This document shows positions 1-64,000 of a DNA stretch of 64,000 bases, piece after piece. Positions within the stretch are counted from its first letter, which is position 1, and every line of letters begins with the position of its first letter. The position numbers and the translations under genes are program-made. The notes beneath the pieces were generated by a model. That model was not told where the DNA came from, made no database searches, and saw only the letters and a list, made by a program, of their open reading frames with translations. This DNA is from Candidatus Omnitrophota bacterium (lineage in GTDB: Bacteria; Omnitrophota; Gorgyraeia; Zapsychrales; Zapsychraceae). The DNA lies in the NCBI GenBank assembly GCA_028280285.1, contig JANQMA010000011.1:58520-122519 (forward strand), read 5' to 3'.

Positions 1-222
1 ATGAACAATAACCTCAGGCTGGATTGTTTCGATACACGACGTAATGCTTTTCTCATCGGTCAGCTGCATCACAACAACAGTAAAGGCACTACTCCAGGCG
101 GGAAAATTGTCTCTGGTTGTCGTCAAAACAATATCACAGGCAGGTTGCCGCTGTTTCAAATATGTTGCCAGACGCCCGCCCACATAACCCAAGCCTCCTG
201 TAATCAATATTTTCTTCATAAA

Positions 223-663
223 TCACACATTCCAAGAGTAGGGAATATTTTTATCATCTAACGAAAGTGTTTCAGATTCTTGCGGTGAATGGGGCAAATC
301 CGCGCAATTCGCAATGATGGCCTTGGTATCCCCTAACGCTTTAAATGCGTATATAACTCCTGGCGGGATACGCACCAGTTGATAATGATCAACACCGATT
401 GTTATTTCTTGCACTTGACTTTTGGTCGAGGACTGGTCCCTTGCGTCATACAAGACAAGCTGTATATTACCTTCAACAACGGCAAAATTTTGTGTTTGCT
501 CACTATGCTTCTTCCACCCTTTAATGATGCCCGGATTAACGACAGAAAAATAAATTTCGCCAAACTGTGTAAAATGCCCGGCATCGTTTCTAAGCATATG
601 CATCACAGCGCCCCTGTCATCAGCAATAACTTTAAGCGGTTCAATCAAAATACCCTCAATCAT
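223..663 (-). CDS. Cupin-fold sugar-nucleotide epimerase/isomerase (dTDP-4-dehydrorhamnose 3,5-epimerase / 3,4-ketoisomerase WxcM/FdtA-like)
   Basis: ORF 223..675 (~150 aa). Size and hydrophobic beta-strand pattern fit small cupin NDP-sugar epimerases/isomerases. The first in-frame ATG at 663 overlaps the upstream stop as ATGA; the ORF-track start at 675 is GTG. Confidence 0.55.
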   Translation of the reverse strand: MIEGILIEPLKVIADDRGAVMHMLRNDAGHFTQFGEIYFSVVNPGIIKGWKKHSEQTQNFAVVEGNIQLVLYDARDQSSTKSQVQEITIGVDHYQLVRIPPGVIYAFKALGDTKAIIANCADLPHSPQESETLSLDDKNIPYSWNV

Positions 664-1766
664 GCCTTCACCCACCTTAGTTTTTTTGCTGATGCTTTGG
701 CAACATAGTCATTAATTTGTCCGACCGTTAATTCATAAATATCTTCTGTATTGCCGTAAAAACGTTTATACCAATCGGCTGTAAACTGTATCGTCTCTGA
801 AAAGTTAAGCGTCGGCGCCCATGCCAAATCCTTATGCGATTTTTCAATCGATAGCTTAAGCAGTTTGGCTTCCTTCATATTGCCTTCAAGAGGTTCATGC
901 ACCCAACCCCCTTTGCCCCAAAATTTAAGAAATTCATCAGCCAACTCGCCTACCGATTTGACCTCCCCACTATCAGGGCCAAAATTATAAGACTCTCCAT
1001 TCCCTTTGCCAGAATTTAAAAGTTCTGCCGCAAGCCACAAATACCCACTGAGTGGTTCCAGCACATGCTGCCAGGGACGCGTGGCATCGGGTTTACGGAT
1101 AACAGGTTTATCATTTTTGCTCCATGCCCGCACGCAATCCGGCACAATCCGGTCGCGGGCCCAGTCACCACCGCCAATCACATTGCCCGCACGGGCCGCC
1201 GCCACTTTCAATGTAGCGGAGTGCTGATAAAACGATCTAAAGTAGGAACTAAACGCAATCTCCGCACACGCCTTAGAGGCGCTATATGGATCAGCGCCGC
1301 CCAATTGATCTGACTCTTTATAGCCGACATCTAAACCAACATTCTCATAACACTTATCACTGGTGACAATCACTGCCGCCTGCACATAGTCGCGCGTGCG
1401 CAGTAAGTCCAAAACATTGACCGTGCCACCTAAATTCACATCAAATGTTTCTTTGGGATCATCATAAGACGCGCGCACAATCGGTTGGGCTGCCATATGA
1501 AAAACAATGTGCGGTTTAAAATCATCTACCGTTTTTACTAAAAATGAATTATCACGCACATCCCCCATAACATGGGTGATTTTTGACTCGATGTCCAACA
1601 CTTCAAAATGATTAGGATCTGACGGCAAATATTTAGAATAACCCAAAACTTCCGCGCCCAGTTCGAGTAACCACGTGGTGAGCCATGAACCCTTAAACCC
1701 GGTGTGGCCTGTTACTAAAACACGCTTATTTTTATATATATTATTGAATATCTGTAAATTATTCAT
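660..1766 (-). CDS. rfbG: CDP-glucose 4,6-dehydratase
   Basis: 368 aa. N-terminal VLVTGHTGFKGSWL Rossmann motif and SDR YxxxK core (YSASKACAE) are characteristic of CDP-glucose 4,6-dehydratases. Confidence 0.8.
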   Translation of the reverse strand: MNNLQIFNNIYKNKRVLVTGHTGFKGSWLTTWLLELGAEVLGYSKYLPSDPNHFEVLDIESKITHVMGDVRDNSFLVKTVDDFKPHIVFHMAAQPIVRASYDDPKETFDVNLGGTVNVLDLLRTRDYVQAAVIVTSDKCYENVGLDVGYKESDQLGGADPYSASKACAEIAFSSYFRSFYQHSATLKVAAARAGNVIGGGDWARDRIVPDCVRAWSKNDKPVIRKPDATRPWQHVLEPLSGYLWLAAELLNSGKGNGESYNFGPDSGEVKSVGELADEFLKFWGKGGWVHEPLEGNMKEAKLLKLSIEKSHKDLAWAPTLNFSETIQFTADWYKRFYGNTEDIYELTVGQINDYVAKASAKKLRWVKA

Positions 1767-1767
1767 T

Positions 1768-2754
1768 TTAACTCTTACGTAACAAAAAAGTTTTTTTGAT
1801 CCATTGCAAAATATTTTTACACCATTTCACTGTTATATTTGATTGTCCCAGGTCAAAAAACGTTGATTGTTTTTTGTATCGCAGAGGATCATTGCATTGT
1901 TTCTTTTGCGCAAGAATTGATAAAATCGTTACATTAACACTACCCGGTAATTTTTCATACGACGTTGATAAACATTCAAATCCGTTTTCCTCCAGGAGCC
2001 GCATCATGGCCCGTCTTGAAAAATACGTAAAATGCGTAACATCAATGGGAAGATTTCGCCCCCGCCACTTCAAAAAGAATAGCCAAAAAAATACTGTCCC
2101 TATATCATAAGGCACCTCCACATAAAGTAAGCCATCTTCTTTTAGAACATTGTGAAGATTCTTTACTTCTTTTTTCAAATCAACGCAATGCGCTAAAACA
2201 TCGCAAAAAAGAACCAGATCGACGCCTTCCGCGCAAGCAACGTCAGACGCCCATACATCTTTTTTTAAAACTTTTGGACTACATGATTGCCGTGGAATAG
2301 GGTCTAAAACAGTGCATTGATACCTTTCTTCTGCTAAATCTTTAAGCATAAATCCATCACGTCCTCCGATGTCATAAATTGTCTCTATCTTATAGTTATA
2401 TTTTTTTTCAGTATGTTTCACCATGTCATAGATGCGCTTTGAATACATGGATAAAAAATTTTGATCGGCATAAACGAATGTGTCCAAATGACGAATACGC
2501 TCCTCCAAAAGAAAATAGGATTGACTATAAATTTGATGCAGCTCTTCTTCATCAAAAAATTTACTATTATAAAAAAGACGGCAGGGTAAACAGCAGGATA
2601 TCTCACCTTTTGGTTGGGCTTGATTGGTTACTTTAAGCAATATTTCATCAATCTCAATATCTGCAATAACTCCATTTCCTGAAGGTTTTATATTAAACGG
2701 AAATGAAAATGATGGTTTTTTATGACAAACAGGACAAACAGCATACTTCTTCAT
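1768..2754 (-). CDS. SAM-dependent methyltransferase with N-terminal Cys4 zinc ribbon (NDP-hexose C-methyltransferase-like)
   Basis: 328 aa. CPVCHKK...CCLPC ribbon, then a class I methyltransferase glycine-rich motif (IYDIGGRDGF). This architecture matches TylCIII-type sugar C-methyltransferases. Confidence 0.6.
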   Translation of the reverse strand: MKKYAVCPVCHKKPSFSFPFNIKPSGNGVIADIEIDEILLKVTNQAQPKGEISCCLPCRLFYNSKFFDEEELHQIYSQSYFLLEERIRHLDTFVYADQNFLSMYSKRIYDMVKHTEKKYNYKIETIYDIGGRDGFMLKDLAEERYQCTVLDPIPRQSCSPKVLKKDVWASDVACAEGVDLVLFCDVLAHCVDLKKEVKNLHNVLKEDGLLYVEVPYDIGTVFFWLFFLKWRGRNLPIDVTHFTYFSRRAMMRLLEENGFECLSTSYEKLPGSVNVTILSILAQKKQCNDPLRYKKQSTFFDLGQSNITVKWCKNILQWIKKTFLLRKS

Positions 2755-2796
2755 TGGTACTCCTAACCGGTTAAAATCTTTAATTGTTTTTTGATA

Positions 2797-3570
2797 CTAC
2801 CACTTTATCCAGGACGCATTATTGGTTTCATATAAATTTTGAAGAAATTTATAATCCCGGAAAGTATCCATGCACTGCCAAAATCCGTTGTGAACATAAA
2901 CATTCAATTCCTGGTCCTTAGCAAGATTCTGCAAAGGATCCCGTTCCAAAACACATGTTTCATCGTCAGTTAAGTAATCAAAAATCTTTTTATTAAAAAC
3001 AAAGTACCCGCCGGAGATAGAACTGGTATGATTTCTCGGCTTTTCACTGAAGGAGACCACCTTATCGCCTTCAATAGCTAATTCACCGTATTGTGAAACA
3101 GGCGCAACGCCTGTCACCGTTCCGAGTTTATCATGCGACCGGTGATATTTAACCAATTCAGTAATATCTAAATCAATAACACCGTCACCATATGTCAGCA
3201 TGAATTCGTCCCCATCAATATATTTTTCAATCCGTTTAACACGTGCACCCGTCATGGCGTTTTCACCGGTATCAACCAGTGTCACCTTCCAGTCAGATTC
3301 CATGTGACGTGGATGAATAACAATCTCACTCTTTCCAAACTCTACGGTAAAATCATTAGTGATCATTTCATATTCATAAAAAAACCGGCGGACAACCTCT
3401 CCCTTATAACCTAAACATAAAATAAAATCGGTATACCCATAATGCGCATACGTCTTCATGATGTGCCATAAAATCGGCATCCCGCCGATCTCAACCATTG
3501 GTTTCGGCTTGACTTCCGTTTCTTCCCTAAGGCGTGTGCCTTGGCCGCCACACAATATGACAACTTTCAT
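2797..3570 (-). CDS. rfbF: Glucose-1-phosphate cytidylyltransferase
   Basis: 257 aa. MKVVILCGGQGTRLREETEVKPKPMVEIGG nucleotidyltransferase signature typical of RfbF/DdhA. Confidence 0.85.
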   Translation of the reverse strand: MKVVILCGGQGTRLREETEVKPKPMVEIGGMPILWHIMKTYAHYGYTDFILCLGYKGEVVRRFFYEYEMITNDFTVEFGKSEIVIHPRHMESDWKVTLVDTGENAMTGARVKRIEKYIDGDEFMLTYGDGVIDLDITELVKYHRSHDKLGTVTGVAPVSQYGELAIEGDKVVSFSEKPRNHTSSISGGYFVFNKKIFDYLTDDETCVLERDPLQNLAKDQELNVYVHNGFWQCMDTFRDYKFLQNLYETNNASWIKW

Positions 3571-3579
3571 AATAGTATC

Positions 3580-4704
3580 CTATTTAATAATTTCTTTAAC
3601 AGATTGAATGATGTACTCTACTTCCGCATCTGTAAGCTGCGGATAAAGCGGCAATGTGATCGTCGCATCACCGATAAATTCACAATTCGGAAAATCCCCA
3701 CGCACATATTCATATTTGTTTCGATAATAACTCATTAAATGAATAGAACGATAGTTAACAGCAACACCAATTTCAGCATCTTGAAGCGCATGTAAATATT
3801 CATCCCGTTTATTAGGATCGACCCAAATAGTATACAGGTGATACGCAGACTTTGATCCATCAACAACAGCAGGTAAACGAATATCTTTAATTTGACTAAA
3901 GGCCTTGTTGTATTTTTCTGTAATTATTCGGCGCTTTTCAAGAAAAGTGTCAATCGAATCCATCTGATGAACTAAAAGAGCGGCGGCAATATTGTTCATA
4001 TTGCATTTAAATCCCAAAAACTCCATATCGTAATGCTTGTATAATTTAGAATACCGGTCGGCCGCATCCGCGCTCATTCCATGCATCCTTGCCTTAATAA
4101 ACCACGCGTAAGCTTCTTTATCATGACATGTGATGGCCCCACCCTCTCCTGAGGTAATACTTTTTGTCGCATAAAAAGAAAAGCAGGCCATATTCGGCGC
4201 TGCTCCTATAGGTACACCATCACGCTCGCTTTCCAGACAATGCGCGCTGTCTTCAATAACTTTTACATTATGTTTTTGGGCAATCGCATTGATGCGTTTC
4301 ATATCACACATCTGCCCGTATAAATGGACCGGTAAAATCGCCTTAGTCCGCTCCGAAATTTTACCTGCAATCAACTCAGCATCAATATTGCCGGTAGATG
4401 CTTCAACATCGACAAAGACAGGTTTCGCTCCACAAGCCTCAATCGCATTGGCCGTGGCGATAAACGACATCGGTGTTGTAATAACTTCATCCCCCGGACC
4501 TATGCCGTAATAATGAAGACATAACTCCAACGCATTGGTCCCTGAACTTAACCCCACCGCATAAGAGGCGTTTAAATAGGCAGCTAACTTATCTTCGAAG
4601 GTCTTGGTCCACTCACCCGTCGTTAAAAAAAGTCCGTCCAGGACCTTACGTACTTCATCCTTATCTTTATCAGATAAATTATGCCTATAAAATTCAATTT
4701 TCAC
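3580..4704 (-). CDS. DegT/DnrJ/EryC1/StrS-family PLP-dependent sugar aminotransferase
   Basis: 374 aa. SFYATKSITSGEGG PLP-lysine motif and conserved N-terminal region. GTG start. Confidence 0.8.
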   Translation of the reverse strand: MKIEFYRHNLSDKDKDEVRKVLDGLFLTTGEWTKTFEDKLAAYLNASYAVGLSSGTNALELCLHYYGIGPGDEVITTPMSFIATANAIEACGAKPVFVDVEASTGNIDAELIAGKISERTKAILPVHLYGQMCDMKRINAIAQKHNVKVIEDSAHCLESERDGVPIGAAPNMACFSFYATKSITSGEGGAITCHDKEAYAWFIKARMHGMSADAADRYSKLYKHYDMEFLGFKCNMNNIAAALLVHQMDSIDTFLEKRRIITEKYNKAFSQIKDIRLPAVVDGSKSAYHLYTIWVDPNKRDEYLHALQDAEIGVAVNYRSIHLMSYYRNKYEYVRGDFPNCEFIGDATITLPLYPQLTDAEVEYIIQSVKEIIK

Positions 4705-4779
4705 GATTAAGTGTTTCTGAAATGTGTATGGTGCACTTTATTATGAAATACATGGAGAAGAAGAACGCTTCAGATGTGT

Positions 4780-6732
4780 TTAGTTAGGACTAACGGTCTC
4801 TGAAACAACCTCTCTTACAGGAATATTGTCTTCGATACTCTTCTTGGCCGCAGTACGCATTTTCAATCTTTTATTTCCATAGCTACTGCGTAGTTTAGCG
4901 TCAATGAGTTTTTGAAATTGAAAGGTCGCGTTAATTTTCTTATTGATATGCTTCCATCCAATGATCCTATGGAAAATGTTACGTAATTTCAATTTCCAGC
5001 CGGCCAATCCAGTTTGACGGAAGACCTCCAGCTGCTCCAAACTTTCAATATTGTCTTTGATCGACGTTAAAATAAACGTCTCTTCAAAATTATCACCATA
5101 CGGTAAAAGCTCAACGAGCGGCGGAAAAACATACTGCTGTTCAAGCGGTGTAAAATCACCGGTCTCTATCGCGTGCATCTTTAATTCTATCTCTTCTGTC
5201 CGGTCTTCCGGTTTAATTAATCCATACTCAATCTTAGCATTGTCGTATTCCTTGCTGACAAAGTAATATTCAAATAACAGTTTGTGCTTGTTAGGAAGTT
5301 CCTCGACGTTAAACAGATTATCTAATTTAAACTTTTTGGCAAGTTGACAAAACTCCTCGAAACGTTCCATACGTTTCAAATATGTGCTATTCCCGTCTAA
5401 ACTCTCCCAAAACAAATGCCCCTTGGCTAAATCAATACCATGTTTTTCCGGATCAGCATGTCCCGCCGATCCCGGATAATACTCACAAAAATTAAGTGAA
5501 GGATTAACCATGCTAAACGACTTTTTATTTTCAACGAGAAATTTAATCAAATATTGAAAATCATCCTCCGTCTCCGTTGGAAGACCAAACATAATGTTAA
5601 CGCTCACATAAAGCCCGGCCTTTTTCCCTTCACGCAACACAGCTCCGATGTCCACATCCTTACACAGGTTCTTGCCAACCTCGGCTAATAGACGCAGCGA
5701 AGGCGTTTCCATCCCATATCCAAGAAGTGTGCAGCCCGCTTTTTTAAGCTTTTTATAAAGCGGTGTGCGCATCTCTTTACGGATAACGGCATTTTCTAAA
5801 TTCCATTCAATCTCTTTATTCAAGCCTGATTCAATCATCATATCGCAAAATTTCTCCAACTCACCGATTTTTGAGTTCGAGATATTATCACACATGCGTA
5901 AATAATTTAAGTTCGGATATTTGGCCTTTTGATATTTCACCTCTTCGAACAACCGCTCAGCTGAACGCACGCGGAATGTTTTCATAAAACCGATCGCGCT
6001 GCAGTAGTTGCATTTATTCACACACCCGCGCGTCGTATAGGTTGGCAGCGCATTAGGCTGATCATAATAACTGAATTCAAAATCATCAAAATCAGGAAAA
6101 GGCAGTGAGTCTAGCTTCTTAATAAATTCCGCGTGAGGTCCCCGGATAACCTTTCCGTTATGTTTATAAACAAACCCCGGAACGGCTTGACCTTCCTGAC
6201 CATTTAAGACCATTTTCATAAACCCGAGAAGCGCATTCTCTCCTTCATCCTGGCTGACCGCGTCAATATAATCACGGGAAAGTAAGCTGTCAGTATTTTT
6301 CATAAAACTGGCAACATCAGGCCCGCCCAGCATATGAATATAACCAGGAAAGATATTACGTAAATCTTCTAAAAATATTTCTGCTAAAATACGGGAAGAA
6401 CATTGGCAAGAACAGGCCACAACCAACGGGTTTAAATCACGAATGCGCTGCATAAACTCAAGGAAAATCGCGCGGTTATTTTTGTAGTACTCATACATTG
6501 CTTCCTGATCCATGCAATAGTTGTACCCCTGCGCCATATCCCAATAAAATCTATATTTCTTGCCACCCAAATTATACGCGTGCGCGTTAATATCTAAGAT
6601 CTTACACTTGATATCGTTTTCCGCTAAAAAACTTTTTAGCAAAGCCGGCCCTAACGGCGGGCACCCTACGCCCCAAAAAGGCATTTGGATCAAAACAATA
6701 TCTGCTTCACGTGTTTCAGTTGATCTTTTCAT
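4780..6732 (-). CDS. Cobalamin(B12)-binding radical SAM enzyme
   Basis: 650 aa. N-terminal B12-binding Rossmann-like region (ADIVLIQMPFWGVGCPPLGPALLKSFL), canonical CxxxCxxC (TRGCVNKCNYC) and a long C-terminal extension. Confidence 0.75.
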   Translation of the reverse strand: MKRSTETREADIVLIQMPFWGVGCPPLGPALLKSFLAENDIKCKILDINAHAYNLGGKKYRFYWDMAQGYNYCMDQEAMYEYYKNNRAIFLEFMQRIRDLNPLVVACSCQCSSRILAEIFLEDLRNIFPGYIHMLGGPDVASFMKNTDSLLSRDYIDAVSQDEGENALLGFMKMVLNGQEGQAVPGFVYKHNGKVIRGPHAEFIKKLDSLPFPDFDDFEFSYYDQPNALPTYTTRGCVNKCNYCSAIGFMKTFRVRSAERLFEEVKYQKAKYPNLNYLRMCDNISNSKIGELEKFCDMMIESGLNKEIEWNLENAVIRKEMRTPLYKKLKKAGCTLLGYGMETPSLRLLAEVGKNLCKDVDIGAVLREGKKAGLYVSVNIMFGLPTETEDDFQYLIKFLVENKKSFSMVNPSLNFCEYYPGSAGHADPEKHGIDLAKGHLFWESLDGNSTYLKRMERFEEFCQLAKKFKLDNLFNVEELPNKHKLLFEYYFVSKEYDNAKIEYGLIKPEDRTEEIELKMHAIETGDFTPLEQQYVFPPLVELLPYGDNFEETFILTSIKDNIESLEQLEVFRQTGLAGWKLKLRNIFHRIIGWKHINKKINATFQFQKLIDAKLRSSYGNKRLKMRTAAKKSIEDNIPVREVVSETVSPN

Positions 6733-6861
6733 AATTTTCCTCGAATATAATAAATATTAATTAGAAATATTAAACCTGAATATCTATCTTGATCTGATTA
6801 GTAATTATAGCACAGGCTATTATAGACTCAACTTATTATGCAATAATTACTTAGAGCCCTA

Positions 6862-7893
6862 TTAATGCATTTCTACCTTCCCACTGGTGGTATGGATAGG
6901 CACATGTTTCATCCATTCCAGGGCCTCCCACCACTGCGGATTATCCTGGTACCATTGGATTGTTTTCGTAAGTCCTTCTTCCACAGTGGTTTTCGCTTCC
7001 CAGCCCAGCAAATCCTTCGCCTTTTGGGTGGTTGCCTTATGCAGGGCCACCTGCCCCGGGCGATTGCCGATATAATCAATCAGATCCTCGGGTTTGCCCA
7101 ACTGTTTGAGAATAATCTTAGCCATATCCAATACACTGACGGCTTCACCGGTCCCGATATTGATAATCTCATTTTTAATCGCATCAAAATCCTTGATATG
7201 GAGCGCCGCATCAATCGCCTGGCAATGATCTTCGACATAAATCCAGTCGCGCTTGGCTCCGCCATCGCCATGAACAGTCAACTTTTCATCTTTGAGTGCG
7301 CTTGTAATAAAACGCGGTGTCATTTTTTCTAAATGCTGGCGGGCTCCGTAATTATTAAACGGACGCAAAATAACCGCCGGCAGATCATGACAAGACCAAT
7401 AAGAGTAAACCAAACGATCGGCTCCGGCTTTAGCACCGGCATAAGGGGACAGTGGATTTAAAATATCTTCCTCACTGATAATCTCCCCTGCCGCCGTTCC
7501 ATATACCTCAGATGTTGAAATATGAATGAAGCGTTCGATATGATCATATTTAAGCAGCGCATTCATCATTGTTTGCGTGCCGATCACGTCCGTATCAAAA
7601 AACTTGGTATTATCAAAAATCGAACGCGCCACGTGTGTTTCAGCGGCCAGATGCACAACATGCGTTGCCTTGGCCATCAGTTCATTGACAATATACGGAT
7701 TGGTGACATCCCCGTACCAAAACTCAAAACGCCCTGAATCCCGGATTTCTTTGGAAATGTTTTTTTCATTACCCGCGTAGGTTAACGAATCCAAAACAAT
7801 GAAATGGTATTTCTTATATTTTGTAAATAAATAATCCAATAAATTACTGCCGATAAAACCAGCCGCGCCCGTTAATAAAATCGTTTTTTTCAT
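6862..7893 (-). CDS. rfbB: dTDP-glucose 4,6-dehydratase-like NAD-dependent sugar dehydratase
   Basis: 343 aa. GAAGFIGSN, HLAAETHVARS and HISTSEVYG motifs as in RmlB/RfbB. Confidence 0.7.
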   Translation of the reverse strand: MKKTILLTGAAGFIGSNLLDYLFTKYKKYHFIVLDSLTYAGNEKNISKEIRDSGRFEFWYGDVTNPYIVNELMAKATHVVHLAAETHVARSIFDNTKFFDTDVIGTQTMMNALLKYDHIERFIHISTSEVYGTAAGEIISEEDILNPLSPYAGAKAGADRLVYSYWSCHDLPAVILRPFNNYGARQHLEKMTPRFITSALKDEKLTVHGDGGAKRDWIYVEDHCQAIDAALHIKDFDAIKNEIINIGTGEAVSVLDMAKIILKQLGKPEDLIDYIGNRPGQVALHKATTQKAKDLLGWEAKTTVEEGLTKTIQWYQDNPQWWEALEWMKHVPIHTTSGKVEMH

Positions 7894-7912
7894 TTGTTTT
7901 ACCTTTTTTCAA

Positions 7913-8845
7913 TCAAGTTAGAACAGCGTTTGTATTAACAATACTACTTAGTTTAAGAAATTTATCGCTTGCGTATGCATAAGCCACCTGCAATACGCGC
8001 AAGACACCATCACTTGTTGCGACATCACCATAATCATCATTTAATTCAATAATCATCCCCGGAGATTCATTACTTGTATAACCGGCTATCTCCGCCTGCC
8101 AAATAATAATTTTCTCGTCATTATAAAAAAAGAATGCCCCGGGATAAGGAAATGACAAAGCTCTAATCAAATTCCAATTCGCTTTGGCCGGCTCATTAAA
8201 ATTAAGCCGCCCATCTTCAGGCCGCCGGCGTTTTAAATAAGTTGCCTGAGTATGATCTTGTTTGATGCGCTTGTTGGTTCCATTAATAATGGCCTCTAAA
8301 TTATTTAAAATAATTTTCGGATATAGAGGTGTAATTTTTTCATTCAACGTTGTTGCGGTTTCATCGGGGGCGATATCAATGCTCATCTGATCGACGATAT
8401 CTCCTGCGTCAACGGCTTCATTGATATAGAACAATGTCACACCGGAGGTTTTTTCTTCATTAATAATCGCCCAATTCGTTGGAGCAAATCCGCGGTTTTT
8501 TGGCAGTAAAGAATCGTGCAAGACAAAAATCCCCTGCGCCGGAATTGCAAAACAATCGTTATTAATCAGATAACGCCAACCGACAACAAAGACAATATCA
8601 ACATCACATCGTTGTAAATAGTCACTGTAATCTTCGGGTTTAATTCTGTCCGAGGTTTCGCACAGAATATTGTTTTGTTCACACAAAGCTATAATATCTT
8701 CTGTTTTATTATTCAATTCGTGCGCCTCTTGTTTAAGAACAAACGCATGTGTGACAGCACAACCATCGTCAAGCAGTGCTTTTAAAACGACCAGCCCGCG
8801 TTCCCCGGCAAGAAACAATCCGATGTTTGACTGTTTATCACTCAC
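7913..8845 (-). CDS. Sugar N-formyltransferase (Fmt/ArnA-N-like formyltransferase family)
   Basis: 310 aa. Formyltransferase core HDSLLPKNRGFAPTNWAIIN and the folate-binding region. GTG start overlapping the upstream stop (GTGA). Confidence 0.7.
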   Translation of the reverse strand: MSDKQSNIGLFLAGERGLVVLKALLDDGCAVTHAFVLKQEAHELNNKTEDIIALCEQNNILCETSDRIKPEDYSDYLQRCDVDIVFVVGWRYLINNDCFAIPAQGIFVLHDSLLPKNRGFAPTNWAIINEEKTSGVTLFYINEAVDAGDIVDQMSIDIAPDETATTLNEKITPLYPKIILNNLEAIINGTNKRIKQDHTQATYLKRRRPEDGRLNFNEPAKANWNLIRALSFPYPGAFFFYNDEKIIIWQAEIAGYTSNESPGMIIELNDDYGDVATSDGVLRVLQVAYAYASDKFLKLSSIVNTNAVLT

Positions 8846-10128
8846 ACCATTAATTCCTTAAATAAATTTTTGTAATTTTCCGCATACTTTTCGGGCAGTA
8901 TTTTTTCCCGTGCCGCTTTAATATCAGTTTTGGCAACATCTTCTTCAAATTCAAACAAAGTCTGGTATAAGCCACGGCTGAAATCTTCCTCATCATAACA
9001 ATCAACAAGATAACCTGTTTGGGGTGATGTAATAAAATCCGGGGCTACGCCTCTGTTAAACGCGATCACACGGCTGCCGCACATAATCGCTTCATTGATC
9101 ACCATCGGTCCACAGTCATCTATAGAAGGACAGGCAAATATGTCACACGCCTGATAGGCCTTGACAATTTTACGGTTATCATCCAATAATCCTAAATTAA
9201 TCCACGGGCAACCGATTTGATCAGCGGCGAAACCATTGGCATTGCCAAACGTCACCAAGGCAAAGTTGTCTTTCTCCTCTGCAGAAAGTCTTTGCATAAG
9301 CAGTTTAAGCGCACCGAGAAGATGCTTGCCCCCTTTGCGTGGATCGTTTAGATTAAAACATCCATATAAAATAATTTTTTTATTGAGCGGAAGCCCTAAA
9401 TCTTCACGCGCTTGCGTTTTATCACCCATCATAAATTCTTTATCATTAATACCGATTAATATCTTCTCTATACGACGATTACGCGATAATAAACTTTTAT
9501 GACACTGCTCATGCGACCATGATGTGGGCGCGACAAAGGTGAGCGGGATATCAGCAAACATGCTCCGTTTTTCCTCCCAATGCTTCGCAATCACATCATT
9601 TCTTAATTGAACTCCGAGCTGTGGACACTCTTCACACTTTTCTTTAAACTTTTCACAGCCAGCATTAAAATGGCAACCACCCGTGAGTGGCTCAATATCC
9701 ATCGTTGTCCACACCATTGGTGTTTTAAAAACATCGTAGATCCGCCGGATAAGTCTTGCCGAAAGAAAATCCTGAACCGAATGCAAACAAATAATATCCG
9801 CGCCTTTTAGATAAGATCGCAACCGGTTAAAAGACACAGCCGGCAGATTAAAATTAATTAAAGTTTTAGGCTCGCATTTAAGCGTGTAATACTTGCGCCG
9901 CAACCTGTGGATCACCAGGTTGATATAATGCCAATGATATTTAAAGACATTTAAAACAGATTTAACCGGATGGCCTTTAACAAGCTCAACCACCTTCTCT
10001 ACTTTAGATTTTTTTCTATAAACAAGCATTTGGGAATCGCAACCGCAGGCATTAAGCGCCTGGTGAAGTGTCAAAACAGCACGGCCGGCCCCATCAAAAT
10101 CATTGTTTGTTAAATGGATTATTCGCAT
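8842..10128 (-). CDS. Glycosyltransferase family 1 (GT4-like, GT-B fold)
   Basis: 428 aa. N-terminal MRIIHLTNNDFDGAGRAV and a C-terminal nucleotide-sugar-binding half typical of GT1/GT4 retaining transferases. Confidence 0.7.
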   Translation of the reverse strand: MRIIHLTNNDFDGAGRAVLTLHQALNACGCDSQMLVYRKKSKVEKVVELVKGHPVKSVLNVFKYHWHYINLVIHRLRRKYYTLKCEPKTLINFNLPAVSFNRLRSYLKGADIICLHSVQDFLSARLIRRIYDVFKTPMVWTTMDIEPLTGGCHFNAGCEKFKEKCEECPQLGVQLRNDVIAKHWEEKRSMFADIPLTFVAPTSWSHEQCHKSLLSRNRRIEKILIGINDKEFMMGDKTQAREDLGLPLNKKIILYGCFNLNDPRKGGKHLLGALKLLMQRLSAEEKDNFALVTFGNANGFAADQIGCPWINLGLLDDNRKIVKAYQACDIFACPSIDDCGPMVINEAIMCGSRVIAFNRGVAPDFITSPQTGYLVDCYDEEDFSRGLYQTLFEFEEDVAKTDIKAAREKILPEKYAENYKNLFKELMV

Positions 10129-12038
10129 TTCACATGTACTGTATTATATTTCTCAGCATTCTTGAAAAAAGATTCATATTCCTCAGCACCGCCAGAACTA
10201 TATCTTTCCGGTGGTAAAATATAATCACCGGCCGGAGCTCTTAAAAAATTATCAATAATCTCAATCGCTTCATCCGCATTAGTATAACCTTGCAAATTTT
10301 TATCAAATGTTTTTAAAGCATTTGGCCGCACCCTTTGATCACCGATGCGATATAGACCCAATGTCGGGATTTTGGAAAAAATAGATTCAAAGTAAGCCGT
10401 ACTTGCTATATCACATATGACATAATCGGCTTTTACCAACCATTCCTTTAATTTTTTTTCAGAATACAGAATATTTTTTGCTTTAGAATCCTCGATAACT
10501 TGCCCCATATAATCAAATCCTTGCCCCTGATTAATCAATCCCTTCCAAACAAAATCAAACTGTGGATTGTTTTGAAAATACTGAATGAATTTTTTATGAA
10601 GACTTATGTACTCCATAGGAAAAGATTGACATAATTCTACAGGACGGCTTGGCCATAAAGCATCCATAACAGGCACAAATAAAACCATTTTATTTTTATT
10701 AGCTGTTTTTTGTTTACGCTTCTCTATAATTTCACCATAAGATTGTTGAAAGTAAGAATATGAATAAAATTTGGTCGAAACGCCAGGCCATTGCCGGGCC
10801 AAAGTTGTTTCATGTTCAGCCTCTTGATCGGTCATCGTATAATAATAATCAAAAATCTTCTCCAGAAACATAAGCCTCGATGGTGAATCAGACACATCAC
10901 ACCCATGGGAAAGTCCTATCTTTTTACATGTTGTTATCCTCCTCGCCGCATCCAAAGCCCCGAGCGCTTCAGGAGTATACAAAACATGTACAGCAACAGC
11001 ATTTATTTTGAATTGAGTGAGGATCTGCTCAAAAACCTTGGAACTCTTAATTATCTCTGGAACATAAAATAATAAACACTTTTTTAAACGCGACATTATT
11101 AAAGGTGTAACCTGCGCTCCTGCATGATCATCAATCCAATCCAAAATTTTCGCATCAGATAATTTTTGCTCAACAGAGGCCCATTGAGGAAGATTGAGCT
11201 TTTGACCGGCATTTAAAGCGTCAACATTTTCAACAATATCACCGGTTTCCGCGTTAATCATCTTTCGTCTACTCAACCAATACACACTAATATTTTTTTT
11301 AAGAAGGCTGCGCGTCATATCCAAAATATAAGGACTTTGGGTTAAGAATAATACACGCCCATCAAAATCTGAATTTTGTTTAGAAGCCGCATTGGTTTTT
11401 AATTGAAAATTTTGGAAAAACTCTGAAAAAGAAAATTTAAACGGAAGAGGTTTTAAAATTTTGTTAATACTCTCTTTAAATAAAACAAATTTTGATCTGT
11501 AGCCGTGAGCGTTATTTACTATTTTATTTATGACTTGGACTCTTTCAAATTCAATACCCAACTGCTTGGCCACGACGCCACAAACTCTCGAATATGTACT
11601 CTCCGCTCCTCGAAAGGCTAAAAAACAATCAAATTCATCATTTGCATACTTTTGACTACAAAAAATAATACGTGTGGGATTTGCCGTATTACAAAATTTT
11701 TTTAAAATTTTTGTCGTTAAAATAATATTATCAACCAAATATTTAAGATGATGAAAATACAGCGAGGCCACGTTCATTTCCAAACGCTTGGCTTCATCAA
11801 AAATATCTTGCACAACATAATCGAAATCACTTAACCATTTTAACTGTTCAGATAAATACGCCTTTGTGTCACCACGCATTTCTCCTGAAGAGTAGTAATC
11901 TTCTAAAGCCTCAAAATCAATTCCACATTGCTCTAAACAATAGTAAACCTGCTGATTTAGAGCGACAACCTTAAAAGAGCTCTTATCTTCCGGAAAAACA
12001 ATGTCTTTTGAAAAATCTTCTATTAAATAATAAATCAT
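10119..12038 (-). CDS. Large TagF-like (CDP-alcohol phosphotransferase / capsule-synthesis GT-B family) putative transferase
   Basis: 639 aa. C-terminal motif ADYVICDIASTAYFESIF resembles the TagF D-x-L-I-T-D-Y-S-S-x-x-F-D active-site motif. A paralogue lies at 31620..33527. Confidence 0.4.
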   Translation of the reverse strand: MIYYLIEDFSKDIVFPEDKSSFKVVALNQQVYYCLEQCGIDFEALEDYYSSGEMRGDTKAYLSEQLKWLSDFDYVVQDIFDEAKRLEMNVASLYFHHLKYLVDNIILTTKILKKFCNTANPTRIIFCSQKYANDEFDCFLAFRGAESTYSRVCGVVAKQLGIEFERVQVINKIVNNAHGYRSKFVLFKESINKILKPLPFKFSFSEFFQNFQLKTNAASKQNSDFDGRVLFLTQSPYILDMTRSLLKKNISVYWLSRRKMINAETGDIVENVDALNAGQKLNLPQWASVEQKLSDAKILDWIDDHAGAQVTPLIMSRLKKCLLFYVPEIIKSSKVFEQILTQFKINAVAVHVLYTPEALGALDAARRITTCKKIGLSHGCDVSDSPSRLMFLEKIFDYYYTMTDQEAEHETTLARQWPGVSTKFYSYSYFQQSYGEIIEKRKQKTANKNKMVLFVPVMDALWPSRPVELCQSFPMEYISLHKKFIQYFQNNPQFDFVWKGLINQGQGFDYMGQVIEDSKAKNILYSEKKLKEWLVKADYVICDIASTAYFESIFSKIPTLGLYRIGDQRVRPNALKTFDKNLQGYTNADEAIEIIDNFLRAPAGDYILPPERYSSGGAEEYESFFKNAEKYNTVHVKCE

Positions 12039-12077
12039 TACCGAAACTTATATGATGTGCATCTATTGAATTAATAT

Positions 12078-13067
12078 TTATACTCTAATAAAGCACTCCT
12101 GAGCATTCTGTTCGTATTGATCCACAAGCCGCTTCACAATATTTTTACCTTCCTCAGATGCTAAGCTGCTAATCACATCCCATTTTTTCTTCCTGTCCGC
12201 TTCATCGATGACACGCGGACATTTTTCCCGTTTCATAATACTCAAAGTATCTTTTGAAAATTTTGTGCCAATCACATCGGAGCAATGACCCAAAACCTTC
12301 TCTGTATCTTCAGCTAATTGTTCAAATATGATTGTCGTAATTTGGTTTTTATGACTTTTATCCAACGCATCATACGCTTTGTTATGCTGATCATCGATAT
12401 AATCAATCATAAAGATAATACGATCCATCGGTTCTAAACTCATAAACTTTTCAGCCCATGGAAGCGCATAATAGGGCACTACCCCCCATTCGGTTTGTAT
12501 CGTTGTTGCCCCCATACGAGGGCTTTCATAAACATCCTCTCCATAGTTTTTTGTATGCCAAGAATATATAATGTCAACAGGGTGGCGAATGATATTAAAC
12601 ATTTTTACTTTAGGAAAGGCTTTAAAATACGTTTGATTTTGCCATACGCCATTATGAATCATATAAACATTTATAGGATTAACATTTTTAATCCGTTCAT
12701 ACACCTCCACCCCTTCTTTGGTATATAATCGACGGACATACTCCTGAGGATCTCTATAGCTCCAGGCTCCTGTATAATCTCCGGGACGAAAATTAACATT
12801 GCGCCCTAAAAAACTATCATAAAGCGCTAAATTAACATGATACCGAGCAAGATATGCCGCTGACTCATGATCCATATACCCGATCGTACTCAGTATGGCC
12901 ACCTGCTCTAGAATTGCACTGTGCACAATGTTTTCTGCACGCTCTAAACTACATATTAATGGGCACAGAAGTGTTTTTCCTGATCTAGTAAAGCCGGTGA
13001 CAAAAACTAAATTATCGGAGACAATAGATTTAAATAATTTTTGTGAATTCACATATATTCCTTCCAC
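12078..13067 (-). CDS. PAPS-sulfotransferase-fold protein
   Basis: 329 aa. 5'-PSB loop FVTGFTRSGKT and 3'-PB motif RHPVDIIYSW match sulfotransferase nucleotide-binding signatures. GTG start. Confidence 0.65.
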   Translation of the reverse strand: MEGIYVNSQKLFKSIVSDNLVFVTGFTRSGKTLLCPLICSLERAENIVHSAILEQVAILSTIGYMDHESAAYLARYHVNLALYDSFLGRNVNFRPGDYTGAWSYRDPQEYVRRLYTKEGVEVYERIKNVNPINVYMIHNGVWQNQTYFKAFPKVKMFNIIRHPVDIIYSWHTKNYGEDVYESPRMGATTIQTEWGVVPYYALPWAEKFMSLEPMDRIIFMIDYIDDQHNKAYDALDKSHKNQITTIIFEQLAEDTEKVLGHCSDVIGTKFSKDTLSIMKREKCPRVIDEADRKKKWDVISSLASEEGKNIVKRLVDQYEQNAQECFIRV

Positions 13068-13076
13068 ATGCCCTCT

Positions 13077-13625
13077 TTATTTCTGTAATACTCCTTTTTG
13101 AGATAAAAATGCTTTAATTTTTTGAAGACTATCTTCAACAGACTCCTTATAAGGATGCACTATAACATCAGGAGTTCTAGGCCTCTCATATGGCAAATCC
13201 ACACCTAATAGTTGTGGGTTATCTTTCGGCATAGTTGTAGCGTAAACTTTTTTAGGATCATTGTTAATGCAATCAGCAATATCCGCATCTAAAAATATTT
13301 GTATATAATTTTCCCATTTCCGTCTTAAAAAATCTCTGACAATATATTGTCCGGCAATATTAGCCACAATGACATCTATTCCGTTTTTTGCAAGCAAGCT
13401 TGCAGCAAATGCAATATTTTTTGTTACGGCGAAACGTTCTTCTAAACCATATCCAAATTTCTGCTCATAAAAATCTCTTACAGTATCTCCATCAATTAAT
13501 TCTACAGGATGGCGGTCGCACTGCTGAAGTTCCTTTTTTAAAGCTAAACCTAATGTGGTCTTACCAGAACCTGATACGCCTGTTAACAAAATAATAAAAC
13601 CAGAACGCTCTTTAACTTTTAACAT
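13077..13625 (-). CDS. Adenylylsulfate (APS) kinase homologue; candidate CDP-phosphoramidate 3'-kinase (Cj1415-like)
   Basis: 182 aa. P-loop LLTGVSGSGKTTLG and CysC-like length. Confidence 0.8.
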   Translation of the reverse strand: MLKVKERSGFIILLTGVSGSGKTTLGLALKKELQQCDRHPVELIDGDTVRDFYEQKFGYGLEERFAVTKNIAFAASLLAKNGIDVIVANIAGQYIVRDFLRRKWENYIQIFLDADIADCINNDPKKVYATTMPKDNPQLLGVDLPYERPRTPDVIVHPYKESVEDSLQKIKAFLSQKGVLQK

Positions 13626-13631
13626 AATTGT

Positions 13632-14564
13632 TTAATCTTTTTTCTGAGCACACACAATAGCTGTTTTTGCTAAACAGCACAAAAATCCGAGAAAGGATAC
13701 CTTAGTAATTTTGTTAAAAAACCCGTCAACATTGCGGTTCAACGTAAAATTATTTACCTTTTCAGAAATACAATAGTAAGCACCATCGCATGACACCATT
13801 TGAAACAATGCATTTTTTAAAACTTTCCTTAATCTCATATAAGAATAAAGTCTCTTTTTAAGCGTATAAGATTTTTTCGTAATTCCTTTTGTCATAAACG
13901 GCAAGTTAAAAAAAGAAGTATTACGAAAACGTCCGAATATAATGCCCAATCTAGAATCACATAAAATTGATTTAAACGCCGGAAATAGCTCGTTTTCTTC
14001 ATAACAAATAAAATAAACACCCGAACGTATAAACTCTCTAAAAGAATTAAATGCCAGCCCCATCCCGCTACAATTACGCTGGGCTAATAGAATACGGCCT
14101 CCCTTTTTTAAAACACGTCGAGCTTCTGTCAGGCAAAAATTAATATCATAAACATACTGTAAAACACCTACCGCTATGACCACATCAAATGATTCATCTT
14201 CATAAGGCAACCTTTCATCTAAGTTTCCACATCGGAAATCAAATAAATCTTCTGAAACAACATTTTTGCAACGCTGTTTTGCACACACAAGTAACTTTTC
14301 ACTAACATCAAGTCCAGAGACTTTATATCCCAGCTCACATAATTTAGCAGCAGTATGCCCTGCCCCACAGCCGAGTTCAAGTACACGCGAACCTTGAGGA
14401 AGGTTAAACTTTTGTACATGATTAATAACTTTTTGTTGGCGTGAATTAACATAATAAGCAACATGTTGATCGGAAGAATCATAATGCTTATCCCACGCCA
14501 AAATATTTTCGGTATTCCACCACCCTTTCACATTTTCCATTTGAACATCTCGATCAATTGCCAT
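13632..14564 (-). CDS. Class I SAM-dependent methyltransferase
   Basis: 310 aa. VLELGCGAGHTAAKL SAM-binding motif. Confidence 0.65.
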   Translation of the reverse strand: MAIDRDVQMENVKGWWNTENILAWDKHYDSSDQHVAYYVNSRQQKVINHVQKFNLPQGSRVLELGCGAGHTAAKLCELGYKVSGLDVSEKLLVCAKQRCKNVVSEDLFDFRCGNLDERLPYEDESFDVVIAVGVLQYVYDINFCLTEARRVLKKGGRILLAQRNCSGMGLAFNSFREFIRSGVYFICYEENELFPAFKSILCDSRLGIIFGRFRNTSFFNLPFMTKGITKKSYTLKKRLYSYMRLRKVLKNALFQMVSCDGAYYCISEKVNNFTLNRNVDGFFNKITKVSFLGFLCCLAKTAIVCAQKKD

Positions 14565-14579
14565 TCTAACCCCTTCATC

Positions 14580-15872
14580 TTAAGTATAATTTTGTTTACC
14601 CTTTCCCGGAAAAATTTTTAATTTTAATAATCTAGGTACATGTAAAATGCGGACAAAAAATGCATAAACATAAGCTGCAATGGCTGTAAAACGTGGAGGA
14701 GCAATCATCGCCCGACGGGTTCCTGTATTCATAAGCGTTAAATAGAGTGTTATTTTCTCAACATCATCAAAATATTTTTTTTGATAATCATAATCAAAAA
14801 AAAATTTTTTATCTAATTGCGTCAAATCCAGCACAACATCCTTTGTAGATTCAATCAATTCAATCAGCGCTTTGGTTTCTTTCTTAATCAAATCAATTTC
14901 ATCATCCCGCAGCCACTTATTATATGATTGAAGGAGTCCTTTATTAACGCCCTGTTGTTTACCAGAATGGGAATTACCATGCCAATCAACGCCGCCTATT
15001 GTCGGATTAATTAAAGTGTCATCATAATCAATACCGACGCATTTAGATAACATCTGCATAGATTCAACAACATTTTTAACCAGGTAGTCATAACTCAAAA
15101 CAATAAACCTTTGATCACACCCGTATTTTTCCTGCAATAATACTAACCGGGTAACCGCCACCTTCCACGCGCGGATTAACGCCTTTAAATCATAATTGTT
15201 AAAACTCTTGATAAAATTATTAGGAAAAGGCGGATAGGAAAACCTCCGTGATCCATAATACCGTTTAACCAGTCGTGATTTTTCAGAAGCAATAAGGCCG
15301 AGTGGATTTCTGAGCGAATGCATAAAAACCGAACCGGAAAATTCTTGAAAAAAATCTTCAATATTGGTCAAATAAAGCCCCGCACTGGCATGCATCACCA
15401 CATACCCGGCCTCTTTACCGTGGGCCCCATTATCCCATGCCTCAAAATAGGCCTTATGCCGCGCGTCATAATACCCGGCGACAGAACCGGCATCTTTGGC
15501 ATAATCAACAACGAGATCTTTAAATTGATCAAAACTAAAATCGGTTTTAACCGCACCGTAATATTGCTTCTCTAAATAATTTTGCCTTACCCCGATTTTA
15601 TCACCCTGTTCTTTACCATATTTTAAAATGACATCCGGTTTTTCTTCAGGGATACCTAATAATGAAAATAACGATTCCTGATTAAAATCATCCCGTTTAG
15701 GAACCGTCATGGGTATTCCCAAATGATTTTCAAAACGCTTATAAAATTTATCAGAAAAAGGAAACCCTACTTCCACAGGATAACTGGCTATTTGTGGATG
15801 CCCATCAAATAAACGTGCTAACAAAGATCCGCCGCTCCTTTGCACACCCCCGATAAAAATGGTCTTATACAT
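14580..15872 (-). CDS. PAPS-sulfotransferase-fold protein
   Basis: ORF 14580..15890 starts at TTG. The in-frame ATG at 15872 gives MYKTIFIGGVQRSGGS (5'-PSB loop). A 3'-PB-like motif LRNPLGLIAS is present. It abuts the stop of the upstream cytidylyltransferase gene. Confidence 0.6.
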   Translation of the reverse strand: MYKTIFIGGVQRSGGSLLARLFDGHPQIASYPVEVGFPFSDKFYKRFENHLGIPMTVPKRDDFNQESLFSLLGIPEEKPDVILKYGKEQGDKIGVRQNYLEKQYYGAVKTDFSFDQFKDLVVDYAKDAGSVAGYYDARHKAYFEAWDNGAHGKEAGYVVMHASAGLYLTNIEDFFQEFSGSVFMHSLRNPLGLIASEKSRLVKRYYGSRRFSYPPFPNNFIKSFNNYDLKALIRAWKVAVTRLVLLQEKYGCDQRFIVLSYDYLVKNVVESMQMLSKCVGIDYDDTLINPTIGGVDWHGNSHSGKQQGVNKGLLQSYNKWLRDDEIDLIKKETKALIELIESTKDVVLDLTQLDKKFFFDYDYQKKYFDDVEKITLYLTLMNTGTRRAMIAPPRFTAIAAYVYAFFVRILHVPRLLKLKIFPGKGKQNYT

Positions 15873-15874
15873 GA

Positions 15875-16639
15875 TTATTCCCATCTCCAATCATGTATCC
15901 AGGGCGAATCACCAACAGCCACCAACTGTTGTTGATATAACTGCAAATCATTGACATTATCTGCTTCACACCAACGGCCATCAACACCGACCGTCTCAAT
16001 CCTTCCCTGAACCATCAAAACTTTATTTAATAATGCCGTCATATCTAATTTATCTAAATCCTCTGAAGACATTGTTTGAGTTATAGCATCAACACCCGCC
16101 CAACCTGCGGGAGTGAATTTTAGCAGTCCCATGTATTGGCCTTGAATATCGTCAACCGAACGCGGAGTCTGGCCAATTTCCGTCAACAGTCCATCATCAT
16201 CAACCTTGAACGTTTCCGCATCAGACAAAGGATCTTCAAAACGTAAACGCCACAACTTTTCCCATAAGCGGTCGTAGCTAATAACGATATCCCCCTTTGC
16301 CTGTTTAATACTTTCAATAATTTTAGGGTGATAAACTATATCCGCGTAGGAAACAATGCAGTCTTCATTCATTAAATAAGAACCGGCGCAAAACAAAGAT
16401 TGCACCATATTAGTCTGTTCCCATCTTTCGTTAACCAAAACCTCACAACCGCTGTCAACTAACATATCTTTACGGTATCCGCCAACGACAACCACGTCAT
16501 CCAACCCGGCATCCTTTAACGCGCTTATTTGCCAAGACAATAAACTTCGATCAACAAGCTTGGCTAAACACTTGGGCTTGTCTGCTGTTTCATCCCCCAT
16601 CCGGGATCCCCGTCCCGCCGCTAAAATAATGGCCTTCAT
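15875..16639 (-). CDS. Sugar/phospho-nucleotidyltransferase (candidate CTP:phosphoramidate cytidylyltransferase, Cj1416-like)
   Basis: Internal ATG gives MKAIILAAGRGSRMGDETADKPK. ATGA overlap with the upstream stop. ~254 aa. Confidence 0.75.
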   Translation of the reverse strand: MKAIILAAGRGSRMGDETADKPKCLAKLVDRSLLSWQISALKDAGLDDVVVVGGYRKDMLVDSGCEVLVNERWEQTNMVQSLFCAGSYLMNEDCIVSYADIVYHPKIIESIKQAKGDIVISYDRLWEKLWRLRFEDPLSDAETFKVDDDGLLTEIGQTPRSVDDIQGQYMGLLKFTPAGWAGVDAITQTMSSEDLDKLDMTALLNKVLMVQGRIETVGVDGRWCEADNVNDLQLYQQQLVAVGDSPWIHDWRWE

Positions 16640-17292
16640 GAGCAACTCATCTTTTCTTTAAAAATTTTGTGGAATAACCGCTGATCACAGGTTTGAAAAG
16701 GGTTATTGCGTTCCGGATGCCACATCGTCGCAAAGATTGGTAATCCCTTTACACCCATGGCCTCAACAATTTCATCTGAAGTTTGTGCCACAACATCCAA
16801 CTGCTTATCGACATCAGATGCTTTAAAACCAAAATGATGGTAGGAGTTCACCCTTATACTTTCAGATTCAAAACATGATTGAAAAGCACCGGGCGTTATA
16901 TCAACCTCGTGTTCTTTGGCGACATGCACATCCGCGTCACATTGGCTTAACTTTCCGCCAAAATAAACATGTAAGAGCTGCAAACCTCGGCAAATACCAT
17001 ATAAAGGCAACTTATTTTCAATGGCGAACTTCAATAATGTTTTCTCTGTTGCGTCACGTACTGGAGAATCTCCCACGCTATCTCCACCGGTTAAAATGAA
17101 CCCGTTTAACGCGTGTGCATTCACATAATCAAGAACCGGCTCTCCAAGATTAGGAATTAAAACCCACTTTTCCCCCTCTAATAAAAAATCAAGGCACGCG
17201 TACCAATCCCGCGCTAAAGCATCTCTTGGTTCGTTATATCCCTCCGCGTTAGATGTTCTTAGCGTAACGCCTATACGTAATTCTTTATTCAT
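16636..17292 (-). CDS. Class I glutamine amidotransferase / gamma-glutamyl hydrolase (Cj1417-like)
   Basis: 218 aa. GATase1 nucleophile elbow LPLYGICRGLQLL, and HPE near the C-terminus. Confidence 0.75.
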   Translation of the reverse strand: MNKELRIGVTLRTSNAEGYNEPRDALARDWYACLDFLLEGEKWVLIPNLGEPVLDYVNAHALNGFILTGGDSVGDSPVRDATEKTLLKFAIENKLPLYGICRGLQLLHVYFGGKLSQCDADVHVAKEHEVDITPGAFQSCFESESIRVNSYHHFGFKASDVDKQLDVVAQTSDEIVEAMGVKGLPIFATMWHPERNNPFQTCDQRLFHKIFKEKMSCS

Positions 17293-19684
17293 AAAGCGGA
17301 TTTAATGCCTTTGCCCCACAATTAAGTTCAACGGTTCCTGATTTAACTAATCTCTCAAAGGTGCCTTCTCCGCATCCAATAGCCGCCAATAATCCAAATT
17401 CCGCGCAACGGATTGCCATATGGGAATTAGCCCCGCCATATTTGGTTATTACACCCGCAATATCTTTTGTAAAAATCCAATCAAATCCAGGATCCGCGTT
17501 TTCGATACAAACAATTTTACCCGTCATATCCGCATTGGCTTTGGTCGCTGAATCAACAAAAATAACCGGCGCGACTATTGATAATGTACCGATAAAATTG
17601 GGCGCGCTGCGATGCAGAGGCAAAACATACATATCTTTTATATCGCGCAAAATATAACAAAATTTAATTTCCTTGGATAACTTAAATTTACTCTTTGCCT
17701 GCTTTATTTCCTTTTTAAAATAAGATTTTTGATCCTCATGTTTGATCGATACAGGACTATTTAATATCGATTCAATTGTCAAATGTGAAATATCTTCCCG
17801 TGACAATCCTATTTGGCCTCCCCACACAGCTAAAGACTCAAGAATATCTGAAATATTTTTGGTAAATACAAACTTCCCGTATTCACGCCCCACAATAGAC
17901 AAACGCATATACTCCAATAAATCGTCTACTGAGAAATGACCGAAATCAGATTCTTTGAGTAAATTTTCTATAGATACACGTTCTTGAGATGTCAGCAAAA
18001 ACTCATCTGTTATGACATGCGCGTGCAAACCATTAGAATGATTAAATAATTGATCCCGGTCAGAGTAACATAACGATGTAATATCATATGTTCCGGGCCG
18101 CAAGTGTCCGTAACGCTTCAGAAAGGATTCCTGTGATTTTATCTCTTTACTAACAGCTTCGATGTCCATAGCCATTTCAGAAGCAACCGTTACAATCGAA
18201 CGTTTAAATAATTTCATGCGCTCAGCGGTGATCGCCCCTCTTTTGACCATTGATCTTAGAAGTGACTCGACAATAAAAGCGTGCCTTGCGATGATCGAAA
18301 ATGGGAACGTACCTAACTCTTTGCATTCATCAATCAAATGTTGAATATGTCCCAATGTTTCCCGTTGCACCTCTTTGTTTTGATCACGTCTGTTTTGACG
18401 CTTGGCCAAATCGTCAATAGAAGTCAGCGCCATACGCAAGGAAGAAGTTTCCGCTAAATTCAAACATTGTTTGGTTAACTTGGATAATGCTGTTTTAAAT
18501 TCCTGATATTCCTGTTTTGTAAAAATATCACCGTATCGCTCATGAAAAGTTTCTTCAAATGAAAAATCAACACACGTTTGCATAACATCAAACTCTACTT
18601 TATCGTGCAGCTCGGGATGTTCGCGTAAGCGGTCTAACCACGCATTAACCATTTTTTCCGCCAAGCCACCAGTAAGGCCCTCTGGCAATAATGAATTAAA
18701 ACTATTTCTCACATCGATATAGGGCCGCCCCATTATTCCGGTCATTAACTCTACATCGGGCAGTGTAGAATACTTCATTTCCTGACGGGCTAACCGCCAT
18801 ACTGTCTGGGTAATTAATTTACGGTACAACGAAAAGGCTAACGGTTTAGGGGTGACACCTATCATCTCTGCCGGATTCCAGTCAGACATGGTTGTTAAAA
18901 TACTTTTTTCTCCAAAAATATTGTCACGTCTTTGGACATATGATTCAATTGTCCTGGTAACATCTGGTAAATTTTCCAAAACCCGCTTTTTAATTCCCTT
19001 TTCCCAGGCAGTAGTCAAACAAATCGGCCGTACTTGAAATAAATACGGTATTTCATTATGTGTGAGTCCAAACTCAATATCTAAGGCGGATTGCTCAGAT
19101 AATAATTTAACTTCTTCAACCAAATCCAAAACACTTTTGATTCGTTTAGACTGGATATACTCCTTCTGGTATTGGTGGTTTATTAAAACTGTTTTATGAA
19201 CACCCGTTCCTCCCGTGACAGAATCCGTTCTCCCTGAAAAATCGTCATAATTGATCACATAGTACGGCGCTCCGTCCTCGAGGTTATACGTCATAACAAC
19301 ACCACTGACCGCAACATCACTAATCATCGGCTGCACCAAAACCTGGTCATCCCCGTGTTCCTGATAGGAAGAAATAACCTTATCAATGGCCTTTGTAATG
19401 TCTGTTTTACTTTGCACATCAATATGTAGACAACTATGAAAAGCCCCGGCCATAGACTGCTCATGCGTATCTTCACATTGCGCACTGCTGCGTACAATTA
19501 GCTCTTTAAAGGAAATAAATTCTTTCTGAATTTGATTTAAAACCGCCTCTGATTGCGAACGCCATTGGGCGACAGTAAAATAATATAGCGGCGCAACCTG
19601 TCCTGTCTTAAGTAATGGCGCGATCCGCTCAAGCGTCTCAGCCTTTGTTCCGAATTTAAATTTTGATTTAGTGATTGAGCCCAT
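17285..19684 (-). CDS. PEP-utilizing / pyruvate-phosphate-dikinase-like kinase (candidate L-glutamine kinase, Cj1418-like)
   Basis: 799 aa. N-terminal PPDK_N ATP-grasp-like domain (LIVRSSAQCED...VLVQPMI...SGVVMTYN). C-terminal phosphohistidine mobile domain (GGANSHMAIRCAEFGLLAAIGCGEG). Confidence 0.75.
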   Translation of the reverse strand: MGSITKSKFKFGTKAETLERIAPLLKTGQVAPLYYFTVAQWRSQSEAVLNQIQKEFISFKELIVRSSAQCEDTHEQSMAGAFHSCLHIDVQSKTDITKAIDKVISSYQEHGDDQVLVQPMISDVAVSGVVMTYNLEDGAPYYVINYDDFSGRTDSVTGGTGVHKTVLINHQYQKEYIQSKRIKSVLDLVEEVKLLSEQSALDIEFGLTHNEIPYLFQVRPICLTTAWEKGIKKRVLENLPDVTRTIESYVQRRDNIFGEKSILTTMSDWNPAEMIGVTPKPLAFSLYRKLITQTVWRLARQEMKYSTLPDVELMTGIMGRPYIDVRNSFNSLLPEGLTGGLAEKMVNAWLDRLREHPELHDKVEFDVMQTCVDFSFEETFHERYGDIFTKQEYQEFKTALSKLTKQCLNLAETSSLRMALTSIDDLAKRQNRRDQNKEVQRETLGHIQHLIDECKELGTFPFSIIARHAFIVESLLRSMVKRGAITAERMKLFKRSIVTVASEMAMDIEAVSKEIKSQESFLKRYGHLRPGTYDITSLCYSDRDQLFNHSNGLHAHVITDEFLLTSQERVSIENLLKESDFGHFSVDDLLEYMRLSIVGREYGKFVFTKNISDILESLAVWGGQIGLSREDISHLTIESILNSPVSIKHEDQKSYFKKEIKQAKSKFKLSKEIKFCYILRDIKDMYVLPLHRSAPNFIGTLSIVAPVIFVDSATKANADMTGKIVCIENADPGFDWIFTKDIAGVITKYGGANSHMAIRCAEFGLLAAIGCGEGTFERLVKSGTVELNCGAKALNPLYE

Positions 19685-19690
19685 TTTAAA

Positions 19691-20758
19691 TTACTTTAAG
19701 ATTTGCGCACTTTCTTCAATTAAACTCCATGTGAGTGGACAACCTCTTTGAATAGACTGCGTTGCCTTTTTTCCTAAAATATCTTTTAAATATTTTGGCG
19801 GTAATCCGTGACCGGGACGAATAGAACGCACATTCTCAGCATTAAACTCTTCGCCTTCCGCTATATCTTTGACGGCAAAAAGAGACCTGGAAAATACCCT
19901 GGATTTTTCACCCTCTTCGGTTAACCGAAACTCTTCTTCTCCCAGGCTTTTTTCAACCTCCCGCACCAATTTAACCATTTCTTTAAATTCCTCTGGCTGC
20001 ATGGAAAAAGCAGAATCCGGCCCTCCCATGCTTCTATCCAAAATAAAATGCTTTTCAATAATACAGGCTCCAAGAGCCACAGCACCGGCGGCCACAGATG
20101 AAGTGAGTGTATGATCGGACAATCCAATCTCCACGCCTAATCTTGATTGCAATGCTTTAATCGCATTAATATTCATCTCTTCCAACGGTGCCGGATACGT
20201 CGATGTACACTTAAGAACCGCAACCTGCTTATTGCCTACTTTGTAACAAGCCGCTAATGCCTCCTCCAAGTCTTCCCAAGTAGCCACACCAGACGACATT
20301 ATGATAGGCTTACCTTTTGAGGCCGTATACTCAATCAACGGAATATCATTGATTTCACATGAAGCAATTTTATATGCCGGTACTCCGGCTGACTCCAAAA
20401 AATCAACAGAAGAATTATCAAATACCGAGGAAAACCCGATCACACCGCAATCTTTCGCATACTCAATTAACTCTTTTTGCCACTCCCAGGGAGTATAGGC
20501 TTCCTTATATAAATCATATAATGTGCGGCCATCCCAAAGCGTACCGTGATTGAGTTTAAAATAATCGGTATCCGCGTCTATTGTGATGGTATCAGGCGTA
20601 TACGTTTGCAATTTAACCGCATCAGCACCGCTATCCGCCATTGCCTTAATCGTCTTCTTAGCCAACTCTTTGTCATGCAAATGATTAGCCGATAATTCAG
20701 CAATAATAAAAGCCGGATACCCCGCTCCAACACTTCTACCTTCTATGTCAAAACTCAT
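19691..20758 (-). CDS. NeuB-family nonulosonic acid synthase (N-acetylneuraminate/pseudaminate/legionaminate synthase type) with C-terminal SAF domain
   Basis: 355 aa. AELSANH, DAVKLQTY and SDHT motifs, plus a SAF-like C-terminus. Confidence 0.85.
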   Translation of the reverse strand: MSFDIEGRSVGAGYPAFIIAELSANHLHDKELAKKTIKAMADSGADAVKLQTYTPDTITIDADTDYFKLNHGTLWDGRTLYDLYKEAYTPWEWQKELIEYAKDCGVIGFSSVFDNSSVDFLESAGVPAYKIASCEINDIPLIEYTASKGKPIIMSSGVATWEDLEEALAACYKVGNKQVAVLKCTSTYPAPLEEMNINAIKALQSRLGVEIGLSDHTLTSSVAAGAVALGACIIEKHFILDRSMGGPDSAFSMQPEEFKEMVKLVREVEKSLGEEEFRLTEEGEKSRVFSRSLFAVKDIAEGEEFNAENVRSIRPGHGLPPKYLKDILGKKATQSIQRGCPLTWSLIEESAQILK

Positions 20759-21442
20759 TTAATTGTCCTTTAAAATAATTGGTAGAATTTTATCCAAAGC
20801 GTTAACAACGTAATCCGCCGGCACAGGATTTGCCTGGCTTTCCGGATAAAACATTCTCTGTCCATTTTGTTCTAATTGAATACTCATCATTCCCATTACT
20901 TTTGGTGCATGAAAATCTTTATAAGGGTTATCGCCGACATATGCGGCCACTTCAGCATCTATATCAAATTCATTTAAAATTTGCTCATAAGGCACCTGCG
21001 AAGGCTTGGCATTCTCTCCTTCTAATTCATCGGTATATACAATACTTTGCATGTGATCTTCTAAACCCAATACCTTTACTTTATTGCGCTGGACGCTCGC
21101 CATTCCGTCAGTAATCAACCCTATCATGCAACTCTTGTTATGCAATTCAGATAAAATTTCTTCGACGCCATCAAATAAATTGATATTTGGCAAATGTGTT
21201 CTATAGGCAGTTACCATCTTTTTTACAAAACGCTCTTGATCCAAATCATGTTGAGCGCATAACACATTAAATACCTTGCCGCGGCCGTTTTGCTCTACAA
21301 TAGAAACCAATTGATCAAATATGCGTTTGTCATCCAATCCACATTCTTTTGTTACAAATTTAGCAACAGCCCGAAAACCGCTTAAAACATAATCGTATTC
21401 GCGATACAATGTGTCGTCTAAATCAAATATAACAGCCTTCAC
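20759..21442 (-). CDS. HAD-superfamily hydrolase
   Basis: 227 aa. MKAVIFDLDDTLY (DxD HAD motif I). GTG start. Confidence 0.7.
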   Translation of the reverse strand: MKAVIFDLDDTLYREYDYVLSGFRAVAKFVTKECGLDDKRIFDQLVSIVEQNGRGKVFNVLCAQHDLDQERFVKKMVTAYRTHLPNINLFDGVEEILSELHNKSCMIGLITDGMASVQRNKVKVLGLEDHMQSIVYTDELEGENAKPSQVPYEQILNEFDIDAEVAAYVGDNPYKDFHAPKVMGMMSIQLEQNGQRMFYPESQANPVPADYVVNALDKILPIILKDN

Positions 21443-22425
21443 AAAACAGCACCCTCTACGACGGAATCACCTTCTATAAAAAAATCATCTGTATAACGCA
21501 GCATCACAACATCTTCTTTATATTGTGATAGATGACCATCAAGTTTTTGACCGGATAATAACTTAATTAAAAACCGGGGCGTATTAACTCCTGCGGCAAA
21601 TCCTAAAGACGCGCCACCGCCAAAACGCGGATTAATTTCTAAAATTTGGATTACTTCACCAACTTTAATACATTGAAATGTCGTATGCCCTATCAAACCT
21701 AACCGCCCGGCTAAGGCAGTCACCTCACTGACCATTTTTTCGTCCTTAACCGTCCGCCCTTTATAAGACTCCCCACTGACAACTTCGATACGCTCTCTTG
21801 GAACAGCAGAAACAACACGCCCTTCAAAATCCGCAAATACATCGATGGTATATTCCGTCCCCTCGATAAACTCCTGGATAACGGCATCGTCTATGTAGCT
21901 TGTAAAAAAATCGAGTTCTTTTTCATTGTTTACCTTAAAAATATTTTCCGATCCGCTACCAAATCTGGATTTAACAATATAGGGAAATTTTAAATCCACC
22001 CCCTGAAGGTCTTTAGATAAATATGTTACCGGAGCATTAAAGCCATTTTCTTTTAAGAAATGAAAAAATAAATGCTTATCATTACAAATATTAACGGCCT
22101 CCGGCGGGGAAACCATTACCTGAATATTCTCTTTTTCAAACAGGGATTTATTTTCAGAGAATATGATCAATTCAGCGTCACGCGTCGGCACAATAAGACT
22201 GATCTTTTCTTTTTTGCATATATCCAAAATGACCGGCAAAAAATCCTTATCGGATGAGCGCGGAACGAGATAATAACGGTCACCGGCAATAAACCCGGCA
22301 CTCAATGGATCAATATCGACCGTGATTACTGACCCGGTGTTTTTTTCTTGTTGTAATGCTCCTAAAAAAGCCTTAACCAGCCATACCTTACGCGAAACAC
22401 TCGTAATTAATACATTGACATCCAT
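21439..22425 (-). CDS. ATP-grasp domain ligase
   Basis: 328 aa. ATP-grasp pattern (KSRFGSGSENIFKV, EINPRFGGG). Confidence 0.6.
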   Translation of the reverse strand: MDVNVLITSVSRKVWLVKAFLGALQQEKNTGSVITVDIDPLSAGFIAGDRYYLVPRSSDKDFLPVILDICKKEKISLIVPTRDAELIIFSENKSLFEKENIQVMVSPPEAVNICNDKHLFFHFLKENGFNAPVTYLSKDLQGVDLKFPYIVKSRFGSGSENIFKVNNEKELDFFTSYIDDAVIQEFIEGTEYTIDVFADFEGRVVSAVPRERIEVVSGESYKGRTVKDEKMVSEVTALAGRLGLIGHTTFQCIKVGEVIQILEINPRFGGGASLGFAAGVNTPRFLIKLLSGQKLDGHLSQYKEDVVMLRYTDDFFIEGDSVVEGAVL

Positions 22426-23015
22426 TATTGTTCCTGCTCTTGTTGCAACATCTCTTTCACTCTATTTTTCGTGCGCACCCAATCTTCTTCTAAGAAATCA
22501 TGGACAAATGAATCACAAAACGCGCCATTAATCACCACATGATCTTTCATAACGCCTCCCTGCTTCATTCCAAACTCTTCCATCACACTTAAAGTAAAAT
22601 GACGTATAGCATATGTTTCACTGTGCAGCTTATGCAGTTTAAGCTCTTCAAATAAATACGTGCACATCATATAAAGAACACTGAGAAAATCTATTCGATA
22701 AACAGGCCGGTCCTGCCTCCTCTTGGGAGAAACCAGAAACGACAACTCTGCCCGTTTATGGTCATAATCTATATTGGTTAAACCACAGTAACCGATAAAT
22801 TCATCATTGTGATCCAGTAAAGAAAATATAACCTGATTCTGATCTTCCTGTATCTTTTTAAACCACCTGTCCTGATCTTCATCGGTCAGTGGTTGTTTTT
22901 GACGAAGAACATCGATTTGCGCGTTCCGCCATTCTTTGAGAGTAGACAAATACTCCCTTTTCATTGATGAAAGACTTCGTCCACAAATAGAATCTATTTT
23001 GCTTTCAACCAGCAT
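22425..23015 (-). CDS. GNAT-family N-acetyltransferase (PseH-like)
   Basis: 196 aa. Acetyl-CoA-binding-like segment IGYCGLTNIDYDHKRAELSFLV. Confidence 0.5.
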   Translation of the reverse strand: MLVESKIDSICGRSLSSMKREYLSTLKEWRNAQIDVLRQKQPLTDEDQDRWFKKIQEDQNQVIFSLLDHNDEFIGYCGLTNIDYDHKRAELSFLVSPKRRQDRPVYRIDFLSVLYMMCTYLFEELKLHKLHSETYAIRHFTLSVMEEFGMKQGGVMKDHVVINGAFCDSFVHDFLEEDWVRTKNRVKEMLQQEQEQ

Positions 23016-23050
23016 AGATTTAAAAAGTTTTGAATGTGTAAAATTAACAA

Positions 23051-23797
23051 TTAGGCCGCTATTTCTGCCGTGTTCGCAATTGTCTGCTGTTGTAGTTTAT
23101 CTAAATAATATTGTGCCAAAAAGAAATCATCCCAATTATCAATTTCAATTGAAAAATAATCATCTTTTTGTATGGTGGGCAAGACCTTCTCACCTAAAAA
23201 GACATGAGCTCTTCTAATCCCTCTTGTATCATAGAGATTTTGGGCTAGCACTGCTGCAACCGAACCATCCAACATATACCTGTCGGGAAATTCTTGTCGC
23301 CTAATAGCTTTAACATCTTTGACAAGAGGTTGTAAAAATCCTTGTTCATCAACCACTTTCATTAACTCAGGAGCTTGTGTAACGGGATGGCAAGTAACAG
23401 ACGCGTGCGCGTCGGAGTGGACGAGCTTTTCCACCACTTCATCAATCAATCCGTCTGCTCTAAAAGGAACATTCGCCTGCATCAAAACGACAATGTCCGT
23501 TTCATAATTTTCTTCCTTCTTTAAAGTCTCAACAACATGAAGCAAGGCCTCCTCAATAGGCGAATCATCTAAAGCCAACTCACTTGGGCGCATAATGATT
23601 TCAACATCATAGTGTTGACGCACGACATCCGCAATTTCTTCACTGTCGGTTGAAACAATAACTTTGTCTAAAGTTTTTGCTTTTTGTGCCGCTTCAATGG
23701 TATGTCCAATAACAGGCTTGCCACCTAAATCTAAGATGTTTTTTGATTTAACTCCCTTAGACCCACCACGCGCAGGTATAACACCAATAATATTCAT
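23051..23797 (-). CDS. Acylneuraminate cytidylyltransferase family (CMP-nonulosonic acid synthetase)
   Basis: 248 aa. MNIIGVIPARGGSKGVKSKN signature. Confidence 0.8.
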   Translation of the reverse strand: MNIIGVIPARGGSKGVKSKNILDLGGKPVIGHTIEAAQKAKTLDKVIVSTDSEEIADVVRQHYDVEIIMRPSELALDDSPIEEALLHVVETLKKEENYETDIVVLMQANVPFRADGLIDEVVEKLVHSDAHASVTCHPVTQAPELMKVVDEQGFLQPLVKDVKAIRRQEFPDRYMLDGSVAAVLAQNLYDTRGIRRAHVFLGEKVLPTIQKDDYFSIEIDNWDDFFLAQYYLDKLQQQTIANTAEIAA

Positions 23798-23809
23798 GCT
23801 TTCCTCTCT

Positions 23810-25543
23810 CTATAAATTCGCTGTAGATGCCCCCCGCACAGCTGTTTCTTTATCTTTTCTTCCCGGATGCCGTTTTGTGTTTTGAGCGCCCAACTCATTT
23901 ATCGCCCACCATGAAAGCTCAACAATCTCTTCATCAGGCAGATCGCTAAAGTTCGTCCTAACGGCGTCGCCTTGTTCGCCTAAACGTAGGAAATATTGTT
24001 CAACCATATCATCATCCGCCGGGGCCACAACGCCGGTGACCGCTTTGGTAATAAGTCCCTTTTCCATGGCCAAGTCCCAGAAACTTGTGCCAGGGTATGC
24101 TGTTACAAAAAAGAACACTTCAGGCTTAAGCCCGATTTCTTTACACACCTCAACCGTTTCGGCAACTGTCTGGCGTGTTTCGCCTGGAGAACCAATCATA
24201 AAGGAACAGTCCGCATACCCGAGAACCCTTTGTGTCTCCCGCACAGCAATTTTGATTTTTTCCTGTGTTTGCCCGGATTTATCAATGCTTTTTAAAATGG
24301 TTGGACTTGCCGTTTCAACACCATAACCTGCCTGACGCATTCCTACCTCACGCCCTAATTCCAGAATATTAGGCCGGCCCTGCTTTTTCGCACGGACGAC
24401 ATCATCCGCAATAATATTGGTCCTGCACGCGCCTCCCCAAGTCACATCAAGCCCTGTTTTTTTACGTTGATTCTTAAGGGCCTCACAAAATTCCATAGCC
24501 CAACGATAATCTGTAAAAAGAAGATCATCTAAGAAATGCATATACCCTGCATCGTATCTGTCATGCAGATATTGCATTTCATCAACAATTTCCTGAGGAG
24601 ATCTTAAACGATACGTTTTACCCAAGTAAGAGGCATAGCAATAATCACATGCCTTTGCCGCATACGGACAACCACGTGAAGCCAAAAGCTCCACCGAGTA
24701 GGTATCACACGTACTCTTTCCGTCACTCCACTTATTTTCCCAGTTTAAATGACCAAGAGGATTCTGTTTATAAATTTCATCAATAGCAAAACGTGAACGA
24801 AGCGGCCACGGCAGTGTATCAAGACCATCCCATCTTGTCTTAAAACCGGTACGCTCGCCATTATTTCTAATTTCCCACTCACCTTTTTTTATTTCATGTT
24901 TATAGACAACGCCGGCACATCCTTCCAGTGAAACACCTTCTTCTAAGCGATGCAAAAGTTCTGATGTTGTCATCTCTCCTTCTTTATTAACGGCGATATC
25001 AATGGGAAGCATTTTGACCATAAATTCCGGCATACAGGAAGAAATACCCCCACCAAGAACAATGGGTATTTCTGGAAATACTTTCTTACAGTAGGTAGTA
25101 ATCTGTTTAATGCGGGCGTACTGCGGTATAATCCCACCAATCATGATCACATCAGGATGATAATGATTAAATTTTTCATCAATTTTCGCCTCAACCCACT
25201 TTGACATCTCCTCCGGGGTTTTATCCATAGGCTCCTTACGCAAAGCATTCAAATCCAGTGTTTCGACATAGTGACCATCCATAGCCGCTACGGAACAGAC
25301 ATAAGCCTGGCCTAAAGGAAATATATTGGGGTAGGACCACTCACGGATCGGCGCATTGATCATAAGGACCTTAAGTCCTTTATTCCGTAGAGGAAAGAGA
25401 CCCTCAGAATCATCTGTTGTAATCCGCGGAGCTTCAGGGAACTCATTCCCGCCTAAGGCATTAAACCGCTGGTAAAAGCGCTCCGGCGCCTTAGGCACAT
25501 TGATATTAACGAACGCGTCATTTTCTTTGGTTTTTGTAGTCAT
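23810..25543 (-). CDS. Cobalamin(B12)-binding radical SAM enzyme (non-canonical Cys spacing)
   Basis: 577 aa. N-terminal B12-binding-like region (KVLMINAPIREWSYPNIFPLGQAYV). Cys cluster GCPYAAKACDYC (CX6CX2C). Confidence 0.7.
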   Translation of the reverse strand: MTTKTKENDAFVNINVPKAPERFYQRFNALGGNEFPEAPRITTDDSEGLFPLRNKGLKVLMINAPIREWSYPNIFPLGQAYVCSVAAMDGHYVETLDLNALRKEPMDKTPEEMSKWVEAKIDEKFNHYHPDVIMIGGIIPQYARIKQITTYCKKVFPEIPIVLGGGISSCMPEFMVKMLPIDIAVNKEGEMTTSELLHRLEEGVSLEGCAGVVYKHEIKKGEWEIRNNGERTGFKTRWDGLDTLPWPLRSRFAIDEIYKQNPLGHLNWENKWSDGKSTCDTYSVELLASRGCPYAAKACDYCYASYLGKTYRLRSPQEIVDEMQYLHDRYDAGYMHFLDDLLFTDYRWAMEFCEALKNQRKKTGLDVTWGGACRTNIIADDVVRAKKQGRPNILELGREVGMRQAGYGVETASPTILKSIDKSGQTQEKIKIAVRETQRVLGYADCSFMIGSPGETRQTVAETVEVCKEIGLKPEVFFFVTAYPGTSFWDLAMEKGLITKAVTGVVAPADDDMVEQYFLRLGEQGDAVRTNFSDLPDEEIVELSWWAINELGAQNTKRHPGRKDKETAVRGASTANL

Positions 25544-25725
25544 TTTGTCCCCCTTTTGCGGGTCTTTAATATGGCAATATTATTACAACTTATTGGCAAA
25601 TATACCAGTTTTTTCTTTAAAAAAAATTGACGTTCAATATTTGAACATTTTAAAAAATTGATCATGATTATTGTTCAATTTATGAACACGATCTACTGTC
25701 TAATTTTAAAAATACACCTACTTTT

Positions 25726-26928
25726 TTAAACAACCACCGCAATAACAGCATCGATAACGCGTTTAATTTCTTCTGCTTTCATAGAAGGAAACAATGGAAT
25801 GGTGAGCGCCGTATCATAATATTTTTCTGCTTCTGGGAAATCACCGCGCTTAAACCCGAACTTGTTTTGATAGTATGGCAATAAATGCAATGGAATATAA
25901 TGCACATGGACACCTATTTGCATTGCCCTGAGCTCTTCAAAGATTTCCCGGCGTGTCTTTTGTACTTTATCAAGATCAATTCTCAACATATACAGATGCC
26001 AGGCGCTTTGACGGTCAGCCTCCTGAAACGGCGTGATTAAAGCTTCAACCGGACTAAACGCTTCATTATATTGTTCGATAATTTCACGACGGCATTCATT
26101 AAACTTATCAAGTTTTCTTAGCTGGCTTAATCCCAGCGAACACTGAATATCGGTAATACGATAATTATAGCCAAGTTCTTGCATCTCATAATACCAGGGC
26201 GCACGATTAGCAAACCGCTTACCGCGATTAAAGGCGTTCTCATTATCAAAGGCCTGCTCTTCTAAAGTCATCGCATCATTGGCATTGGTGATGCCATGCG
26301 TGCGAAACAGCTTTAGCTTTTCATACAATGCTTCATCATTGGTTACAATCATACCGCCTTCCCCCATCGCGACATGCTTAACCGGATGAAACGAAAAAAT
26401 GGTCATATCAGCTAAAGACCCTACCGGTTTTCCCTTATAAGTAGCGCCGATGGCATGCGCGCCATCTTCAATCACAATCAAATTATGCTTCTTGGCAATA
26501 GCATTGATCTCATCCATATCACATGGCTGACCGGTGAAATCGACTGGAATGATCGCTTTCGTTTTTTCAGTAATAACCGCCTCTAACTTTTGAGGATCCA
26601 TACAATAGGTATCCGGACGGATATCACAGAACTTAACATCAGCCCCGAGAAACAACGCGCAATTACCACTCGCCGCAAACGTAATAGGAGCGGTGATGAT
26701 CTCATCGCCTGCTTTCACACCGGCGGCGTAACACGCGCAATGAAGCGCCGCCGTTCCGGTAGCAACGGCAACAGCGTATTTGGCTCCAACCTTTTCGGCC
26801 ACTGCCTTTTCAAACTCGGCAATTTTAGGACCCTGCGTTAACCAGTTACTTTTAAGTGTTTCGATGACAGCATTAATGTCGTCGTCATCGATCGTCTGTT
26901 TGCCGTAAGGAATAAAATCAGTGCTCAT
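25726..26928 (-). CDS. DegT/DnrJ/EryC1/StrS-family PLP-dependent aminotransferase (PseC/LegC-like)
   Basis: 400 aa. FSFHPVKHVAMGEGG PLP-lysine motif. Confidence 0.85.
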   Translation of the reverse strand: MSTDFIPYGKQTIDDDDINAVIETLKSNWLTQGPKIAEFEKAVAEKVGAKYAVAVATGTAALHCACYAAGVKAGDEIITAPITFAASGNCALFLGADVKFCDIRPDTYCMDPQKLEAVITEKTKAIIPVDFTGQPCDMDEINAIAKKHNLIVIEDGAHAIGATYKGKPVGSLADMTIFSFHPVKHVAMGEGGMIVTNDEALYEKLKLFRTHGITNANDAMTLEEQAFDNENAFNRGKRFANRAPWYYEMQELGYNYRITDIQCSLGLSQLRKLDKFNECRREIIEQYNEAFSPVEALITPFQEADRQSAWHLYMLRIDLDKVQKTRREIFEELRAMQIGVHVHYIPLHLLPYYQNKFGFKRGDFPEAEKYYDTALTIPLFPSMKAEEIKRVIDAVIAVVV

Positions 26929-26937
26929 AAAATTTTC

Positions 26938-28374
26938 CTATGAATATTTAAGCGCCTGCAGGGCGCGCACATTACTGAAATGAAGTGAATCCAAGTCCTC
27001 TGTGCTTTTGTTTTCAAATAACTCTTTAAATTCCTGAAGCGCTTCCACAACACTGTGTTTAGCCTTAAACCCAACTACTCTTTCTAACTTTTCGAAACTC
27101 ACCCGGTAATTGCGGGGATCGATCAGGTCACTGTTTCTGATAATTTCCGTTGCGGGAAACACTTGCTTAGTTAGCTCGGCCAGATCATTAATTGTGTGAT
27201 TCTGCGCGTCGCCGCCGACATTAAAAGTTTGCGCGCGCACATCATCGATCGGCGCGTTTAAAACCGCGTTAATCGCCCCGGCAACATCCTTCACATGCAC
27301 ATTGGGTCGCCATTGATTGCCCCCGCCATGCACCTCAATTTTTTTATTTTGATAAGCATTCTTCGCAAAAATATTAACCACTAAATCAAACCGTGGACGA
27401 TAAGACGGCCCGAACACAGTTGCCAAACGTAAAATCGTCGGGGCAAAAAGCGGATTCGGCAGATTACATACCGAAAGGATTGACTCTTCCACAAGCGATT
27501 TAATACGCGCATAAAGAGAAACCGGATTTAAAGCAGACTCTTCGGTTAAAAATTCATCCGGATTTTCGCTCGCGCCATAAACACTGCACGACGACATATA
27601 AACAAACCGGTTAATATTTAAATGTGAGCATAAATGCGCCATGGATGTCACGGCCAGATAGTTGGTCTTAAGCGCTGCCTGCGGGGCCTCCGCACAGGCT
27701 GGATCCCCAACGAGCTCGGCCAAATAAACAACAGCATCGACCCCATCAACCGCGCGGACAATATCATCAATATTAGCCGCGTCACCTTCCATCAGCTCAA
27801 ACCGGTTATTATCAATCCCTTTGAGTGAGTCACCATAATAAATAAATTTATCCAGCACACGCACCGACCAACCGTCATTAAGTAAGACACGCGCCAGCGT
27901 TGAACCAATGTAACCACCTCCACCGACAATCAAGACCGTACGATGATTAGTTGCCATCGGTTCTTGATCTTTAGAAACATAAACAGTCAATGAATCGAGA
28001 TTAATGAGCCCGACAACTTTCTTATCTTTTCTCACAACAGGAGCCATAGCATAACGGAAATAAATATCTCCATAAGCCGCTTTCATGTCCTCCAAGACCT
28101 GATTGACATCTTCTGTTTTTTTCAACTGCTCCTCTTCAATCAAAATCGGTTCATCATTCATAACACGCTTAAGCGTCGTACTTACCGGATGGCCTTGCAA
28201 AATAGCTCTGCGTAAATCCCCTGGAGAGGCCACACCCACCAAACAACCTTGATCATCCACAACGGTGACAATCATCCAATGTTTACCCTCAATATTCTTG
28301 AGCGCATCAAAAATAGTATCCGTTTGACGCAGCTCAATAGGAGGAATTAAGTTTAATTGACCGTTTTTCTTCAT
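26938..28374 (-). CDS. CBS-pair domain fused to NAD-dependent epimerase/dehydratase (SDR)
   Basis: 478 aa. N-terminal tandem CBS-like region, then VLIVGGGGYIGSTLARVL Rossmann motif and an SDR core. Confidence 0.65.
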   Translation of the reverse strand: MKKNGQLNLIPPIELRQTDTIFDALKNIEGKHWMIVTVVDDQGCLVGVASPGDLRRAILQGHPVSTTLKRVMNDEPILIEEEQLKKTEDVNQVLEDMKAAYGDIYFRYAMAPVVRKDKKVVGLINLDSLTVYVSKDQEPMATNHRTVLIVGGGGYIGSTLARVLLNDGWSVRVLDKFIYYGDSLKGIDNNRFELMEGDAANIDDIVRAVDGVDAVVYLAELVGDPACAEAPQAALKTNYLAVTSMAHLCSHLNINRFVYMSSCSVYGASENPDEFLTEESALNPVSLYARIKSLVEESILSVCNLPNPLFAPTILRLATVFGPSYRPRFDLVVNIFAKNAYQNKKIEVHGGGNQWRPNVHVKDVAGAINAVLNAPIDDVRAQTFNVGGDAQNHTINDLAELTKQVFPATEIIRNSDLIDPRNYRVSFEKLERVVGFKAKHSVVEALQEFKELFENKSTEDLDSLHFSNVRALQALKYS

Positions 28375-28385
28375 AAAAAACTCCC

Positions 28386-28829
28386 TTATCTTTCCTCAAC
28401 ACTCCATGGATCCCAGTAATAGGCATCAAAACGGTAGTCATCATCCAGACTTTCCTCGAGTGATGAAGTTGAAAAAAACATGATTTTTGTATCAGATTGT
28501 AATGTCTTAAACCCGTTAGCATACCCTGCCGGTATTTTTAAAACTCCGGGTTTTTTTTCAGTAAGAACAAAACGTGCCACCTCTAAATCTTTCCCCGGAT
28601 TATCCCAATTATCAATTTTGACTGCCGCCACAATCGCTGCACCTGAAACAACATATACATATTTCATTTCATTTTTATGCCCATGCCAGGCACGGATAAA
28701 TTCCGCTCTATGATTGCTGACCGTATAAAACCGGCGGATCGTGCGTAAATCAAAGTCATTGCAAAATTGAATCTGACCGCGGTCATCAACAGCTAATCCT
28801 CCCGCAATTAGTTCTACTTGATCACTCAT
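28386..28829 (-). CDS. Cupin-fold NDP-sugar isomerase/epimerase (FdtA/WxcM C-terminal-like 3,4-ketoisomerase)
   Basis: 147 aa. RAWHGHKNEMKYVYVVSG cupin His motif typical of FdtA/QdtA-like enzymes. Confidence 0.6.
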   Translation of the reverse strand: MSDQVELIAGGLAVDDRGQIQFCNDFDLRTIRRFYTVSNHRAEFIRAWHGHKNEMKYVYVVSGAAIVAAVKIDNWDNPGKDLEVARFVLTEKKPGVLKIPAGYANGFKTLQSDTKIMFFSTSSLEESLDDDYRFDAYYWDPWSVEER

Positions 28830-28853
28830 TAATACATCCTTTCTAAAATTTGC

Positions 28854-29690
28854 TTACGATGCAATATGTGCCCTTAATTTATTGGCAACAGGAACTTCCT
28901 TTTCATGTATCCCTAAAACACCGTCTCCCATCGCGAGCTCAATTTTGCGTACAGCCCCAACCAACCGGCGAAATCCTTCCGGCTCAACCGAAGCAGACTG
29001 ATCAGAGCCATACATCGACCGTGAAAGCGTAATGTGCCGTTCAAGCGAGGTAATCCCCATAGCCGCCGCCGCATAAGATACAGCCAGTCCAACTTCATGC
29101 CCGCTGTAGCCAACAGCGCAGTCATATCTTTGACGCAATGTGTTGATGCAATTTAAATTCGCGTCCGTATCTTCCATCGGATAGGTCGACATGCAGTGCA
29201 TAAGTTCATAAGGACACTTGGCATCCTGGAAAATCTCCACCGCCGCATCGATCATAGCCACATCTGTCATGCCTGTGGAAATAAAGGTATGTCTTCCTTC
29301 GGAGGCCACCTCTTTAAGGAAGTTTTTATCGACAATCATCGCCGAGGCAATCTTGTTATACTTGCAATTATATTGAGCCAAAAACTTTTGGCTTTCTATA
29401 TCCCAGGCGGACGCGAACCAATCAATTCCCTTTTCTTTACAATACCGGTCGACTTCATCATATTCGGCCTTGCCAAACTCGAGCCCTTCTTTTTGTTCGC
29501 GCTGCGTTGTCCCCCAAGGGCTTTCCCGGGGAGAATCAAGCATCTCTTTGGTGTAGACAAGGTCAATGGTCCTTTTTTGAAACTTAACCGCATCAGCTCC
29601 GGCATCTTTGGCCACATCGATCAGCTTCTTTGCGGTTTCAATATCACCATTATGATTAATCCCTATTTCTGCAATGACATAAATGGACAT
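28854..29690 (-). CDS. NeuB-family (ulosonic acid / sugar-phosphate aldolase-type) synthase lacking the SAF domain
   Basis: 278 aa. IAEIGINHNGD and DAVKFQK motifs, no C-terminal SAF extension. Good AGGAG Shine-Dalgarno upstream. Confidence 0.75.
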   Translation of the reverse strand: MSIYVIAEIGINHNGDIETAKKLIDVAKDAGADAVKFQKRTIDLVYTKEMLDSPRESPWGTTQREQKEGLEFGKAEYDEVDRYCKEKGIDWFASAWDIESQKFLAQYNCKYNKIASAMIVDKNFLKEVASEGRHTFISTGMTDVAMIDAAVEIFQDAKCPYELMHCMSTYPMEDTDANLNCINTLRQRYDCAVGYSGHEVGLAVSYAAAAMGITSLERHITLSRSMYGSDQSASVEPEGFRRLVGAVRKIELAMGDGVLGIHEKEVPVANKLRAHIAS

Positions 29691-29698
29691 AACATCTC

Positions 29699-30181
29699 CT
29701 AGTTCTTTTTGATTAATAAATTGTCATATAGTTTACGGATAACCCCATCCCCGCCATTTTGGGGAACAATCACTTGCGCTATATCCAAAATTGTTTGGCT
29801 AGCATCTTGCGGCGCAACAGGATAACCGACAGCTTTCATCACTTCAAGATCATTAATGTCGTTACCGACATACAAAACATCATTAAGATCAACACCGCGT
29901 TCTTGGCAATATTTTGTAAGAACGCTTAATTTGTCTTCAACACCGTGAATCACATCAATGGCCAGCTTATTGGCACGGACCTTTACAACCGCATTGGTTT
30001 CTGTCGAAATGATGACTTGGGGTTTGTCCATCTTCTTAATCAGTGAAATCGCCAGTCCGTCACCACGATGACAAAAAACCGCCTCGGTGCCGTTCTGGTC
30101 AACCAAAACCCGGTTATCCGTTAACACACCGTCAAAATCGTAAACAATCAACTCTATTTTTTCTAAATCTAACTCTTTCAT
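29699..30181 (-). CDS. KdsC-like HAD phosphatase (ulosonic acid-phosphate phosphatase)
   Basis: 160 aa. IVYDFDGVLTDN motif I and overall KdsC/YrbI family pattern. Confidence 0.8.
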   Translation of the reverse strand: MKELDLEKIELIVYDFDGVLTDNRVLVDQNGTEAVFCHRGDGLAISLIKKMDKPQVIISTETNAVVKVRANKLAIDVIHGVEDKLSVLTKYCQERGVDLNDVLYVGNDINDLEVMKAVGYPVAPQDASQTILDIAQVIVPQNGGDGVIRKLYDNLLIKKN

Positions 30182-30186
30182 AACAA

Positions 30187-30909
30187 CTATAGTTTATGCG
30201 CATAAAATGTCATGATATTCCCCGGAAAAGGCGGCGACATTTCTGTATTATCAAACAATCGCATGAGATTTTCTTTTGTAAAATGACGTGTCTCAAAAAA
30301 AGGATAATCGACATGCTCTACTTCAAACCCATGATCACGTAACAAACGGAACACAGACTCATTAGAAAACAGACTGATATGTGTCTGATCGTGCAGCATC
30401 CTGAAATGCTCACCAAAGTGTCTGGCCAAATGGCAATCAAAATCCGGCGTTCCCAACACAATTTTTCCACCTGGCTTCATCACACGATTAATTTCCTTAA
30501 TAATAGATACAGGGTCCTCTAAATGTTCCAAAACGTGCATCAGTACAACGACATCAAAAGAATCACTTTCATATTTGGCATCATGTAATGGCCCTATAAA
30601 TATCTCAGCCCACTTCTTGGCTTGCTCGCCGGCAAATTTTGAAATTTCGACCCCATGTTTTTCCCAGTCATCATTAATCCCGGAAAGAAAAAAGCCAATC
30701 CCACAACCCACATCCAATATCCGCCCTGGGGGTAAGGCATTAATGTAGGCTAAATCATTTTTGACATCTTCCAGAATCCTGTCCCTCTCGTCCGCACGTT
30801 TGCGCTCCATTCCGTCAGGATCAATTGTCACTTTCCAATAATTTTCTTCAAAGACAGACTCTTTGCTTGTTTCTCTTCTAACAAAATATTTATCCGGGCT
30901 TACAAACAT
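30187..30909 (-). CDS. Class I SAM-dependent methyltransferase
   Basis: 240 aa. ILDVGCGIGFF SAM-binding motif. Confidence 0.65.
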   Translation of the reverse strand: MFVSPDKYFVRRETSKESVFEENYWKVTIDPDGMERKRADERDRILEDVKNDLAYINALPPGRILDVGCGIGFFLSGINDDWEKHGVEISKFAGEQAKKWAEIFIGPLHDAKYESDSFDVVVLMHVLEHLEDPVSIIKEINRVMKPGGKIVLGTPDFDCHLARHFGEHFRMLHDQTHISLFSNESVFRLLRDHGFEVEHVDYPFFETRHFTKENLMRLFDNTEMSPPFPGNIMTFYAHKL

Positions 30910-30919
30910 TTATACTCCT

Positions 30920-31609
30920 TTACCTAACATTGTTTTCCATTAATGCTGTTAATTTTTGAAACAGCTCAACATCTTGGGGCTCATCAATTTGAAATGAGTT
31001 TAGTGCCCCCATTTGATAGTGTGTAATCTTACCACCTAAGCGGTTATTTTGCTCCATTAAAATTTCCGGTCTGAAAATATAGATAGAACCATTTTCTATA
31101 AAATCTTCAGGGCAATCTTGCCTGCGCATACGCGCGTTCTTATCATAATTGAGCGGCTCAATGCCTCCGTTATTTTCCCTCCATAAAAATCCATGCACCA
31201 GACATGACGAAAACAGTGAATCGGCATTCTCTTCTATAATATGGTCAATCGCATTGGCTATATCATTTTCTTCTCTCAGCGGAGATGTTGCCTGCAAGAA
31301 AACGACCCAATCGGGGCTGTAATCTTCTTTAGCCCGGTAAACTTCAAGTGTGTGTTTAAGCGCAGATTCCGATGTTGCAAAATCATCACTCAATTCAGCC
31401 GGACGATCAATCACTTCTGCCCCCGCCTTAATAGAAACATTTTTAATATCCTCATTATCCGTTGAAACGACAACGCGATTAATCCTGGCCGTAGTTAGCG
31501 CCTGCTCAATAGAATGCACAATGAGCGGCTTACCGTTAAAAGGAATCAAATTTTTGCGTGGAATCCCTTTTGATCCACCGCGCGCTGGAATAATAGCCAT
31601 TATTTCCAT
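30920..31609 (-). CDS. Acylneuraminate/KDO-type cytidylyltransferase (second CMP-ulosonic acid synthetase)
   Basis: MEIMAIIPARGGSKGIPRKN signature. Start is ambiguous: in-frame ATGs at 31600, 31609 and 31618, and the ORF-track GTG at 31639 would overlap the upstream gene. Confidence 0.8.
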   Translation of the reverse strand: MEIMAIIPARGGSKGIPRKNLIPFNGKPLIVHSIEQALTTARINRVVVSTDNEDIKNVSIKAGAEVIDRPAELSDDFATSESALKHTLEVYRAKEDYSPDWVVFLQATSPLREENDIANAIDHIIEENADSLFSSCLVHGFLWRENNGGIEPLNYDKNARMRRQDCPEDFIENGSIYIFRPEILMEQNNRLGGKITHYQMGALNSFQIDEPQDVELFQKLTALMENNVR

Positions 31610-31619
31610 AGACAGCATC

Positions 31620-33527
31620 CTAAACACATACTTTTTCACTCACAGAGTCACGTGAAGCATCGATTGTCTTTTCATCACTTAAAAAGGAAATAACCCGGTT
31701 AAGCCCACTTTTCTCATCACAAAAAGGGTCGACTATCCTTTTAATATAATTCTCTTTAAATGCAACAAACTCTTCGTCTACTTCTTCTCTTAACCAGAAC
31801 GCAACACAATCAAACAACTCATCGCGACTAAACGCGGATAAATGCGGAATATCCTTAATCCAAATATCTAAAGAGTGATAATACTCTTCCGGAGCATAAT
31901 AAATAGCCTTCACGCCACCCGAAATCGCCTCAAACCCGGCTGATGAGGTAAAAAACGAGATGACCAGGTCGGATACCGCCATAATTTCTTGTGTTGTGTA
32001 AGCAGACGTTTTCTTGTCTATACATATAACCCTTTCCATGTGTTTTAACTTTTTGACAGCTAAACTAATAGGGCTACCCTCGGCATACTTATCAAAAGAA
32101 GACTTCATTTTATAAATCAAAAAATAATCATCATTAGCATCAATGAGTTGAGCAATATCTTCCAACCTCCTTGCCGATTGTGCTTCATCTGTCCAAGAAA
32201 ACCGCCCCATGGGTGCATCACACAAACAAATAATTTTTTTATTTTCCGGAATATTTAACTGCTGCCGCAGTTTATGACGCGCTTCCTTAATAGACGATAA
32301 TTCTTTAACAAAAGAAGATGTTACTGTTCCCACGTCAACCTTTTTCCCAAATGCATCTTGATTGGCTTCGAAAAGCCTTTGCGATAAACGGTTAGATAAC
32401 AGCACATTATGCGGTAAATAGCTATAATAAGTTATGTATAAGTCCGCCAACACCTTATCACTAAAAGGAAAAAACGACGTTGATAAATAAAGGAACGAAT
32501 TATGAGAACCGTTCAACTGCTGTATCATAATACTGTTACTGCTTCCCGGCTCCTGCACGTATAAAAAATGATTTACAGAATACTGTTCAAAAAAAGAAAA
32601 CCAAAGTATCTTTTGCCTCAATGTTTTTATATAAGACAGGAGAAAAATAATATTTTTATTTTTTAGAGATAAAAGCCTCAAATTCAAAGCAAATAACCGA
32701 TGTAACAAGCCGCCCAAATAACGAAACACATTACATTGATTAAGCAGCTCATCTAAGGTATAGCAATTTTTATACTTTACTTTTAACGCATTTAACTGAG
32801 GTTCGTTTATTTTTGTGTTCACAACAAATAAACTCTCCTCATCCTTGATAGTTTCGTCCACCTTTAATTTATCAATGAATCTTTCGCAAACCGATTTGGG
32901 AAAGGTCCCCCATATATTAATGGCGTAATAAAAGTTCTGTTTTCTCGACGCTTTAGCCATAGTCATTTTAAAAATAACATATAGCGGATAAACCAAAGCA
33001 GCAGCCAGATATTTCAATTGATTTCCTCGCGCTTCACGTTTCAAGCGTGAAACACAGCTTGGCGCGATATGAAACCATTTTGGCATGCTTTGCTTCCCGG
33101 CCAACAGAGTATATAATCTATACGGAAAATTTTGCGCAGGCACTAGTTCAACATGATCACATCCGTATTTTTCTCTGAATTTTTTAACAAATATAATCAT
33201 AAGCGTGATTTCTTTAAGATGGAGAATTAAATCTTTTTTCAAGCATAACGCAGAGTTGGAATGCCCCAATAAATCCTTATAGAGGCTTATTTCATCTTCG
33301 GAAAAATAAAAATCAAAAACCTCCTCTATCTTTTTTCCTGCCTCGATATCCGAGGAAAATAAATCAAAGCCGCTTATAAAATCACCGGCAAGCTTGTGTC
33401 CGTTTGTCAAAGAGCCTTCGAAATAAAAAACATCATCATATTGCCTGCACAACCGCTCATGCGTTTGATCAGCATTATAAATTAACAGTGTCTTTGTTTT
33501 TTTGCTGTCCGGCATCCTGCACCTCAT
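31620..33527 (-). CDS. Large TagF-like putative transferase (paralogue of 10119..12038)
   Basis: 635 aa. C-terminal SDLVISFFTSSAGFEAI resembles the TagF D-x-L-I-x-D-Y-S-S motif. Similar length and motif spacing to the ORF at 10119..12038. Confidence 0.4.
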   Translation of the reverse strand: MRCRMPDSKKTKTLLIYNADQTHERLCRQYDDVFYFEGSLTNGHKLAGDFISGFDLFSSDIEAGKKIEEVFDFYFSEDEISLYKDLLGHSNSALCLKKDLILHLKEITLMIIFVKKFREKYGCDHVELVPAQNFPYRLYTLLAGKQSMPKWFHIAPSCVSRLKREARGNQLKYLAAALVYPLYVIFKMTMAKASRKQNFYYAINIWGTFPKSVCERFIDKLKVDETIKDEESLFVVNTKINEPQLNALKVKYKNCYTLDELLNQCNVFRYLGGLLHRLFALNLRLLSLKNKNIIFLLSYIKTLRQKILWFSFFEQYSVNHFLYVQEPGSSNSIMIQQLNGSHNSFLYLSTSFFPFSDKVLADLYITYYSYLPHNVLLSNRLSQRLFEANQDAFGKKVDVGTVTSSFVKELSSIKEARHKLRQQLNIPENKKIICLCDAPMGRFSWTDEAQSARRLEDIAQLIDANDDYFLIYKMKSSFDKYAEGSPISLAVKKLKHMERVICIDKKTSAYTTQEIMAVSDLVISFFTSSAGFEAISGGVKAIYYAPEEYYHSLDIWIKDIPHLSAFSRDELFDCVAFWLREEVDEEFVAFKENYIKRIVDPFCDEKSGLNRVISFLSDEKTIDASRDSVSEKVCV

Positions 33528-35301
33528 TAAGATACGTATATAATCCCCTGTTTTTCATGAGAGCATCGTGCGTACCCTGATCTTTAACCACGCCATCATC
33601 CAGAATAACGATTTTATCCGCTCTTTTGATCGTCGATAAACGATGCGCAATAACAATAACTGTTGTAAATTTAGCAATATCCTCAATAGCATCTTGAATC
33701 TTTTTTTCGGAAATATTGTCCAAAGAGCTTGTTGCTTCATCCATAATAAGAATGGTCGGCTTTCTTAACATAGCCCGCGCGATGGCAATCCTCTGCTTTT
33801 GCCCTCCGGATAGTTTTATACCCGAATCGCCGACTAGCGTGTCATACCCATTTGGCGTTTCGTTAATAAAATCATGCGCATTGGCCAATTTAGCCGCCGC
33901 GACAATCTCTTGCTCAGAGTAATCCTCACGGCCAAAACATATGTTTTCTCGAATCGTACTGTTATAAATAAAAGAGGTCTGGCTCACATAAGCAATGTGG
34001 TCCAGGTAAGATCTATTTGTAAAAGAAAAAATATCCTCACCATCTATGAATATCGTTCCGCGATTGGGTTTATATAATCTGAGCAACAAATTAATAATCG
34101 TTGTTTTTCCCGCCCCTGAAACACCGACAAGAGCCGTAAAATCCCCCATATGAATATCAAAGGAAATACCTTTCACAACATCTTTCGTGTCATCGGTATA
34201 ACGGAACCAGACGTCCTTAAACGTGATTTTATCTTTTGGATTTTCTAACGCGATATCCCCGTAGGTTAAAGTAGAAACCTCCTGCAAAGACAATTCACGC
34301 ACCACCTGCGCATGAGGCAGACATTCACAAATCGACAAAAAAGAAGTCCCTATAATCTGCACTGATGGGAGCAGACGGTTGGTGACGACAACAAATGTTC
34401 CAAAAACAGGCAAAAGCTCTTTCATCATAACTTCCGGCTGATAACTAAGATAAATCCCAACACCGCCTAAGAGCCCAAAAAAGGCTAATTTAATAAACGA
34501 TTCGGGTAGTGCACGCCCCATCAACATTTTTAATTGATTATTCAAATGCTGGTCCATCGCCTTATAAAATTTATCCCTCCAGGTTTGAATTGATTGATAA
34601 ACCTTGATGGATTTGATGCCCGTAATGAGCTCATTTAAGACGACATTTTTCTCCTTTTCCCCCTCCATAGACAAAATGGAGCAACGCAGGGTGATCTTTT
34701 GAATAATCTTTTTAGTAAAAAATGCATAACAAAACCCTACAACAAATAAAACCAATGCGGCCTCAAGGCTTAACAACAAAAGAAGACTCAACAAAAACAA
34801 GGCGTTAACAGCATCGTAAAACAAACGGATAGTCGCCAAAACAAGCCCTGATGCATACCTTGGGGCGGTAGCTCCATTATAAATTAACTTACCTTGCTGA
34901 TGAGTATGGTAGAAATCAATGTCAGCTTGAACAAACTGCTGAAAAGCCTTTTTCTGCGCTTCACGGGAAATCTGCATCATAAAGGAGTATCCAAAATAGT
35001 GATACATAAATCTTGCCGTTACAGCAAAAAACGCCACTACCAATAAAAGAATGCACGCGCTACGCAACGAACCCTCAACTGAAAACGATGCCAGCAGGCC
35101 TTCGAAAAACCCGACCATAGTGCCCTGCGCCTGCACATCTAATCCATAGTTGATAACCGGATACAATGCCGCCAAACTCATAGTTTCCAGCCCGCCAGCA
35201 AGAAATGCCAGCATAATTAACAGACAGGATTTAATCTTATGCGGCTTAAAAAAATACCAAACAGTTTTGGGATATAATAAAATGTTATCTAATTTACTCA
35301 T
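33475..35301 (-). CDS. ABC exporter, fused transmembrane + ATPase (MsbA/type I exporter-like)
   Basis: Six predicted TM helices, then Walker A GVSGAGKTT, ABC signature LSGGQKQRIAIARA and Walker B ILIMDEAT. The ATG at 35301 avoids overlap with the regulator gene; the ORF-track TTG start is at 35343. Confidence 0.8.
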   Translation of the reverse strand: MSKLDNILLYPKTVWYFFKPHKIKSCLLIMLAFLAGGLETMSLAALYPVINYGLDVQAQGTMVGFFEGLLASFSVEGSLRSACILLLVVAFFAVTARFMYHYFGYSFMMQISREAQKKAFQQFVQADIDFYHTHQQGKLIYNGATAPRYASGLVLATIRLFYDAVNALFLLSLLLLLSLEAALVLFVVGFCYAFFTKKIIQKITLRCSILSMEGEKEKNVVLNELITGIKSIKVYQSIQTWRDKFYKAMDQHLNNQLKMLMGRALPESFIKLAFFGLLGGVGIYLSYQPEVMMKELLPVFGTFVVVTNRLLPSVQIIGTSFLSICECLPHAQVVRELSLQEVSTLTYGDIALENPKDKITFKDVWFRYTDDTKDVVKGISFDIHMGDFTALVGVSGAGKTTIINLLLRLYKPNRGTIFIDGEDIFSFTNRSYLDHIAYVSQTSFIYNSTIRENICFGREDYSEQEIVAAAKLANAHDFINETPNGYDTLVGDSGIKLSGGQKQRIAIARAMLRKPTILIMDEATSSLDNISEKKIQDAIEDIAKFTTVIVIAHRLSTIKRADKIVILDDGVVKDQGTHDALMKNRGLYTYLNEVQDAGQQKNKDTVNL

Positions 35302-35854
35302 TTTTAAGATTACTGCCGATAACCAGATTTGAGTCTTGGACAAGTTCTGAGACTAAGTCGATACTACGCTCTTTGTTAATTTCATTAACTTCCACATTCT
35401 CTTTACACAACAATAAAACACCATCAATAGTTTGATCAGGAATCTCATTAATCAATGTATATGATAAATCATCCAAATCTAATTCTTGCAGCACAACCTC
35501 GACCAATTTGCCAAAATCAGATGAACCGTAAATATAAAACTTACGATTACCCTGGGCGTATAAATCGGAAAGGTATTTATACATCGCGTCTTTAATCGAT
35601 CCAATCGAATGAATAGTCTTCCAGGCATATTTAACGGACTTGCGCAGCTTCTCAGAAATACCCTTTGGTGTCAGGAGGTACTGCACCTTACGCTTATCCA
35701 ATTGGACAATACGGATATACCCCTTAGAAATAAGACGGCGCAGAACCATATTAACCATTCCGAGGGACATACCTGTTTGTTTGGAAAGATACCGCTGGTT
35801 GGCATTCAGCTCAGGGCCGATAATATTAACAAGCTCAAATTCTCTTTCGTCCAA
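35294..35854 (-). CDS. Winged-helix (MarR/GntR-like HTH) transcriptional regulator
   Basis: 186 aa. N-terminal HTH LVNIIGPELNANQRYLSKQTGMSLGMVNMVLRRLISKGYI; the C-terminal domain has no recognised family. TTG start. Head of the island, divergent from 36114. Confidence 0.5.
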   Translation of the reverse strand: MDEREFELVNIIGPELNANQRYLSKQTGMSLGMVNMVLRRLISKGYIRIVQLDKRKVQYLLTPKGISEKLRKSVKYAWKTIHSIGSIKDAMYKYLSDLYAQGNRKFYIYGSSDFGKLVEVVLQELDLDDLSYTLINEIPDQTIDGVLLLCKENVEVNEINKERSIDLVSELVQDSNLVIGSNLKNE

Positions 35855-36019
35855 ATCCTGTTATCTCCGTTGAACTTAAAACGTGGGGGAATTAATATGT
35901 TCAATAATTGAACGATTGTATAATATAGAATAATACCGACAGTGTCAAGATAAATATGGTTCTTAGTCGTTGGTCGTTAGTATTTAGTCATTGGTTTGAC
36001 AACTAAAAGGTAGATTCAT

Positions 36020-36047
36020 TTGCTTTTTTCAGCATGCTTTGTATAAT
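36020..36047 (+). promoter_or_regulatory. Candidate sigma70-type promoter (TTGCTT -35, 16-bp spacer, TGTATAAT extended -10-like) for the GT-C gene
   Basis: TTGCTT near 36020-36025 and TATAAT at ~36042-36047, ~67 nt upstream of the ATG at 36114. A similar TTGTATAAT is at ~35916-35924. Confidence 0.3.
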
Positions 36048-36113
36048 ACCCTCAAAAAGGTTAAATGCTTTCATCCTTAGCCTTTGACCTTACACCAATA
36101 AAACTAACAGGTT

Positions 36114-37697
36114 ATGAACAAAATCATCCCTTTTTTCCTGGTTTTGACCTTTATTGCGGCCAGCTTCATTCTAAAGGTCCCGCATTTAGACGATCCTTAC
36201 TTCGGTCAGCATATATCAAGGCAGCTGCAAACCGTTGCAACTATTGACTATTACACACATTTCGGCATCGACCCGCTCTACCCAAGAGTCAATTATGAAG
36301 GCTGGCCCGGCTATTTGATTTATGAAATGCCGCTTTATCAAATGCTTACAACATGGCTGGCCCCTTCACCGGATAAAACGCTCATAACAGCCCGTATGCT
36401 CAATATATTCTTTGGGGCCCTGTCCACTATTTTCCTCTATCTGATAGCCGCGTTTTGGTTTAACCGCCGTGTCGGGGTCTATACGGCGCTCATATTCACG
36501 TTTGTACCTTTAAATATTGCTTTTATGCAGTCTTCGCTGCCGGATATATCCGCGGTAGCCATGGCCTTAGGCGCCTTATTATTCCTTATATATTGGCATC
36601 ACCTGCGCAAATGGTGGTTGATCATCCCCTATTGCCTGCTTGGCAGCATCGCATCACTCATTAAACCGATATTTTTATTGCCGGCTTTGATTTATATCGG
36701 CTTTTTTATTATCCAGAAATTATTCATACAAAAATCAACAAAGATAGGCCCCCTTATAAAGGAATACATCCCTTTTATTATCGCAACTTTTGTTATAGGC
36801 GTTCTATGCTTGCTGTGGATTAATCATAGCCATACTGTCCACGAAGGCAGCGGCCTTCTTAAACATCTATCATGGAAAGCTTTGCTCCATCCTAAGTTTT
36901 ATTATGTCATCGTCATTAGAATACTTAGACAACTTCTTAATCCGTTTAATACGCTTCTTTTTGTTATAGGCGGATTTTATCTTATTAAAAATTACCGCAG
37001 CAAAGAACAAATCACACTTTTAATTATACCGTTTTTGTTTTATCCACTGTTCGCCCATGTCGCAACAGTACATACCTATTATTCCTTAAGCATGTCACCG
37101 TATTTTTGCATGATCGCCGGGCTCGGCCTTTTTTGGATTGAAGAAAAACTCAGGTGTGACAATAAAAAGGTGGTTGTGATTATTATTATCACCATCTTGT
37201 GCGGATTTTCCGCTTTATCGTCGGTGGTCATGTACCTTAATTACGTAACAACTTCCATGATTCTGCCCAATCAGCGCTACACAGAAATGACAAACGAGGT
37301 TGGACATTTACTTGAACCTATGCAGTTTTCTACTGTGATCATTAATCCTAACGGCAACTTTTCCCTCGAAGAACGATTGCGCCACCTGCCTTCACGTTAC
37401 ATCAAATCATTTTTCAAAAAACCATCGGCAGCACAACTTTCTGAACGTGTTTCCAATGACCATCCTCTGGTTATGTCAGCGACGATGTACGCCCTTAAAC
37501 AATACGGGCGCTGCATTTATATTGATGACATTTCAACGTTTGATTTGGAAAACACAAAGGAAGATTTTAAGGGGCACTTGCGTTATGTCATCTACTATTT
37601 ATATGACGATCATAAACAAATTTATCAGCAGATGTCCGGCTATAGACCGGTTTTTGAGGATAAAAAGTGGGTTGTGTATGATTTAGCTGCAAAATAG
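36114..37697 (+). CDS. GT-C fold membrane glycosyltransferase (ArnT/PMT GT39/GT83-like, polyprenyl-phosphate-sugar dependent)
   Basis: 527 aa. ~11-13 TM helices, an acidic first loop (HLDDPYFG) and a C-terminal soluble domain of ~150 aa. Confidence 0.55.
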   Translation: MNKIIPFFLVLTFIAASFILKVPHLDDPYFGQHISRQLQTVATIDYYTHFGIDPLYPRVNYEGWPGYLIYEMPLYQMLTTWLAPSPDKTLITARMLNIFFGALSTIFLYLIAAFWFNRRVGVYTALIFTFVPLNIAFMQSSLPDISAVAMALGALLFLIYWHHLRKWWLIIPYCLLGSIASLIKPIFLLPALIYIGFFIIQKLFIQKSTKIGPLIKEYIPFIIATFVIGVLCLLWINHSHTVHEGSGLLKHLSWKALLHPKFYYVIVIRILRQLLNPFNTLLFVIGGFYLIKNYRSKEQITLLIIPFLFYPLFAHVATVHTYYSLSMSPYFCMIAGLGLFWIEEKLRCDNKKVVVIIIITILCGFSALSSVVMYLNYVTTSMILPNQRYTEMTNEVGHLLEPMQFSTVIINPNGNFSLEERLRHLPSRYIKSFFKKPSAAQLSERVSNDHPLVMSATMYALKQYGRCIYIDDISTFDLENTKEDFKGHLRYVIYYLYDDHKQIYQQMSGYRPVFEDKKWVVYDLAAK

Positions 37698-37704
37698 TAA
37701 AACT

Positions 37705-38583
37705 TTATTTTTCGCCGTAAGCAATAATAGTATCTGTTTTGTCTATTTTGTGTAAAAGGGTGTTATACATTTGCTCAAGCCACGCGGCTCTTAAAAAGGG
37801 CCATTTTTTATGCCCTCCCGGCTTACCACAAAAAATCCAGTAAATATGATTGGCCAGAGGATATCTTTGATATCCTTCTACTCTGACATTTTTAAATCCC
37901 GCCTCTTCTAAAAACACCTTCAAACTGGTTTTGGTGTGTAACAGCATATGCTCACTCCAAAATGTGAATTTTTTAAAACTTTTTAAATGAAATAAAGTGA
38001 TCAGCGCGTCCTTCGCGTGTGGTACTTCAACAACGATTTTTCCGCCGGGCGCAAGCATATTATAAATTCTTTCGAAAGCTGCGGAGGCATCAATTAAGTG
38101 CTCAACAACATGAAATAATGTGATGATATCAATATTTTCTACTGGGCAGTCATCAATACTCGTATAGACCTTATACCCTTCTTTGGCCAATTCATTACGA
38201 ATATGATCTTGCGGTTCAACCGCATAAACGTCAGACGCATATTTTCCTAATAAATCAAGCACTCCTCCAACACCTGTACCGCAATCCATCCATTTCTTTC
38301 CACGGATAAGTTCTTTAAACTGTGCACACCTTCTTTCATCATCATCTTTGACAAGCTGTTTTGCCTGCTCTCTGTCACTCGAAGACCAATACTCGCACCC
38401 CTCCTTTGCCTCATAATACTGCAAATCAATATGATCAGATTGTGAAAGAAAAATCACGCCCGACTTTTTATCACATAAAACTGAAATATCATCCCGGTCA
38501 CGTACTTGAGGGAATATCTCAACCACATCTTCCTGCTTAGTAATCCCCAGTGCGCATAATTGATCTAAAACTTTATGTCCCAT
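37705..38583 (-). CDS. Class I SAM-dependent methyltransferase
   Basis: 292 aa. MDCGTGVGGVLDLL SAM-binding motif. Confidence 0.6.
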   Translation of the reverse strand: MGHKVLDQLCALGITKQEDVVEIFPQVRDRDDISVLCDKKSGVIFLSQSDHIDLQYYEAKEGCEYWSSSDREQAKQLVKDDDERRCAQFKELIRGKKWMDCGTGVGGVLDLLGKYASDVYAVEPQDHIRNELAKEGYKVYTSIDDCPVENIDIITLFHVVEHLIDASAAFERIYNMLAPGGKIVVEVPHAKDALITLFHLKSFKKFTFWSEHMLLHTKTSLKVFLEEAGFKNVRVEGYQRYPLANHIYWIFCGKPGGHKKWPFLRAAWLEQMYNTLLHKIDKTDTIIAYGEK

Positions 38584-38591
38584 ATTATTTT

Positions 38592-39644
38592 CTATCTGCA
38601 GCTTTCATATATTTGCTGACAAGTGTCTTTTAAGCTATATTTTTGCTGCCAGGCAGAATAGTCTCGCTCAAAAGCTTTAAGACTGCTGATATACCAGATA
38701 TGATCGCCGCTGCGGTTTTGATCAGAAACACTATAATTCATTTTCTTTCCGGATATTTCTTCACACAGACTGATCGCCTCGAGGACCGAACAACTATTGT
38801 CCCGGCCGCCGCCCATATTATAAACAGCTGACGATTTAGGACTTTGCACATAGTGATAAAAGGCATTGACCATATCATAACTATGAATATTATCGCGCAC
38901 CTGCTTACCCTTATAGCCGAAAATGGTGTACTCTTTCCCCGTGATGCAGCATTTCATTAAATAGGAAAGAAACCCGTGCAACTGCGCACCGCTATGATTA
39001 GGCCCGGTCAAACATCCTCCACGGAAACACACGGTATTCATATCAAAATACCGTCCGTACTCCTGCACAAGCACATCAGCCGCCACTTTAGAAGCCCCAA
39101 ACAGAGAATGCTTACTCTGGTCAATACTCATCGTCTCATCAATCCCGTCCCAAAAGGCATGGTCTTGTTCAATTTCCCAACGCGTATCTGTTTCAATCAA
39201 AGGCAAACTGTTCGGCAAATCTCCGTAGACTTTATTAGTGCTGGTAAATATAAAGGCCGCTTTGGGGCAATGCAAACGCGTTAATTCCAACAGATTAAGC
39301 GTGCCGTTGGCATTAATTTCAAAATCAACAAATGGCTCCCGCGCCGCCCAGTCATGCGATGGCTGCGCTGCGGTATGGATAATAACCGAAATATCGGCTC
39401 CATACTCCTTAAAAATATTTTCTAAATCAGCATGATTACGGATATCAACCGGTTTATGTGTGTAGGCGGGAATTTCTTCCTGCAGAATTTTGAGGTTCCA
39501 GGCCGTTGACCCCTCTTCTCCGAAAAAATATTGGCGCATGTCATTGTCAATCCCGACAATGTTAAAGCCTTTATCGGCAAAAAAACGGACGGATTCTGAA
39601 CCAATCAAGCCCGCCGAACCTGTAATGAGAGCAATGTTATTCAT
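38592..39644 (-). CDS. CDP-paratose 2-epimerase (Tyv)-like NAD-dependent epimerase
   Basis: 350 aa. [28 protein letters not shown] and GKQVRDNIH motifs align with the Tyv/RfbE family. Confidence 0.7.
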
Positions 39645-39650
39645 AAAATT

Positions 39651-39697
39651 AGTTGCTGGTTGCTCGTTGCTAGCAACAAGCGACTAGCAACTGTTTG
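39651..39697. repeat. Intergenic palindromic repeat family R2 (GTTGCTAGCAAC core), copy 1
   Basis: agttgctggttgctcgttgctagcaacaagcgactagcaactgtttg, starting ~6 nt from the start codon of 38592..39644. Second copy at ~54292-54357. Confidence 0.6.
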
Positions 39698-39820
39698 AAT
39701 AATTATTAAGCCACCAAGATTATACATCAATCCTCACAGATTGAAATATGAATTCTTTGATTTAATTGTGGGCAAATCGCCAAATATTCCTATAATAGAC
39801 TATGAAAGTTGGGAAAAATC

Positions 39821-40690
39821 ATGGGCAACATACGCGATATATTCAAAACTAAGGACAAAACCTTTTCTATCGAACTGTTTCCGCCCAAGACGGAAAAAGG
39901 CTACAGCAATTTGATGGGAACCATCGCCAAAATGGCTGCCCTTAAGCCGGACTTTATTTCATGCACCTATGGCGCCGGTGGCAGCAGCCGCGGCAAAACA
40001 CTTGATATTGTTGAACATATTGAAAAAGAGCACAATATAGCCGCCATGCATCATTTGACGTGCGTTATGCACAGCAAAGATGAAATGGAATCTATACTTT
40101 CTGATATTAAATCCCGTGGTGTTGACAATATATTGGCCCTGCGCGGAGATCCTCCGCAGGATAATCCTGATTGGATGCCGGGAGAAAATAACTTTAAGTA
40201 TAGCTCCGAATTAATCGCATTTATCCGGGAAAAATTCGGTGATGATTTTACGATCGGTGTGGCAGGCTTTCCGGAAGGCCATATTCTTTGCCCGGACCTT
40301 AATCAGGATGCTCAATATTTAAAAGGAAAAGTCCAAAGCGGCGCTGATTTTGTAATCACTCAGCTCTTTTTTGATAACCGTGATTACTTTGAGTATATGG
40401 GAAGGCTTAAAAATATTGATGTGACTGTACGCATTATTCCGGGCATTTTGCCGATAACGGATTATCAGGCCTTGCTCCGGTTCACAAAACTGTGTGGCGC
40501 AAGTGTACCAGATAAAGTGCATAAAATCTTTGAGCCTATTCAAGACGATAAAGAAGCAACACTTAAAGCCGGCATCGCATTCTGTATCGAGCAATGCGAG
40601 CGGCTGCTTGCCGCAGGCGCCCCGGGCATCCACTTCTACGCGCTTAACAAAATCCATCCGGTCGATGAAATATTATCAGCGATTTGTTAA
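39821..40690 (+). CDS. metF: 5,10-methylenetetrahydrofolate reductase
   Basis: MetF signature region SIELFPPKT...ISCTYGAGGSSR and ~290 aa length. ATG at 39821 is preferred over TTG at 39809. TATAAT at ~39791. Confidence 0.85.
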   Translation: MGNIRDIFKTKDKTFSIELFPPKTEKGYSNLMGTIAKMAALKPDFISCTYGAGGSSRGKTLDIVEHIEKEHNIAAMHHLTCVMHSKDEMESILSDIKSRGVDNILALRGDPPQDNPDWMPGENNFKYSSELIAFIREKFGDDFTIGVAGFPEGHILCPDLNQDAQYLKGKVQSGADFVITQLFFDNRDYFEYMGRLKNIDVTVRIIPGILPITDYQALLRFTKLCGASVPDKVHKIFEPIQDDKEATLKAGIAFCIEQCERLLAAGAPGIHFYALNKIHPVDEILSAIC

Positions 40691-40743
40691 ATTAAGGGGA
40701 CACAATACTTAATTCAATAATTAAGTATTGTGTCCCCTTAATT
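40690..40743. repeat. Intergenic hairpin repeat family R1 (perfect 25-bp stem aattaaggggacacaatacttaatt), copy 1
   Basis: Left arm ~40690-40714, 4-nt loop, right arm ~40719-40743, immediately after the metF stop. Identical arms at ~55705-55767. Confidence 0.6.
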
Positions 40744-40756
40744 TTAACCGCTACCT

Positions 40757-40794
40757 GCACCGGGTGCGGGCGCACCCGGTGCGCGGAGAGGTTT
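40757..40794 (+). terminator. GC-rich hairpin + T-run (intrinsic terminator between convergent metF and 40794..42083)
   Basis: gcaccgggtgc-gggc-gcacccggtgc (11-bp stem) followed by gcggagaggtttta. Confidence 0.5.
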
Positions 40795-42083
40795 TATTCC
40801 CAAGAAAATCCGATACCATGAATTTCAATGTCTGCTGTACCTGGTGCCGTAACTTTATAAACCAGATCATTAGTACTTGTAGAGGTTAAAGAAACATCTG
40901 CCTCAATAATACGGATGTTCCCCTGATACTCACCAACATCTGTTATTGTGCTGGCTGCATCAAATGTGCCTGTACTACCATTACGTGCCACCGAAACGGT
41001 AAGATCGTTTGTTAAATCATCACCGACAGCTAACAGCATAACTTTCGCACTTGTCGGGGTTGACTCAGCCTCAAACGTCTCAGATACTAATGTAAATGTT
41101 TGCCCTGACTGCGAAGCTAAATAGGATGATGTTTTCTCAGGAGCTTGTGCTGGTGCTGTTGGCACTGTGAATGATGGTGGTGTCGTTGTATCCGGTATAA
41201 TCCCGAATACATTCGGACTACTTACACGAAATTCATCAATATTGCCTTTCATATAAACAGTATCAACAATTTGACCAATAAAAATCGGTGAATCCTCAAC
41301 AAGTGTTGTGGTTACGGTGCTTGATACATGAGCCTTCTGACTCCCATCAAGATAAATACCAAACTCGGTACCTTCTTTAATAAATGCCACATGATACCAG
41401 TCATCATCTTCAATACTATTACCATTGGCATAACCAGTGTTAAGATTGATAATATTTGAACCATCCTTTAGAAAAAATTGTAACATTGATCCCTGCACAG
41501 GATCATAACTCGCCATGTAATATCTAATCAGATTATTAGATGGGGCCCAACCAGAAAAAAAGTACTGATTATCATACTGACCATCTAACTTAACCCAAAA
41601 ATCAATCGATAATGAGGATGTTGTACTGCTAAATGATAAAAAATCTTTTTCATCATTCAAAATAGCTGCATGATCACCGGATCCATCAACATATAAAGAC
41701 GCACCCCCAAAATAACCTTCCGATGTATCAATTGTTGCATCATATTTAAGCTCAATAATCTGACAATTTTGAGAAACATCAGATGTTAAATCACTTGTAT
41801 ATCCAGGCAAAGACTTTGATTCATCAAAATGAACAAGTGCTATAATATCGTCGTTATCATCTGATATAAAATCTACATAACTAGTATTGCTGTAATTAAT
41901 TCCACATTTATCAACAAACGCATCTATAAACCCATCTTGCATTTTACTTACTGATCTATTACTATTCTCAAGTATACGGTACCCGTTAAGAAACTCATTA
42001 ATAGACATTTCCGTTGCTTGCGCCTGCAAGGCACAAAACATTACACCAAAAAACATCAAACAGAAAATAATTCGTTTTTTCAT
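40794..42083 (-). CDS. Secreted LamG/concanavalin-A-like lectin domain protein
   Basis: 429 aa. Signal peptide MKKRIIFCLMFFGVMFCALQAQA. Central region matches the Laminin_G_3-type pattern (SIDFWVKLDG...YHVAFIKEGTEFGIYLDG). Confidence 0.5.
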   Translation of the reverse strand: MKKRIIFCLMFFGVMFCALQAQATEMSINEFLNGYRILENSNRSVSKMQDGFIDAFVDKCGINYSNTSYVDFISDDNDDIIALVHFDESKSLPGYTSDLTSDVSQNCQIIELKYDATIDTSEGYFGGASLYVDGSGDHAAILNDEKDFLSFSSTTSSLSIDFWVKLDGQYDNQYFFSGWAPSNNLIRYYMASYDPVQGSMLQFFLKDGSNIINLNTGYANGNSIEDDDWYHVAFIKEGTEFGIYLDGSQKAHVSSTVTTTLVEDSPIFIGQIVDTVYMKGNIDEFRVSSPNVFGIIPDTTTPPSFTVPTAPAQAPEKTSSYLASQSGQTFTLVSETFEAESTPTSAKVMLLAVGDDLTNDLTVSVARNGSTGTFDAASTITDVGEYQGNIRIIEADVSLTSTSTNDLVYKVTAPGTADIEIHGIGFSWE

Positions 42084-42291
42084 AACACCCTCCTTTTTGT
42101 AGTAGATGAAAGATAAAACAATTCGTTAAAATTGAAAAGGAGGAAAAGGAAGTTTATAGAAAGAGGCGAAGGTGCTCTGGCGGAGCGCCCCTTCAATCAG
42201 AAGTAATATAATATATATCAGTTAACATTATTATGCTATGAAAATTTTATGAGGAGGAAATGACAATTGGGTGAATTGTTTGTGAAAAAAA

Positions 42292-42365
42292 AGACCCAAG
42301 ACACCGGACACATGACACAGGGTAAAACTTGTGTCTTGTGTCATGTGACTTGTGTCCTATTTCAA
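42292..42365 (-). terminator. Imperfect hairpin + U-run downstream of yceI-like gene (minus strand)
   Basis: gacacatgacacag / ctgtgtcatgtgac-type inverted repeats at ~42300-42358, followed on the minus strand by a U8 run (plus-strand A-run ~42285-42292). Confidence 0.45.
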
Positions 42366-42372
42366 GTCTTGC

Positions 42373-42960
42373 TTACGACGCGTGGCCTTCGATTTCAATC
42401 ACGAGCGTGACTTCATCGTCGACAACTAGCCCGCCCCCATCAAGGGTCTTATTCCAGGAAATACCGAAATCCTGACGGTTGATCGTGACCCGTCCTTTAA
42501 GCCCGATAGCCGTCCCTCCGAATGGATTATTGACCGGCCCGGCAATCTCAACGGGAATATAAATCCTCTTCTCAACGCCTTTCATGTTGAGAATCCCAGC
42601 AATTTGATAACCATCATCGTTTTTGACAAGCGCTTCGCCTTTAAACGTAATGATCGGATACTTTTCAACATCAAAAAAATCAGCGCCGACCAGATGATTG
42701 TCACGCCCTTCGTGATTGGTATCAATAGATTTGGCTTGAATAGTAACCGCCGCACTAAAACCGGAAAGATTATCTTTATCCAAGGTAAACGATCCTTTGT
42801 AGTCATCAAATTGACCCCTGACCGTTGAGATGCCTAAATGCTTAACCTCAAACCCAAGTGTCGTATGCGAATTATCAATATTGTAGTCGACTGCATGAGC
42901 AGAAAGAGCGACCCCTGAGATCAATGTTAATGTTACACCTATAATCAAAATCTTCTTCAT
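42373..42960 (-). CDS. YceI-family periplasmic protein
   Basis: In-frame ATG gives MKKILIIGVTLTLISGVALSAHA, a signal peptide, then the YceI-like core (YNIDNSHTTLGFEVKHLGISTVRGQF). Two nt from the MarR gene stop. Confidence 0.75.
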   Translation of the reverse strand: MKKILIIGVTLTLISGVALSAHAVDYNIDNSHTTLGFEVKHLGISTVRGQFDDYKGSFTLDKDNLSGFSAAVTIQAKSIDTNHEGRDNHLVGADFFDVEKYPIITFKGEALVKNDDGYQIAGILNMKGVEKRIYIPVEIAGPVNNPFGGTAIGLKGRVTINRQDFGISWNKTLDGGGLVVDDEVTLVIEIEGHAS

Positions 42961-42962
42961 TA

Positions 42963-43439
42963 TTAGACCCCTTCTGTTTTTTGAATTGTATCCATCACTT
43001 CGGATAATTCCTGGCAAAGCGCGTCAATACGCTCCTGGCCAACAGATTGATTAAGTTGTTGTTGAAATGCTTTAAATAGCGCAGACGCCTGATTTGATTT
43101 TTTAAGTCCCTGCTCGGTAATAACAACCTTTTTAACACGCTTATCTTCTCCGGGTTTAAGATCAATCAGCCCATCTCTCTCCAGAATTTTTAAATTGCGT
43201 GTTAAGGTGGTTCTATCGGTGGCAATAGCCTCGGCCAGTTCATTCACTGTCAGCGGGCCCAACTCTCTAATCGATGCCAGCAGAGTCCCTTGGGGGGCAG
43301 TGATCCCAACCGGCTTAAACATACGTTCATATATGGCTGTAATTACCTTAGAAGCCCGGCGCACATTAAAACAAATACATGGACTTTCTTTGGCAAATTT
43401 TTGAACTTCGTCTTTTTTGTTTGCATCAAGTGTACACAT
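42963..43439 (-). CDS. MarR-family transcriptional regulator
   Basis: 158 aa. Winged HTH LLASIRELGPLTVNELAEAIATDRTTLTRNLKILERDGLI. Confidence 0.8.
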   Translation of the reverse strand: MCTLDANKKDEVQKFAKESPCICFNVRRASKVITAIYERMFKPVGITAPQGTLLASIRELGPLTVNELAEAIATDRTTLTRNLKILERDGLIDLKPGEDKRVKKVVITEQGLKKSNQASALFKAFQQQLNQSVGQERIDALCQELSEVMDTIQKTEGV

Positions 43440-43511
43440 AACTTATCCCAGTGGATAGGAGTATATACACATATTTGATGCTTGTCAATGAAAAAGCCCC
43501 GGCCGCCCTAC

Positions 43512-43946
43512 TTAATAACTTCCTTTATGCTCATGGTCAGATCCGTGGTGATCATGATCTGAGCCTTTCATACTACCTTTACCTTCCTTCATCTTTTTCT
43601 TATATTCTTTTTTTAGTTCTATAGCCTTGGCTTCAAAATCTTCTAAATATTTAGCTGGGTCTTCCAAGAACGTGTCCAACTGCTCTTGACCAACAAAATA
43701 GTAGGTTTTGCCTTCATACTCAGCCTTAAAAGCATCTGTCCCTTTCATAAACTTACCCTTAAAAACACACACAGGGCACAGACCACCCATTTCCGCTCCT
43801 TCAGCCATTTCCTTAGCCATGCTGCCTTTATCGCTGTCTCCCTTCATGTAACCACTTCCCTTTTTCTCATAACCGGATGCGGCAGCACTGTGCGTAAAAG
43901 CAACAACAAATGCTAATACTAAAAATCCTAACAATGTTTTTTTCAT
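43512..43946 (-). CDS. Periplasmic YHS-domain metal-binding protein with His-rich C-terminus
   Basis: Signal peptide. CPVCVFKGKFMKGTD...EYEGKTYYFVGQE matches the YHS-domain pattern. C-terminal GSDHDHHGSDHEHKG. Confidence 0.6.
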   Translation of the reverse strand: MKKTLLGFLVLAFVVAFTHSAAASGYEKKGSGYMKGDSDKGSMAKEMAEGAEMGGLCPVCVFKGKFMKGTDAFKAEYEGKTYYFVGQEQLDTFLEDPAKYLEDFEAKAIELKKEYKKKMKEGKGSMKGSDHDHHGSDHEHKGSY

Positions 43947-43977
43947 AATCTCCTCACTTTACTTTTGGTTAAACGAT

Positions 43978-44472
43978 TTAAAATACCTCTTCGAGATTCC
44001 CAGGAAGCTCATGTTCAACAGCTTTGACGATCCCTTGACTATCGACAAAGAAAAATGTCGGCACGCCGATGAGCTCATATGGTTCTTCGAGCGTTGCTCC
44101 CTGATCAACAATCATATCCAACTCAATCTTATTACGTTTGGCATACTTAGCGACCGTTGCAATATCTTCCCCATAATCAACAATGACCAACTTAATCCCT
44201 TGTTGTAATATATTTTCACTTTTCGCACTTAACTCTTTAAGTTGTGTGCGACAATGCGGGCACCATGTGGCCCAGAAAAATATAATCGCTTTATCATCAC
44301 CTCTGTATTCGGTTAAATTGATTTCTTTGCCATTGGTCGCCGGGAGTGTAAAGTCGGGGGCAGGCTTTCCGATATTGCTGTTTTCCATATAAAAAAGCTG
44401 CGCCGAGGCCGACGCAGCTAGCATGGGGGGCATAAAAACTAATGCCATACAAATAACTAGAAATTTTCTCAT
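43978..44472 (-). CDS. TlpA/ResA-like periplasmic thiol:disulfide oxidoreductase (thioredoxin fold)
   Basis: Signal peptide, WATWCPHCR active site, 164 aa. Confidence 0.75.
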   Translation of the reverse strand: MRKFLVICMALVFMPPMLAASASAQLFYMENSNIGKPAPDFTLPATNGKEINLTEYRGDDKAIIFFWATWCPHCRTQLKELSAKSENILQQGIKLVIVDYGEDIATVAKYAKRNKIELDMIVDQGATLEEPYELIGVPTFFFVDSQGIVKAVEHELPGNLEEVF

Positions 44473-44565
44473 GTATCCTATCCTTTATGAAATTCTTAAA
44501 ATTAATCCAAGACAACATGCTATCACCTAACGTTTACAATTGCCACGGGTATCTTATCTTTACAA

Positions 44566-45339
44566 TCAACTCATTAATTCGATAAGCTCGCTTTCCGGCA
44601 TATCGGTCACAATCACACACCCGACACCGGAATGCCTCTTATCAAGGCACAAAAGACTGGAATAGCCTTGCTCATTGCGAACATACATCTCTTTATCACC
44701 TTTACTTACATCTTTACCTTTAGTAAATTTCATATCCGTCGAGTCAATCATATAAAGTGACATGCGGTGTCCGTCTTTTTCGTAAAATAAAAGCGCAACC
44801 GGCTTTTCTTTTAAATGGCAAAGCCTCGCCCCGATCAGTTTGGCTCCTTTAACAGAAAGGTCCGGCGGACGCACTGGAAAAGATAGGCGGCCTTCAAACC
44901 ATTTGGTCACTTCCTCTAAATTATCAGTCTGTACTTCGGAAGAATACCGGCCACCCAAGCAATCAATATGACGTTCGATAGAGGCCTTAAATATAGGAAA
45001 GGCATTGGTGCTGCTTGTTAAAACAACAACAGCAAACACCGCAATCAAACCAACTGTGGCAAACCGGCCAAGCAAAGGGAAATCAAAGTCAAACCGCGGT
45101 ATCCAGGACAGCCAGCTTTTTTTTGCGAGACTCGCGACAACCTGCTCGCGCAATTCATACGGTGCTTCTTCTTGAACCATATGTTTGGCAACCAGCCCGT
45201 CAAACCGCTTTTCTTTTTCGTATTCCAGACGGGCCAGGGGATCCTCTGTCATCTTGGCCTTCATCTGAATGGCAAGGGTTTGGTCTAATTCATTGTGAAT
45301 ATAGGCCTGTAAATTTTCTCTAAACTGTTTTTCGTCCAT
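44566..45339 (-). CDS. Membrane-spanning anti-sigma factor (putative)
   Basis: 257 aa. Immediately downstream of the ECF sigma gene. Cytoplasmic N-terminal domain, a single TM helix (ATVGLIAVFAVVVLTSS) and a periplasmic C-terminal domain. Confidence 0.45.
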   Translation of the reverse strand: MDEKQFRENLQAYIHNELDQTLAIQMKAKMTEDPLARLEYEKEKRFDGLVAKHMVQEEAPYELREQVVASLAKKSWLSWIPRFDFDFPLLGRFATVGLIAVFAVVVLTSSTNAFPIFKASIERHIDCLGGRYSSEVQTDNLEEVTKWFEGRLSFPVRPPDLSVKGAKLIGARLCHLKEKPVALLFYEKDGHRMSLYMIDSTDMKFTKGKDVSKGDKEMYVRNEQGYSSLLCLDKRHSGVGCVIVTDMPESELIELMS

Positions 45340-45353
45340 AATACACCTTCAAT

Positions 45354-45908
45354 TTAAATTTCTGCCTGCACTTTTGGGTCCAACATTTTTTTAAGCGCAT
45401 TTTTAGCTGTGTGTAGCCTCGACATAACTGTTCCGATCGGCGTTTTCATAATCTTGGCAATCTCTTTATAGGCAAAACCTTCGACATAATAAAGCGTCAA
45501 AACCGTCCGTAATTCCTCGGGCAATTTATCAATCGCTACTTGCAGCGACTCACCAAATATCTCCTCCTGGGCCCCACTGAGCTCGGTTGTCCCGATCATC
45601 CCCTGATATTCATCAAAATCGATTTTGACCGGCTCTTTGGCTTTTTTGCGGTAATCATTGATGAACAAATTACGCAAAATCGTCAAAATCCAGCCTTTAA
45701 AATTCGTCCCTTCCTCAAATTTATGGTAAAAGCGGAAGGCCCTGAGCGATGCCTCCTGAACCAAGTCAGAGGCATTGGCATGATTGAGCGTCAACCTATA
45801 GGCGAGGTTATACATGGAATCCATAGCCTTAAGCAAATTCTCTTCAAAGTCTCTTGTAGACGTATTTTTTTGGGCTGCACTTAACATATCAAATCCTACC
45901 GGCTTCAT
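45354..45908 (-). CDS. ECF-type RNA polymerase sigma-70 factor
   Basis: 184 aa. Region 2 (LVQEASLRAFRFYHKFEEGTNFKGWILTILRNLFINDYRK) and region 4 HTH (YKEIAKIMKTPIGTVMSRLHTAKNAL). Confidence 0.85.
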   Translation of the reverse strand: MKPVGFDMLSAAQKNTSTRDFEENLLKAMDSMYNLAYRLTLNHANASDLVQEASLRAFRFYHKFEEGTNFKGWILTILRNLFINDYRKKAKEPVKIDFDEYQGMIGTTELSGAQEEIFGESLQVAIDKLPEELRTVLTLYYVEGFAYKEIAKIMKTPIGTVMSRLHTAKNALKKMLDPKVQAEI

Positions 45909-45956
45909 CTCTATAACAGCAGAAATAGTGGATTTATTCGAAAAAAGTGAGTTGGA

Positions 45957-47312
45957 TTAATAGAGAACGTCAAATTCCGGGCGGAATTCCTTGGGGTCTT
46001 TTTCATAGACAAATTGGCTGGTGGCCTCATCAAAGTCCTGTATCTTGGGAACGACCAGGTCGTCACTAATGCAGGTGTCGCTATTTTCGGCATAATACTG
46101 TATTTCTTCAGAAAAACTGTTCAGAATACTTTGCGACACGATAGAGGCTTGTTGGGGGAGAAAACAACGTGTTTGCTGGGTACACCGCCCACTGATATCA
46201 CGAATCATATCAATATCATTCTGCGAGCCCTTCCCGTTTCTCAGATTCTCAAAATGCTCCATAATATTGCGTGTGCCCGAATTGCAAGGAATACATTGCC
46301 CGCAGCTTGAGACAGCTAAAAATTTGGTCATCATCCATGCGATCTCGCACATGGAACGGTCTGCGTCATAGACAATAAATCCGGCGGAACCCAAACCAAT
46401 CCCTGCATTGCGCAATGTCCCGAAATCAATTTTCAGATCAAAATGCTCAGGCAGCATCATACGATTAGACATACCTGATAAAATGGCCTTAAATTCCTTA
46501 TCGCCGCGCGGGCCGCCGCCGATATCGTATAATAATTGTCTTACAGTTAACCCCGTCTCCACCTCATACATCCCGGGGTTTTTCACATCACCCGATAAAG
46601 TAAAAATAACAGTGCCGGGGGTGTCTTCGGTCCCCATTGAGGTAAACCATTCGGCACCATTTTGAATAATTTTAGGAACATGACTTAAGGTTTCACAATT
46701 ATTAACAACCGTTGGATTAGTTTCCGTGGCATTCACGCCAACACCGACCATAAACGGCGGGAAAAAACGTGGCATGGGCTGACGACCATCAATGGATTCT
46801 AATAAACCCTTTTCTTCACCTAATAAATAATCGTCCGGACCAAGATGTATTTGAAGAAAACCTTTTTCGACAACACCCTGCTGCTCAAATTCACGCAGCG
46901 CTTGCTCAAGACGGGCTACCGTTGATTTAAATTTATCTTTTGTTCCAAGAATCGCCTGCTTGGCGCCAATGGCATAAGCCCCGATCAACATCCCTTCAAA
47001 AACAAGATAAGGATTTTTACCGATTAAATAACGGTCTTTATAGGTGCCCGGCTCGCCCTCCGCCATATTACACACAAGATATTTCTTTTCATCTGGAGTA
47101 GCGCGGACCCCGGCCCATTTGATCGCCGCCGGAAAACCAGCTCCGCCGCGACCACGTAGGTTTGCCGCTTTAATCTCGGCAATCACATCATTAGGATCCA
47201 TGGCGCGTGCTTTTTTAAGCGCTTCAAGACCGCCCTGGGCTATGTATTCTTTAATATTCTTAAGTGGCTTTAAATCTTCCGGCAGTAAATTCCGTTTTTC
47301 GAGAGGATGCAT
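45957..47312 (-). CDS. NuoF-like (respiratory complex I 51-kDa family) NAD(H)-binding FMN/Fe-S flavoprotein, stand-alone
   Basis: GRGGAGFPAAIKW FMN/NADH motif and C-terminal CGQCIPC 4Fe-4S motif. ATG at 47312 is preferred; the ORF-track TTG start is at 47324. Confidence 0.75.
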   Translation of the reverse strand: MHPLEKRNLLPEDLKPLKNIKEYIAQGGLEALKKARAMDPNDVIAEIKAANLRGRGGAGFPAAIKWAGVRATPDEKKYLVCNMAEGEPGTYKDRYLIGKNPYLVFEGMLIGAYAIGAKQAILGTKDKFKSTVARLEQALREFEQQGVVEKGFLQIHLGPDDYLLGEEKGLLESIDGRQPMPRFFPPFMVGVGVNATETNPTVVNNCETLSHVPKIIQNGAEWFTSMGTEDTPGTVIFTLSGDVKNPGMYEVETGLTVRQLLYDIGGGPRGDKEFKAILSGMSNRMMLPEHFDLKIDFGTLRNAGIGLGSAGFIVYDADRSMCEIAWMMTKFLAVSSCGQCIPCNSGTRNIMEHFENLRNGKGSQNDIDMIRDISGRCTQQTRCFLPQQASIVSQSILNSFSEEIQYYAENSDTCISDDLVVPKIQDFDEATSQFVYEKDPKEFRPEFDVLY

Positions 47313-47338
47313 ATCTTGCTCCAAAATAATTTAAAAAT

Positions 47339-47411
47339 CGTACTTCGTACTTAGAACTTCGTACCTCGTGGATTACGATGTACTAAGTACGATGTGCGAA
47401 GTACGACTGTA
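47339..47411. repeat. Palindromic repeat family R3 (GTACTTAG / CTAAGTAC modules), copy 1
   Basis: cgtacttcgtacttagaacttcgtacc ... gatgtactaagtacgatgtgcgaagtacg, imperfect inverted repeats. Related copy at ~59582-59655. Confidence 0.5.
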
Positions 47412-47465
47412 TTAATTTAATTATATAATACTCACTTTTCGACCTATGACAAATGATATTTAATA

Positions 47466-47531
47466 AATTGGTGACAGGCACTTATTTTCAAAAAACAAAT
47501 TGGTGATGAAAATAAGTGCCTGTCACCAATT
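47466..47531 (+). promoter_or_regulatory. Perfect 23-bp inverted repeat (20-nt spacer) in the 5' leader of the ZIP transporter gene
   Basis: aattggtgacaggcacttatttt ... aaaataagtgcctgtcaccaatt, followed by tttta ~20 nt before the ATG at 47553. A TATAAT sits ~40 nt upstream of it at ~47424. Confidence 0.5.
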
Positions 47532-47552
47532 TTATGTTATGATGATTGCATT

Positions 47553-48329
47553 ATGGGCACAATGACTCTCATTTACTGGGCACTTGTGACCGGTGTTTTA
47601 AGCGCGCTGGCAACCGGCCTCGGAGCAATCCCTGTTAAATTCTTGAAGGAAGACTCACACAAGGTCCGCGGCATGGCTTCGGCGATTGCCGCCGGGATGA
47701 TGATTTCCGCGTCCGTCTTTTCGCTCGCCCAAGAAGGCATTGCCCTAGAAGCCAAAATCCCCTTTTCTCCTTATATTGTCATTATCGGTTTATTGTTGGG
47801 GGCTGCTTTTTTTCATTGGTCAGAACGGTTTTTGGATGAACCTGATATTACAAAGTTTTATACAAAACAAGGGTTTAGCCGTAAAGGATTTCTGATTTTC
47901 ATTGCGATGTTTATTCATTCCATCCCCGAAGGGATTGCCATCGGTGTGGCCTTTGCCACCGATAATCTCACCTTTGGTTTGACCATGGCAATCGCGATTG
48001 CTGTGCACAATATCCCGGAAGGGATCGCCATTTCTCTACCTCTTAAGGCCGAAGGGATCAGCACACCCAAATGTGCCTGGATTTCCATTCTCACAAGTGT
48101 TCCACAACCGGTCATGGCTGTGCCCGCGGCTGTGCTCGCCTGGTTTTTTGAGCCACTTCTACCGATCGGCTTAGGCTTTGCCGGCGGAGCCATGATTTAT
48201 CTGACTATTTCTGAGTTAATTCCTGATGCGTTTGAAGAGGGTGGCCACCAGTTAACTGCCTGGGGCGTTATGATTGGTTTGTGCGGGATGCTTCTTATTA
48301 CAACACTGCTTAATTTGATTCCTTATTAA
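47553..48329 (+). CDS. zupT: ZIP-family divalent metal transporter (ZupT-like)
   Basis: 258 aa, 8 TM helices. HSIPEGIAIG and HNIPEGIAIS metal-binding motifs. Confidence 0.8.
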   Translation: MGTMTLIYWALVTGVLSALATGLGAIPVKFLKEDSHKVRGMASAIAAGMMISASVFSLAQEGIALEAKIPFSPYIVIIGLLLGAAFFHWSERFLDEPDITKFYTKQGFSRKGFLIFIAMFIHSIPEGIAIGVAFATDNLTFGLTMAIAIAVHNIPEGIAISLPLKAEGISTPKCAWISILTSVPQPVMAVPAAVLAWFFEPLLPIGLGFAGGAMIYLTISELIPDAFEEGGHQLTAWGVMIGLCGMLLITTLLNLIPY

Positions 48330-48360
48330 AAAAGGGCGGCCACAAGGGCCGCCCCTACGA

Positions 48361-48855
48361 TCACTCCACCGACACAACTGTCACATCAAAGTTCAACACC
48401 TTACCGGCCAGTGGATGATTAAAACTGACAACAACTGTTGTTTCTTTCACTTCCGTCACAACAGCTGGAACAGGCTTTCCTTCAGGATCATTAAACTGCA
48501 AAATCATTCCAACAGACACTTGAAAATCTTCAGGGAATTGCTCCATAGGAAGTTCCGTAAAGGCATCGGGATTAACTGCACCATAGGCGTCTTCTGGTTG
48601 AAGGGTGACCTTCTTTGAATCGCCTGGTTCTAGACCCAACAAGGCATTTTCAAGCCCGGGGATGATTTGACCTGATCCGTGCACATATTCCAAAGGTGTT
48701 TTACCCGATGTTGTGTCAAGCACCTCGCCTTCGACTGTTAAGACATAATCAAACTTAACTGTTTTTCCTTCCTCAATCTTTGCTGCCAACGCCGACGAAC
48801 TTAACGCAAAAATTAAACCGGCACTCACTGCAACACCCTTAAGAATAGATTTCAT
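48361..48855 (-). CDS. Periplasmic FKBP-type peptidyl-prolyl cis-trans isomerase
   Basis: Signal peptide, then FKBP fold pattern (VKFDYVLTVEGEVLDTT...IIPGLENALLGLEPGD). Confidence 0.75.
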   Translation of the reverse strand: MKSILKGVAVSAGLIFALSSSALAAKIEEGKTVKFDYVLTVEGEVLDTTSGKTPLEYVHGSGQIIPGLENALLGLEPGDSKKVTLQPEDAYGAVNPDAFTELPMEQFPEDFQVSVGMILQFNDPEGKPVPAVVTEVKETTVVVSFNHPLAGKVLNFDVTVVSVE

Positions 48856-48924
48856 AACAATCCCCTTTACGGATAGTAGATTAATGTATAGCTCACCATA
48901 CGCGGTTGTTGGAAGTTTGTCAAA

Positions 48925-49941
48925 TTAAAACGCCTTCTGCCAACCAATGGTTGTAGTCAAGTCCGTCATCAACTGCGGGCCCTCCGCGTGAATATACGCA
49001 GGAAAACCGATTTCTAAAGCCAGACGGTGATCCTTAAAGATTCCTGAGGGAATCACGATATTAGTTCCAAACAAAAGATCCAAACGCTCATGTGCATAAT
49101 TATTAGGATCTGCGGTTGGAACCATACTAGCATTTAATTGATGATCACGTCCACGGATATGTCCGCGCTTGGTCGCGTTAACACGGAAAGACGTGCTGAA
49201 CCAATCAAGCCACTCATAGGCAATCCATGTCGTTAACCGGTACTCATTACCCAGCGTATACTTGTGTTCATTACGCCCATTACGTACAACGGAGCTGACT
49301 TGCGTGCCCCAGTTCCATTTGTCGTGTGTATCACTATAGGTAAGCCCCGGAAGCAGATCAAATGTGCCTGAACCAAGCTGCATCGGATATGGCAATTTTC
49401 GATCAGGCCCCATTAATGTCGCATCACGTTCACCAATCGAACCAGTCGGCATGCTTACTCCGAAATTAAACTGAACCTTTTTATTTAAGTATCTTTCCAA
49501 AGAAAACATCCCAGTTAATTTAAGGTCCCCAATGCCTTCGGTCCTTGTAGTGAAGGTTTTGCCATCTGTCCGGCGGACATGCGACATGGATTTAAAATGA
49601 TAAGGAAGCATAGCCATTAACGTCACCTCATCAGTGAGACCATACATCATTCCAACCATGTGCATATGCATATTCATCTTCGTTGGAGCAATCATAAATT
49701 CGTTATGCACTGACTCCTTTGATATATTTTTTGAGCCGGCATAAAGTTCGTCCATATCCATATACATATGTCGGTAAGAGACCATCCACTCCCCTTGTTT
49801 ATGCATATGATCGGCCATCACACCGATCGGCGCATGACCGGTAGGCGAAGCATGACCTTCATGTCCTGCATGAACTGCACCGGCACTAGCATTAAAAGCC
49901 AAAGTTAATAAAAACAAAAATGTTAAGAATAATTTTTTCAT
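48925..49941 (-). CDS. Outer-membrane beta-barrel protein with His/Met-rich N-terminal region (CopB-like?)
   Basis: In-frame ATG gives MKKLFLTFLFLLTLAFNASAGA, a signal peptide. Followed by HAGHEGHASPTGHAPIGVMADHMHKQ and alternating amphipathic strands. C-terminal ...GWQKAF ends in Phe. The ORF-track N-terminal extension to 50079 is probably spurious. Confidence 0.5.
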   Translation of the reverse strand: MKKLFLTFLFLLTLAFNASAGAVHAGHEGHASPTGHAPIGVMADHMHKQGEWMVSYRHMYMDMDELYAGSKNISKESVHNEFMIAPTKMNMHMHMVGMMYGLTDEVTLMAMLPYHFKSMSHVRRTDGKTFTTRTEGIGDLKLTGMFSLERYLNKKVQFNFGVSMPTGSIGERDATLMGPDRKLPYPMQLGSGTFDLLPGLTYSDTHDKWNWGTQVSSVVRNGRNEHKYTLGNEYRLTTWIAYEWLDWFSTSFRVNATKRGHIRGRDHQLNASMVPTADPNNYAHERLDLLFGTNIVIPSGIFKDHRLALEIGFPAYIHAEGPQLMTDLTTTIGWQKAF

Positions 49942-50147
49942 AATATTGATAGAACAATGGGTAAAATCATTGTTCAACCTTTCTATATATTGGAAATTGA
50001 AATTACATAAGTATTTCGGTATTCGGTATCGATGCCCGTATCGGTTTTCGGTTGCGTTAAGCGTGTTGTATAACGACAACCGTTAACCGAACATACGAAA
50101 CGGGCTTCGCAACCGTAACCGAAAAACGTTACCGGTTTATGTATTTA

Positions 50148-50510
50148 TTATGAAGTGATAGGAACGTGCTCGATGGAAGGATAACTGCCTTCTTGTTTAA
50201 CAAGAACATGAAACAAAGAAAATAATAAAAACCGATGTGGGTGCGCACTTTGTTGTTTCTGCGCCATAATAAACTGTGGTGAACCGGCCTTATCTGTTTG
50301 CATAGGTGTATGTTGAGGTGCGGTTGCAACAAACGCAATGCCATCAATGGCTTGATGTTTTTTAATAAGCGCCTGCGTACATAGACAAATCGCCCGTCGG
50401 CCACCACACAGATTAGCTTCTTGCGCAACTTTAATGTAAATACCCAGCGGAAAAATCCATAGAAGGAAAGCGGCACACACACAAAGAGTAAGAAATTTAA
50501 AACCTGACAT
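50148..50510 (-). CDS. Hypothetical small membrane/secreted protein (doubtful)
   Basis: 120 aa with an N-terminal hydrophobic segment. An ORF in another frame overlaps it. No recognisable family. Confidence 0.2.
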   Translation of the reverse strand: MSGFKFLTLCVCAAFLLWIFPLGIYIKVAQEANLCGGRRAICLCTQALIKKHQAIDGIAFVATAPQHTPMQTDKAGSPQFIMAQKQQSAHPHRFLLFSLFHVLVKQEGSYPSIEHVPITS

Positions 50511-50555
50511 AAGAGCTTACTTATAACAAAAAGAAGACTTGAGGTAAAGAAAAAT

Positions 50556-51263
50556 TTATTGTCCCTTAGGTTTATGTAGAAGCTTCCACGGATTGTTTTT
50601 CAAATCCTGGCTCATTTCCTCCAAATTAACACTTAAGCCGTGCATATGGGTCACAAGATCATCAATCTTTTGTTTATTCACTTCAAGACGCTCATCCGCA
50701 TTATTAAAAAACGACGACATTTTTGTCATGGTTGTATCCATCTGCGCCAAAATATTATCAATATGATCTTTGTTTTTGGTTAGACGCTCATTAAGGTTTT
50801 GCATAATGCCTTTTATATCGCCGGCAATGATCTTGCCTTCTTTAACAAGCTCTTCAATACTTTGCGGTTCGGTTCCGGCAATAACGGCTCCTTCAACAAG
50901 CTCAGCGGCCCCGGTATCGCCCGACTCAAGGCCAATATATTTCTCCCCCATAAACCCTAAATTCTTAACATGGGCCGTCGCGCCTTCACGCAAAACAGCA
51001 TCCGATTGCAGCCATAAGGTCAGCTCCATCGCCACATCATCGGCGATTTCCATAATCTGAATATCCTGAACGATTCCAACCTCATACCCATTATACATAA
51101 CAGGAGAATTCATATTAACACCGTCGATGTTTTTAAAATGAACTTTTATGATATACCCATCGCTCTTAAAAGCAAACTTTCCCGTCTGGAATGTCAGTAT
51201 GCCGAGTGCCGTTAAGACAATCGCTACCATAATTCCTACTTTGGTTTCTTTATTCAGTGCCAT
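50556..51263 (-). CDS. mlaD: MlaD (MCE-domain) periplasmic component of phospholipid ABC transport system
   Basis: 235 aa. N-terminal TM anchor and MCE-domain pattern (VHFKNIDGVNMNSPVMYNGYEVGIVQDI). Confidence 0.75.
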   Translation of the reverse strand: MALNKETKVGIMVAIVLTALGILTFQTGKFAFKSDGYIIKVHFKNIDGVNMNSPVMYNGYEVGIVQDIQIMEIADDVAMELTLWLQSDAVLREGATAHVKNLGFMGEKYIGLESGDTGAAELVEGAVIAGTEPQSIEELVKEGKIIAGDIKGIMQNLNERLTKNKDHIDNILAQMDTTMTKMSSFFNNADERLEVNKQKIDDLVTHMHGLSVNLEEMSQDLKNNPWKLLHKPKGQ

Positions 51264-51311
51264 AACTTGCTCCTTTTTAAAAGATAGGGATTTATCCCTC
51301 TAACCCTATTT

Positions 51312-52082
51312 TCAATTAATCTGTATAGGTCCCTCAATTTCTCCATTGATAAACTGCTTCACAATGGGATCAGTCGAATTTTTAATTTCTTCGGGCGTTG
51401 CGATCTGTAAAATTTTCCCCTTATAAATCATCGCCATACGATCCGCTATTTTAAACGCGCTTTCCATGTGGTGCGTCACGACAATAGAAGTTAAATTTAA
51501 CTTTTTCGTCAAATCTAAAATCAGTTTATCCACATGCGAACAAACAACCGGATCAAGCCCGGCCGAAGGCTCGTCATAAAACACAATCTCGGGATCCATG
51601 GCAATGGCGCGGGCCAGGCCCACACGTTTTTTCATCCCCCCGGATATTTGACTTGGATAAAGATGCTCAAATCCCTGCAAGCCAACCAAACTCAACTTCA
51701 TTTTGGCAATAATCCCGATAATCTTTTCATCCAAATTTGTATGCTCCCTTAAAGGCAGACTCACATTTTCCTCAACGGTTAAAAAATCAAGCAGGGCTGA
51801 GGATTGAAAACTCATCCCAAAACGCCGTTTGACTTTTTCGCGTTCCTCCTCATTCAAATCGCCAATATTATTATCATTAAAATATATCTGCCCTGAAGTC
51901 GCTTTCACACCTCCGGTCATAATCCTGAGCAATGTGCTCTTCCCGCTTCCCGAGCCTCCCATAATGACAAATGTCTCTCCTTTATAAATATCAAGCGAAA
52001 CATCATCAAGAACTTTACGCTCATCATCAAATATTTTCACAATGTTTTTGACGGATATTGCAATGTCTTTATGTTCGCTCAT
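51312..52082 (-). CDS. mlaF: MlaF ABC transporter ATP-binding protein
   Basis: Walker A GGSGSGKST, signature ISGGMKKRVGLARA, 256 aa. Confidence 0.8.
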   Translation of the reverse strand: MSEHKDIAISVKNIVKIFDDERKVLDDVSLDIYKGETFVIMGGSGSGKSTLLRIMTGGVKATSGQIYFNDNNIGDLNEEEREKVKRRFGMSFQSSALLDFLTVEENVSLPLREHTNLDEKIIGIIAKMKLSLVGLQGFEHLYPSQISGGMKKRVGLARAIAMDPEIVFYDEPSAGLDPVVCSHVDKLILDLTKKLNLTSIVVTHHMESAFKIADRMAMIYKGKILQIATPEEIKNSTDPIVKQFINGEIEGPIQIN

Positions 52083-52084
52083 AA

Positions 52085-52882
52085 CTAAAAGTCCGAAAAG
52101 AAAAAGATGCCGGTTAATATGGCATCCGCAATAATAATTAATATAAAACTGGTGACGACACTGACTGTTGTCGCCTGCCCTACCCCAACAGCCCCGCCAC
52201 GCGTCTTAAGCCCCTGATATGCACCGACGAGAACAATAATAATGGCAAACACGACCGATTTGACTAAGCCAGTATAAATATCGGCTAAGGCTAAAAATTT
52301 GATCGCCGTCTGCCAATAAAGTCCGCTGTTAATATTTAGATTAAACACTCCGATCGCATAACCGCCGAATATCCCGGAAAAATCCCCGACAACCGTCAGA
52401 CACGGCAGCATAATGACAAGTGAAACAAGTTTCGGGACAACCAAAAACCGCACCGGATCAATGGCCATGGTATCAAGTGCTTCGAGCTGCTCATTAACTT
52501 TCATCGAACCGATCTCGGCCGTAATCGCCGCGCCAATCCTGCCGGCAATAACAAGCGCCGTTAAAACAGGACCCAACTCACGACAAATCGAGACAGTCAC
52601 AAGCCCCGCGACATAAAAGACCCCGCCCATTTTCTCAAGCTGCGGGGCCGACTGCATCGCCAGAACAACGCCGGTGAAAAACGTCACAAAAAAAACGATA
52701 ATGATCGAATGAATCCCCATGTAGACCATTTGATCAACAACGGCCTTGGGGTTGATGGGTTTCTTTCGAAAGGGACCAATACAAATCCAATAGATTGTGG
52801 CAAACATCAGCTGGCAAAATTCAAAGAAAACTGTAATCCAGCCGTATATCGCTCGCCCAATCTTTTCGAAAAATAAGATCAT
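52085..52882 (-). CDS. mlaE: MlaE ABC transporter permease
   Basis: 265 aa, 5-6 TM helices. MlaE/YrbE family pattern. Confidence 0.8.
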   Translation of the reverse strand: MILFFEKIGRAIYGWITVFFEFCQLMFATIYWICIGPFRKKPINPKAVVDQMVYMGIHSIIIVFFVTFFTGVVLAMQSAPQLEKMGGVFYVAGLVTVSICRELGPVLTALVIAGRIGAAITAEIGSMKVNEQLEALDTMAIDPVRFLVVPKLVSLVIMLPCLTVVGDFSGIFGGYAIGVFNLNINSGLYWQTAIKFLALADIYTGLVKSVVFAIIIVLVGAYQGLKTRGGAVGVGQATTVSVVTSFILIIIADAILTGIFFFSDF

Positions 52883-52895
52883 ATATTTTGATTAG

Positions 52896-53285
52896 CTACT
52901 GGCTATTTTGTGCGGTGACGAGGTCTATTGTCCGGAATAATTCTTCTATATCGACCGGCTTTATCAGATAAGCATCTGCCCCCATATCGAGGCCTATAGC
53001 AACATCCTCTTGCGCGTCACGGGAGGTTAGAAGAATGATCGGAATATGGCCGGTAGCCTCTTCTGTTTTGAGCAGACGACAGACATTATAACCGTTGATC
53101 ACCGGCATCATGACATCCAGAATGATGAGATCAGGCCCGTCATTCATGGCCTTCTGAAGTCCAACAGGGGCCTCACTACTCACATCAACAGTATACCCAT
53201 GTTCGCCAAGGCGTTTTTCCAGCATTTTGTTGATCACAGGGTCATCGTCAATCACTAATATTTGCAACGATTTACTTTCACTCAT
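52896..53285 (-). CDS. Stand-alone response-regulator receiver domain protein (CheY-like)
   Basis: 129 aa. ILVIDDD...DLIILDVMMP...LLTS...K receiver motifs. Confidence 0.75.
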   Translation of the reverse strand: MSESKSLQILVIDDDPVINKMLEKRLGEHGYTVDVSSEAPVGLQKAMNDGPDLIILDVMMPVINGYNVCRLLKTEEATGHIPIILLTSRDAQEDVAIGLDMGADAYLIKPVDIEELFRTIDLVTAQNSQ

Positions 53286-53373
53286 GGACTTATTCTATAC
53301 AGACTTTAGGCCTTAGACAAATTAAAAAACCATTTTTTGTAGATTGGTGGATTCAGATAAGTAAATGCGACCT

Positions 53374-53503
53374 CAGAATACCAGCACATCAGAAAGAGAA
53401 TTCAGAGTGTCAGATTATCAGAAAAAGATTTCTGCCTTCAGAGATCAGATTTTATCTGAATTCCTTAATCTGCGTTCTCTTTCTGATAATCTGATATTCT
53501 GGA
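53374..53503. promoter_or_regulatory. Highly structured non-coding region with nested inverted repeats upstream of the response-regulator/mlaEFD operon
   Basis: 14-bp perfect IR cagattatcagaaa / tttctgataatctg (~53411-53424 and ~53480-53493), plus gaattcaga / tctgaattc and cagaataccag / ctgatattctgg. Confidence 0.4.
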
Positions 53504-53511
53504 CTCTGTAT

Positions 53512-54285
53512 TTATGTGCGCAAGCCCACACCCTTTTTCATCAGGTATAGGTTAACTGAGGTTAGGCCTATGATAAGAAATATCAGAAGAAACAGGCTTC
53601 CCATGATGCTGACATCGGTAAAGCCGTAAAATCCGAAGCGAAAACCATTGACCATATAAAGGATCGGATTGAATTTGGAAAGATTCTGCCAAATAGCCGG
53701 TAAATTAGAAATAGAATAAAAAACCCCGCCTAAATAAATGAGCGGTGCTAAAACAAATGTCGGAAATATAGAAACATCATCAAAGGTCTTGGCAAAGATC
53801 GCATTGGTAAATCCGGCCAGAGCAAACATAGCCGCTGTTAAAACCATAAACACAAATATGATACCTAAATCACTTATCACCGGTTTAGCAAAAAATATCG
53901 ATACAGCAAATACAAGGCTCCCTGCCATGATCCCTCTTAACATGCCTCCGGCCACATACCCCGCAATAATAATTCCGTTTGGAACGGGGGATACCAAAAG
54001 CTCTTCAACACTCCGTTGGAATTTAGAACTGAAAAATGAACCAACGACATTTGTATAAGAACCGGTGATAATCGCCATCATAATCAGACCGGGAATAATA
54101 AAAGCCATATAATCGACGCCATTGATATTGTTAATCTGTCGACCAAGAAATTTACCAAAAACCAAAAAATATAAACTCTGTGTAATAACCGGTGGAAGCA
54201 TTGTTTGCGTCCAGATCCGCAGAAAGCGCGTCATCTCCTTGCGCAAGATCGTCATAAAAGCGATGTAGTTCTGTCTGATTCGCAT
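53512..54285 (-). CDS. ABC-2 family transporter permease
   Basis: 257 aa, 6 TM helices, ABC-2 type. Confidence 0.6.
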   Translation of the reverse strand: MRIRQNYIAFMTILRKEMTRFLRIWTQTMLPPVITQSLYFLVFGKFLGRQINNINGVDYMAFIIPGLIMMAIITGSYTNVVGSFFSSKFQRSVEELLVSPVPNGIIIAGYVAGGMLRGIMAGSLVFAVSIFFAKPVISDLGIIFVFMVLTAAMFALAGFTNAIFAKTFDDVSIFPTFVLAPLIYLGGVFYSISNLPAIWQNLSKFNPILYMVNGFRFGFYGFTDVSIMGSLFLLIFLIIGLTSVNLYLMKKGVGLRT

Positions 54286-54291
54286 GATAAA

Positions 54292-54357
54292 AGTTGCTGG
54301 TTGCTAGTTGCTAGCAAGTCCCCGAGCGACTAGCATCGAGCAACTAGCAACTGTTTG
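54292..54357. repeat. Intergenic palindromic repeat family R2, copy 2
   Basis: agttgctggttgctagttgctagcaag...gcgactagca...gcaactagcaactgtttg between the ABC ATPase stop and the permease start. Shares both termini and the gcgactagca core with copy 1. Confidence 0.6.
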
Positions 54358-54358
54358 T

Positions 54359-55270
54359 CTATTTCCTTAGAATACTTAAAAACAAATTCTCAAGCCGGTT
54401 GTCCTTAGGTCGTATATCTTTCAAACACATGCCGGCCTTAACAAGCTCATTAACAAAAATACTTAAACGTTCCTTTTTATCCGAAACGATTTCAAACGTT
54501 TCCTCGTCAATTTCAAGCGGATTGTATTTGCTCAACTTATTAAGGTTCTTAACCTGATCGACGTGCACAACCAATGTCTCTTGCTCGACTAAATCAAGCA
54601 GATTACGCACCCGGTCATTTTTAATAATTTGACCGGTCTTAATGATGGCCGCCCGCTCACATAACCGTTCAACCTCTTCAAGATAATGTGTTGTCAGTAA
54701 AATCGTTGTCCCCTGCTCATTTAACTTAGTCAAAAACTTCCACATCGAATGACGCAACTCCACATCAACGCCTGCTGTTGGCTCGTCAAGGATAAGCAGT
54801 TTAGGCCGTGTAATCAAAGCGCGCCCGATCATAAGCCGGCGTTTCATCCCCCCCGAAAGGCCGCGCGAGGCAATATCACGCTTGCCCCATAACTCGAGGC
54901 TTTTTAAAATACCTTCAGCGTCAGCCAAAGCCTGAGCGCGCGGTATACCAAAATAGCCGGCCTCTGTAGTGAGAATATCAATGACTTTCTCGAATTGATT
55001 GAAATTAAACTCTTGTGGAACAACACCGATGGTTTGTTTAGCTGCAGAGAGATGTGTATCGATATCATGACCAAAGACACGGACTGTCCCACTGGTTTTA
55101 TTAACCAGTCCGGTCATAATACCGATGATCGTTGTTTTGCCGGCCCCGTTGGCCCCGAGAAGCGCGAAAAAATCACCTTCATCAACGGTTAAGTTGATTC
55201 CTTTCAGTGCTTCTGTCCCATCGGCATAAACTTTTTTTAAATTTTCTATTTCAACTGCATATTCTGACAT
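54359..55270 (-). CDS. ABC transporter ATP-binding protein (ABC-2 exporter partner)
   Basis: Walker A GANGAGKTT, signature LSGGMKRRLMIGRA, Walker B LLILDEPT. Confidence 0.85.
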   Translation of the reverse strand: MSEYAVEIENLKKVYADGTEALKGINLTVDEGDFFALLGANGAGKTTIIGIMTGLVNKTSGTVRVFGHDIDTHLSAAKQTIGVVPQEFNFNQFEKVIDILTTEAGYFGIPRAQALADAEGILKSLELWGKRDIASRGLSGGMKRRLMIGRALITRPKLLILDEPTAGVDVELRHSMWKFLTKLNEQGTTILLTTHYLEEVERLCERAAIIKTGQIIKNDRVRNLLDLVEQETLVVHVDQVKNLNKLSKYNPLEIDEETFEIVSDKKERLSIFVNELVKAGMCLKDIRPKDNRLENLFLSILRK

Positions 55271-55273
55271 CTA

Positions 55274-55696
55274 TTACTCTTCATCTGTATGCAAACCAAT
55301 ATGCAATACTTCCCCCGTCTTGCCATCAATTTCAATGGCTATCGGAATAACAGGATACACCCCGGCAAAATACGTGTTTTCCCGGTCCTTAAAAAGCACA
55401 ACCCATTTGTCTTGCACATCGAATTGGAAGTTATCGCTCGGCGGACCTTCCAGATAAACCGGGCCTGTGGCCGTGTCCCAGATATATTGATGTTCAACTT
55501 TGATCGGTTTAAAACTATAAACGCGATCGCCTAACCCTCTATTTAAAATTTCTTTGTGCGCGATGAGAATCACTTCATTACGGTCAATGCCGTCGGTTAA
55601 ATCGACATATTTATACGCCTGATGAATATCTTGATAGCTGATCCTGTTCGCGCAGCCAGTGGTAAAAATTAATAATAAAAAAATGAAATATTTCAT
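55274..55696 (-). CDS. Putative lipoprotein
   Basis: 140 aa. MKYFIFLLLIFTTGCANR, a lipobox-like Cys after the signal sequence. Confidence 0.4.
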   Translation of the reverse strand: MKYFIFLLLIFTTGCANRISYQDIHQAYKYVDLTDGIDRNEVILIAHKEILNRGLGDRVYSFKPIKVEHQYIWDTATGPVYLEGPPSDNFQFDVQDKWVVLFKDRENTYFAGVYPVIPIAIEIDGKTGEVLHIGLHTDEE

Positions 55697-55704
55697 ATTG
55701 TTTT

Positions 55705-55767
55705 AATTAAGGGGACACAATACTTAATTATTAGTCTGATCGAATTAAGTATTGTGTCCCCTTAATT
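55705..55767. repeat. Intergenic hairpin repeat family R1, copy 2 (25-bp stem, 13-nt loop)
   Basis: aattaaggggacacaatacttaatt - attagtctgatcg - aattaagtattgtgtccccttaatt. Overlaps the stop codon of 55762..56532; ~9 nt from the start of 55274..55696. Confidence 0.6.
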
Positions 55768-56532
55768 CCTCAGTCGCTGTTGTTCATGAAGCGCACGCCT
55801 GCGCATTTCCTGTTCGTATTGATTCTTTAAGATCTGCTGCTGCTTATAATAATCTTGTTGTATTTGCCGGTACTGCCTTTCGACTTGTTGAACCTGCTCT
55901 ATCCTTTCTCTCTGTATAGCCTGCATGCGCTGAGCCATGGCCTGCTGAATGGCTTCCTGATAGTAGCGCTGCATCATTTGCTGCATATATATATGCTGTG
56001 CCTGTATCGCAGCCAGCTGCGCCTGCTGCTGGGCGACCGCCATGACAATAATCTTGCGGTTTTGAACCATCGCCTCTTTAACCCCGAGCTTGATCACCTC
56101 TTGATAAACATACTCATCGCGCAAAGGATCAAGGATGCCGTTAATCACATTCCGGATTTGATTTTGCATCTGTTGCGGCGAGGCCCCTTTATCACGCAAT
56201 TCACGAAACTTATCGACGGCGTCCTTATACGCATCCTGAGGAAATGACTTAAGCGCTTCTTGCTTAAATACCTGCATGGCAATCATCTGAACAGCATTAT
56301 AGGTAATCTGCGGAAACACATTAATGTTTTGCGACTTCATAAAATCGGTGACAATTTTCCCTGTCTTTTCAATAATCGTAGCAATCACCATTTGTTCAAT
56401 AAGCTTCTGCGCTTGGCTGTCAACCTTTTGCTGCGTATACCGTGTATTCCCACTGGCATAAATGCCTTCATTGGCAGACGCCGGCGCGGATAAAAACACA
56501 CTTACAAACAATAACAGTATTATCCGTTTCAA
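55762..56532 (-). CDS. Secreted Gln/Arg-rich coiled-coil protein
   Basis: Signal peptide MKRIILLLFVSVFLSAPASA. C-terminal ~90 aa is low-complexity Q/R/E-rich (QQQAQLAAIQAQHIYMQQMMQRYYQEAIQQAMAQRMQ...). Confidence 0.45.
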   Translation of the reverse strand: MKRIILLLFVSVFLSAPASANEGIYASGNTRYTQQKVDSQAQKLIEQMVIATIIEKTGKIVTDFMKSQNINVFPQITYNAVQMIAMQVFKQEALKSFPQDAYKDAVDKFRELRDKGASPQQMQNQIRNVINGILDPLRDEYVYQEVIKLGVKEAMVQNRKIIVMAVAQQQAQLAAIQAQHIYMQQMMQRYYQEAIQQAMAQRMQAIQRERIEQVQQVERQYRQIQQDYYKQQQILKNQYEQEMRRRALHEQQRLRN

Positions 56533-57212
56533 ATTAATACCTTCTCTCCTTGCAGAATGGGAGACAGTGGTGTTACATCGATACGTAATCCCCCGTCGTG
56601 TTCGATCACAATTGTATAGATATACCCTGGAATAAACAGTGTGCCCGGTGCTTCAATCTGGGCATTCTTGACTCCGCGCGCCTTTTGTGTGGCAGGATCA
56701 AGTGCCACCGTCCAAAACTGATCCCACATTGTCTTCTCATACACCGTTTCGGAATGCTCTAGCTTATAGCCGGCTGGTATTTCATTGACCGGGGTCAGCT
56801 CATACTCCTGCGTGTTTTCCCCGTCTAACATAAAAACCTTCCAAAACAAAAACGCACTCTTTCCGCGCAAGCGGTCGGCATGTTTAACATGCTCATCATC
56901 AAAACGGATCACAAGCGATTGAAATTGGATAATATTTCCGGAAAAAGTGAAATACTTCGGCGCAAGCGGATTACCCTTAACATCATATTCCAAAAACTTA
57001 ATCGTCGTAAACGGCTTTTTCTTTTCTTCATTATAATGAACATTAGTGACCAACACCTCAGCCACACGGCTATCAGCCTGAAGGCGTTCGATCACCTGCT
57101 TAAGTACTCTATTCTCACTAAGCTTTGTATCAATGAACAAATACCCCTTTATCCCCACGACTGACACAACCACAATAATGACAATGTTTTTGACATTAGA
57201 AAGCCACTTCAT
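56529..57212 (-). CDS. Membrane-anchored hypothetical protein
   Basis: 227 aa. N-terminal TM helix (IVIIVVVSVVGIKGYLFI). ATGA overlap with the downstream gene. No recognised family. Confidence 0.4.
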   Translation of the reverse strand: MKWLSNVKNIVIIVVVSVVGIKGYLFIDTKLSENRVLKQVIERLQADSRVAEVLVTNVHYNEEKKKPFTTIKFLEYDVKGNPLAPKYFTFSGNIIQFQSLVIRFDDEHVKHADRLRGKSAFLFWKVFMLDGENTQEYELTPVNEIPAGYKLEHSETVYEKTMWDQFWTVALDPATQKARGVKNAQIEAPGTLFIPGYIYTIVIEHDGGLRIDVTPLSPILQGEKVLI

Positions 57213-57275
57213 GCCACCATTCTAGGGCGAATCAGGCCGATACGCAAATGTCTTAATAAATTTCTCAACCCTTAA

Positions 57276-57626
57276 CTATTGGCGTATAATTGATTCAACA
57301 TTATACCCGCCCCATTCAATCTTCTCTGTGATAAGTGCATCAGACATTTCATGCCCTTTTTTAAGATTAATTAATATTTCTTTCGTCGTTAAATCAATCC
57401 CCATCCCTGATACAGAATCTTCTTTAAAAAACACTTTTTCCAAGGATGTCGCGCAAAATGCACATACCAAACCCTTAGCCTTAACAATAATCACCTTTCC
57501 ATCAGGGTCATATACACCCTGTGTGATAGTAGACTCAACTTGTTGCTTTTCCTCAGCCAAGACAGAGACCACATTTATTGACATAAACATCAATATTGAT
57601 AAGAAAAATATAATAAATTTTTTCAT
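57276..57626 (-). CDS. Secreted heavy-metal-associated (HMA/CopZ-like fold) domain protein
   Basis: Signal peptide. IVKAKGLVCAFCATSLEKVF...ILINLKKGHE...KIEWGGYNV follows the HMA beta-alpha-beta-beta-alpha-beta pattern with a CxxC metal site. Confidence 0.45.
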   Translation of the reverse strand: MKKFIIFFLSILMFMSINVVSVLAEEKQQVESTITQGVYDPDGKVIIVKAKGLVCAFCATSLEKVFFKEDSVSGMGIDLTTKEILINLKKGHEMSDALITEKIEWGGYNVESIIRQ

Positions 57627-57640
57627 GACTAACTCCTTAT

Positions 57641-58315
57641 TTAAAATCTAATGATTACATTTCCTAAAACATCTCCTTCATCACTTATACCCATTTCAAA
57701 CATAGATACACCTTTAATAAAACGGACAAACGGTGTTACTCTAAACTGATCAGGGTCATCAGGCTTATGATCTAATTTAAGCATAAGCCAAGTATGCAAA
57801 TCACCATACTCTCCTATATAAGGCGCAATGCCTAAAGTAATGCTTTGCTCAAACTCACGATCAAAGTCACCGAAATAATGATAACTATTTTCGTACTTTG
57901 TAAAATAACGCCTATCCTCCCAGTCAAGCGCCAGCCCGGTATAAACATGCGGCTGCACGGTGTGATCAAGCTCATTGCTTGTATCATGCGCAATACCGAC
58001 ACCGGACTTAAGATAAAAATTGGCCTGAGAGTCGATTTGATTCCATCGTTTAAGCAAATTATTCAACTGCAAAGAATGCGTTTGAATCTTTTTCTCATAC
58101 CAATAGGCGCCTTTATAGCCTACAGAATATTTGGCTGTAGGCGAGTAATGCCAATGAAGCGAACTTTTTTCTTTATCGTTTTTCTGCATCACCGTCCATC
58201 CACCAGGATAAGATACAGGACGGGCCTCGCCTAAGGTGGCAAAACACACGGCAATCATCACTGTCAAGCAAGTGACGAATGTTGAATTGAATTTATTTTT
58301 AATGCGTTTATTCAT
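57641..58315 (-). CDS. Small outer-membrane beta-barrel protein (putative)
   Basis: 224 aa. Signal peptide, alternating aromatic/hydrophobic strands, C-terminal ...NVIIRF ending in Phe. Confidence 0.4.
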   Translation of the reverse strand: MNKRIKNKFNSTFVTCLTVMIAVCFATLGEARPVSYPGGWTVMQKNDKEKSSLHWHYSPTAKYSVGYKGAYWYEKKIQTHSLQLNNLLKRWNQIDSQANFYLKSGVGIAHDTSNELDHTVQPHVYTGLALDWEDRRYFTKYENSYHYFGDFDREFEQSITLGIAPYIGEYGDLHTWLMLKLDHKPDDPDQFRVTPFVRFIKGVSMFEMGISDEGDVLGNVIIRF

Positions 58316-58377
58316 ATAAATCTCCTACTAAAAACATCCATTAGAAACAGCATGTAGTGTTCTTATGAAGCAAGAGA

Positions 58378-58755
58378 TTAAATGCGTAGGACAGAATTCT
58401 TGATATAAAGTGGTACGGCGTGGACTATGCCAGGCGGGGCACTGTCAGTGGCCACTACCCTTAATTGAGGTAAGTTATTAAATGTTGCCTTTTGCGGAAA
58501 TTCGATGACCGAGTAAGCTAAATAAAAGGTCATTGAATTGCTTTTCTCAACCGTTGCTTGCAGGCTCATGCAATCACAGTCTGCCGCCTCAGAGGCGGCA
58601 TCAGAAGTCGCTGTTGGCGCATCAGCCCCGTGACAGGACGGGTACGCCTGCTCTACCTGTTGATCCGGGATCTGCGCGGCCTCAGCCAGGCAACAACACG
58701 TTAAACTGGAAAACAGTACGGTCGCGCTTAATAAAATATAAGCTGTTTTTTTCAT
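58378..58755 (-). CDS. Small secreted Cys-rich protein
   Basis: Signal peptide MKKTAYILLSATVLFSS. CCC, SCHG and CDC motifs. Unknown family. Confidence 0.35.
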   Translation of the reverse strand: MKKTAYILLSATVLFSSLTCCCLAEAAQIPDQQVEQAYPSCHGADAPTATSDAASEAADCDCMSLQATVEKSNSMTFYLAYSVIEFPQKATFNNLPQLRVVATDSAPPGIVHAVPLYIKNSVLRI

Positions 58756-58789
58756 TATACCCATAATTATAGTATATCACCTTCTGATC

Positions 58790-59581
58790 TTGACTGTCCA
58801 ATCAATCATAGATATATTACTACCACTTGCTACTTCAACAATCGGCCGTACCGATTTATTCACAGGACCTATTTATTTGAAACCCGAACTGACTATAGTC
58901 ATTCCAACCTACAATGAGCGGGACAATATCCGTCCTCTGATTGAGAAAATCGATCAAACCCTTGTTAATGAGTCCTGGTCCGTCCTGTTCGTCGATGATG
59001 ATTCCACCGACGGAACGCTCGATACGGTCCGTGCAATTATCAAAAATGATTCCCGTATAGAACTGCTTCACCGCATCGGCCGGCGCGGGCTTTCCTCGGC
59101 CTGCATTGACGGGATGTCTGCCTCTCAGTCGACGTATCTGGCCGTTATGGATGGCGACCTTCAGCATGATGAGTCGCTTCTCAAATACATGTTAGCCTCC
59201 CTTAAAAATGAAAATCTTGATCTGGTCATCGGCAGCCGCTACATGCCAGGCGGCAGTGTGGGCAATTGGAAGTGGTCACGCAAAACAACAAGCTTGATTG
59301 CCACGTGGATGGCCAAGATTGTCTCTGACTATCATCTGAAAGATCCGATGAGTGGATTTTTTATGCTGAGGCGTGATTTTTTCGAACAGGCTAAACCGCA
59401 TCTTCATGGCGGCGGCTTTAAAATCCTCTTGGATTTGATTGTCTCTTCTCCCCGGGAAGTGAATTTTAAAGAAATCCCTTTTACATTCCGCAATCGTCAT
59501 TCCGGCGAAAGCAAATTAGGGGCTGAGGTAGTGTGGGAGTATGTGAAGTTTATCGTAGATAAGAAAATCGGAAAGAAATAA
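58790..59581 (+). CDS. GT2 polyprenyl-phosphate sugar synthase (Dpm1/GtrB-like, soluble)
   Basis: TIVIPTYNERDNI, FVDDDSTDGT and GSRYMPGGS motifs. The ORF-track start is TTG. A TTG at ~58877 would give MKPELTIVIPTYNE, a typical N-terminus. Confidence 0.75.
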   Translation: MTVQSIIDILLPLATSTIGRTDLFTGPIYLKPELTIVIPTYNERDNIRPLIEKIDQTLVNESWSVLFVDDDSTDGTLDTVRAIIKNDSRIELLHRIGRRGLSSACIDGMSASQSTYLAVMDGDLQHDESLLKYMLASLKNENLDLVIGSRYMPGGSVGNWKWSRKTTSLIATWMAKIVSDYHLKDPMSGFFMLRRDFFEQAKPHLHGGGFKILLDLIVSSPREVNFKEIPFTFRNRHSGESKLGAEVVWEYVKFIVDKKIGKK

Positions 59582-59653
59582 TACTTGGTACTTAGGACAT
59601 TGGACTTAGGACTTGGGAAGCCTAGGTCCTAAGTACTAAGTCCCAAGTACTAT

Positions 59654-59655
<2 letters not shown>
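59582..59655. terminator. Palindromic repeat R3 copy 2; likely bidirectional terminator between convergent genes
   Basis: tacttggtacttaggacattggacttaggacttgggaag / cctaggtcctaagtactaagtcccaagta, imperfect inverted repeat between the stops at 59581 (+) and 59654 (-). Confidence 0.5.
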
Positions 59656-61303
<1,648 letters not shown>

Positions 61304-61360
61304 TCAGGGTGAGATTATACACGATTTTCATATTTAGTAAATTATTAATATTAGAGCGGC

Positions 61361-62035
61361 CTAGAGTATTTGTGGCGTGAGTTTAACCAAACCATTTTGC
61401 TTAATCTGCTGGAAAGAAACCCCTTTTTGGGCCAACTGGACCGATTTGATTAAATCGGCATAACCCATTTTCAGATGTTGCGTTAAATCCTGACTGGAAA
61501 GTTTTTGATCAACAATAATTTGCTGATAGATGCGTGAGGACATTATTTTTTGGATTGACTCGCCCGGCTCGATCTTAAGACTGGACTGAAGCATGGCGGC
61601 GGCTTTTGTATATTCGTTCAGATCTAAATAAACAGAAACGAGATTATAGCTATTCCAGAAAAAATTTGGGACCAATGCATGGGCTTTTTCATAATTTATT
61701 CTGGCCTGTGTTAAATCACCGATTTGATAAAAATAAAAACCAAGCATAGCATACGCCTGGTCATTATTCGGAAAAACATTTAAGACAGCCTCATAATAGG
61801 CCTTATACATTTTGAGCCTTGCCTTACTGACCTCATCCTGAAAGAGAAAATCATAGGTCTTTGGCATCAGGCTATTGAGCCTTCTTATATGCGCACGGCT
61901 AAGGCTTTCTTTTTGTGAAAAGTTTTGTTTCTTAACAATACGGTGATTGATATGAAATGCGGTAAAGACCATCCCGTACACAATGCCTACAAAAACTAAG
62001 AAAAATAAACTGCGGCCTAGGAATTTTTTCATCAT
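61361..62035 (-). CDS. TPR-repeat protein with N-terminal membrane anchor
   Basis: 224 aa. TM segment, then TPR-like repeats (AYAMLGFYFYQIGDLTQARINYEKAHALVPN). Confidence 0.55.
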   Translation of the reverse strand: MMKKFLGRSLFFLVFVGIVYGMVFTAFHINHRIVKKQNFSQKESLSRAHIRRLNSLMPKTYDFLFQDEVSKARLKMYKAYYEAVLNVFPNNDQAYAMLGFYFYQIGDLTQARINYEKAHALVPNFFWNSYNLVSVYLDLNEYTKAAAMLQSSLKIEPGESIQKIMSSRIYQQIIVDQKLSSQDLTQHLKMGYADLIKSVQLAQKGVSFQQIKQNGLVKLTPQIL

Positions 62036-62038
62036 TGA

Positions 62039-62986
62039 TTAATGGTTTGGTCCCCGGTAATCTTTATCAAACCACATCGCAAAAAACAGCGATTGAAACC
62101 CCATGGAAATACTAAACAGCCACGACAATGTCGTAATCGGCGGGAAAAATCCGTTTTCTATCCGCCCGGCAATAAGGGAACTAAAAAACCACAAGCTTAA
62201 GGCCAAAAGCCCCATACCCATAATGTAAAAAAAGACCAATGGATGAAAATCGCGGACAATATATTTCTCCTTAAGCCTCCACAAAAAGAGTTTAAACAAC
62301 ATCCAGCCAATGGTAAAAATGACCACATAAATTTTCATGTTCGATTTCTCGCCGACATTATAAATGGGCGCAACCGCGACGTCCTTAACACGAAAGTCAA
62401 AGACATTTAACCGCACCAAGACATCATTGGGATTGCCATAGCGTTTATACATCTTATTCCAGTCAATCATCTTTAATGCACGGTAGTGGATCGCACAAAA
62501 CCCGGACTGTGAATCGGCAATGTCCCAATACCCCGATGCTATTTTCGTGAGAAGCGAAAGAACAGAATTACCAAAATATCTGATTTTAGGGATTTTAGAA
62601 AATGCCTCGCCGGTAAACAAGCGGTTACCTTTCGTATAATCGGCCATATTATCAACAATCGGATCGAGTAATTTGACAATATCATCCGGATTCATTTGCC
62701 CGTCGCCATCCATCCGGACAACAATATCAACCGGATTATCCTTCACCCAATTATATCCGTTCGCCAAAGAACCCCCGCAACCGGAGTTAGTTGCGTTTTC
62801 AATCAAAACAATCGCGGCATTTTCTTTTTGATAGTCTTTTACAACAAAAACGGTTTCGTCTTTACTCTTATCATCGACAATAATAATTTTATCGACAAAA
62901 TCAGGCATGGTCTCAATAACCCGCCCAATTTGCTTCGCCTCATTATACGCCGGAATAACAACACCAATTGTATGCTCTTTATACAT
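62039..62986 (-). CDS. GT2 polyprenyl-phosphate glycosyltransferase with C-terminal TM helices (GtrB/ArnC-like)
   Basis: IGVVIPAYNE, IIVDDKSKD and VVRMDGDGQ motifs, plus two C-terminal TM helices. Confidence 0.8.
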   Translation of the reverse strand: MYKEHTIGVVIPAYNEAKQIGRVIETMPDFVDKIIIVDDKSKDETVFVVKDYQKENAAIVLIENATNSGCGGSLANGYNWVKDNPVDIVVRMDGDGQMNPDDIVKLLDPIVDNMADYTKGNRLFTGEAFSKIPKIRYFGNSVLSLLTKIASGYWDIADSQSGFCAIHYRALKMIDWNKMYKRYGNPNDVLVRLNVFDFRVKDVAVAPIYNVGEKSNMKIYVVIFTIGWMLFKLFLWRLKEKYIVRDFHPLVFFYIMGMGLLALSLWFFSSLIAGRIENGFFPPITTLSWLFSISMGFQSLFFAMWFDKDYRGPNH

Positions 62987-62994
62987 AGACCCTC

Positions 62995-64000
62995 TTAGAT
63001 GGCAATGTTTAAATTTTTCTTAACTAGCCCTTTGAGTATAAAAATACCGATAAAAGACGACACTCCTGTGGCAACAGCTGCCCCGTAGAGCGAAAACTTT
63101 GGAATCAATATCCAATTCAACACAACATTTAACATAACGATCAAAAATATATATATAGTGTTGTGCCCAACAAATCCTGTTTGAATCAAAATCATATTAA
63201 ACGGATAATAGCCCGCGCTGAACCACAGCCCAATGATTAACCAGACAAAAATCATCCAGCTCTGCAAAAAGTCACTGTAAGGAAAAATCCACTGAATGAT
63301 CAGATAAAATCCTCCGATTAAAATAGCACTCAATACCAGCATACTCAAATAAAATGTAAAGACACCTGATTTGATAATTTGCTTCATTTCGTCAATCTTC
63401 TTATCATGATACAAAGCGGTTAATTTCGGATTAACATTGGCACGGACAACCACCATCAATTGAATGACCCCCTCAATGGCTATGGCGGCCAGACTATAAA
63501 TGCCCACAATATGATCAGCCGTTAAAATACCGAGCATAATAATATCAACCCGGATATTTATCTCATAGAACAGCCCTGAAAGAGACCCTTTGCGGATAAA
63601 ATCATAATGCCGCATAAACCATTGATGTAATGCCACACAAGGTGTACGCCAATAATACTGAACAAAATAAATGACATTAACCAAAAAAACCACTATCTCA
63701 GAAGCACTTAATATGACAGGCAAATGATGCGCGTTATGCCGTCCGAAATAAAAAACAACGAGCGCCAACACAACACCAATATAACGCAGACTCTGCAGGC
63801 AGGCATACGCTCGCATATGCCGTAATCCGTTGAGCCCGGCGAGCAATGTTTTGTTAACAGCAAAACACCACAGCCCCGGAATAATCCAGACAATACCAAG
63901 GCCAACGGCTGCGCTATCAAAAACCTGCGCTAAAACGCCACGCAAGGCATATAAAACACCACACACAAACAAAGCAAAAAGAGCAACAATCACTACCGCG
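62995..64000 (-). CDS. Polytopic membrane protein, partial (flippase/Wzx-MurJ-like or GtrC-like), N-terminus beyond window end
   Basis: The ORF is open to the window edge. >8 TM helices. C-terminal GAAVATGVSSFIGIFILKGLVKK resembles PST-family flippases. Confidence 0.45.
   Translation of the reverse strand, partial: AVVIVALFALFVCGVLYALRGVLAQVFDSAAVGLGIVWIIPGLWCFAVNKTLLAGLNGLRHMRAYACLQSLRYIGVVLALVVFYFGRHNAHHLPVILSASEIVVFLVNVIYFVQYYWRTPCVALHQWFMRHYDFIRKGSLSGLFYEINIRVDIIMLGILTADHIVGIYSLAAIAIEGVIQLMVVVRANVNPKLTALYHDKKIDEMKQIIKSGVFTFYLSMLVLSAILIGGFYLIIQWIFPYSDFLQSWMIFVWLIIGLWFSAGYYPFNMILIQTGFVGHNTIYIFLIVMLNVVLNWILIPKFSLYGAAVATGVSSFIGIFILKGLVKKNLNIAI

Follow-up and report, generated by a model that had tools for sequence, protein, structure and literature searches.

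A Campylobacter-type phosphoramidate module in a recurring cassette of a probable cell-surface glycan locus from an uncultured bacterium

Introduction

To our knowledge, the decoration of sugars with phosphoramidate is rare and has so far been tied to Campylobacter. In C. jejuni, Cj1421 and Cj1422 are the genetically assigned MeOPN transferases. The roles of Cj1415 to Cj1418 have been described previously (PMC11800397, PMC3907429, PMC6429109). The locus analyzed here carries homologs of three proteins of the C. jejuni MeOPN pathway, a glutamine kinase (Cj1418), a C26-type hydrolase (Cj1417), and a cytidylyltransferase (Cj1416), in a window (the whole stretch of DNA analyzed) of 64 kb. These genes, together with those for an APS-kinase-like protein and two sulfotransferase-fold proteins, had escaped the initial annotation, which described the region as a decoration system.

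Results

As first described, positions 223 to 35854 hold a tightly packed run of 33 ORFs (≥100 aa), all head to tail on the minus strand, where every feature below lies unless indicated otherwise. Most gaps are indeed short, with 25 of the 32 junctions at ≤20 nt and 11 overlapping, and the only large ones measure 182 nt (25544-25725) and 129 nt (6733-6861). The many GTG/TTG starts held up in part: they were found in 10 of the 33 genes by the longest-ORF rule, and at least three of these starts are called differently on the Logan contig or in the protein collection. Across the whole window, 62 of the 66 ORFs treated as genes are on the minus strand and the GC skew is negative, and co-orientation is no special mark of this run.

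The two ends of the run, taken at first as island limits, do not bound the locus. A 34th minus-strand gene, coding for an SDR epimerase/reductase (5′ part, 1..222; full length, 302 to 314 aa; Pfam Epimerase), continues past position 1, and its complete copy was located on Logan contig L001 (11548-12492) of the same organism. Beyond it, L001 encodes a 716-aa GT2+GT4 fusion and then a polytopic membrane protein without known family, starting ca. 4.3 kb past position 1. The glycan locus continues leftward out of the window. To the right it probably extends to 39644, taking in a divergent polytopic GT-C (PMT_2/ArnT-like; 36114..37697, plus strand; Pfam PMT_2, 28 bits, cut-off 26) with nine TM segments, a class I SAM methyltransferase of 292 aa (37705..38583; Methyltransf_23), and, as its probable right-hand end, a 350-aa SDR epimerase/dehydratase (38592..39644; Pfam Epimerase; GalE/RmlB-like matches below cut-off).

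The run opens, as initially proposed, with a winged-helix regulator and an MsbA-type ABC exporter. The regulator (35294..35854; MarR/EPS-associated type, Pfam HTH_24) had a single NCBIfam match, TIGR04176 MarR_EPS, at 48.7 bits (cut-off, 88). Upstream of it, in the divergent intergenic region, lies the best sigma-70-like promoter match (35920..35948, minus strand; TTGACA-17-TATTAT, 11/12), the total count of such sites across the promoter-scanned region being at chance level. The exporter (33475..35343; ABC_membrane + ABC_tran) is a fused TMD-NBD protein of the HepA/MsbA/PglK class with at least four TM segments and NCBIfam scores of 367 (HepA family), 342 (MsbA), and 234 bits (PglK), each below cut-off; a similar exporter is present in metagenomic contig L033. 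A TM-helix scan of 223-35854 found helices in the ABC exporter only, and the noted lack of Wzx, Wzy, and the WaaL ligase inside the run was borne out. Neither an initiating phosphoglycosyltransferase nor KpsC/S-type or Wzm/Wzt-type components nor a recognized ligase were found in the sequence covered. In exporter-dependent pathways, Wzx and Wzy are absent by design. With a fused ABC exporter and a MarR_EPS-like regulator at the head of the operon, this absence is no argument against a polymer, and it does not support the earlier view that the locus is unlike a repeat-unit polymerization system. The operon head fits an exporter-dependent route without Wzx or Wzy.

The phosphoramidate module is anchored by an L-glutamine kinase of the Cj1418 family (GlnK, 799 aa; 17285..19684), which matched NCBIfam NF004508 at 915 bits (cut-off, 501) and belongs to the PRK05849/glutamine-kinase family above the curated cut-off. 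It has >5,800 relatives, and those at 45 to 47% identity carry the JGI name “glutamine kinase.” The Cj1417-like class-I amidotransferase (C26; 16636..17292) is a candidate gamma-glutamyl-CDP-amidate hydrolase, with its best NCBIfam match (NF045546, of that name) at a sub-threshold 95.7 bits (cut-off, 250) and 37 to 43% identity to the syntenic genes. Next comes a Cj1416-like nucleotidyltransferase (15875..16645; Pfam NTP_transf_3), a candidate CTP:phosphoglutamine cytidylyltransferase, which is 48 to 52% identical to the protein encoded after the GlnK-C26 pair in L033-L036. Together, the three enzymes would provide cytidine diphosphoramidate (donor branch 3). The class I SAM methyltransferase MT310 (13632..14564; Methyltransf_11/25) is a candidate O-methyltransferase of the phosphoramidate; it shares 37 to 43% identity with its counterparts in L038, L039, L040, and L044 but, by BLAST, does not match the methyltransferases found at the same position in L033, L035, and L036.

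Adjacent to MT310 is an APS-kinase-like P-loop kinase (13077..13625; Pfam APS_kinase, 101 bits; below all NCBIfam APS-kinase cut-offs). With its copies in L039 and L040 (46 to 66% identity), it forms a separate subtype, outside both the canonical APS-kinase type and the type adjoining glutamine kinase elsewhere. It may make a 3′-phospho donor, either PAPS or 3′-phospho-CDP-amidate; the putative roles of the C26 protein, the NTP transferase, and this kinase rest on sub-threshold matches plus synteny. Two sulfotransferase-fold proteins flank the kinase and methyltransferase genes. Sulfo1 (329 aa; 12078..13067; Sulfotransfer_1, 31 bits) is syntenic in L039-L042 and keeps its 5′-PSB (TRSGKT) and 3′-PB (RHPVDIIYS) motifs across five orthologs. 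Sulfo3 (436 aa; 14580..15890; Sulfotransfer_3, 37 bits), whose gene overlaps that of the cytidylyltransferase by 16 nt, is 44 to 45% identical to its counterparts in L039, L040, L044, and L046 and 23 to 24% in L033 and L036, with conserved motifs RSG..SL, R...AS.K, and G..W.G.S..GK. Both families retain the 5′-PSB and 3′-PB donor-binding motifs and are predicted to transfer phosphoramidate and/or sulfate. In L044 and L046, an ATP-sulfurylase fusion and a canonical APS kinase are encoded directly after Sulfo3, joined in L044 by a CysQ-like phosphatase, an arrangement that speaks for Sulfo3 being a regular PAPS-dependent sulfotransferase. In L033 and L036, a Sulfotransfer_3 protein follows the module, and neither a LIC12162 gene nor a sulfurylase gene occurs within 10 kb of the kinase gene. 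We favor Sulfo3 as the phosphoramidate transferase, the neighboring methyltransferase yielding O-methyl phosphoramidate.

The order GlnK-C26-NTP_transf_3, mostly with a methyltransferase and a kinase, was found again in L033-L036. A longer order, GlnK-C26-NTP-MT-Sulfo3-kinase-Sulfo1-LIC12162-GT1-SDR-DegT-RfbF-RfbG-cupin, recurs in L039, L040, L042, L044, and L046, most of which miss at least one member, with partial runs in L038 and L041. Four to five metagenomic contigs, or more, carry the cassette in the same order, and shorter ones carry partial runs. The phosphoramidate branch, methyltransferase, kinase, Sulfo1/Sulfo3, LIC12162 protein, GT1, and the two deoxyhexose branches (4 and 5, below) form one cassette.

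In all, five donor branches are encoded. Branch 4 would lead to an N-formylated amino-deoxyhexose and branch 5 to a CDP-6-deoxyhexose through RfbF, RfbG, a cupin, and a reductase. This part of the run encodes a sugar N-formyltransferase of the ArnA N-terminal domain type (7913..8845; Formyl_trans_N/C; NF005414, 200 bits, below cut-off), an NDP-hexose 4,6-dehydratase-like SDR (6862..7893; TIGR01181, 316 bits, below 365; 69 to 70% identity to the L039 and L040 counterparts), and a DegT-family sugar aminotransferase (3580..4704; DegT_DnrJ_EryC1, 377 bits; 62 to 64% identity to the syntenic L039 and L040 genes). Between the last two, a 650-aa B12-type radical SAM enzyme (4780..6732; Radical_SAM, weak B12-binding), with rSAM C-methyltransferase-type NCBIfam matches below cut-off and an ortholog at 52% identity in L040, is probably a C-methyltransferase. 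Glucose-1-phosphate cytidylyltransferase RfbF (2797..3570; TIGR02623, 341 bits, cut-off 300) and CDP-glucose 4,6-dehydratase RfbG (660..1766; TIGR02622, 457 bits, cut-off 278) are separated by a 328-aa class I SAM methyltransferase (1768..2754; Methyltransf_23; no NCBIfam match). The RmlC-like cupin (NDP-4-keto-6-deoxyhexose epimerase type; 223..675; dTDP_sugar_isom, 52 bits) keeps its position after RfbG in L042 and L046.

Two further branches would deliver CMP-activated acids. Branch 1, a predicted CMP-ulosonic acid route, comprises a SAF-less NeuB-family synthase (28854..29690; NeuB, 237 bits; below the NeuB and PseI cut-offs), a KdsC/KDN-9-P-phosphatase-type HAD phosphatase (29699..30181; best NCBIfam NF058599, KDN-9-phosphatase, 113 bits, below 180; KdsC family 99.8, below 107), a 240-aa class I SAM methyltransferase (30187..30909; Methyltransf_23/11), and a second CMP-ulosonate cytidylyltransferase (30920..31639; CTP_transf_3; PseF model, 131 bits, below cut-off). 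Branch 2 would make a CMP-nonulosonic acid of pseudaminic type, using PseC aminotransferase (25726..26928; TIGR03588, 515 bits, cut-off 423.5), pseudaminic acid synthase PseI (19691..20758; TIGR03586, 476 bits, cut-off 340; NeuB+SAF), a PseH-like GNAT N-acetyltransferase (22425..23015; TIGR03585, 45 bits, below 93), and a PseF-like CMP-nonulosonate cytidylyltransferase (23051..23797; CTP_transf_3; TIGR03584, 102 bits, below 206). Its putative tailoring enzymes are an ATP-grasp ligase (21439..22425; ATP-grasp_3, PylC-like_N; PRK12767-type matches below cut-off), which probably tailors the nonulosonic acid with N-acyl or aminoacyl groups, a 227-aa HAD-family hydrolase (20759..21442; HAD_2), and a 577-aa B12-binding radical SAM enzyme (23810..25543; B12-binding + Radical_SAM). 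Upstream of PseC are a 478-aa CBS-domain + SDR fusion (26938..28374; CBS + Epimerase; PseB just 28 bits), a putative non-canonical dehydratase or epimerase, and an RmlC/FdtA-like cupin (28386..28829; dTDP_sugar_isom, 34 bits). The NCBIfam profile search found no PseB or PseG equivalog in the run, so the nonulosonic acid may differ from pseudaminic acid proper.

The initial annotation counted one GT1 and two TagF-like proteins. The GT4-type enzyme (8842..10128) is the single Glycos_transf_1 (Pfam) protein of the run; it has 36 to 43% identity in L038, L039, L040, L044, L045, and L046, where it lies downstream of the LIC12162 gene, sometimes with one or two genes inserted. The 639-aa LIC12162-family protein (10119..12038) is probably a transferase with a CMP- or CDP-linked donor. 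Its model shows a GT-B fold of generic type, and the TarL/TagF-like polymerases that rank among its top matches do not stand clearly apart from other GT-B enzymes. The TagF-like assignment is borne out only partly; searches of local Pfam-A and NCBIfam copies gave no match, to Glyphos_transf or any other model, for this protein or for the 635-aa one (31620..33527; precomputed PF27878). The 635-aa protein is an unclassified orphan: it matched only itself among 8,000 word-sharing candidates from 5.8 × 10^9 proteins, had no match in PDB, local Pfam, or NCBIfam, and gave an unusable AF2 model. A weak hhalign match (P = 0.037) of its SDLVISFFTSSAGFEA to the LIC12162 C-terminal motif suggests a possible GT-B-like C-terminal domain. 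The extended locus holds, besides GT1, the LIC12162 GT-B, the GT2-GT4 fusion (two catalytic domains), the GT-C, and possibly the 635-aa protein. Because the locus runs past the window, the shortage of transferases relative to precursor enzymes is a window artifact.

Discussion

Taken as a whole, the best explanation, which we regard as moderately probable, is that the run forms the core, cut off by the window, of a larger cell-surface glycan locus (at least 43 kb) in an uncultured diderm bacterium, with an LPS O-chain, capsule, or EPS as product; the MlaDEF genes in its flank indicate an outer membrane. The decoration reading is partly supported, and the initial observation as a whole partly confirmed. 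In its favor, a large share of the genes serves to make or attach methyl, formyl, N-acyl, phosphoramidate, or sulfate decorations, and the run lacks Wzx/Wzy/ligase; against it, the transferase argument is lost, and the ORFs of ≥100 aa that were scanned or read in the 64 kb revealed no gene for flagellin, pilin, or Maf (MptE-like) and no flagellar gene. Wzx/Wzy/WaaL or OTase genes just beyond position 1 had been named as evidence against decoration, and what was found goes halfway, with the polytopic membrane protein on that side and the GT-C at the other end. The acceptor may be a protein, lipid A-core, or a lipid anchor.

In the assembly that we propose, glycan synthesis would take place on a lipid carrier at the cytoplasmic face, with GT1, the LIC12162 protein, and the GT2-GT4 fusion as the enzymes, possibly joined by the 635-aa protein. 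The kinase (13077-13625) would supply a 3′-phosphorylated donor, and Sulfo1/Sulfo3 would attach phosphoramidate and/or sulfate. The fused ABC exporter would flip or export the product, making Wzx and Wzy unneeded, and the final transfer may fall to the downstream polytopic membrane protein or the upstream GT-C. A Campylobacter-type phosphoramidate pathway would sit inside the surface-glycan locus of an uncultured bacterium, in a cassette that recurs in environmental genomes.

Gene content and sugar donor pathways

Read 5′ to 3′, with coordinates descending, the operon on the minus strand (223-35854) opens with a winged-helix regulator, a fused ABC exporter (33475-35343) and a 635-aa orphan protein (31620-33527), followed by an apparent second ulosonic-acid branch (cytidylyltransferase, methyltransferase, KdsC/KDN-9-P-type phosphatase and SAF-less NeuB-type synthase). 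Then come a cupin, a CBS-SDR fusion and PseC, and a run of B12-rSAM, PseF-like cytidylyltransferase, PseH-like GNAT, ATP-grasp ligase, HAD hydrolase and PseI. The central part encodes a glutamine kinase, a C26 amidotransferase, an NTP_transf_3 protein, a Sulfotransfer_3 protein (Sulfo3), a methyltransferase, an APS-kinase-like protein, a Sulfotransfer_1-like protein (Sulfo1), a LIC12162-family protein and a GT1 (8842-10128). The series closes with a formyltransferase, a 4,6-dehydratase-like SDR, an rSAM protein and a DegT aminotransferase, and finally RfbF, a methyltransferase, RfbG, a cupin and an SDR running off the window.

Five assignments exceeded the NCBIfam equivalog cut-offs, all others being family-level or sub-threshold: the glutamine-kinase family NF004508 (17285-19684, score 915 versus a cut-off of 501), PseI (TIGR03586, 19691-20758, 476 versus 340), PseC (TIGR03588, 25726-26928, 515 versus 423.5), RfbF (2797-3570, 341 versus 300) and RfbG (660-1766, 457 versus 278). 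With PseC and PseI above cut-off, a PseH-like GNAT (45 bits versus 93) and two candidate PseF genes (102 and 131 bits versus 206), the island resembles the pseudaminic acid pathway (PseB-PseC-PseH-PseG-PseI-PseF). However, no PseB equivalog was found in it (best scores 28 to 38 bits versus 408), nor did any island protein match PseG or Glyco_tran_28, and for this reason we describe the sugar as pseudaminic-acid-type rather than as pseudaminic acid. The island also departs from that pathway in the CBS-SDR fusion and cupin that precede PseC, in the ATP-grasp, HAD and B12-rSAM genes, which would imply a heavily tailored derivative, and in the additional NeuB-type synthase with its KdsC/KDN-9-P-type phosphatase, which points to a second ulosonic acid.

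A predicted CDP-amidate module outside Campylobacter

A large co-directional polysaccharide locus is as such ordinary. What distinguishes this one, judging from its genes, is a predicted complete glutamine-kinase/CDP-amidate module set within a conserved recurrent cassette. In C. jejuni, four enzymes make 3′-phospho-cytidine diphosphoramidate from L-glutamine plus ATP and CTP: the glutamine kinase Cj1418, the CTP:phosphoglutamine cytidylyltransferase Cj1416, the gamma-glutamyl-CDP-amidate hydrolase Cj1417 and the CDP-amidate 3′-kinase Cj1415, an APS-kinase homolog; Cj1419 and Cj1420 are methyltransferases, and Cj1421 and Cj1422 the genetically assigned MeOPN transferases (PMC11800397, PMC3907429, PMC6429109). 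The 3′-phosphorylated CDP-amidate is taken as the donor of the capsule O-methyl phosphoramidate (PMC11800397). According to a 2019 review, P-N sugar decorations are known only from Campylobacter, where they influence resistance to serum and recognition by phages. MeOPN-type genes were predicted in Borg elements in an earlier preprint, so the module's occurrence outside Campylobacter is not itself new. In the literature searched, we found no description of it in a bacterial nonulosonic-acid locus or with sulfotransferase-fold or LIC12162 partners, and no biochemical characterization of the phosphoramidate transfer step.

The 799-aa protein, with PPDK_N and PEP-utilizers domains and relatives named glutamine kinase, is a clear member of that family. 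More than 5,800 relatives at an E value of ≤1e-10 were present among the candidates examined, with source names including Omnitrophica, Lentisphaerae, Alphaproteobacteria, Methylophaga, Maridesulfovibrio and a methanogen. The adjoining C26 protein (16636-17292) has the Cj1417 model NF045546 as its best NCBIfam match, at 95.7 bits (under the cut-off of 250), and is 37 to 43% identical to the gene that follows the glutamine kinase in four unrelated metagenome contigs (L033 to L036), one of them a Maridesulfovibrio genome. The next protein (15875-16645) matches NTP_transf_3 only and no specific model, and is 48 to 52% identical to the syntenic genes of the same four contigs.

The kinase (13077-13625) is APS-kinase-like, falls below every NCBIfam APS-kinase cut-off and is 23 to 30% identical both to kinases defined by their context and to E. 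coli CysC. It lacks the CysC motifs ENIRR and ISP as well as the HQWN motif of the type adjoining glutamine kinases elsewhere, belongs to neither class and groups with the kinases of two related loci, L039 and L040 (46 to 66% identity), as a subtype of its own.

The likeness to the C. jejuni MeOPN pathway thus consists of a glutamine kinase above the curated cut-off, a C26 protein whose best match is the gamma-glutamyl-CDP-amidate hydrolase, a cytidylyltransferase-type NTP_transf_3 gene, an APS-kinase-like kinase and a SAM methyltransferase, all in one operon and, as in C. jejuni, inside a surface-polysaccharide locus (PMC11800397). The differences are that the host is an unrelated uncultured diderm, that the kinase is of a distinct subtype, that two sulfotransferase-fold proteins and a LIC12162 GT-B enzyme accompany the module, and that its links are to nonulosonic-acid and CDP-deoxyhexose genes rather than to a heptose/KpsMT capsule.

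A recurrent cassette in metagenomic loci

A search of metagenome contigs with an alignment of the LIC12162 family yielded 13 loci, onto which all window proteins were mapped. The cassette runs in the order glutamine kinase, C26, NTP_transf_3, methyltransferase/Sulfo3, kinase, Sulfo1, LIC12162, an optional rSAM protein and GT1, and continues with the 4,6-dehydratase-like SDR, DegT, RfbF, RfbG and a cupin. The cassette loci repeat the window order, but one or more members are missing in most. The methyltransferase and Sulfo3 are adjacent, Sulfo3 coming first in the window and the methyltransferase first in the related loci. Identity to the window proteins is 44 to 45% for Sulfo3 and, in both L039 and L040, 69 to 70% for the SDR and 62 to 64% for DegT.

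Four loci (L039, L040, L044 and L046) carry the glutamine-kinase module together with much of the long order. The available sequence of L042 contains the later cassette genes and not the glutamine kinase or C26, and L038 and L041 hold short partial runs. Two further contigs, L033 and L036, have the series kinase-C26-NTP_transf_3-methyltransferase with a Sulfotransfer_3 gene directly next, amid NeuB, CTP_transf_3 and DegT genes; they contain a single kinase, and neither LIC12162 nor a sulfurylase lies within 10 kb of the kinase gene. We considered the Pfam-less 673-aa and 702-aa proteins of these two contigs as LIC12162-like candidates and rejected them, BLAST being negative and hhalign insignificant. 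The syntenic cassettes are surrounded by genes of O-antigen/EPS type (WbqC, asparagine synthase, heparinase II/III-like and GT2).

Inside the cassettes of L046 (5562-7748) and L044 (7348-9453) we also observed an unusual 701- to 728-aa fusion of a pyruvate-kinase barrel, PUA_2 and ATP sulfurylase; a stand-alone pyruvate-kinase barrel occupies the same place in L040 (6689-7768).

The LIC12162 protein and the 635-aa orphan

The initial annotation counted two TagF-like proteins in the island. They are unrelated to each other, and neither matched Glyphos_transf even at E values up to 10. The 639-aa protein (10119-12038) matches the LIC12162 family (precomputed PF27859) over its full length. This family, with 358 representatives at an E value of ≤0.001, mostly of 600 to 650 aa and aligning end to end, has five invariant residues (E7, D73, H378, N522 and D543). 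An AlphaFold model built on the family alignment (pLDDT 87.2, pTM 0.88) has a GT-B fold, with UDP-GlcNAc 2-epimerases, OtsA, MurG and BshA as top Foldseek matches (E ca. 1e-6). Among the structural scores, a UDP-GlcNAc 2-epimerase ranked first (13.3), followed by the TagF-like polymerase Cps3D (11.6), TarL (11.3, with the longest alignment, 310 residues), the CMP-Kdo domain of WaaA (11.0) and TagF (10.2). On these modeled similarities, "TagF-like" would be acceptable as a statement about the fold only.

Two precedents bear on its possible activity. Tannerella has TagB-like nonulosonic acid transferases (Tanf_01245; PMC5420450), and the TagF-like FtaD of C. difficile decorates a flagellin glycan with a phospho-group taken from a CDP-linked donor (bioRxiv 10.64898/2026.02.12.704994). 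Like these, the LIC12162 gene adjoins genes for CMP- and CDP-linked donors, and its confidently modeled GT-B fold has TarL, Cps3D and TagF among the best structures; by analogy with FtaD, direct transfer from CDP-amidate would be conceivable. Unlike TagF, TarL and FtaD, the protein has no sequence match to Glyphos_transf, nor did the family profile match any sequence of a solved structure in the PDB, and it has ca. 640 residues with invariant positions of its own. Further parallels are the LIC12162+GT1 pairs of Leptospira and Herbaspirillum LPS loci, which share the family, the downstream GT1 and the nonulosonic acid genes, the Herbaspirillum pair lying downstream of neuABC (PMC6679464). In contrast, the window and at least four metagenomic loci have the pair inside a phosphoramidate/sulfotransferase-fold cassette, an arrangement for which we found no report in the literature searched.

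The 635-aa orphan has a precomputed match to PF27878. At an E value of ≤0.001 it retrieved only itself among word-sharing candidates of 5.8 billion proteins, it has no relative in the PDB, and its single-sequence AF2 model (pLDDT 41.7) was unusable. A C-terminal stretch, SDLVISFFTSSAGFEA, aligned with the LIC12162 motif DxPSTAFFEA in an hhalign comparison to the LIC12162 profile, without reaching significance.

Phosphoramidate, sulfate, or both

Sulfo3 (14580-15890) and Sulfo1 (12078-13067) have weak Pfam matches, above or near cut-off, and carry the donor motifs QRSGGSL and LRNPLGLIAS, and TRSGKTL and RHPVDIIYS, respectively. The motifs common to the orthologs are a 5′-PSB of the form RSG..SL or TRSGKT and a 3′-PB of the form R...AS.K or R.P.D...S. 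Conservation of both elements in both families implies a 3′-phosphorylated nucleotide as donor. 3′-Phospho-CDP-amidate is a close analogue of PAPS. No ATP-sulfurylase domain was detected among the scanned ORFs of the window, and the pair that would supply PAPS (sulfurylase plus APS kinase) was not found there. Only Sulfo3 among the partners follows or adjoins the kinase-C26-NTP_transf_3 genes in all seven loci with a glutamine-kinase module, and two of these loci have no sulfurylase nearby. We tentatively propose, at less than even odds, that Sulfo3 may be a phosphoramidate transferase using 3′-phospho-CDP-amidate as a PAPS isostere.

A contending explanation, to which we give a substantial though less than even chance, is that the kinase and both sulfotransferase-fold proteins are a true PAPS sulfation branch and that another enzyme moves the phosphoramidate, so that the glycan would bear both groups. 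One candidate mover is the LIC12162 GT-B protein, which would use unphosphorylated CDP-amidate in the manner of TagF or FtaD, with release of CMP; FtaD itself is a precedent for CDP-X phosphotransfer to a glycan (bioRxiv 10.64898/2026.02.12.704994). L044 and L046 speak for such a branch, as their Sulfo3 genes (44 to 45% identical to that of the window) are immediately followed by the ATP-sulfurylase fusion and a canonical APS kinase, 34 to 35% identical to E. coli CysC and with the ISP motif; L044 has a CysQ-like phosphatase too, plus a separate kinase adjoining the glutamine kinase. The window kinase, moreover, scores equally against solved APS kinases (96 bits) and context-defined CDP-amidate kinases. 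The arrangement of L033 and L036, where the glutamine kinase, C26, NTP_transf_3 and methyltransferase genes lead to a Sulfotransfer_3 gene with a single kinase and with neither sulfurylase nor LIC12162 in the 10 kb around the kinase gene, argues against it, as do the lack of an ATP sulfurylase within the window and the 3′-phosphorylated form of the presumed C. jejuni donor (PMC11800397). Against LIC12162 as the mover stands the Herbaspirillum pair after neuABC, reported with no mention of phosphoramidate genes and pointing to a role as CMP-nonulosonate transferase (PMC6679464). With Sulfo3 as phosphoramidate transferase on the one side and the sulfation branch on the other, the glycan product may carry phosphoramidate, sulfate or both.

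Extent and composition of the locus

The initial annotation described 33 tightly packed minus-strand genes, and we recovered the same unbroken series of 33 ORFs of ≥100 aa. Junctions are ≤20 nt in 25 of 32 cases and overlapping in 11, and only two sizeable intergenic gaps occur, of 182 nt (25544-25725) and 129 nt (6733-6861). The frequent GTG/TTG starts also noted there were found in 10 of the 33 longest ORFs, but at least three of these differ from other gene calls: contigs of the same organism or products in the protein collection have 146, 324 and 631 aa where the window ORFs have 150, 329 and 635. With such shorter starts, some of the long 5′-end overlaps (-50 and -53 nt) are probably longest-ORF artefacts. 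Co-orientation is no property of the island, as the minus strand carries 62 of the 66 ORFs treated as genes in all 64 kb, and the window has a negative GC skew over its full length.

The limits 223-35854 proved wrong on both sides, since glycan genes continue to the left and to the right. The first 222 nt encode the N terminus of a further SDR on the minus strand, running off the window. Exact-protein look-ups led to two short Logan contigs of run SRR20820735. One of them, of 16,968 bp, matches the left end of the window exactly and continues for another 4.1 kb, with the complete SDR, a 716-aa protein that combines GT2 and GT4 domains, and the opening 182 codons of a very hydrophobic protein in which at least four TM segments fall within 120 residues. 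For the GT2-GT4 fusion, no close relative was found among GTDB species representatives, the best match being 42% identical over part of the protein (Elulimicrobium). The 182 available residues of the hydrophobic protein gave no detectable homologs, no Pfam match even at a relaxed threshold, and no similarity to its positional analog in L046; a hydrophobic, relative-less protein of this kind would be typical of Wzy/WaaL-type proteins, which is no proof. All window proteins found in a 15-billion-protein collection were singletons at 90% identity, coming from a single NCBI contig and one Logan run.

To the right lies a divergent intergenic stretch of 259 nt with the best sigma-70-like match of the region, TTGACA-17-TATTAT (35948-35920, minus strand); promoter and terminator scans were overall at chance level. 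Beyond it, a PMT_2 protein (GT-C, ArnT/PMT-like; 36114-37697, plus strand) with nine TM segments is followed by a methyltransferase and an SDR up to 39644, next to which lies MTHFR. The remaining flank is housekeeping (MarR, peroxiredoxin, ECF sigma factor, NuoF-like, ZIP, FKBP, MlaDEF and ABC-F), and the presence of MlaDEF indicates a diderm envelope.

Several features of this flank deserve a record. Two families of intergenic palindromes have their first copies on either side of the MTHFR gene, where the glycan locus has its right edge, one at 39642-39704 and 54283-54364 (GTTGCT.../...AGCAAC arms, 83 to 86% identity), the other at 40682-40743 and 55697-55767 (25-nt arms that match perfectly, AATTAAGGGGACACAATACTTAATT and its reverse complement); REP-like elements or terminators are possible identities for them. 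Just past the locus, a 429-aa LamG (Laminin_G_3) protein (40794-42083) has one N-terminal hydrophobic segment and the lowest GC3 of the flank (0.25). At 44566-47324, a stand-alone NuoF-like flavoprotein (Complex1_51K, SLBB and NADH_4Fe-4S) is followed directly downstream by an ECF sigma factor and by a putative anti-sigma factor with a very weak zf-HC2 match. Further out are a GT2 (58790-59581, plus strand), DPM1/GtrB-like on reading by eye, and, on the minus strand, a second GT2 with C-terminal TM segments (62039-62986) and a 332-aa protein with ca. 11 TM segments and no Pfam match (62995-63993); these three genes may be linked to the locus as a possible polyprenyl-phosphate sugar supply for the PMT_2 GT-C protein.

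The GC content, a comparison proposed in the initial annotation, is 0.401 in the island versus 0.423 in the flank, and the difference in codon usage (JS) exceeded that of all 1,000 gene-label permutations. A sub-block at 10119-15890, comprising LIC12162, Sulfo1, the kinase, the methyltransferase and Sulfo3, has a GC content of 0.358 and a GC3 of 0.22 to 0.34, versus ca. 0.40 in the rest of the island, suggesting that these genes were acquired as a unit. We found no tRNA and no flanking direct repeat at the island, and Pfam scans revealed no integrase or transposase. With none of these and only a modest difference from the flank, we rejected a recently acquired mobile island and read the locus as a mosaic chromosomal glycan locus.

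Assembly route and acceptor

Within 223-35854, no Pfam or NCBIfam match to Wzx, Wzy or an initiating phosphoglycosyltransferase was obtained, in line with the earlier reading, and the ABC exporter is the sole polytopic protein there; neither an initiating phosphoglycosyltransferase nor a recognizable ligase was seen in the locus sequence examined. The regulator and exporter at the head of the operon were likewise borne out. The only NCBIfam match of the regulator is MarR_EPS, and the exporter, second in the operon, is a fused ABC_membrane+ABC_tran protein with best NCBIfam matches to the HepA family, MsbA and PglK, all under the equivalog cut-offs. A similar exporter lies inside the related locus of L033. 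These two genes fit an exporter-dependent route, where neither Wzx nor Wzy would be expected. The class of exporter and the run without Wzx/Wzy are shared with fused-exporter systems such as the HepA heterocyst polysaccharide and the PglK N-glycan of C. jejuni, a further example being H. pylori Wzk. The window differs from them in that its exporter scores under every cut-off, that neither an oligosaccharyltransferase nor WaaL was identified, and that a PMT_2 GT-C protein adjoins.

We think it unlikely that this is an ordinary Wzx/Wzy-dependent O-antigen or capsule locus whose flippase, polymerase and initiator lie outside the window, the ABC protein having another role. The cluster demonstrably runs on to the left of position 1, where the polytopic protein (at least four TM segments in its first 120 residues, no detectable homologs) has features typical of Wzy or WaaL, and L046 repeats the order cupin, SDR, GT2 and polytopic membrane protein. 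However, the 182 residues of that protein matched no Pfam family at the relaxed threshold, no Wzx (Polysacc_synt/MOP) was seen in the ca. 68 kb examined, and a fused ABC exporter stands second in the operon, a similar one being embedded in L033.

The original interpretation, a nonulosonic-acid-based O-glycan placed on an existing protein (flagellin, pilin or S-layer) with no polysaccharide, appears quite improbable. It drew on precursor enzymes far outnumbering transferases, and inside 223-35854 tailoring enzymes are indeed many and glycosyltransferases few. The argument fails for the extended locus, which has GT1, the LIC12162 GT-B protein, two GT domains in the fusion, the GT-C protein and perhaps the 635-aa protein, a set that is enough for an oligosaccharide or repeat unit. 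Genes of pseudaminic-acid type (PseC and PseI) are typical of flagellin glycosylation islands (PMC13317340, PMC9298399), and FtaD adds its CDP-activated phospho-group to a flagellin glycan (bioRxiv 10.64898/2026.02.12.704994). Yet scanning and reading of ORFs over the 64 kb turned up no flagellin, Maf/MptE-like, flagellar, pilin or S-layer gene, cytoplasmic flagellin glycosylation needs neither a fused ABC exporter nor a MarR_EPS-like regulator, a GT2-GT4 fusion and a polytopic membrane protein lie beyond the window, and the syntenic cassettes sit among the O-antigen/EPS-type genes.

Implications

The uncharacterized LIC12162 family hereby gains a fold and a genomic context. The donor pathway forms part of a conserved cassette, and this cassette spreads from lineage to lineage. 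It includes sulfotransferase-fold proteins as well as LIC12162 GT-B enzymes, and in unrelated environmental bacteria it is tied to nonulosonic acids and to rare deoxy-sugars. The enzyme sets that it provides suit recombinant work on which protein class moves the phosphoramidate and on whether a single glycan carries it together with sulfate. If Sulfo3 does transfer phosphoramidate, the activity would be new for the sulfotransferase fold, and P-N-decorated, nonulosonic-acid-containing surface glycans would be widespread in environmental bacteria and no Campylobacter oddity.

Follow-up and report, generated by a model that had tools for sequence, protein, structure and literature searches.

To our knowledge, nearly all class B radical SAM methylases belong to pathways that make antibiotics, cofactors, lipids or peptides. 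The class B sp3 C-methyltransferases of solved structure, CysS, TokK and MgmA, share a three-part layout, in which the radical SAM core stands between a Rossmann cobalamin domain and a C-terminal domain. What they methylate is an antibiotic bound to a carrier or a glutamine of a protein, as opposed to a surface glycan. The apramycin radical SAM 1,2-diol dehydratase AprD4, which works with a reductase partner, AprD3, has only 456 aa and is without a long C-terminal domain. According to a review, AprD4 possesses a Rossmann-like domain yet binds no cobalamin, and class B also has non-methylating members such as OxsB and BchE (PMC12931638). On sugar carbons, the cobalamin radical SAM C-methyltransferases GenK and GenD1 act at C-6' and C-4'' of gentamicin, methylating unactivated carbons on assembled oligosaccharides (PMC4340712). 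In the literature searched, no characterised cobalamin radical SAM enzyme was found for O-antigen, capsule or pseudaminic-acid pathways, or for Omnitrophota. Here we analyse a radical SAM enzyme encoded in a 64,000-nucleotide stretch of DNA (the window) from a Candidatus Omnitrophota bacterium.

Domain layout, cofactor motifs and relatives of the enzyme

The open reading frame starts with ATG and encodes 650 aa (Table 1). It is a real gene, since exact homologues exist, with 186 matches in the homologue search at E = 0 at best; the nearest genome having a related locus, another Candidatus Omnitrophota MAG, shows 77% identity. The AF2 model has a pLDDT of 87.9. Pfam places Radical_SAM (PF04055) at residues 232-399 (E 3.5e-13) and B12-binding (PF02310) at residues 92-168, the latter with 21.8 bits and thus under the gathering score of 32.1, while in orthologues P0066 and P0046 the same domain is above threshold (46 and 35.8 bits). 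The B12-type N-domain, the CVNKCNYC motif and the C-terminal part that the initial annotation had described are therefore borne out by the reading frame, the Pfam matches and the motif positions. The C-terminal extension of about 250 aa (residues 400-650, after the Pfam core) is indeed present, but it is nothing special, since such lengths are usual in the class (TokK 681 aa, CysS 645 aa). About 100 aa of it (412-500) are conserved, with W442, R454 and E459 invariant, and the helical tail that follows varies, being missing in a 511-aa orthologue and longer in forms of roughly 800 aa. We considered a domain fusion for the ~190 extra residues of the latter and rejected it in favour of a helical insertion of low complexity that precedes the final helix; neither a separate homologous ORF nor a Pfam domain was found for this insertion.

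Table 1. Positions in the window of the enzyme, its parts and the genes around it
Feature	Position	Strand	Basis
RmlC-like cupin (epimerase/isomerase), CDP cassette	223..675	minus	PF00908
rfbG, CDP-glucose 4,6-dehydratase	660..1766	minus	TIGR02622, 457 bits, above 278 cut-off
Zinc-ribbon class I methyltransferase, TcaB9/KijD1/MtmC-like fold	1768..2754	minus	Methyltransf_23, cysteines, Foldseek
rfbF, glucose-1-phosphate cytidylyltransferase	2797..3570	minus	TIGR02623, 341.5 bits, above 300 cut-off
DegT/PseC/ArnB-like aminotransferase	3580..4704	minus	PF01041, E 1e-112; directly downstream of enzyme
B12-domain radical SAM enzyme	4780..6732	minus	ORF, Pfam and NCBIfam matches, AF2 model, 186 homologues
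C-terminal domain of enzyme	4873..5499	minus	residues ~412-620; conserved 412-500, then variable helical tail
Radical SAM partial TIM-barrel core	5500..6051	minus	residues ~228-411, G340-x-E342; Pfam, model, invariant residues
CVNKCNYC, CxxxCxxC [4Fe-4S]/SAM motif	6001..6024	minus	residues 237-244; C237, C241, C244
N-terminal Rossmann cobalamin-type domain	6133..6699	minus	residues ~12-200; A106-x-S108, G136-G137, E163-G164-E165
RmlB-like SDR (NDP-sugar 4,6-dehydratase-like)	6862..7893	minus	STSEVYG / YAGAK; directly upstream of enzyme
ArnA-N-like sugar N-formyltransferase	7913..8845	minus	Formyl_trans_N and Formyl_trans_C
GT4 glycosyltransferase	8842..10128	minus	Pfam Glycos_transf_1

Base-off cobalamin binding is marked by a downstream G-x-S on beta3, a Gly-Gly on beta4 and a Gly-Glu where alpha5 begins (PMC9204698), and the enzyme has all three, as A106-x-S108, G136-G137 and G164-E165. 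Counted over 118 homologues, the GG and E-G-E motifs and the cluster cysteines are each kept in 118/118, position 106 is G or A in 117 and position 108 is S or T in 113. In the HMMER alignment, A-C-S-C-Q-C-S, GGP and EGE of the enzyme are paired with A-L-S-C-Y-V-W, GGP and GEGE of TokK, and CysS and MgmA likewise carry the GG, GE and downstream motifs. The residue under the corrin differs, being Gln110/Ser112 here and Tyr/Trp76 in TokK; across the homologues this 'lower-face' position, which is regarded as tuning the chemistry (review PMC9204698), is H, Y, F, Q or K. With the CxxxCxxC motif, the G-x-E motif for SAM, the radical SAM core, the Rossmann domain and the base-off motifs all present, the ORF encodes, as judged from its sequence, a class B (predicted cobalamin-dependent) radical SAM enzyme of an uncharacterised clade, to which no source gives a functional name and in which no characterised member was found.

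None of the curated NCBIfam models, including BchE, HpnJ, HpnR, PhpK and AprD4, reaches its family cut-off with the enzyme. The BchE, HpnJ and HpnR models give 83.7, 81.6 and 48 bits against cut-offs of 481, 578 and 650, respectively, so that the enzyme does not group with the BchE/HpnR-like families. The best match is the RiPP C-methyltransferase model TIGR03975 (rSAM_ocin_1, PoyB/C-type; E 2.9e-36, residues 92-399), which at 125.2 bits is also below its cut-off of 281.85; its members are of comparable length (about 600 aa), but the locus of the enzyme offers no precursor-peptide context and is devoted to glycan biosynthesis. Against PDB sequences, the best matches of the family profile are CysS (9.6e-17, taking in its B12 domain), MgmA (1.2e-10) and TokK (9e-10), at identities of only 13-17%; with the N-domain alone, TokK was the sole structure reached. 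The top Foldseek matches of the model are CysS, TsrM, OxsB, MgmA and TokK, and when judged by fold only, AprD4, a sugar dehydratase without cobalamin, scores as well as the methylases. GenK and GenD1 are likened to the enzyme by activity, not by sequence: the motif of GenD1 is Cx4Cx2C rather than CxxxCxxC, and the two proteins belong to actinomycete aminoglycoside secondary-metabolite clusters, not to surface-glycan ones.

Genes around the enzyme and its orthologues

As the initial annotation stated, the enzyme lies between a DegT aminotransferase and an RmlB-like dehydratase. It was also placed downstream of rfbF, rfbG and the methyltransferase; since all these genes are on the minus strand, it is in fact upstream (5') of them and transcribed first. 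As to its proposed embedding in a CDP-hexose sub-cluster, rfbF and rfbG are nearby, but the RmlB-like SDR and the DegT aminotransferase that flank it directly look, together with the formyltransferase, like a separate 4-amino/formamido-sugar set, not the CDP set itself. Their matches to TIGR01181 (316 bits, cut-off 365), TIGR03588 (335 bits, cut-off 423) and NF005414 (199.7 bits, cut-off 316), respectively, are all below cut-off. Orthologues of the RmlB-like SDR adjoin the enzyme in loci L009 and L010, and orthologues of the GT4 directly follow it in L009, L010, L011 and L016 (phmmer 370-380 bits). On the side of the CDP cassette, an RmlD-like reductase comes after the cupin, past the start of the window (genes 12936-13376 and 13416-14324 of L001). 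Note also that the enzyme here has as a neighbour another B12-radical SAM enzyme, not related to it, in the pseudaminic acid sub-cluster.

The methyltransferase between rfbF and rfbG had been called TylCIII-like. The fold and the metal-site pattern uphold this: Foldseek ranks 1-10 are occupied by MtmC, KijD1 and TcaB9 (E 1e-13 to 1e-11, TM 0.54-0.61), the model having a pLDDT of 82.9 and being built from only 8 sequences, and the cysteines C7/C10/C55/C58 (CxxC...CxxC, with C55/C58 invariant) correspond to the four-cysteine N-terminal module that precedes the class I SAM fold in the C3-methyltransferases TcaB9, KijD1, MtmC and TylCIII. As for TcaB9-type enzymes, an adjoining 4,6-dehydratase would supply a 4-keto substrate. 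The sequence searches do not uphold it, with Pfam giving Methyltransf_23/11/12 only and neither Methyltransf_13 (PF08421) nor Methyltransf_14 (PF08484), and the PDB sequences giving a generic methyltransferase only, with no TcaB9 match at E<=10. The protein is moreover about 80 aa shorter than those enzymes and stands in a CDP rather than a dTDP context. This TcaB9-like methyltransferase and the CDP cassette would on their own explain a 3-C-methyl branched 6-deoxyhexose.

In the context analysis of 18 non-redundant orthologue loci, every locus is a glycan cluster, in agreement with the initial placing of the enzyme in a sugar pathway. A GT4 glycosyltransferase occurs in 14 of the 18, DegT in 13, the CDP-6-deoxyhexose cassette in 9 and an O-methyl-phosphoramidate cassette in 5. 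The loci span Omnitrophota, Planctomycetia, Pelagibacteraceae (in single-cell genomes), Chromatiales, Gallionellaceae, Salidesulfovibrio, Elusimicrobia and Cloacimonetes. Most of them have an SDR no more than two genes away from the enzyme, a GT4 comes directly after the enzyme in seven, in some with stop and start overlapping, and a compact module, rSAM-SDR-GT4-rfbF-rfbG-cupin-SDR, recurs in L025, L052 and L135. A metagenome scan with the family profile gave 80 loci, with only 3 close relatives, on short contigs. The best explanation is that the clade of the enzyme is dedicated to cell-surface glycan biosynthesis. By contrast, the zinc-ribbon methyltransferase is found with the enzyme in only 3 intact loci and 1 fragment of the 18. 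The pairing to which meaning had been attached is thus not conserved, and the doubly C-methylated CDP-amino-deoxyhexose predicted from it is unsupported as stated, DegT also being missing from some compact modules (L052, L025).

Proposed reaction and its alternatives

With moderate confidence, we consider that the enzyme tailors a sugar of the surface glycan as a C-methyltransferase of the class B radical SAM type. The [4Fe-4S] cluster held by C237/C241/C244 would cleave SAM reductively to the 5'-deoxyadenosyl radical, which would remove hydrogen at one of the sugar's unactivated sp3 carbons. The sugar itself would be a nucleotide-activated 6-deoxyhexose intermediate or, alternatively, one that the linked GT4 has already transferred. 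The substrate radical would then receive a methyl group from methylcobalamin, bound base-off in the N-terminal Rossmann domain, and a second SAM would remethylate the cob(I)alamin. Cobalamin binding, methyl transfer and the carbon attacked are here inferred by analogy with the nearest characterised relatives; methyl transfer is preferred because the closest ones in sequence, CysS, MgmA and TokK, are cobalamin methylases of sp3 carbon. The action of GenK and GenD1 on assembled oligosaccharides fits the tight glycosyltransferase linkage of the enzyme. Counted against C-methylation of a sugar are the want of a characterised or functionally named member in the clade, the sub-threshold B12-binding match, the existence of class B enzymes that are not methylases, the fact that no one sugar pathway is universal among the loci, and the orthologues in Pelagibacteraceae, in which little cobalamin metabolism is known.

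If the enzyme were AprD4-like, it would bind no cobalamin and would catalyse radical 1,2-diol dehydration of the sugar, with the adjacent SDR reducing the ketone to leave an extra deoxy position in place of a methyl branch. The frequent SDR close to the enzyme would then find its counterpart in AprD3, and AprD4 itself shows that a Rossmann-like domain need not hold the cofactor. We consider this unlikely, as the AprD4 model NF033070 has no match to the enzyme at E<=0.01, the family profile finds AprD4 at E 0.058 versus 9.6e-17 for CysS, and GG, EGE and G-x-S/T are invariant or nearly so within the enzyme's own 118 homologues, which is hard to explain without cobalamin. It is quite unlikely, in our estimate, that cobalamin is used for something other than methylation, that is, to rearrange the sugar skeleton by a radical route, contract its ring or form a C-C bond on it, in the manner of OxsB. 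Although OxsB is among the top fold matches, non-methylating class B members are established (PMC9204698, PMC12931638) and the chemistry-tuning 'lower-face' residue is variable, the nearest sequence relatives are all methylases, which also make up by far the largest characterised group of class B (PMC12931638).

The target may also be a non-sugar substituent of the glycan, either a phosphoramidate or phosphonate undergoing P- or C-methylation, as with PhpK and Fom3, or an N-acyl group. A complete O-methyl-phosphoramidate-type cassette directly upstream of the enzyme in five loci, the two paralogues together with a PEP-mutase phosphonate set in L004, the weak NCBIfam matches to the P-methyltransferase models Sden_1168 (69 bits) and PhpK (50 bits), and the Campylobacter proteins Cj1419 and Cj1420, which are without assigned function (PMC11800397), are in line with such a target. 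Yet in 12 of the 18 loci neither a phosphoramidate nor a phosphonate cassette lies within 10 kb, the phosphoramidate has a methylatable P-H/C-H solely in its methyl ester, and C-methyltransferase models outscore the P-methyltransferase ones; we thus regard a non-sugar target as very unlikely. A strict functional tie to the phosphoramidate cassette was rejected as a general explanation, the cassette being absent from 13 of the 18 loci.

Meaning for surface-glycan biosynthesis

Returning to C-methylation of a surface-glycan sugar, we tentatively suggest, as a possibility rather than a probability, that the enzyme, the linked GT4, the SDR and the CDP-6-deoxyhexose cassette constitute a widespread undescribed pathway, with the enzyme alkylating a surface-glycan sugar at a carbon that is not activated. 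Salidesulfovibrio brasiliensis JCM 12178, which is in culture, carries the orthologue P0066, and this makes the proposal open to testing. If true, it would be, within the literature searched, the first cobalamin radical SAM alkylation in primary cell-envelope glycan biosynthesis, extending from Omnitrophota to SAR11. A conserved clade residing in the LPS, capsule and flagellin-glycan clusters of at least eight phyla would widen class B chemistry to include the common sugars of the cell surface. One would then expect C-alkylated sugars to be present, possibly overlooked by standard glycan analysis, and the diversity of surface antigens to be linked to the supply of cobalamin.

Cobalamin motifs and family of the 650-aa enzyme

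The open reading frame of the 650-aa enzyme is a real gene; an identical protein is encoded by two contigs, one of 131 kb at NCBI and one from Logan, and 186 homologues (E ≤ 0.001) were obtained from 8000 scored candidates. The anatomy described in the initial annotation is borne out by the Pfam domains, the motif and the homologues, with Radical_SAM at residues 232-399 (E 3.5e-13), B12-binding at residues 92-168 (21.8 bits, below the gathering score of 32.1) and CVNKCNYC at residues 237-244. The C-terminal extension of about 250 aa is also present, as is usual in this class (TokK 681 aa, CysS 645 aa). Conservation covers its first ~100 residues, where W442, R454 and E459 are invariant; the tail varies, the 511-aa Salidesulfovibrio orthologue having none and the ~800-aa homologues having a longer one through a low-complexity helical insert.

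Three base-off cobalamin motifs are common to OxsB, TsrM and TokK, i.e., the downstream G-x-S on β3, Gly-Gly on β4 and Gly-Glu at the start of α5 (PMC9204698). In the 650-aa enzyme the corresponding residues are A106-C-S108, G136-G137 and E163-G164-E165, with which A-L-S-C-Y-V-W, GGP and GEGE of TokK are aligned by HMMER. Among 118 homologues of at least 480 aa, GG, E-G-E and the three cluster cysteines are each present in all 118, and the G-x-S motif has G or A at its first position in 117 and Ser/Thr in 113. The site matching TokK Tyr, TsrM Arg69 and OxsB Asn186 is Gln110 here and H, Y, F, Q or K in the homologues. Cobalamin binding, as predicted from these residues, is likely. In the features open to testing, the enzyme qualifies as a class B radical SAM enzyme, and it would work like one.

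It is noted that the enzyme stays below the cut-off of every curated NCBIfam model (TIGR03975, a RiPP C-methyltransferase, 125 bits versus 282; BchE 84 versus 481; HpnJ 82 versus 578; Sden_1168 69 versus 575; PhpK 50 versus 600; HpnR 48 versus 650), and therefore it does not group with BchE or HpnR, both of which lie far under their cut-offs. It is a member of no curated subfamily, and none of its homologues carries a functional name.

Proposed methyl transfer to a glycan sugar and the alternatives

We consider it somewhat probable that the 650-aa enzyme is a class B radical SAM C-methyltransferase, where a 5'-deoxyadenosyl radical and methylcobalamin would bring a methyl group onto an unactivated carbon of a surface-glycan sugar, the substrate being either a nucleotide sugar or the product of the GT4 glycosyltransferase. 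That GT4 often adjoins the enzyme, with the reading frames sometimes overlapping, is compatible with an assembled saccharide as substrate; GenK and GenD1, whose substrates are assembled pseudo-oligosaccharides, set a precedent that fits too (PMC4340712).

An alternative is an AprD4-like cobalamin-free dehydratase partnered by the adjacent SDR. In the fold comparison AprD4 (25.3) and CysS (25.2) are nearly equal, followed by TsrM (25.1), MgmA (24.5), RimO (23.5), TokK (21.2) and OxsB (20.5), and thus the fold alone fails to separate the cobalamin methylases from AprD4, a sugar dehydratase explicitly stated in a 2026 review to bind no cobalamin (PMC12931638). By contrast, sequence does separate them, with the family profile over the B12 domain giving 9.6e-17 for CysS, 1.2e-10 for MgmA and 9e-10 for TokK but 0.058 for AprD4, whose NCBIfam model has no match to the enzyme; the dehydratase is thus unlikely. 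A cobalamin-dependent enzyme other than a methylase has a slightly smaller chance, and an enzyme that modifies a phosphorus or acyl substituent is a little more improbable again. Note also that in the limited open-access literature no characterised cobalamin radical SAM enzyme was found for O-antigen, capsule or nonulosonate pathways, an absence that is weak evidence.

Sugar sets in the window

All genes from 35854 down to 223 share the minus strand and form a single tight array, 33 genes or more in number, and therefore the 650-aa enzyme is transcribed before rfbF, the methyltransferase and rfbG, the reverse of the order annotated initially. It does lie between DegT and the RmlB-like dehydratase, but these partners, together with the formyltransferase, look like a separate 4-amino/4-formamido-sugar set rather than part of the CDP set. 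The motif of the SDR has Ser, as in GMD/UXS/LegB-type enzymes, in place of the Asp of RmlB-type dehydratases (STDEVYG). The annotated genes include no rmlA-type thymidylyltransferase, which bears on the nucleotide-sugar substrate of this SDR. Past the window start, the CDP set continues with an RmlD-like reductase and a GT2/GT4 protein (locus L001).

Features of the window and of orthologue loci
Feature	Position	Strand	Remarks
RmlC-like cupin	223-675	minus	CDP set
rfbG	660-1766	minus	CDP set
Zinc-ribbon methyltransferase	1768-2754	minus	CDP set
rfbF	2797-3570	minus	CDP set
DegT aminotransferase	3580-4704	minus	PseC/ArnB-like
650-aa ORF	4780-6732	minus	B12-domain radical SAM enzyme
RmlB-like SDR	6862-7893	minus	TIGR01181 316 bits (cut-off 365); STSEVYG
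Formyltransferase	7913-8845	minus	ArnA-N-like
GT4 glycosyltransferase	8842-10128	minus	
LIC12162-family protein	10119-12038	minus	after phosphoramidate cassette
O-methyl-phosphoramidate cassette	12078-19684	minus	Campylobacter-type, near-complete
Nonulosonate-type sets	19691-31639	minus	two sets
PseI	19691-20758	minus	first set; passes TIGR03586
Second B12-radical SAM gene	23810-25543	minus	577 aa; Pfam B12-binding passes, 39.8 bits
PseC	25726-26928	minus	passes TIGR03588
CBS-SDR fusion	26938-28374	minus	second set
Second NeuB/CMP-sugar set	28854-31639	minus	
NeuB	28854-29690	minus	second set; short, 278 aa
MsbA/PglK-like ABC exporter	33475-35343	minus	near array start
Small HTH protein	35294-35854	minus	first of 33-gene co-directional array
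PMT_2 (ArnT-like) glycosyltransferase	36114-37697	plus	divergent from array
SAR11 orthologue	L012 9956-12412		~810-840 aa
SAR11 orthologue	L017 9884-12406		~810-840 aa
Short ORF fragments	L053 13457-14107		
Tandem paralogues and third B12-radical SAM gene	L004 3940-13120		metagenomic; third gene 670 aa

The TylCIII-like label of the neighbouring methyltransferase stands in part. Pfam gives generic class I methyltransferase domains only, a PDB sequence search with it did not find TcaB9, and only eight homologues were retrieved. However, it has CxxC...CxxC (C7, C10, C55, C58), and its AlphaFold model (pLDDT 82.9, shallow alignment) best matches MtmC, KijD1 and TcaB9, NDP-sugar C3-methyltransferases, ahead of generic methyltransferases (E 1e-13 to 1e-11, TM 0.54-0.61, ~350 columns), and thus a C3-methyltransferase is structurally plausible. 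Because TcaB9-type enzymes use a 4-keto group, RfbF, RfbG, cupin, reductase and this methyltransferase would alone yield CDP-6-deoxy-3-C-methylhexose, and the 3-C-methyl branch would need no radical SAM step. The doubly C-methylated CDP-amino-deoxyhexose proposed initially is improbable, because the enzyme is seldom paired with the C3-methyltransferase, some modules do without the aminotransferase, and the amino-sugar branch has no assigned nucleotide carrier.

Further upstream, the phosphoramidate cassette contains a Cj1418-like PPDK-like protein (passing NF004508/PRK05849, 915 bits), a C26 amidotransferase (top match gamma-glutamyl-CDP-amidate hydrolase, 96 bits versus 250), an NTP_transf_3 cytidylyltransferase, an APS-kinase-like protein, a Methyltransf_11 protein and two 'sulfotransferase'-fold proteins, which, like the LIC12162 protein, may be the transferases of the system. 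The first nonulosonate-type set also has a HAD hydrolase, an ATP-grasp protein, a PseH-like acetyltransferase and a PseF-like protein, and the second a KdsC-like HAD hydrolase, a methyltransferase, another CMP-sugar synthetase and a cupin. The second B12-radical SAM protein, unrelated to the 650-aa enzyme (only 24% identical) and above no curated family cut-off, is encoded inside the pseudaminic acid sub-cluster, flanked by a true PseC and a PseF-like cytidylyltransferase.

Orthologue loci and implications

In 18 non-redundant loci (orthologues ≥ 386 bits), whose ORFs were scored against the window proteins, the enzyme always lies in a glycan cluster. Within 10 kb of it, GT4 is found in 14 of the 18 (the next gene in 7; the second, after an SDR, in 3), DegT in 13, the CDP cassette (rfbF and rfbG, usually with cupin and reductase) in 9, the phosphoramidate cassette in 5 (it precedes the orthologues in L009, L010, L011 and L016), and the zinc-ribbon methyltransferase intact in 3 (window, L009, L025) and as a fragment in L053. 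A compact rSAM-SDR-GT4-rfbF-rfbG-cupin-SDR module is common to L025, L052 and L135, with no aminotransferase within 8 kb in L052. CDP-linked loci are spread over several branches, deep ones included, of a simple neighbour-joining tree without support values. In L053, adjacent fragments like the enzyme's C-terminal helix and the zinc-ribbon methyltransferase suggest that a copy of the pair has decayed there. L053 and L135 have another ~500-aa B12-binding radical SAM gene one to two genes upstream of the family member. L004 has two tandem paralogues of the family, and its third B12-radical SAM gene (670 aa) directly follows PEP mutase-cytidylyltransferase, phosphonopyruvate decarboxylase and Fe-ADH, a Fom3-like arrangement but inside a glycan cluster.

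The carriers are Candidatus Omnitrophota (nearest genome, 77% identity), Planctomycetia, Pelagibacteraceae single-cell genomes, Chromatiales, Gallionellaceae, Salidesulfovibrio brasiliensis and Elusimicrobia, and Cloacimonetes on the name given by a source to one homologue (P0050). In S. brasiliensis the enzyme is within a flagellin-glycosylation island of nonulosonic-acid type (NeuB, DegT, formyltransferase, PIG-L, NeuC-like epimerase, Maf-like protein). The distant homologues (<37% identity, mostly Elusimicrobia) have several radical SAM paralogues around them but lack the sugar-pathway genes of the window in their surroundings, and thus the glycan association is limited to the clade of the 650-aa enzyme.

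With an orthologue in a cultured organism, the enzyme is a good enzymology lead, although unsurprising in kind. Phosphoramidate decoration beyond Campylobacter (Omnitrophota, Planctomycetia, Chromatiales) may merit attention. SAR11 has little known cobalamin-dependent metabolism; the Pelagibacteraceae orthologues, with all cobalamin motifs intact in the L012 protein (P0057), raise the question of the cobalamin source of these cells.

Follow-up and report, generated by a model that had tools for sequence, protein, structure and literature searches.

Gene content of the island

The window (the whole stretch of DNA analysed, 64,000 nt) encodes two large proteins that are candidate GT-B transferases: ORF A (10119..12038; 639 aa), assigned as a LIC12162-like (PF27859) transferase of a clade linked to phosphoramidate and phosphonate genes, and ORF B (31620..33527; 635 aa), a PFTS_polysacc (PF27878) transferase and TagF homologue. 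Both genes, and all other features described below, are on the reverse strand (-). Two ORFs of about 635 aa had been predicted at these positions, which is borne out. The start of B is probably the second ATG (33515), which would give a protein of 631 aa, because a Shine-Dalgarno-like sequence (GAGGTG) lies upstream and the public gene call uses 33515. Neither A nor B contains a run of G or C of at least 7.

A gene for a GT1/GT4-type glycosyltransferase (8842..10128; Pfam) overlaps the stop of A with its start by 10 nt, and is a conserved neighbour of A-like genes of the same clade (clade I, see below) in loci L001, L004, L011-L013, L016, L018, L019, and L024. Directly upstream of A is the gene for a protein with a sulfotransferase fold, Sulfo1 (12078..13067; Pfam Sulfotransfer_1), in which a 5'-PSB-like motif (SGKT) and a 3'-PB-like motif (R-x-P-x-D-x3-S) are conserved across eight homologues; it adjoins A-like genes in L012, L013, L015, L016, and L019, and is either a candidate phosphoramidate transferase or a true sulfotransferase. 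The island further encodes an APS-kinase-like kinase (13077..13625; Pfam, NCBIfam), which may be a Cj1415 analogue or a true APS kinase, and a second sulfotransferase-fold protein, Sulfo3 (14580..15890; Pfam, motif comparison), the relatives of which adjoin an ATP-sulfurylase fusion in L015 and L024. The phosphoramidate-donor genes (15875..19684; Pfam and NCBIfam) comprise a Cj1416-like nucleotidyltransferase (15875-16645; Pfam), a gamma-glutamyl-CDP-amidate hydrolase-like protein (16636-17292; best match NF045546, 95.7 bits), and a glutamine-kinase-like PRK05849 protein (17285-19684; NF004508, 915 bits against a cut-off of 501).

Two pathways for ulosonic acids are encoded between these genes and B. 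The first, for a nonulosonic acid (19691..28374), includes NeuB with a SAF domain, HAD, ATP-grasp, GNAT, B12-radical-SAM, DegT, and CBS-SDR proteins, and a CMP-synthetase (23051-23797; Pfam, NCBIfam). The second (28854..31639), directly downstream of B, consists of four genes, for a NeuB-like synthase that lacks the SAF domain, a KdsC-like phosphatase, a methyltransferase, and a CMP-synthetase, and the same set also adjoins B relatives in L007, L056, and L057. On the other side of B, the 3' end of a gene for a fused TMD-NBD ABC exporter (33475..35343) overlaps the B start, and this ABC-PFTS gene pair recurs in L008/L009 and L056. The island inventory of the original prediction is correct: the genes include two CMP-ulosonate synthetases, two NeuB, a Cj1416-1418-like module, and one GT1, and no match to sialyltransferase, Capsule_synth, or Maf was found among the scanned island ORFs. 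The claim that A and B are the only candidates for transfer of the activated groups was too strong, with Sulfo1 and Sulfo3 as rivals for phosphoramidate transfer.

Family placement and kinship with TagF

ORF A has a precomputed Pfam match to PF27859, and scores 16.5 bits against TIGR04331 (cut-off 225), a model that is matched weakly by 28 of 40 A relatives (best 4.7e-11); on sequence grounds, A is placed as a distant branch of the LIC12162 family (PF27859/TIGR04331) and not as a core member. Its structural model gives a generic GT-B match. The invariant motifs of the A family are C-terminal. Residues 537-554 (ADYVICDIASTAYFESIF; 10377..10430) are the putative loop and helix that bind the nucleotide in the C-terminal Rossmann domain, with C542, D543, S546, T547, and E551 invariant in 40 relatives. 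His378-Gly379 (10902..10907) is invariant in 40/40 LIC12162-like sequences and may be a counterpart of the catalytic WH444G of TagF; in the profile alignment, Lys499 occupies the position of TagF H584.

For B, PF27878 is a precomputed match on the exact protein; no NCBIfam model reaches its threshold, and TIGR04417 is not matched at all by B itself, although it is matched by 42 of 60 B relatives (best 4e-162). There are 219 representative homologues, and "PFTS motif protein" is the name given to B relatives in public sources. The motif that gives the family its name lies in residues 519-535 (SDLVISFFTSSAGFEAI; 31923..31973), and in B reads FFTS (residues 525-528). The structural model of B (pLDDT 93.4) has a GT-B fold, and its best matches among solved structures are TagF and TarL, which polymerize teichoic acids from CDP-glycerol and CDP-ribitol, with the TagF-like capsule polymerases Cps3D and Bcs3 also among the best. 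Across the 60-sequence family, no His is invariant or nearly so. Thus, both proteins are GT-B-fold transferase candidates, as had been proposed, and both belong to named families (LIC12162, PF27859/TIGR04331-like; PFTS, PF27878/TIGR04417-like), contrary to the suggestion of an unrecognized family.

The two proteins had been described as paralogous, which does not hold in the ordinary sense: BLASTP of A against B gives nothing significant (best E 0.28), and phmmer with A as query recovers 0 of 150 B-family representatives. Kinship is apparent solely at the profile level, where hhalign gives 95.6% (E 1e-8) for 6 A-family against 60 B-family sequences, and 97.2% (E 4e-11, 333 columns) for 40 against 60. 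The alignment spans A 221-601 and B 224-581, and the N-terminal ~220 residues of the two proteins do not align in this comparison. The motifs ADYVICDIASTAYFESIF of A and SDLVISFFTSSAGFEAI of B match column for column, as do the strands that follow (LGLY and AIYY), in agreement with the element noted after the motif in the original prediction; the quoted motifs are themselves present, within the final quarter of each sequence and not at its end.

Comparison with TagF/TarL by hhalign links these enzymes to the B family (95.1%, E 3e-8, over TagF 480-675), and gives no profile-profile link to the A family (0.9% only). The conserved motifs of TagF and B are collinear: TagF GYPRND is at B G400, KKVIMYAPTWR aligns with B KKIICLCDAPMGR, LLRMH with LIYKMK, and ITDYSSvmFD with ISFFTSSagFE. 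In the last of these regions, TagF ISDCLITDYSSVMFDY aligns with the B motif SDLVISFFTSSAGFEAI, and TagF LITDYSSVMFD with B VISFFTSSAGFE, with a one-residue insertion; A VICDIASTAYFE aligns with the B motif in the profile-profile comparison, whereas its alignment to TagF ITDYSS is of low probability. The catalytic residues of TagF, H444 (WHG) and H584 (RMH), were read from wild-type and mutant PDB sequences. Neither histidine is conserved in the B family, where H584 aligns with K475 and R582 with K473; A has no more than one possible equivalent, His378. Compared with TagF, both A and B have an extra N-terminal region of ~200 residues. The TagF-like designation thus stands as regards the motif, which is homologous to the nucleotide-binding ITDYSSxxFD, and the profile link between the B family and TagF/TarL, but not as regards PF04464 (Glyphos_transf), which matches neither A nor B even at E<=10 (hmmscan, Pfam-A) and, of the 60 B relatives, just one (E 0.003).

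Matches to other transferases that had been proposed for comparison are likewise absent: in the same search at E<=10, neither protein matches Maf/DUF115 (PF01973), Capsule_synth (PF05159), or the Pfam sialyltransferases. Neither family profile has a PDB sequence match, and the GT38 polysialyltransferase SiaD and GT30 WaaA have no sequence-family match and rank below TagF and TarL. The sole experimental anchor for the two families appears to be a distant one, the BFO_1060 family (NF046086) of Tannerella forsythia, which includes the genetically defined transferases of Pse and Leg derivatives Tanf_01245 and TFUB4_00887. These are described as TagB-like GT-B proteins, with reported DXD, D/E-D/E-G, and HP motifs and with genes that adjoin those for CMP-Pse or CMP-Leg; when they are knocked out, the O-glycan no longer carries Pse or Leg (PMC5420450). 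The Tannerella proteins share this gene-neighbourhood logic with A and B, but are shorter (~445 aa vs ~635 aa). NF046086 matches neither A nor B; among their relatives, it is matched by three of the 60 for B (best 1.3e-6) and by one of the 40 for A (8.3e-6), which would indicate kinship at superfamily level only.

Gene neighbourhoods of relatives

In the B family, a gene for a CMP-ulosonate synthetase (CTP_transf_3) lies within 8-10 kb in 6/6 distinct loci, and NeuB is present in five of the six; next to the closest relatives of B, the combination of short NeuB, Hydrolase_3 phosphatase, methyltransferase, and CMP-synthetase is found again. The A family splits into two clades, one linked to NeuB and CMP-synthetase genes and the other, clade I, containing A. 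In the former, which lacks the cassette, 14 loci span 9 kb or more and 11 of these contain NeuB or CMP-synthetase genes, often adjacent, and a Herbaspirillum gene of the LIC12162 family is located after neuABC and before GT1 (PMC6679464). Clade I (13 sequences; loci of 30-52% GC) is monophyletic and deep, with a median identity of 35%. In all eight loci with an upstream flank, the clade I gene directly follows the sulfotransferase-like, kinase, or nucleotidyltransferase genes of the phosphoramidate module, and in none of the 13 sequences is it directly beside NeuB. The module with glutamine kinase is beside the A-like gene in the window, L001, L012, L013, L019, and L024, of which L024 has the cassette and lacks Sulfo1. 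In L016, the genes for the kinase, Sulfo1, and the A-like protein are preceded by a phosphonate module (PEP-mutase/cytidylyltransferase) in place of the phosphoramidate pathway, and no ulosonate gene was found in 17 kb. The two clades also differ at numerous conserved polar positions (clade I/NeuB-linked clade: R388/W, H409/Y, H481/Q, D509/N, and W533/H).

The gene order of the island (ABC-PFTS, two NeuB/CMP-synthetase sets, cassette, Sulfo, A-like gene, GT1) recurs in a lineage of 47-52% GC (41% in the window), in which a NeuB fragment of L009 and the NeuB at the head of L012 share 81% identity. Each island thus carries two ulosonate pathways and exactly one PFTS and one LIC12162-like gene. 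Overall, the neighbourhoods strongly tie both families to CMP-activated ulosonic acids, and the clade of A to the phosphoramidate module, as the original prediction implied.

Proposed functions and alternatives

A and B are the strongest candidates for the enzymes that attach sialic-acid-like sugars to a surface glycan, with one of them possibly attaching phosphoramidate. As with TagF/TarL, a cytidine nucleotide donor is expected, with CMP leaving. We propose that A and B diverged long ago within a single TagF-related GT-B superfamily, which would take in the LIC12162-like, PFTS, and Tannerella BFO_1060 types and use donors activated by a cytidine nucleotide, with CMP released; that A and B each transfer one CMP-ulosonic acid; and that a sulfotransferase-fold protein adds the phosphoramidate. 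This explanation, taken as a whole, has about an even chance of being correct. B is most likely a CMP-ulosonic-acid transferase, because a CMP-ulosonate synthetase gene is present in all six B-family loci; it would take the acid made by the adjoining pathway (28854-31639), which looks KDN-like and possibly O-methylated, from the CMP ester and add it to the growing glycan, which the overlapping ABC exporter would then handle. A would most likely transfer the second acid, of Leg/Pse type, made by 19691-28374, and would work with the translationally coupled GT1. For the phosphoramidate from 15875-19684, the transferase would be one of the two sulfotransferase-fold proteins encoded next to the APS-kinase-like gene; in favour of this role, Sulfo1 retains motifs for binding a 3'-phosphonucleotide, and the Cj1415 product is reportedly a PAPS analogue (Taylor and Raushel 2018). 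His378, Lys499, and Glu551 of A, and Lys473, Ser528-Ser529, and Glu533 of B, would function in catalysis and CMP binding.

The division of the A family into a NeuB-linked clade and a phosphoramidate/phosphonate-linked clade means that A is either a second nonulosonic-acid transferase, which we prefer, or a TagF-style phosphoramidate transferase. In the latter case, an acceptor hydroxyl activated by His378 would attack the terminal phosphorus of the CDP-amidate with CMP leaving, CMP-phosphonate would be the donor in L016-type clusters, A would be a functional analogue of the Campylobacter jejuni O-methyl-phosphoramidate (MeOPN) transferases Cj1421/Cj1422, and the sulfotransferase-like proteins would carry out ordinary PAPS-dependent sulfation. 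We regard such a switch from CMP-ulosonate transfer to phosphotransfer, in a taxonomically widespread, deep, LIC12162-like and TagF-related clade that would install phosphoramidate or phosphonate on glycans, as a tentative possibility. The depth and monophyly of clade I, its invariable position immediately downstream of P-modification genes, and its absence from directly beside NeuB all count towards it and against the preferred explanation, as do the association with two head-group chemistries (phosphoramidate in six loci including the window, phosphonate in L016), the lack of a ulosonate gene in L016 and of Sulfo1 in L024, the divergent polar positions, and the absence of another unassigned transferase in L001; that B falls below the NCBIfam thresholds also counts against the explanation as a whole. 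The ATP sulfurylase adjoining Sulfo3 and the kinase, with Sulfo1, in L015 and L024 suggests ordinary sulfation, in which case A would be the sole candidate for phosphoramidate transfer. The invariant His-Gly of A follows a beta strand, as in TagF, and for transferases of CMP-phosphonates the literature offers only LicD-like proposals (PMC6697681). However, the NeuB-linked clade shows the same invariance in the His-Gly, WKG, and CDxPSTxxxE motifs, which are therefore not specific to phosphotransfer; a Lys is at the TagF H584 position; and the invariant Glu551 is at the usual GT-B site for free ribose hydroxyls, which would fit a 3'-phosphorylated donor poorly. Since conservation extends from A to the entire cluster (GT1, radical-SAM, SDR, DegT), adjacency may merely reflect one conserved glycan type; NeuB is just upstream of the cassette wherever the flank is visible (window, L012), with PIG-L synteny suggesting the same for L013 and L019. 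The likeness to Cj1421/Cj1422 is one of size (~600 aa) and gene context: these are encoded beside Cj1415-1418-type biosynthesis genes (PMC3907429), which also lie within 8 kb upstream of A and beside its relatives in L001, L012, L013, L019, and L024, and do not adjoin B. Unlike A, in which homopolymer tracts are absent and the C-terminal motifs are conserved, Cj1421/Cj1422 are phase-variable via poly-G tracts (PMC3907429), and the Campylobacter MeOPN transferases have a conserved N-terminus and a variable C-terminus (PMC3417588).

The significant profile match of the B family to TagF/TarL, the presence of TagF, TarL, Cps3D, and Bcs3 among the best structural matches, and the adjoining ABC exporter would also suit a true TagF-type polymerase, with A and/or B building a teichoic-acid-like poly(alditol-phosphate) or sugar-phosphate chain from CDP-alditol. 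We consider this very improbable: TagF needs both H444 and H584, whereas the B family has no conserved histidine; the near-absence of PF04464 matches extends to the relatives; and TagF/TarL donors are CDP-alditols, whereas the neighbourhoods of A and B are dominated by NeuB and CMP-synthetase genes, with no TagD/TarI/TarJ-type genes for CDP-glycerol or CDP-ribitol synthesis found among the scanned island ORFs. It is also unlikely that one or both proteins are ordinary glycosyltransferases for NDP-sugars (UDP/GDP/dTDP), or GT-B-like scaffolds without catalytic activity, and simply happen to be encoded in ulosonic-acid clusters, given that the polar residues of the expected donor site are invariant family-wide, CMP-synthetase genes are consistently linked to them in loci of many different GC contents, and B is closest to enzymes that use CDP or CMP donors.

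The transferases for bacterial nonulosonic acids (Pse, Leg, and Kdn) are poorly known (PMC5420450). Through the present analysis, two large named families gain a fold, a link of homology to TagF, candidate residues for the active site, and a coherent rationale from their gene neighbourhoods, and the PFTS and LIC12162-like families become directly testable as CMP-ulosonate transferases. A Campylobacter-type phosphoramidate pathway is present in unrelated, environmental lineages, and this pathway (or that for phosphonate, in L016) always occurs with a sulfotransferase-fold protein and a clade I LIC12162-like protein, one of which very likely places P-N or P-C groups onto glycans, a step for which we know of no biochemical definition, even in Campylobacter. 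If A and its clade do catalyse phosphotransfer, the missing transferase for phosphonyl or phosphoramidyl tailoring outside Campylobacter would be identified, and decoration of the O-methyl-phosphoramidate type would be widespread in environmental bacteria.

Family assignment and relationship to TagF

Two genuine long ORFs, A (10119-12038; 639 aa) and B (31620-33527; 635 aa), lie in a run of minus-strand ORFs that extends from 223 to 35854. The start of B is probably the second ATG, at 33515, based on a GAGGTG upstream of this codon and agreement with a 631-aa public gene call. The start of B overlaps the end of the ABC exporter gene, and 10 nt are shared between the stop of A and the start of GT1, the next gene downstream. 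Of the original prediction that these are paralogous TagF-like proteins, the ORFs and the quoted motifs (A residues 537-554; B residues 519-535) are present, but close paralogy is ruled out by BLASTP (no significant match, best E 0.28) and by phmmer, in which A as query matched none of 150 B-family representatives. Kinship is detectable between family profiles: hhalign related the A and B families at 95.6% (E 1e-8) using 6 and 60 sequences, and at 97.2% (E 4e-11, 333 columns) using 40 and 60 sequences, with the latter alignment spanning A 221-601 and B 224-581. The two motifs occupy the same columns in the comparison of family profiles, and the N-terminal ~220 residues of A and B are unrelated at this sensitivity.

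A local Pfam search matched neither protein, and the local Pfam and NCBIfam libraries together were uninformative for A and B as such; family names were taken from the precomputed annotation of identical public proteins, which places A in PF27859 (“LIC12162”) and B in PF27878 (“PFTS_polysacc”). A scores 16.5 bits against TIGR04331 (cut-off 225), which is matched weakly by 28 of 40 A relatives. For B, a search of 1.84 billion proteins yielded 219 representative homologs; relatives are named “PFTS motif protein” in public sources, TIGR04417 of the same name is matched by 42 of the 60 that were aligned, and the FFTSS motif of B is the eponymous PFTS motif of the family. Neither family profile matched any sequence in the PDB, homologs of A and B were not found by plasmid tblastn, and a profile search of genome contigs with alignment A1 gave no match.

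A two-sequence profile built from TagF (437-678) and TarL (294-528), with sequences taken from the PDB, aligned with the B family at 95.1% (E 3e-8, 182 columns). In this alignment, TagF GYPRND corresponds to B G400, KKVIMYAPTWR to KKIICLCDAPMGR, VILLRMH584 to FLIYK473MK475, and ISDCLITDYSSVMFDY to VSDLVISFFTSSAGFEAI. The A family alone fell below significance against TagF (0.9%), with the same motifs in collinear order. Unlike TagF, these proteins do not retain its two catalytic histidines: the B family has no conserved histidine, with lysine in the H584 column, and W498-K499 of A lies at the H584 position. His378-Gly379, invariant in the A family after a beta strand, may be the counterpart of TagF WH444G. 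Pfam Glyphos_transf was matched by a single B relative among 60 (E 0.003), so that “TagF-like” holds at the levels of fold and superfamily and not as family membership. A and B are two members of named TagF-related GT-B families; both families are already recognized, contrary to the proposal that they might be new. Overall, the original prediction is borne out in part, both in what was observed and in how it was interpreted.

The title of PDB entry 3L7M reads TagF “H548A”, which appears to be a typographical error, since comparison of the deposited sequence with the wild type shows that His584 is changed (RMH to RMA). An equivalence between “H548” and His481 of clade I (the branch of the LIC12162-like family that includes A) was dropped because the mutated residue is H584 of the RMH motif.

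Gene content of the island

Read in gene order on the minus strand, a winged-helix (HTH_24) protein and the ABC exporter come first, followed by B and then by a CMP-synthetase, a methyltransferase, a KdsC-like phosphatase and a NeuB-like synthase that lacks the SAF domain. Then comes another nonulosonate pathway, with CBS-SDR, DegT, B12-radical-SAM, CMP-synthetase, GNAT, ATP-grasp, HAD and NeuB with SAF. Next are a glutamine-kinase-like protein that scores 915 bits against PRK05849 (cut-off 501), a protein with gamma-glutamyl-CDP-amidate hydrolase as its best NCBIfam match, a nucleotidyltransferase, the sulfotransferase-fold protein Sulfo3, a methyltransferase, an APS-kinase-like protein, a second sulfotransferase-fold protein (Sulfo1), A and GT1, and then genes for a formylated 6-deoxy-amino sugar. 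No flagellar genes were seen near the island.

Based on the PRK05849, hydrolase-like, nucleotidyltransferase and APS-kinase-like genes, the Campylobacter-type phosphoramidate pathway in the window is real. This donor pathway (13077-19684, minus strand) lies inside a non-Campylobacter island of 41% GC. Homologous cassettes occur in five metagenomic loci of 30-52% GC (L001, L012, L013, L019 and L024), and a search of genome contigs with a glutamine-kinase alignment recovered one MAG locus, L010, without the cassette. In Campylobacter, no more than seven genes are needed to make and transfer MeOPN. Cj1421 and Cj1422 are site-specific MeOPN transferases (PMC3907429); they are phase-variable, and their N-terminus is conserved whereas their C-terminus varies (PMC3907429, PMC3417588); a literature search found no fold or domain information on them. 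In contrast to these phase-variable proteins, A has no homopolymer tract, and phase variation of A or B was dropped as an explanation because such tracts were not found.

Sulfo1 (12078-13067) and Sulfo3 (14580-15890), both on the minus strand, are embedded within the phosphoramidate module. In Sulfo1, an SGKT loop is conserved, as is an R-x-P-x-D-x3-S motif typical of 3'-phosphonucleotide binding. These proteins could be phosphoramidate transferases that use a PAPS-like 3'-phospho-CDP-amidate, or ordinary sulfotransferases. The island also encodes two B12-binding radical-SAM enzymes (4780-6732 and 23810-25543, minus strand), both probably C-methyltransferases acting on sugar or nonulosonate precursors; the former is shared, at very high conservation, with L001, L013 and L018 (E about 1e-200). 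At the island edge, a divergently transcribed PMT_2 (GT-C, ArnT/PMT-like) membrane glycosyltransferase (36114-37697, plus strand) may transfer the finished glycan or sugar in the periplasm onto its final acceptor.

B family and probable ulosonic acid transfer

The neighborhoods of the B family covered six distinct loci (the window, L007, L008/L009, L056, L057 and L058). Each contains a CTP_transf_3 gene no more than 8-10 kb away, and NeuB is present in five of them. A compact ulosonic-acid pathway lies beside B at 28854-31639 (minus strand), comprising the CMP-synthetase, methyltransferase, KdsC-like HAD phosphatase and a 278-aa NeuB-like synthase without SAF, and resembles a route of the Kdn-9-P type more than one to Pse or Leg. 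This set, with a short NeuB and a Hydrolase_3 phosphatase, is repeated beside the closest relatives of B and lies next to B relatives in L007, L056 and L057, and in L058 a complete Pse-type set is followed directly by the PFTS gene. The pairing of a NeuB-type synthase with a phosphatase follows the logic of the Kdn-9-P or Neu5Ac-9-P pathways, so the donor for B is probably a Kdn-like acid. The genes for the fused TMD-NBD ABC exporter (33475-35343, minus strand) and B overlap as a pair here and in L008/L009 and L056, a recurrence suggesting that the two proteins act together in exporting or flipping the ulosonate-containing glycan. Transfer of a CMP-activated ulosonic acid is very probably the function of B.

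A family neighborhoods and the function of A

A metagenome scan for the A family gave 45 loci, annotated by phmmer with the window proteins, and the family divides cleanly into two clades. Clade I is monophyletic and comprises the window and 12 loci (30-52% GC), with a median identity of 35% internally and 25% to the remaining sequences. In all eight cases with an upstream flank, the clade I gene directly follows genes for Sulfo1, a kinase or a nucleotidyltransferase, usually with the full glutamine-kinase cassette upstream and GT1 downstream. Among loci of 9 kb or more, the other branch (27 sequences) adjoins NeuB, CMP-synthetase or DegT in 11 of 14; it never has Sulfo1. Several kinase types occur across the A-family loci, the window type always adjoining Sulfo1.

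L016 (21-9955) carries a phosphonate pathway in place of the glutamine-kinase cassette, with a cytidylyltransferase-PEP-mutase fusion, phosphonopyruvate decarboxylase (TPP decarboxylase), AsnB and aldehyde dehydrogenase, followed by a nucleotidyltransferase, APS-kinase-like kinase, methyltransferase, PhyH, Sulfo1, A-like protein and GT1. In L015 (1470-3719) and L024 (5553-7745), an unusual 730-750 aa fusion of a pyruvate-kinase barrel, PUA_2 and ATP sulfurylase is placed between Sulfo3 and the APS-kinase-like gene, indicating genuine PAPS synthesis, and hence sulfation, in some clusters; at this position, L013 and L019 encode just the pyruvate-kinase barrel. Asparagine-synthase-like amidotransferases lie downstream of the A-like/GT1 block in L012 (17642-21256), L013 (19019-20869) and L019 (16952-20712), followed by heparinase II/III-like proteins in L012 and L019; the phosphonate module of L016 also includes an AsnB-like gene. 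The putative active-site motifs HG, WKG and CDxPSTxxxE are invariant in both clades, which differ at many other conserved polar positions; these motifs were dropped as a discriminator between CMP-sugar transfer and phosphotransfer because they are identical in both.

A is either a second CMP-ulosonic-acid transferase or a phosphoramidate transferase, and we tentatively place nonulosonate transfer slightly ahead, at a little below even expectation. The family is strongly linked to NeuB and CMP-synthetase genes, a Herbaspirillum LIC12162-family gene lies between neuABC and GT1 (PMC6679464), and the superfamily includes genetically validated Pse and Leg transferases of Tannerella (PMC5420450). 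NeuB is just upstream of the cassette wherever the flank is visible (the window and L012), an arrangement that PIG-L synteny extends to L013 and L019, and the island architecture, with one PFTS protein, one LIC12162-like protein and two NeuB/CMP-synthetase sets, is repeated in a distant lineage. The conserved 5'-PSB and 3'-PB-type motifs of Sulfo1, which suit a 3'-phosphorylated, PAPS-like phosphoramidate donor, also count in favor of this reading.

Transfer of phosphoramidate or phosphonate by A is somewhat less likely, and has its own evidence in the association of clade I with the P-module, which is perfect, ancient and maintained across two chemistries. The presence of ATP sulfurylase argues for ordinary sulfation by the sulfotransferase-like proteins, L024 has the cassette without Sulfo1, no unassigned transferase besides the A-like protein occurs in L001, and the chemistry would be TagF-like, with CMP leaving. 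Adjacency alone is weak evidence, since the entire cluster is conserved as one unit. Deciding between the two functions of A would define a missing class of enzyme.
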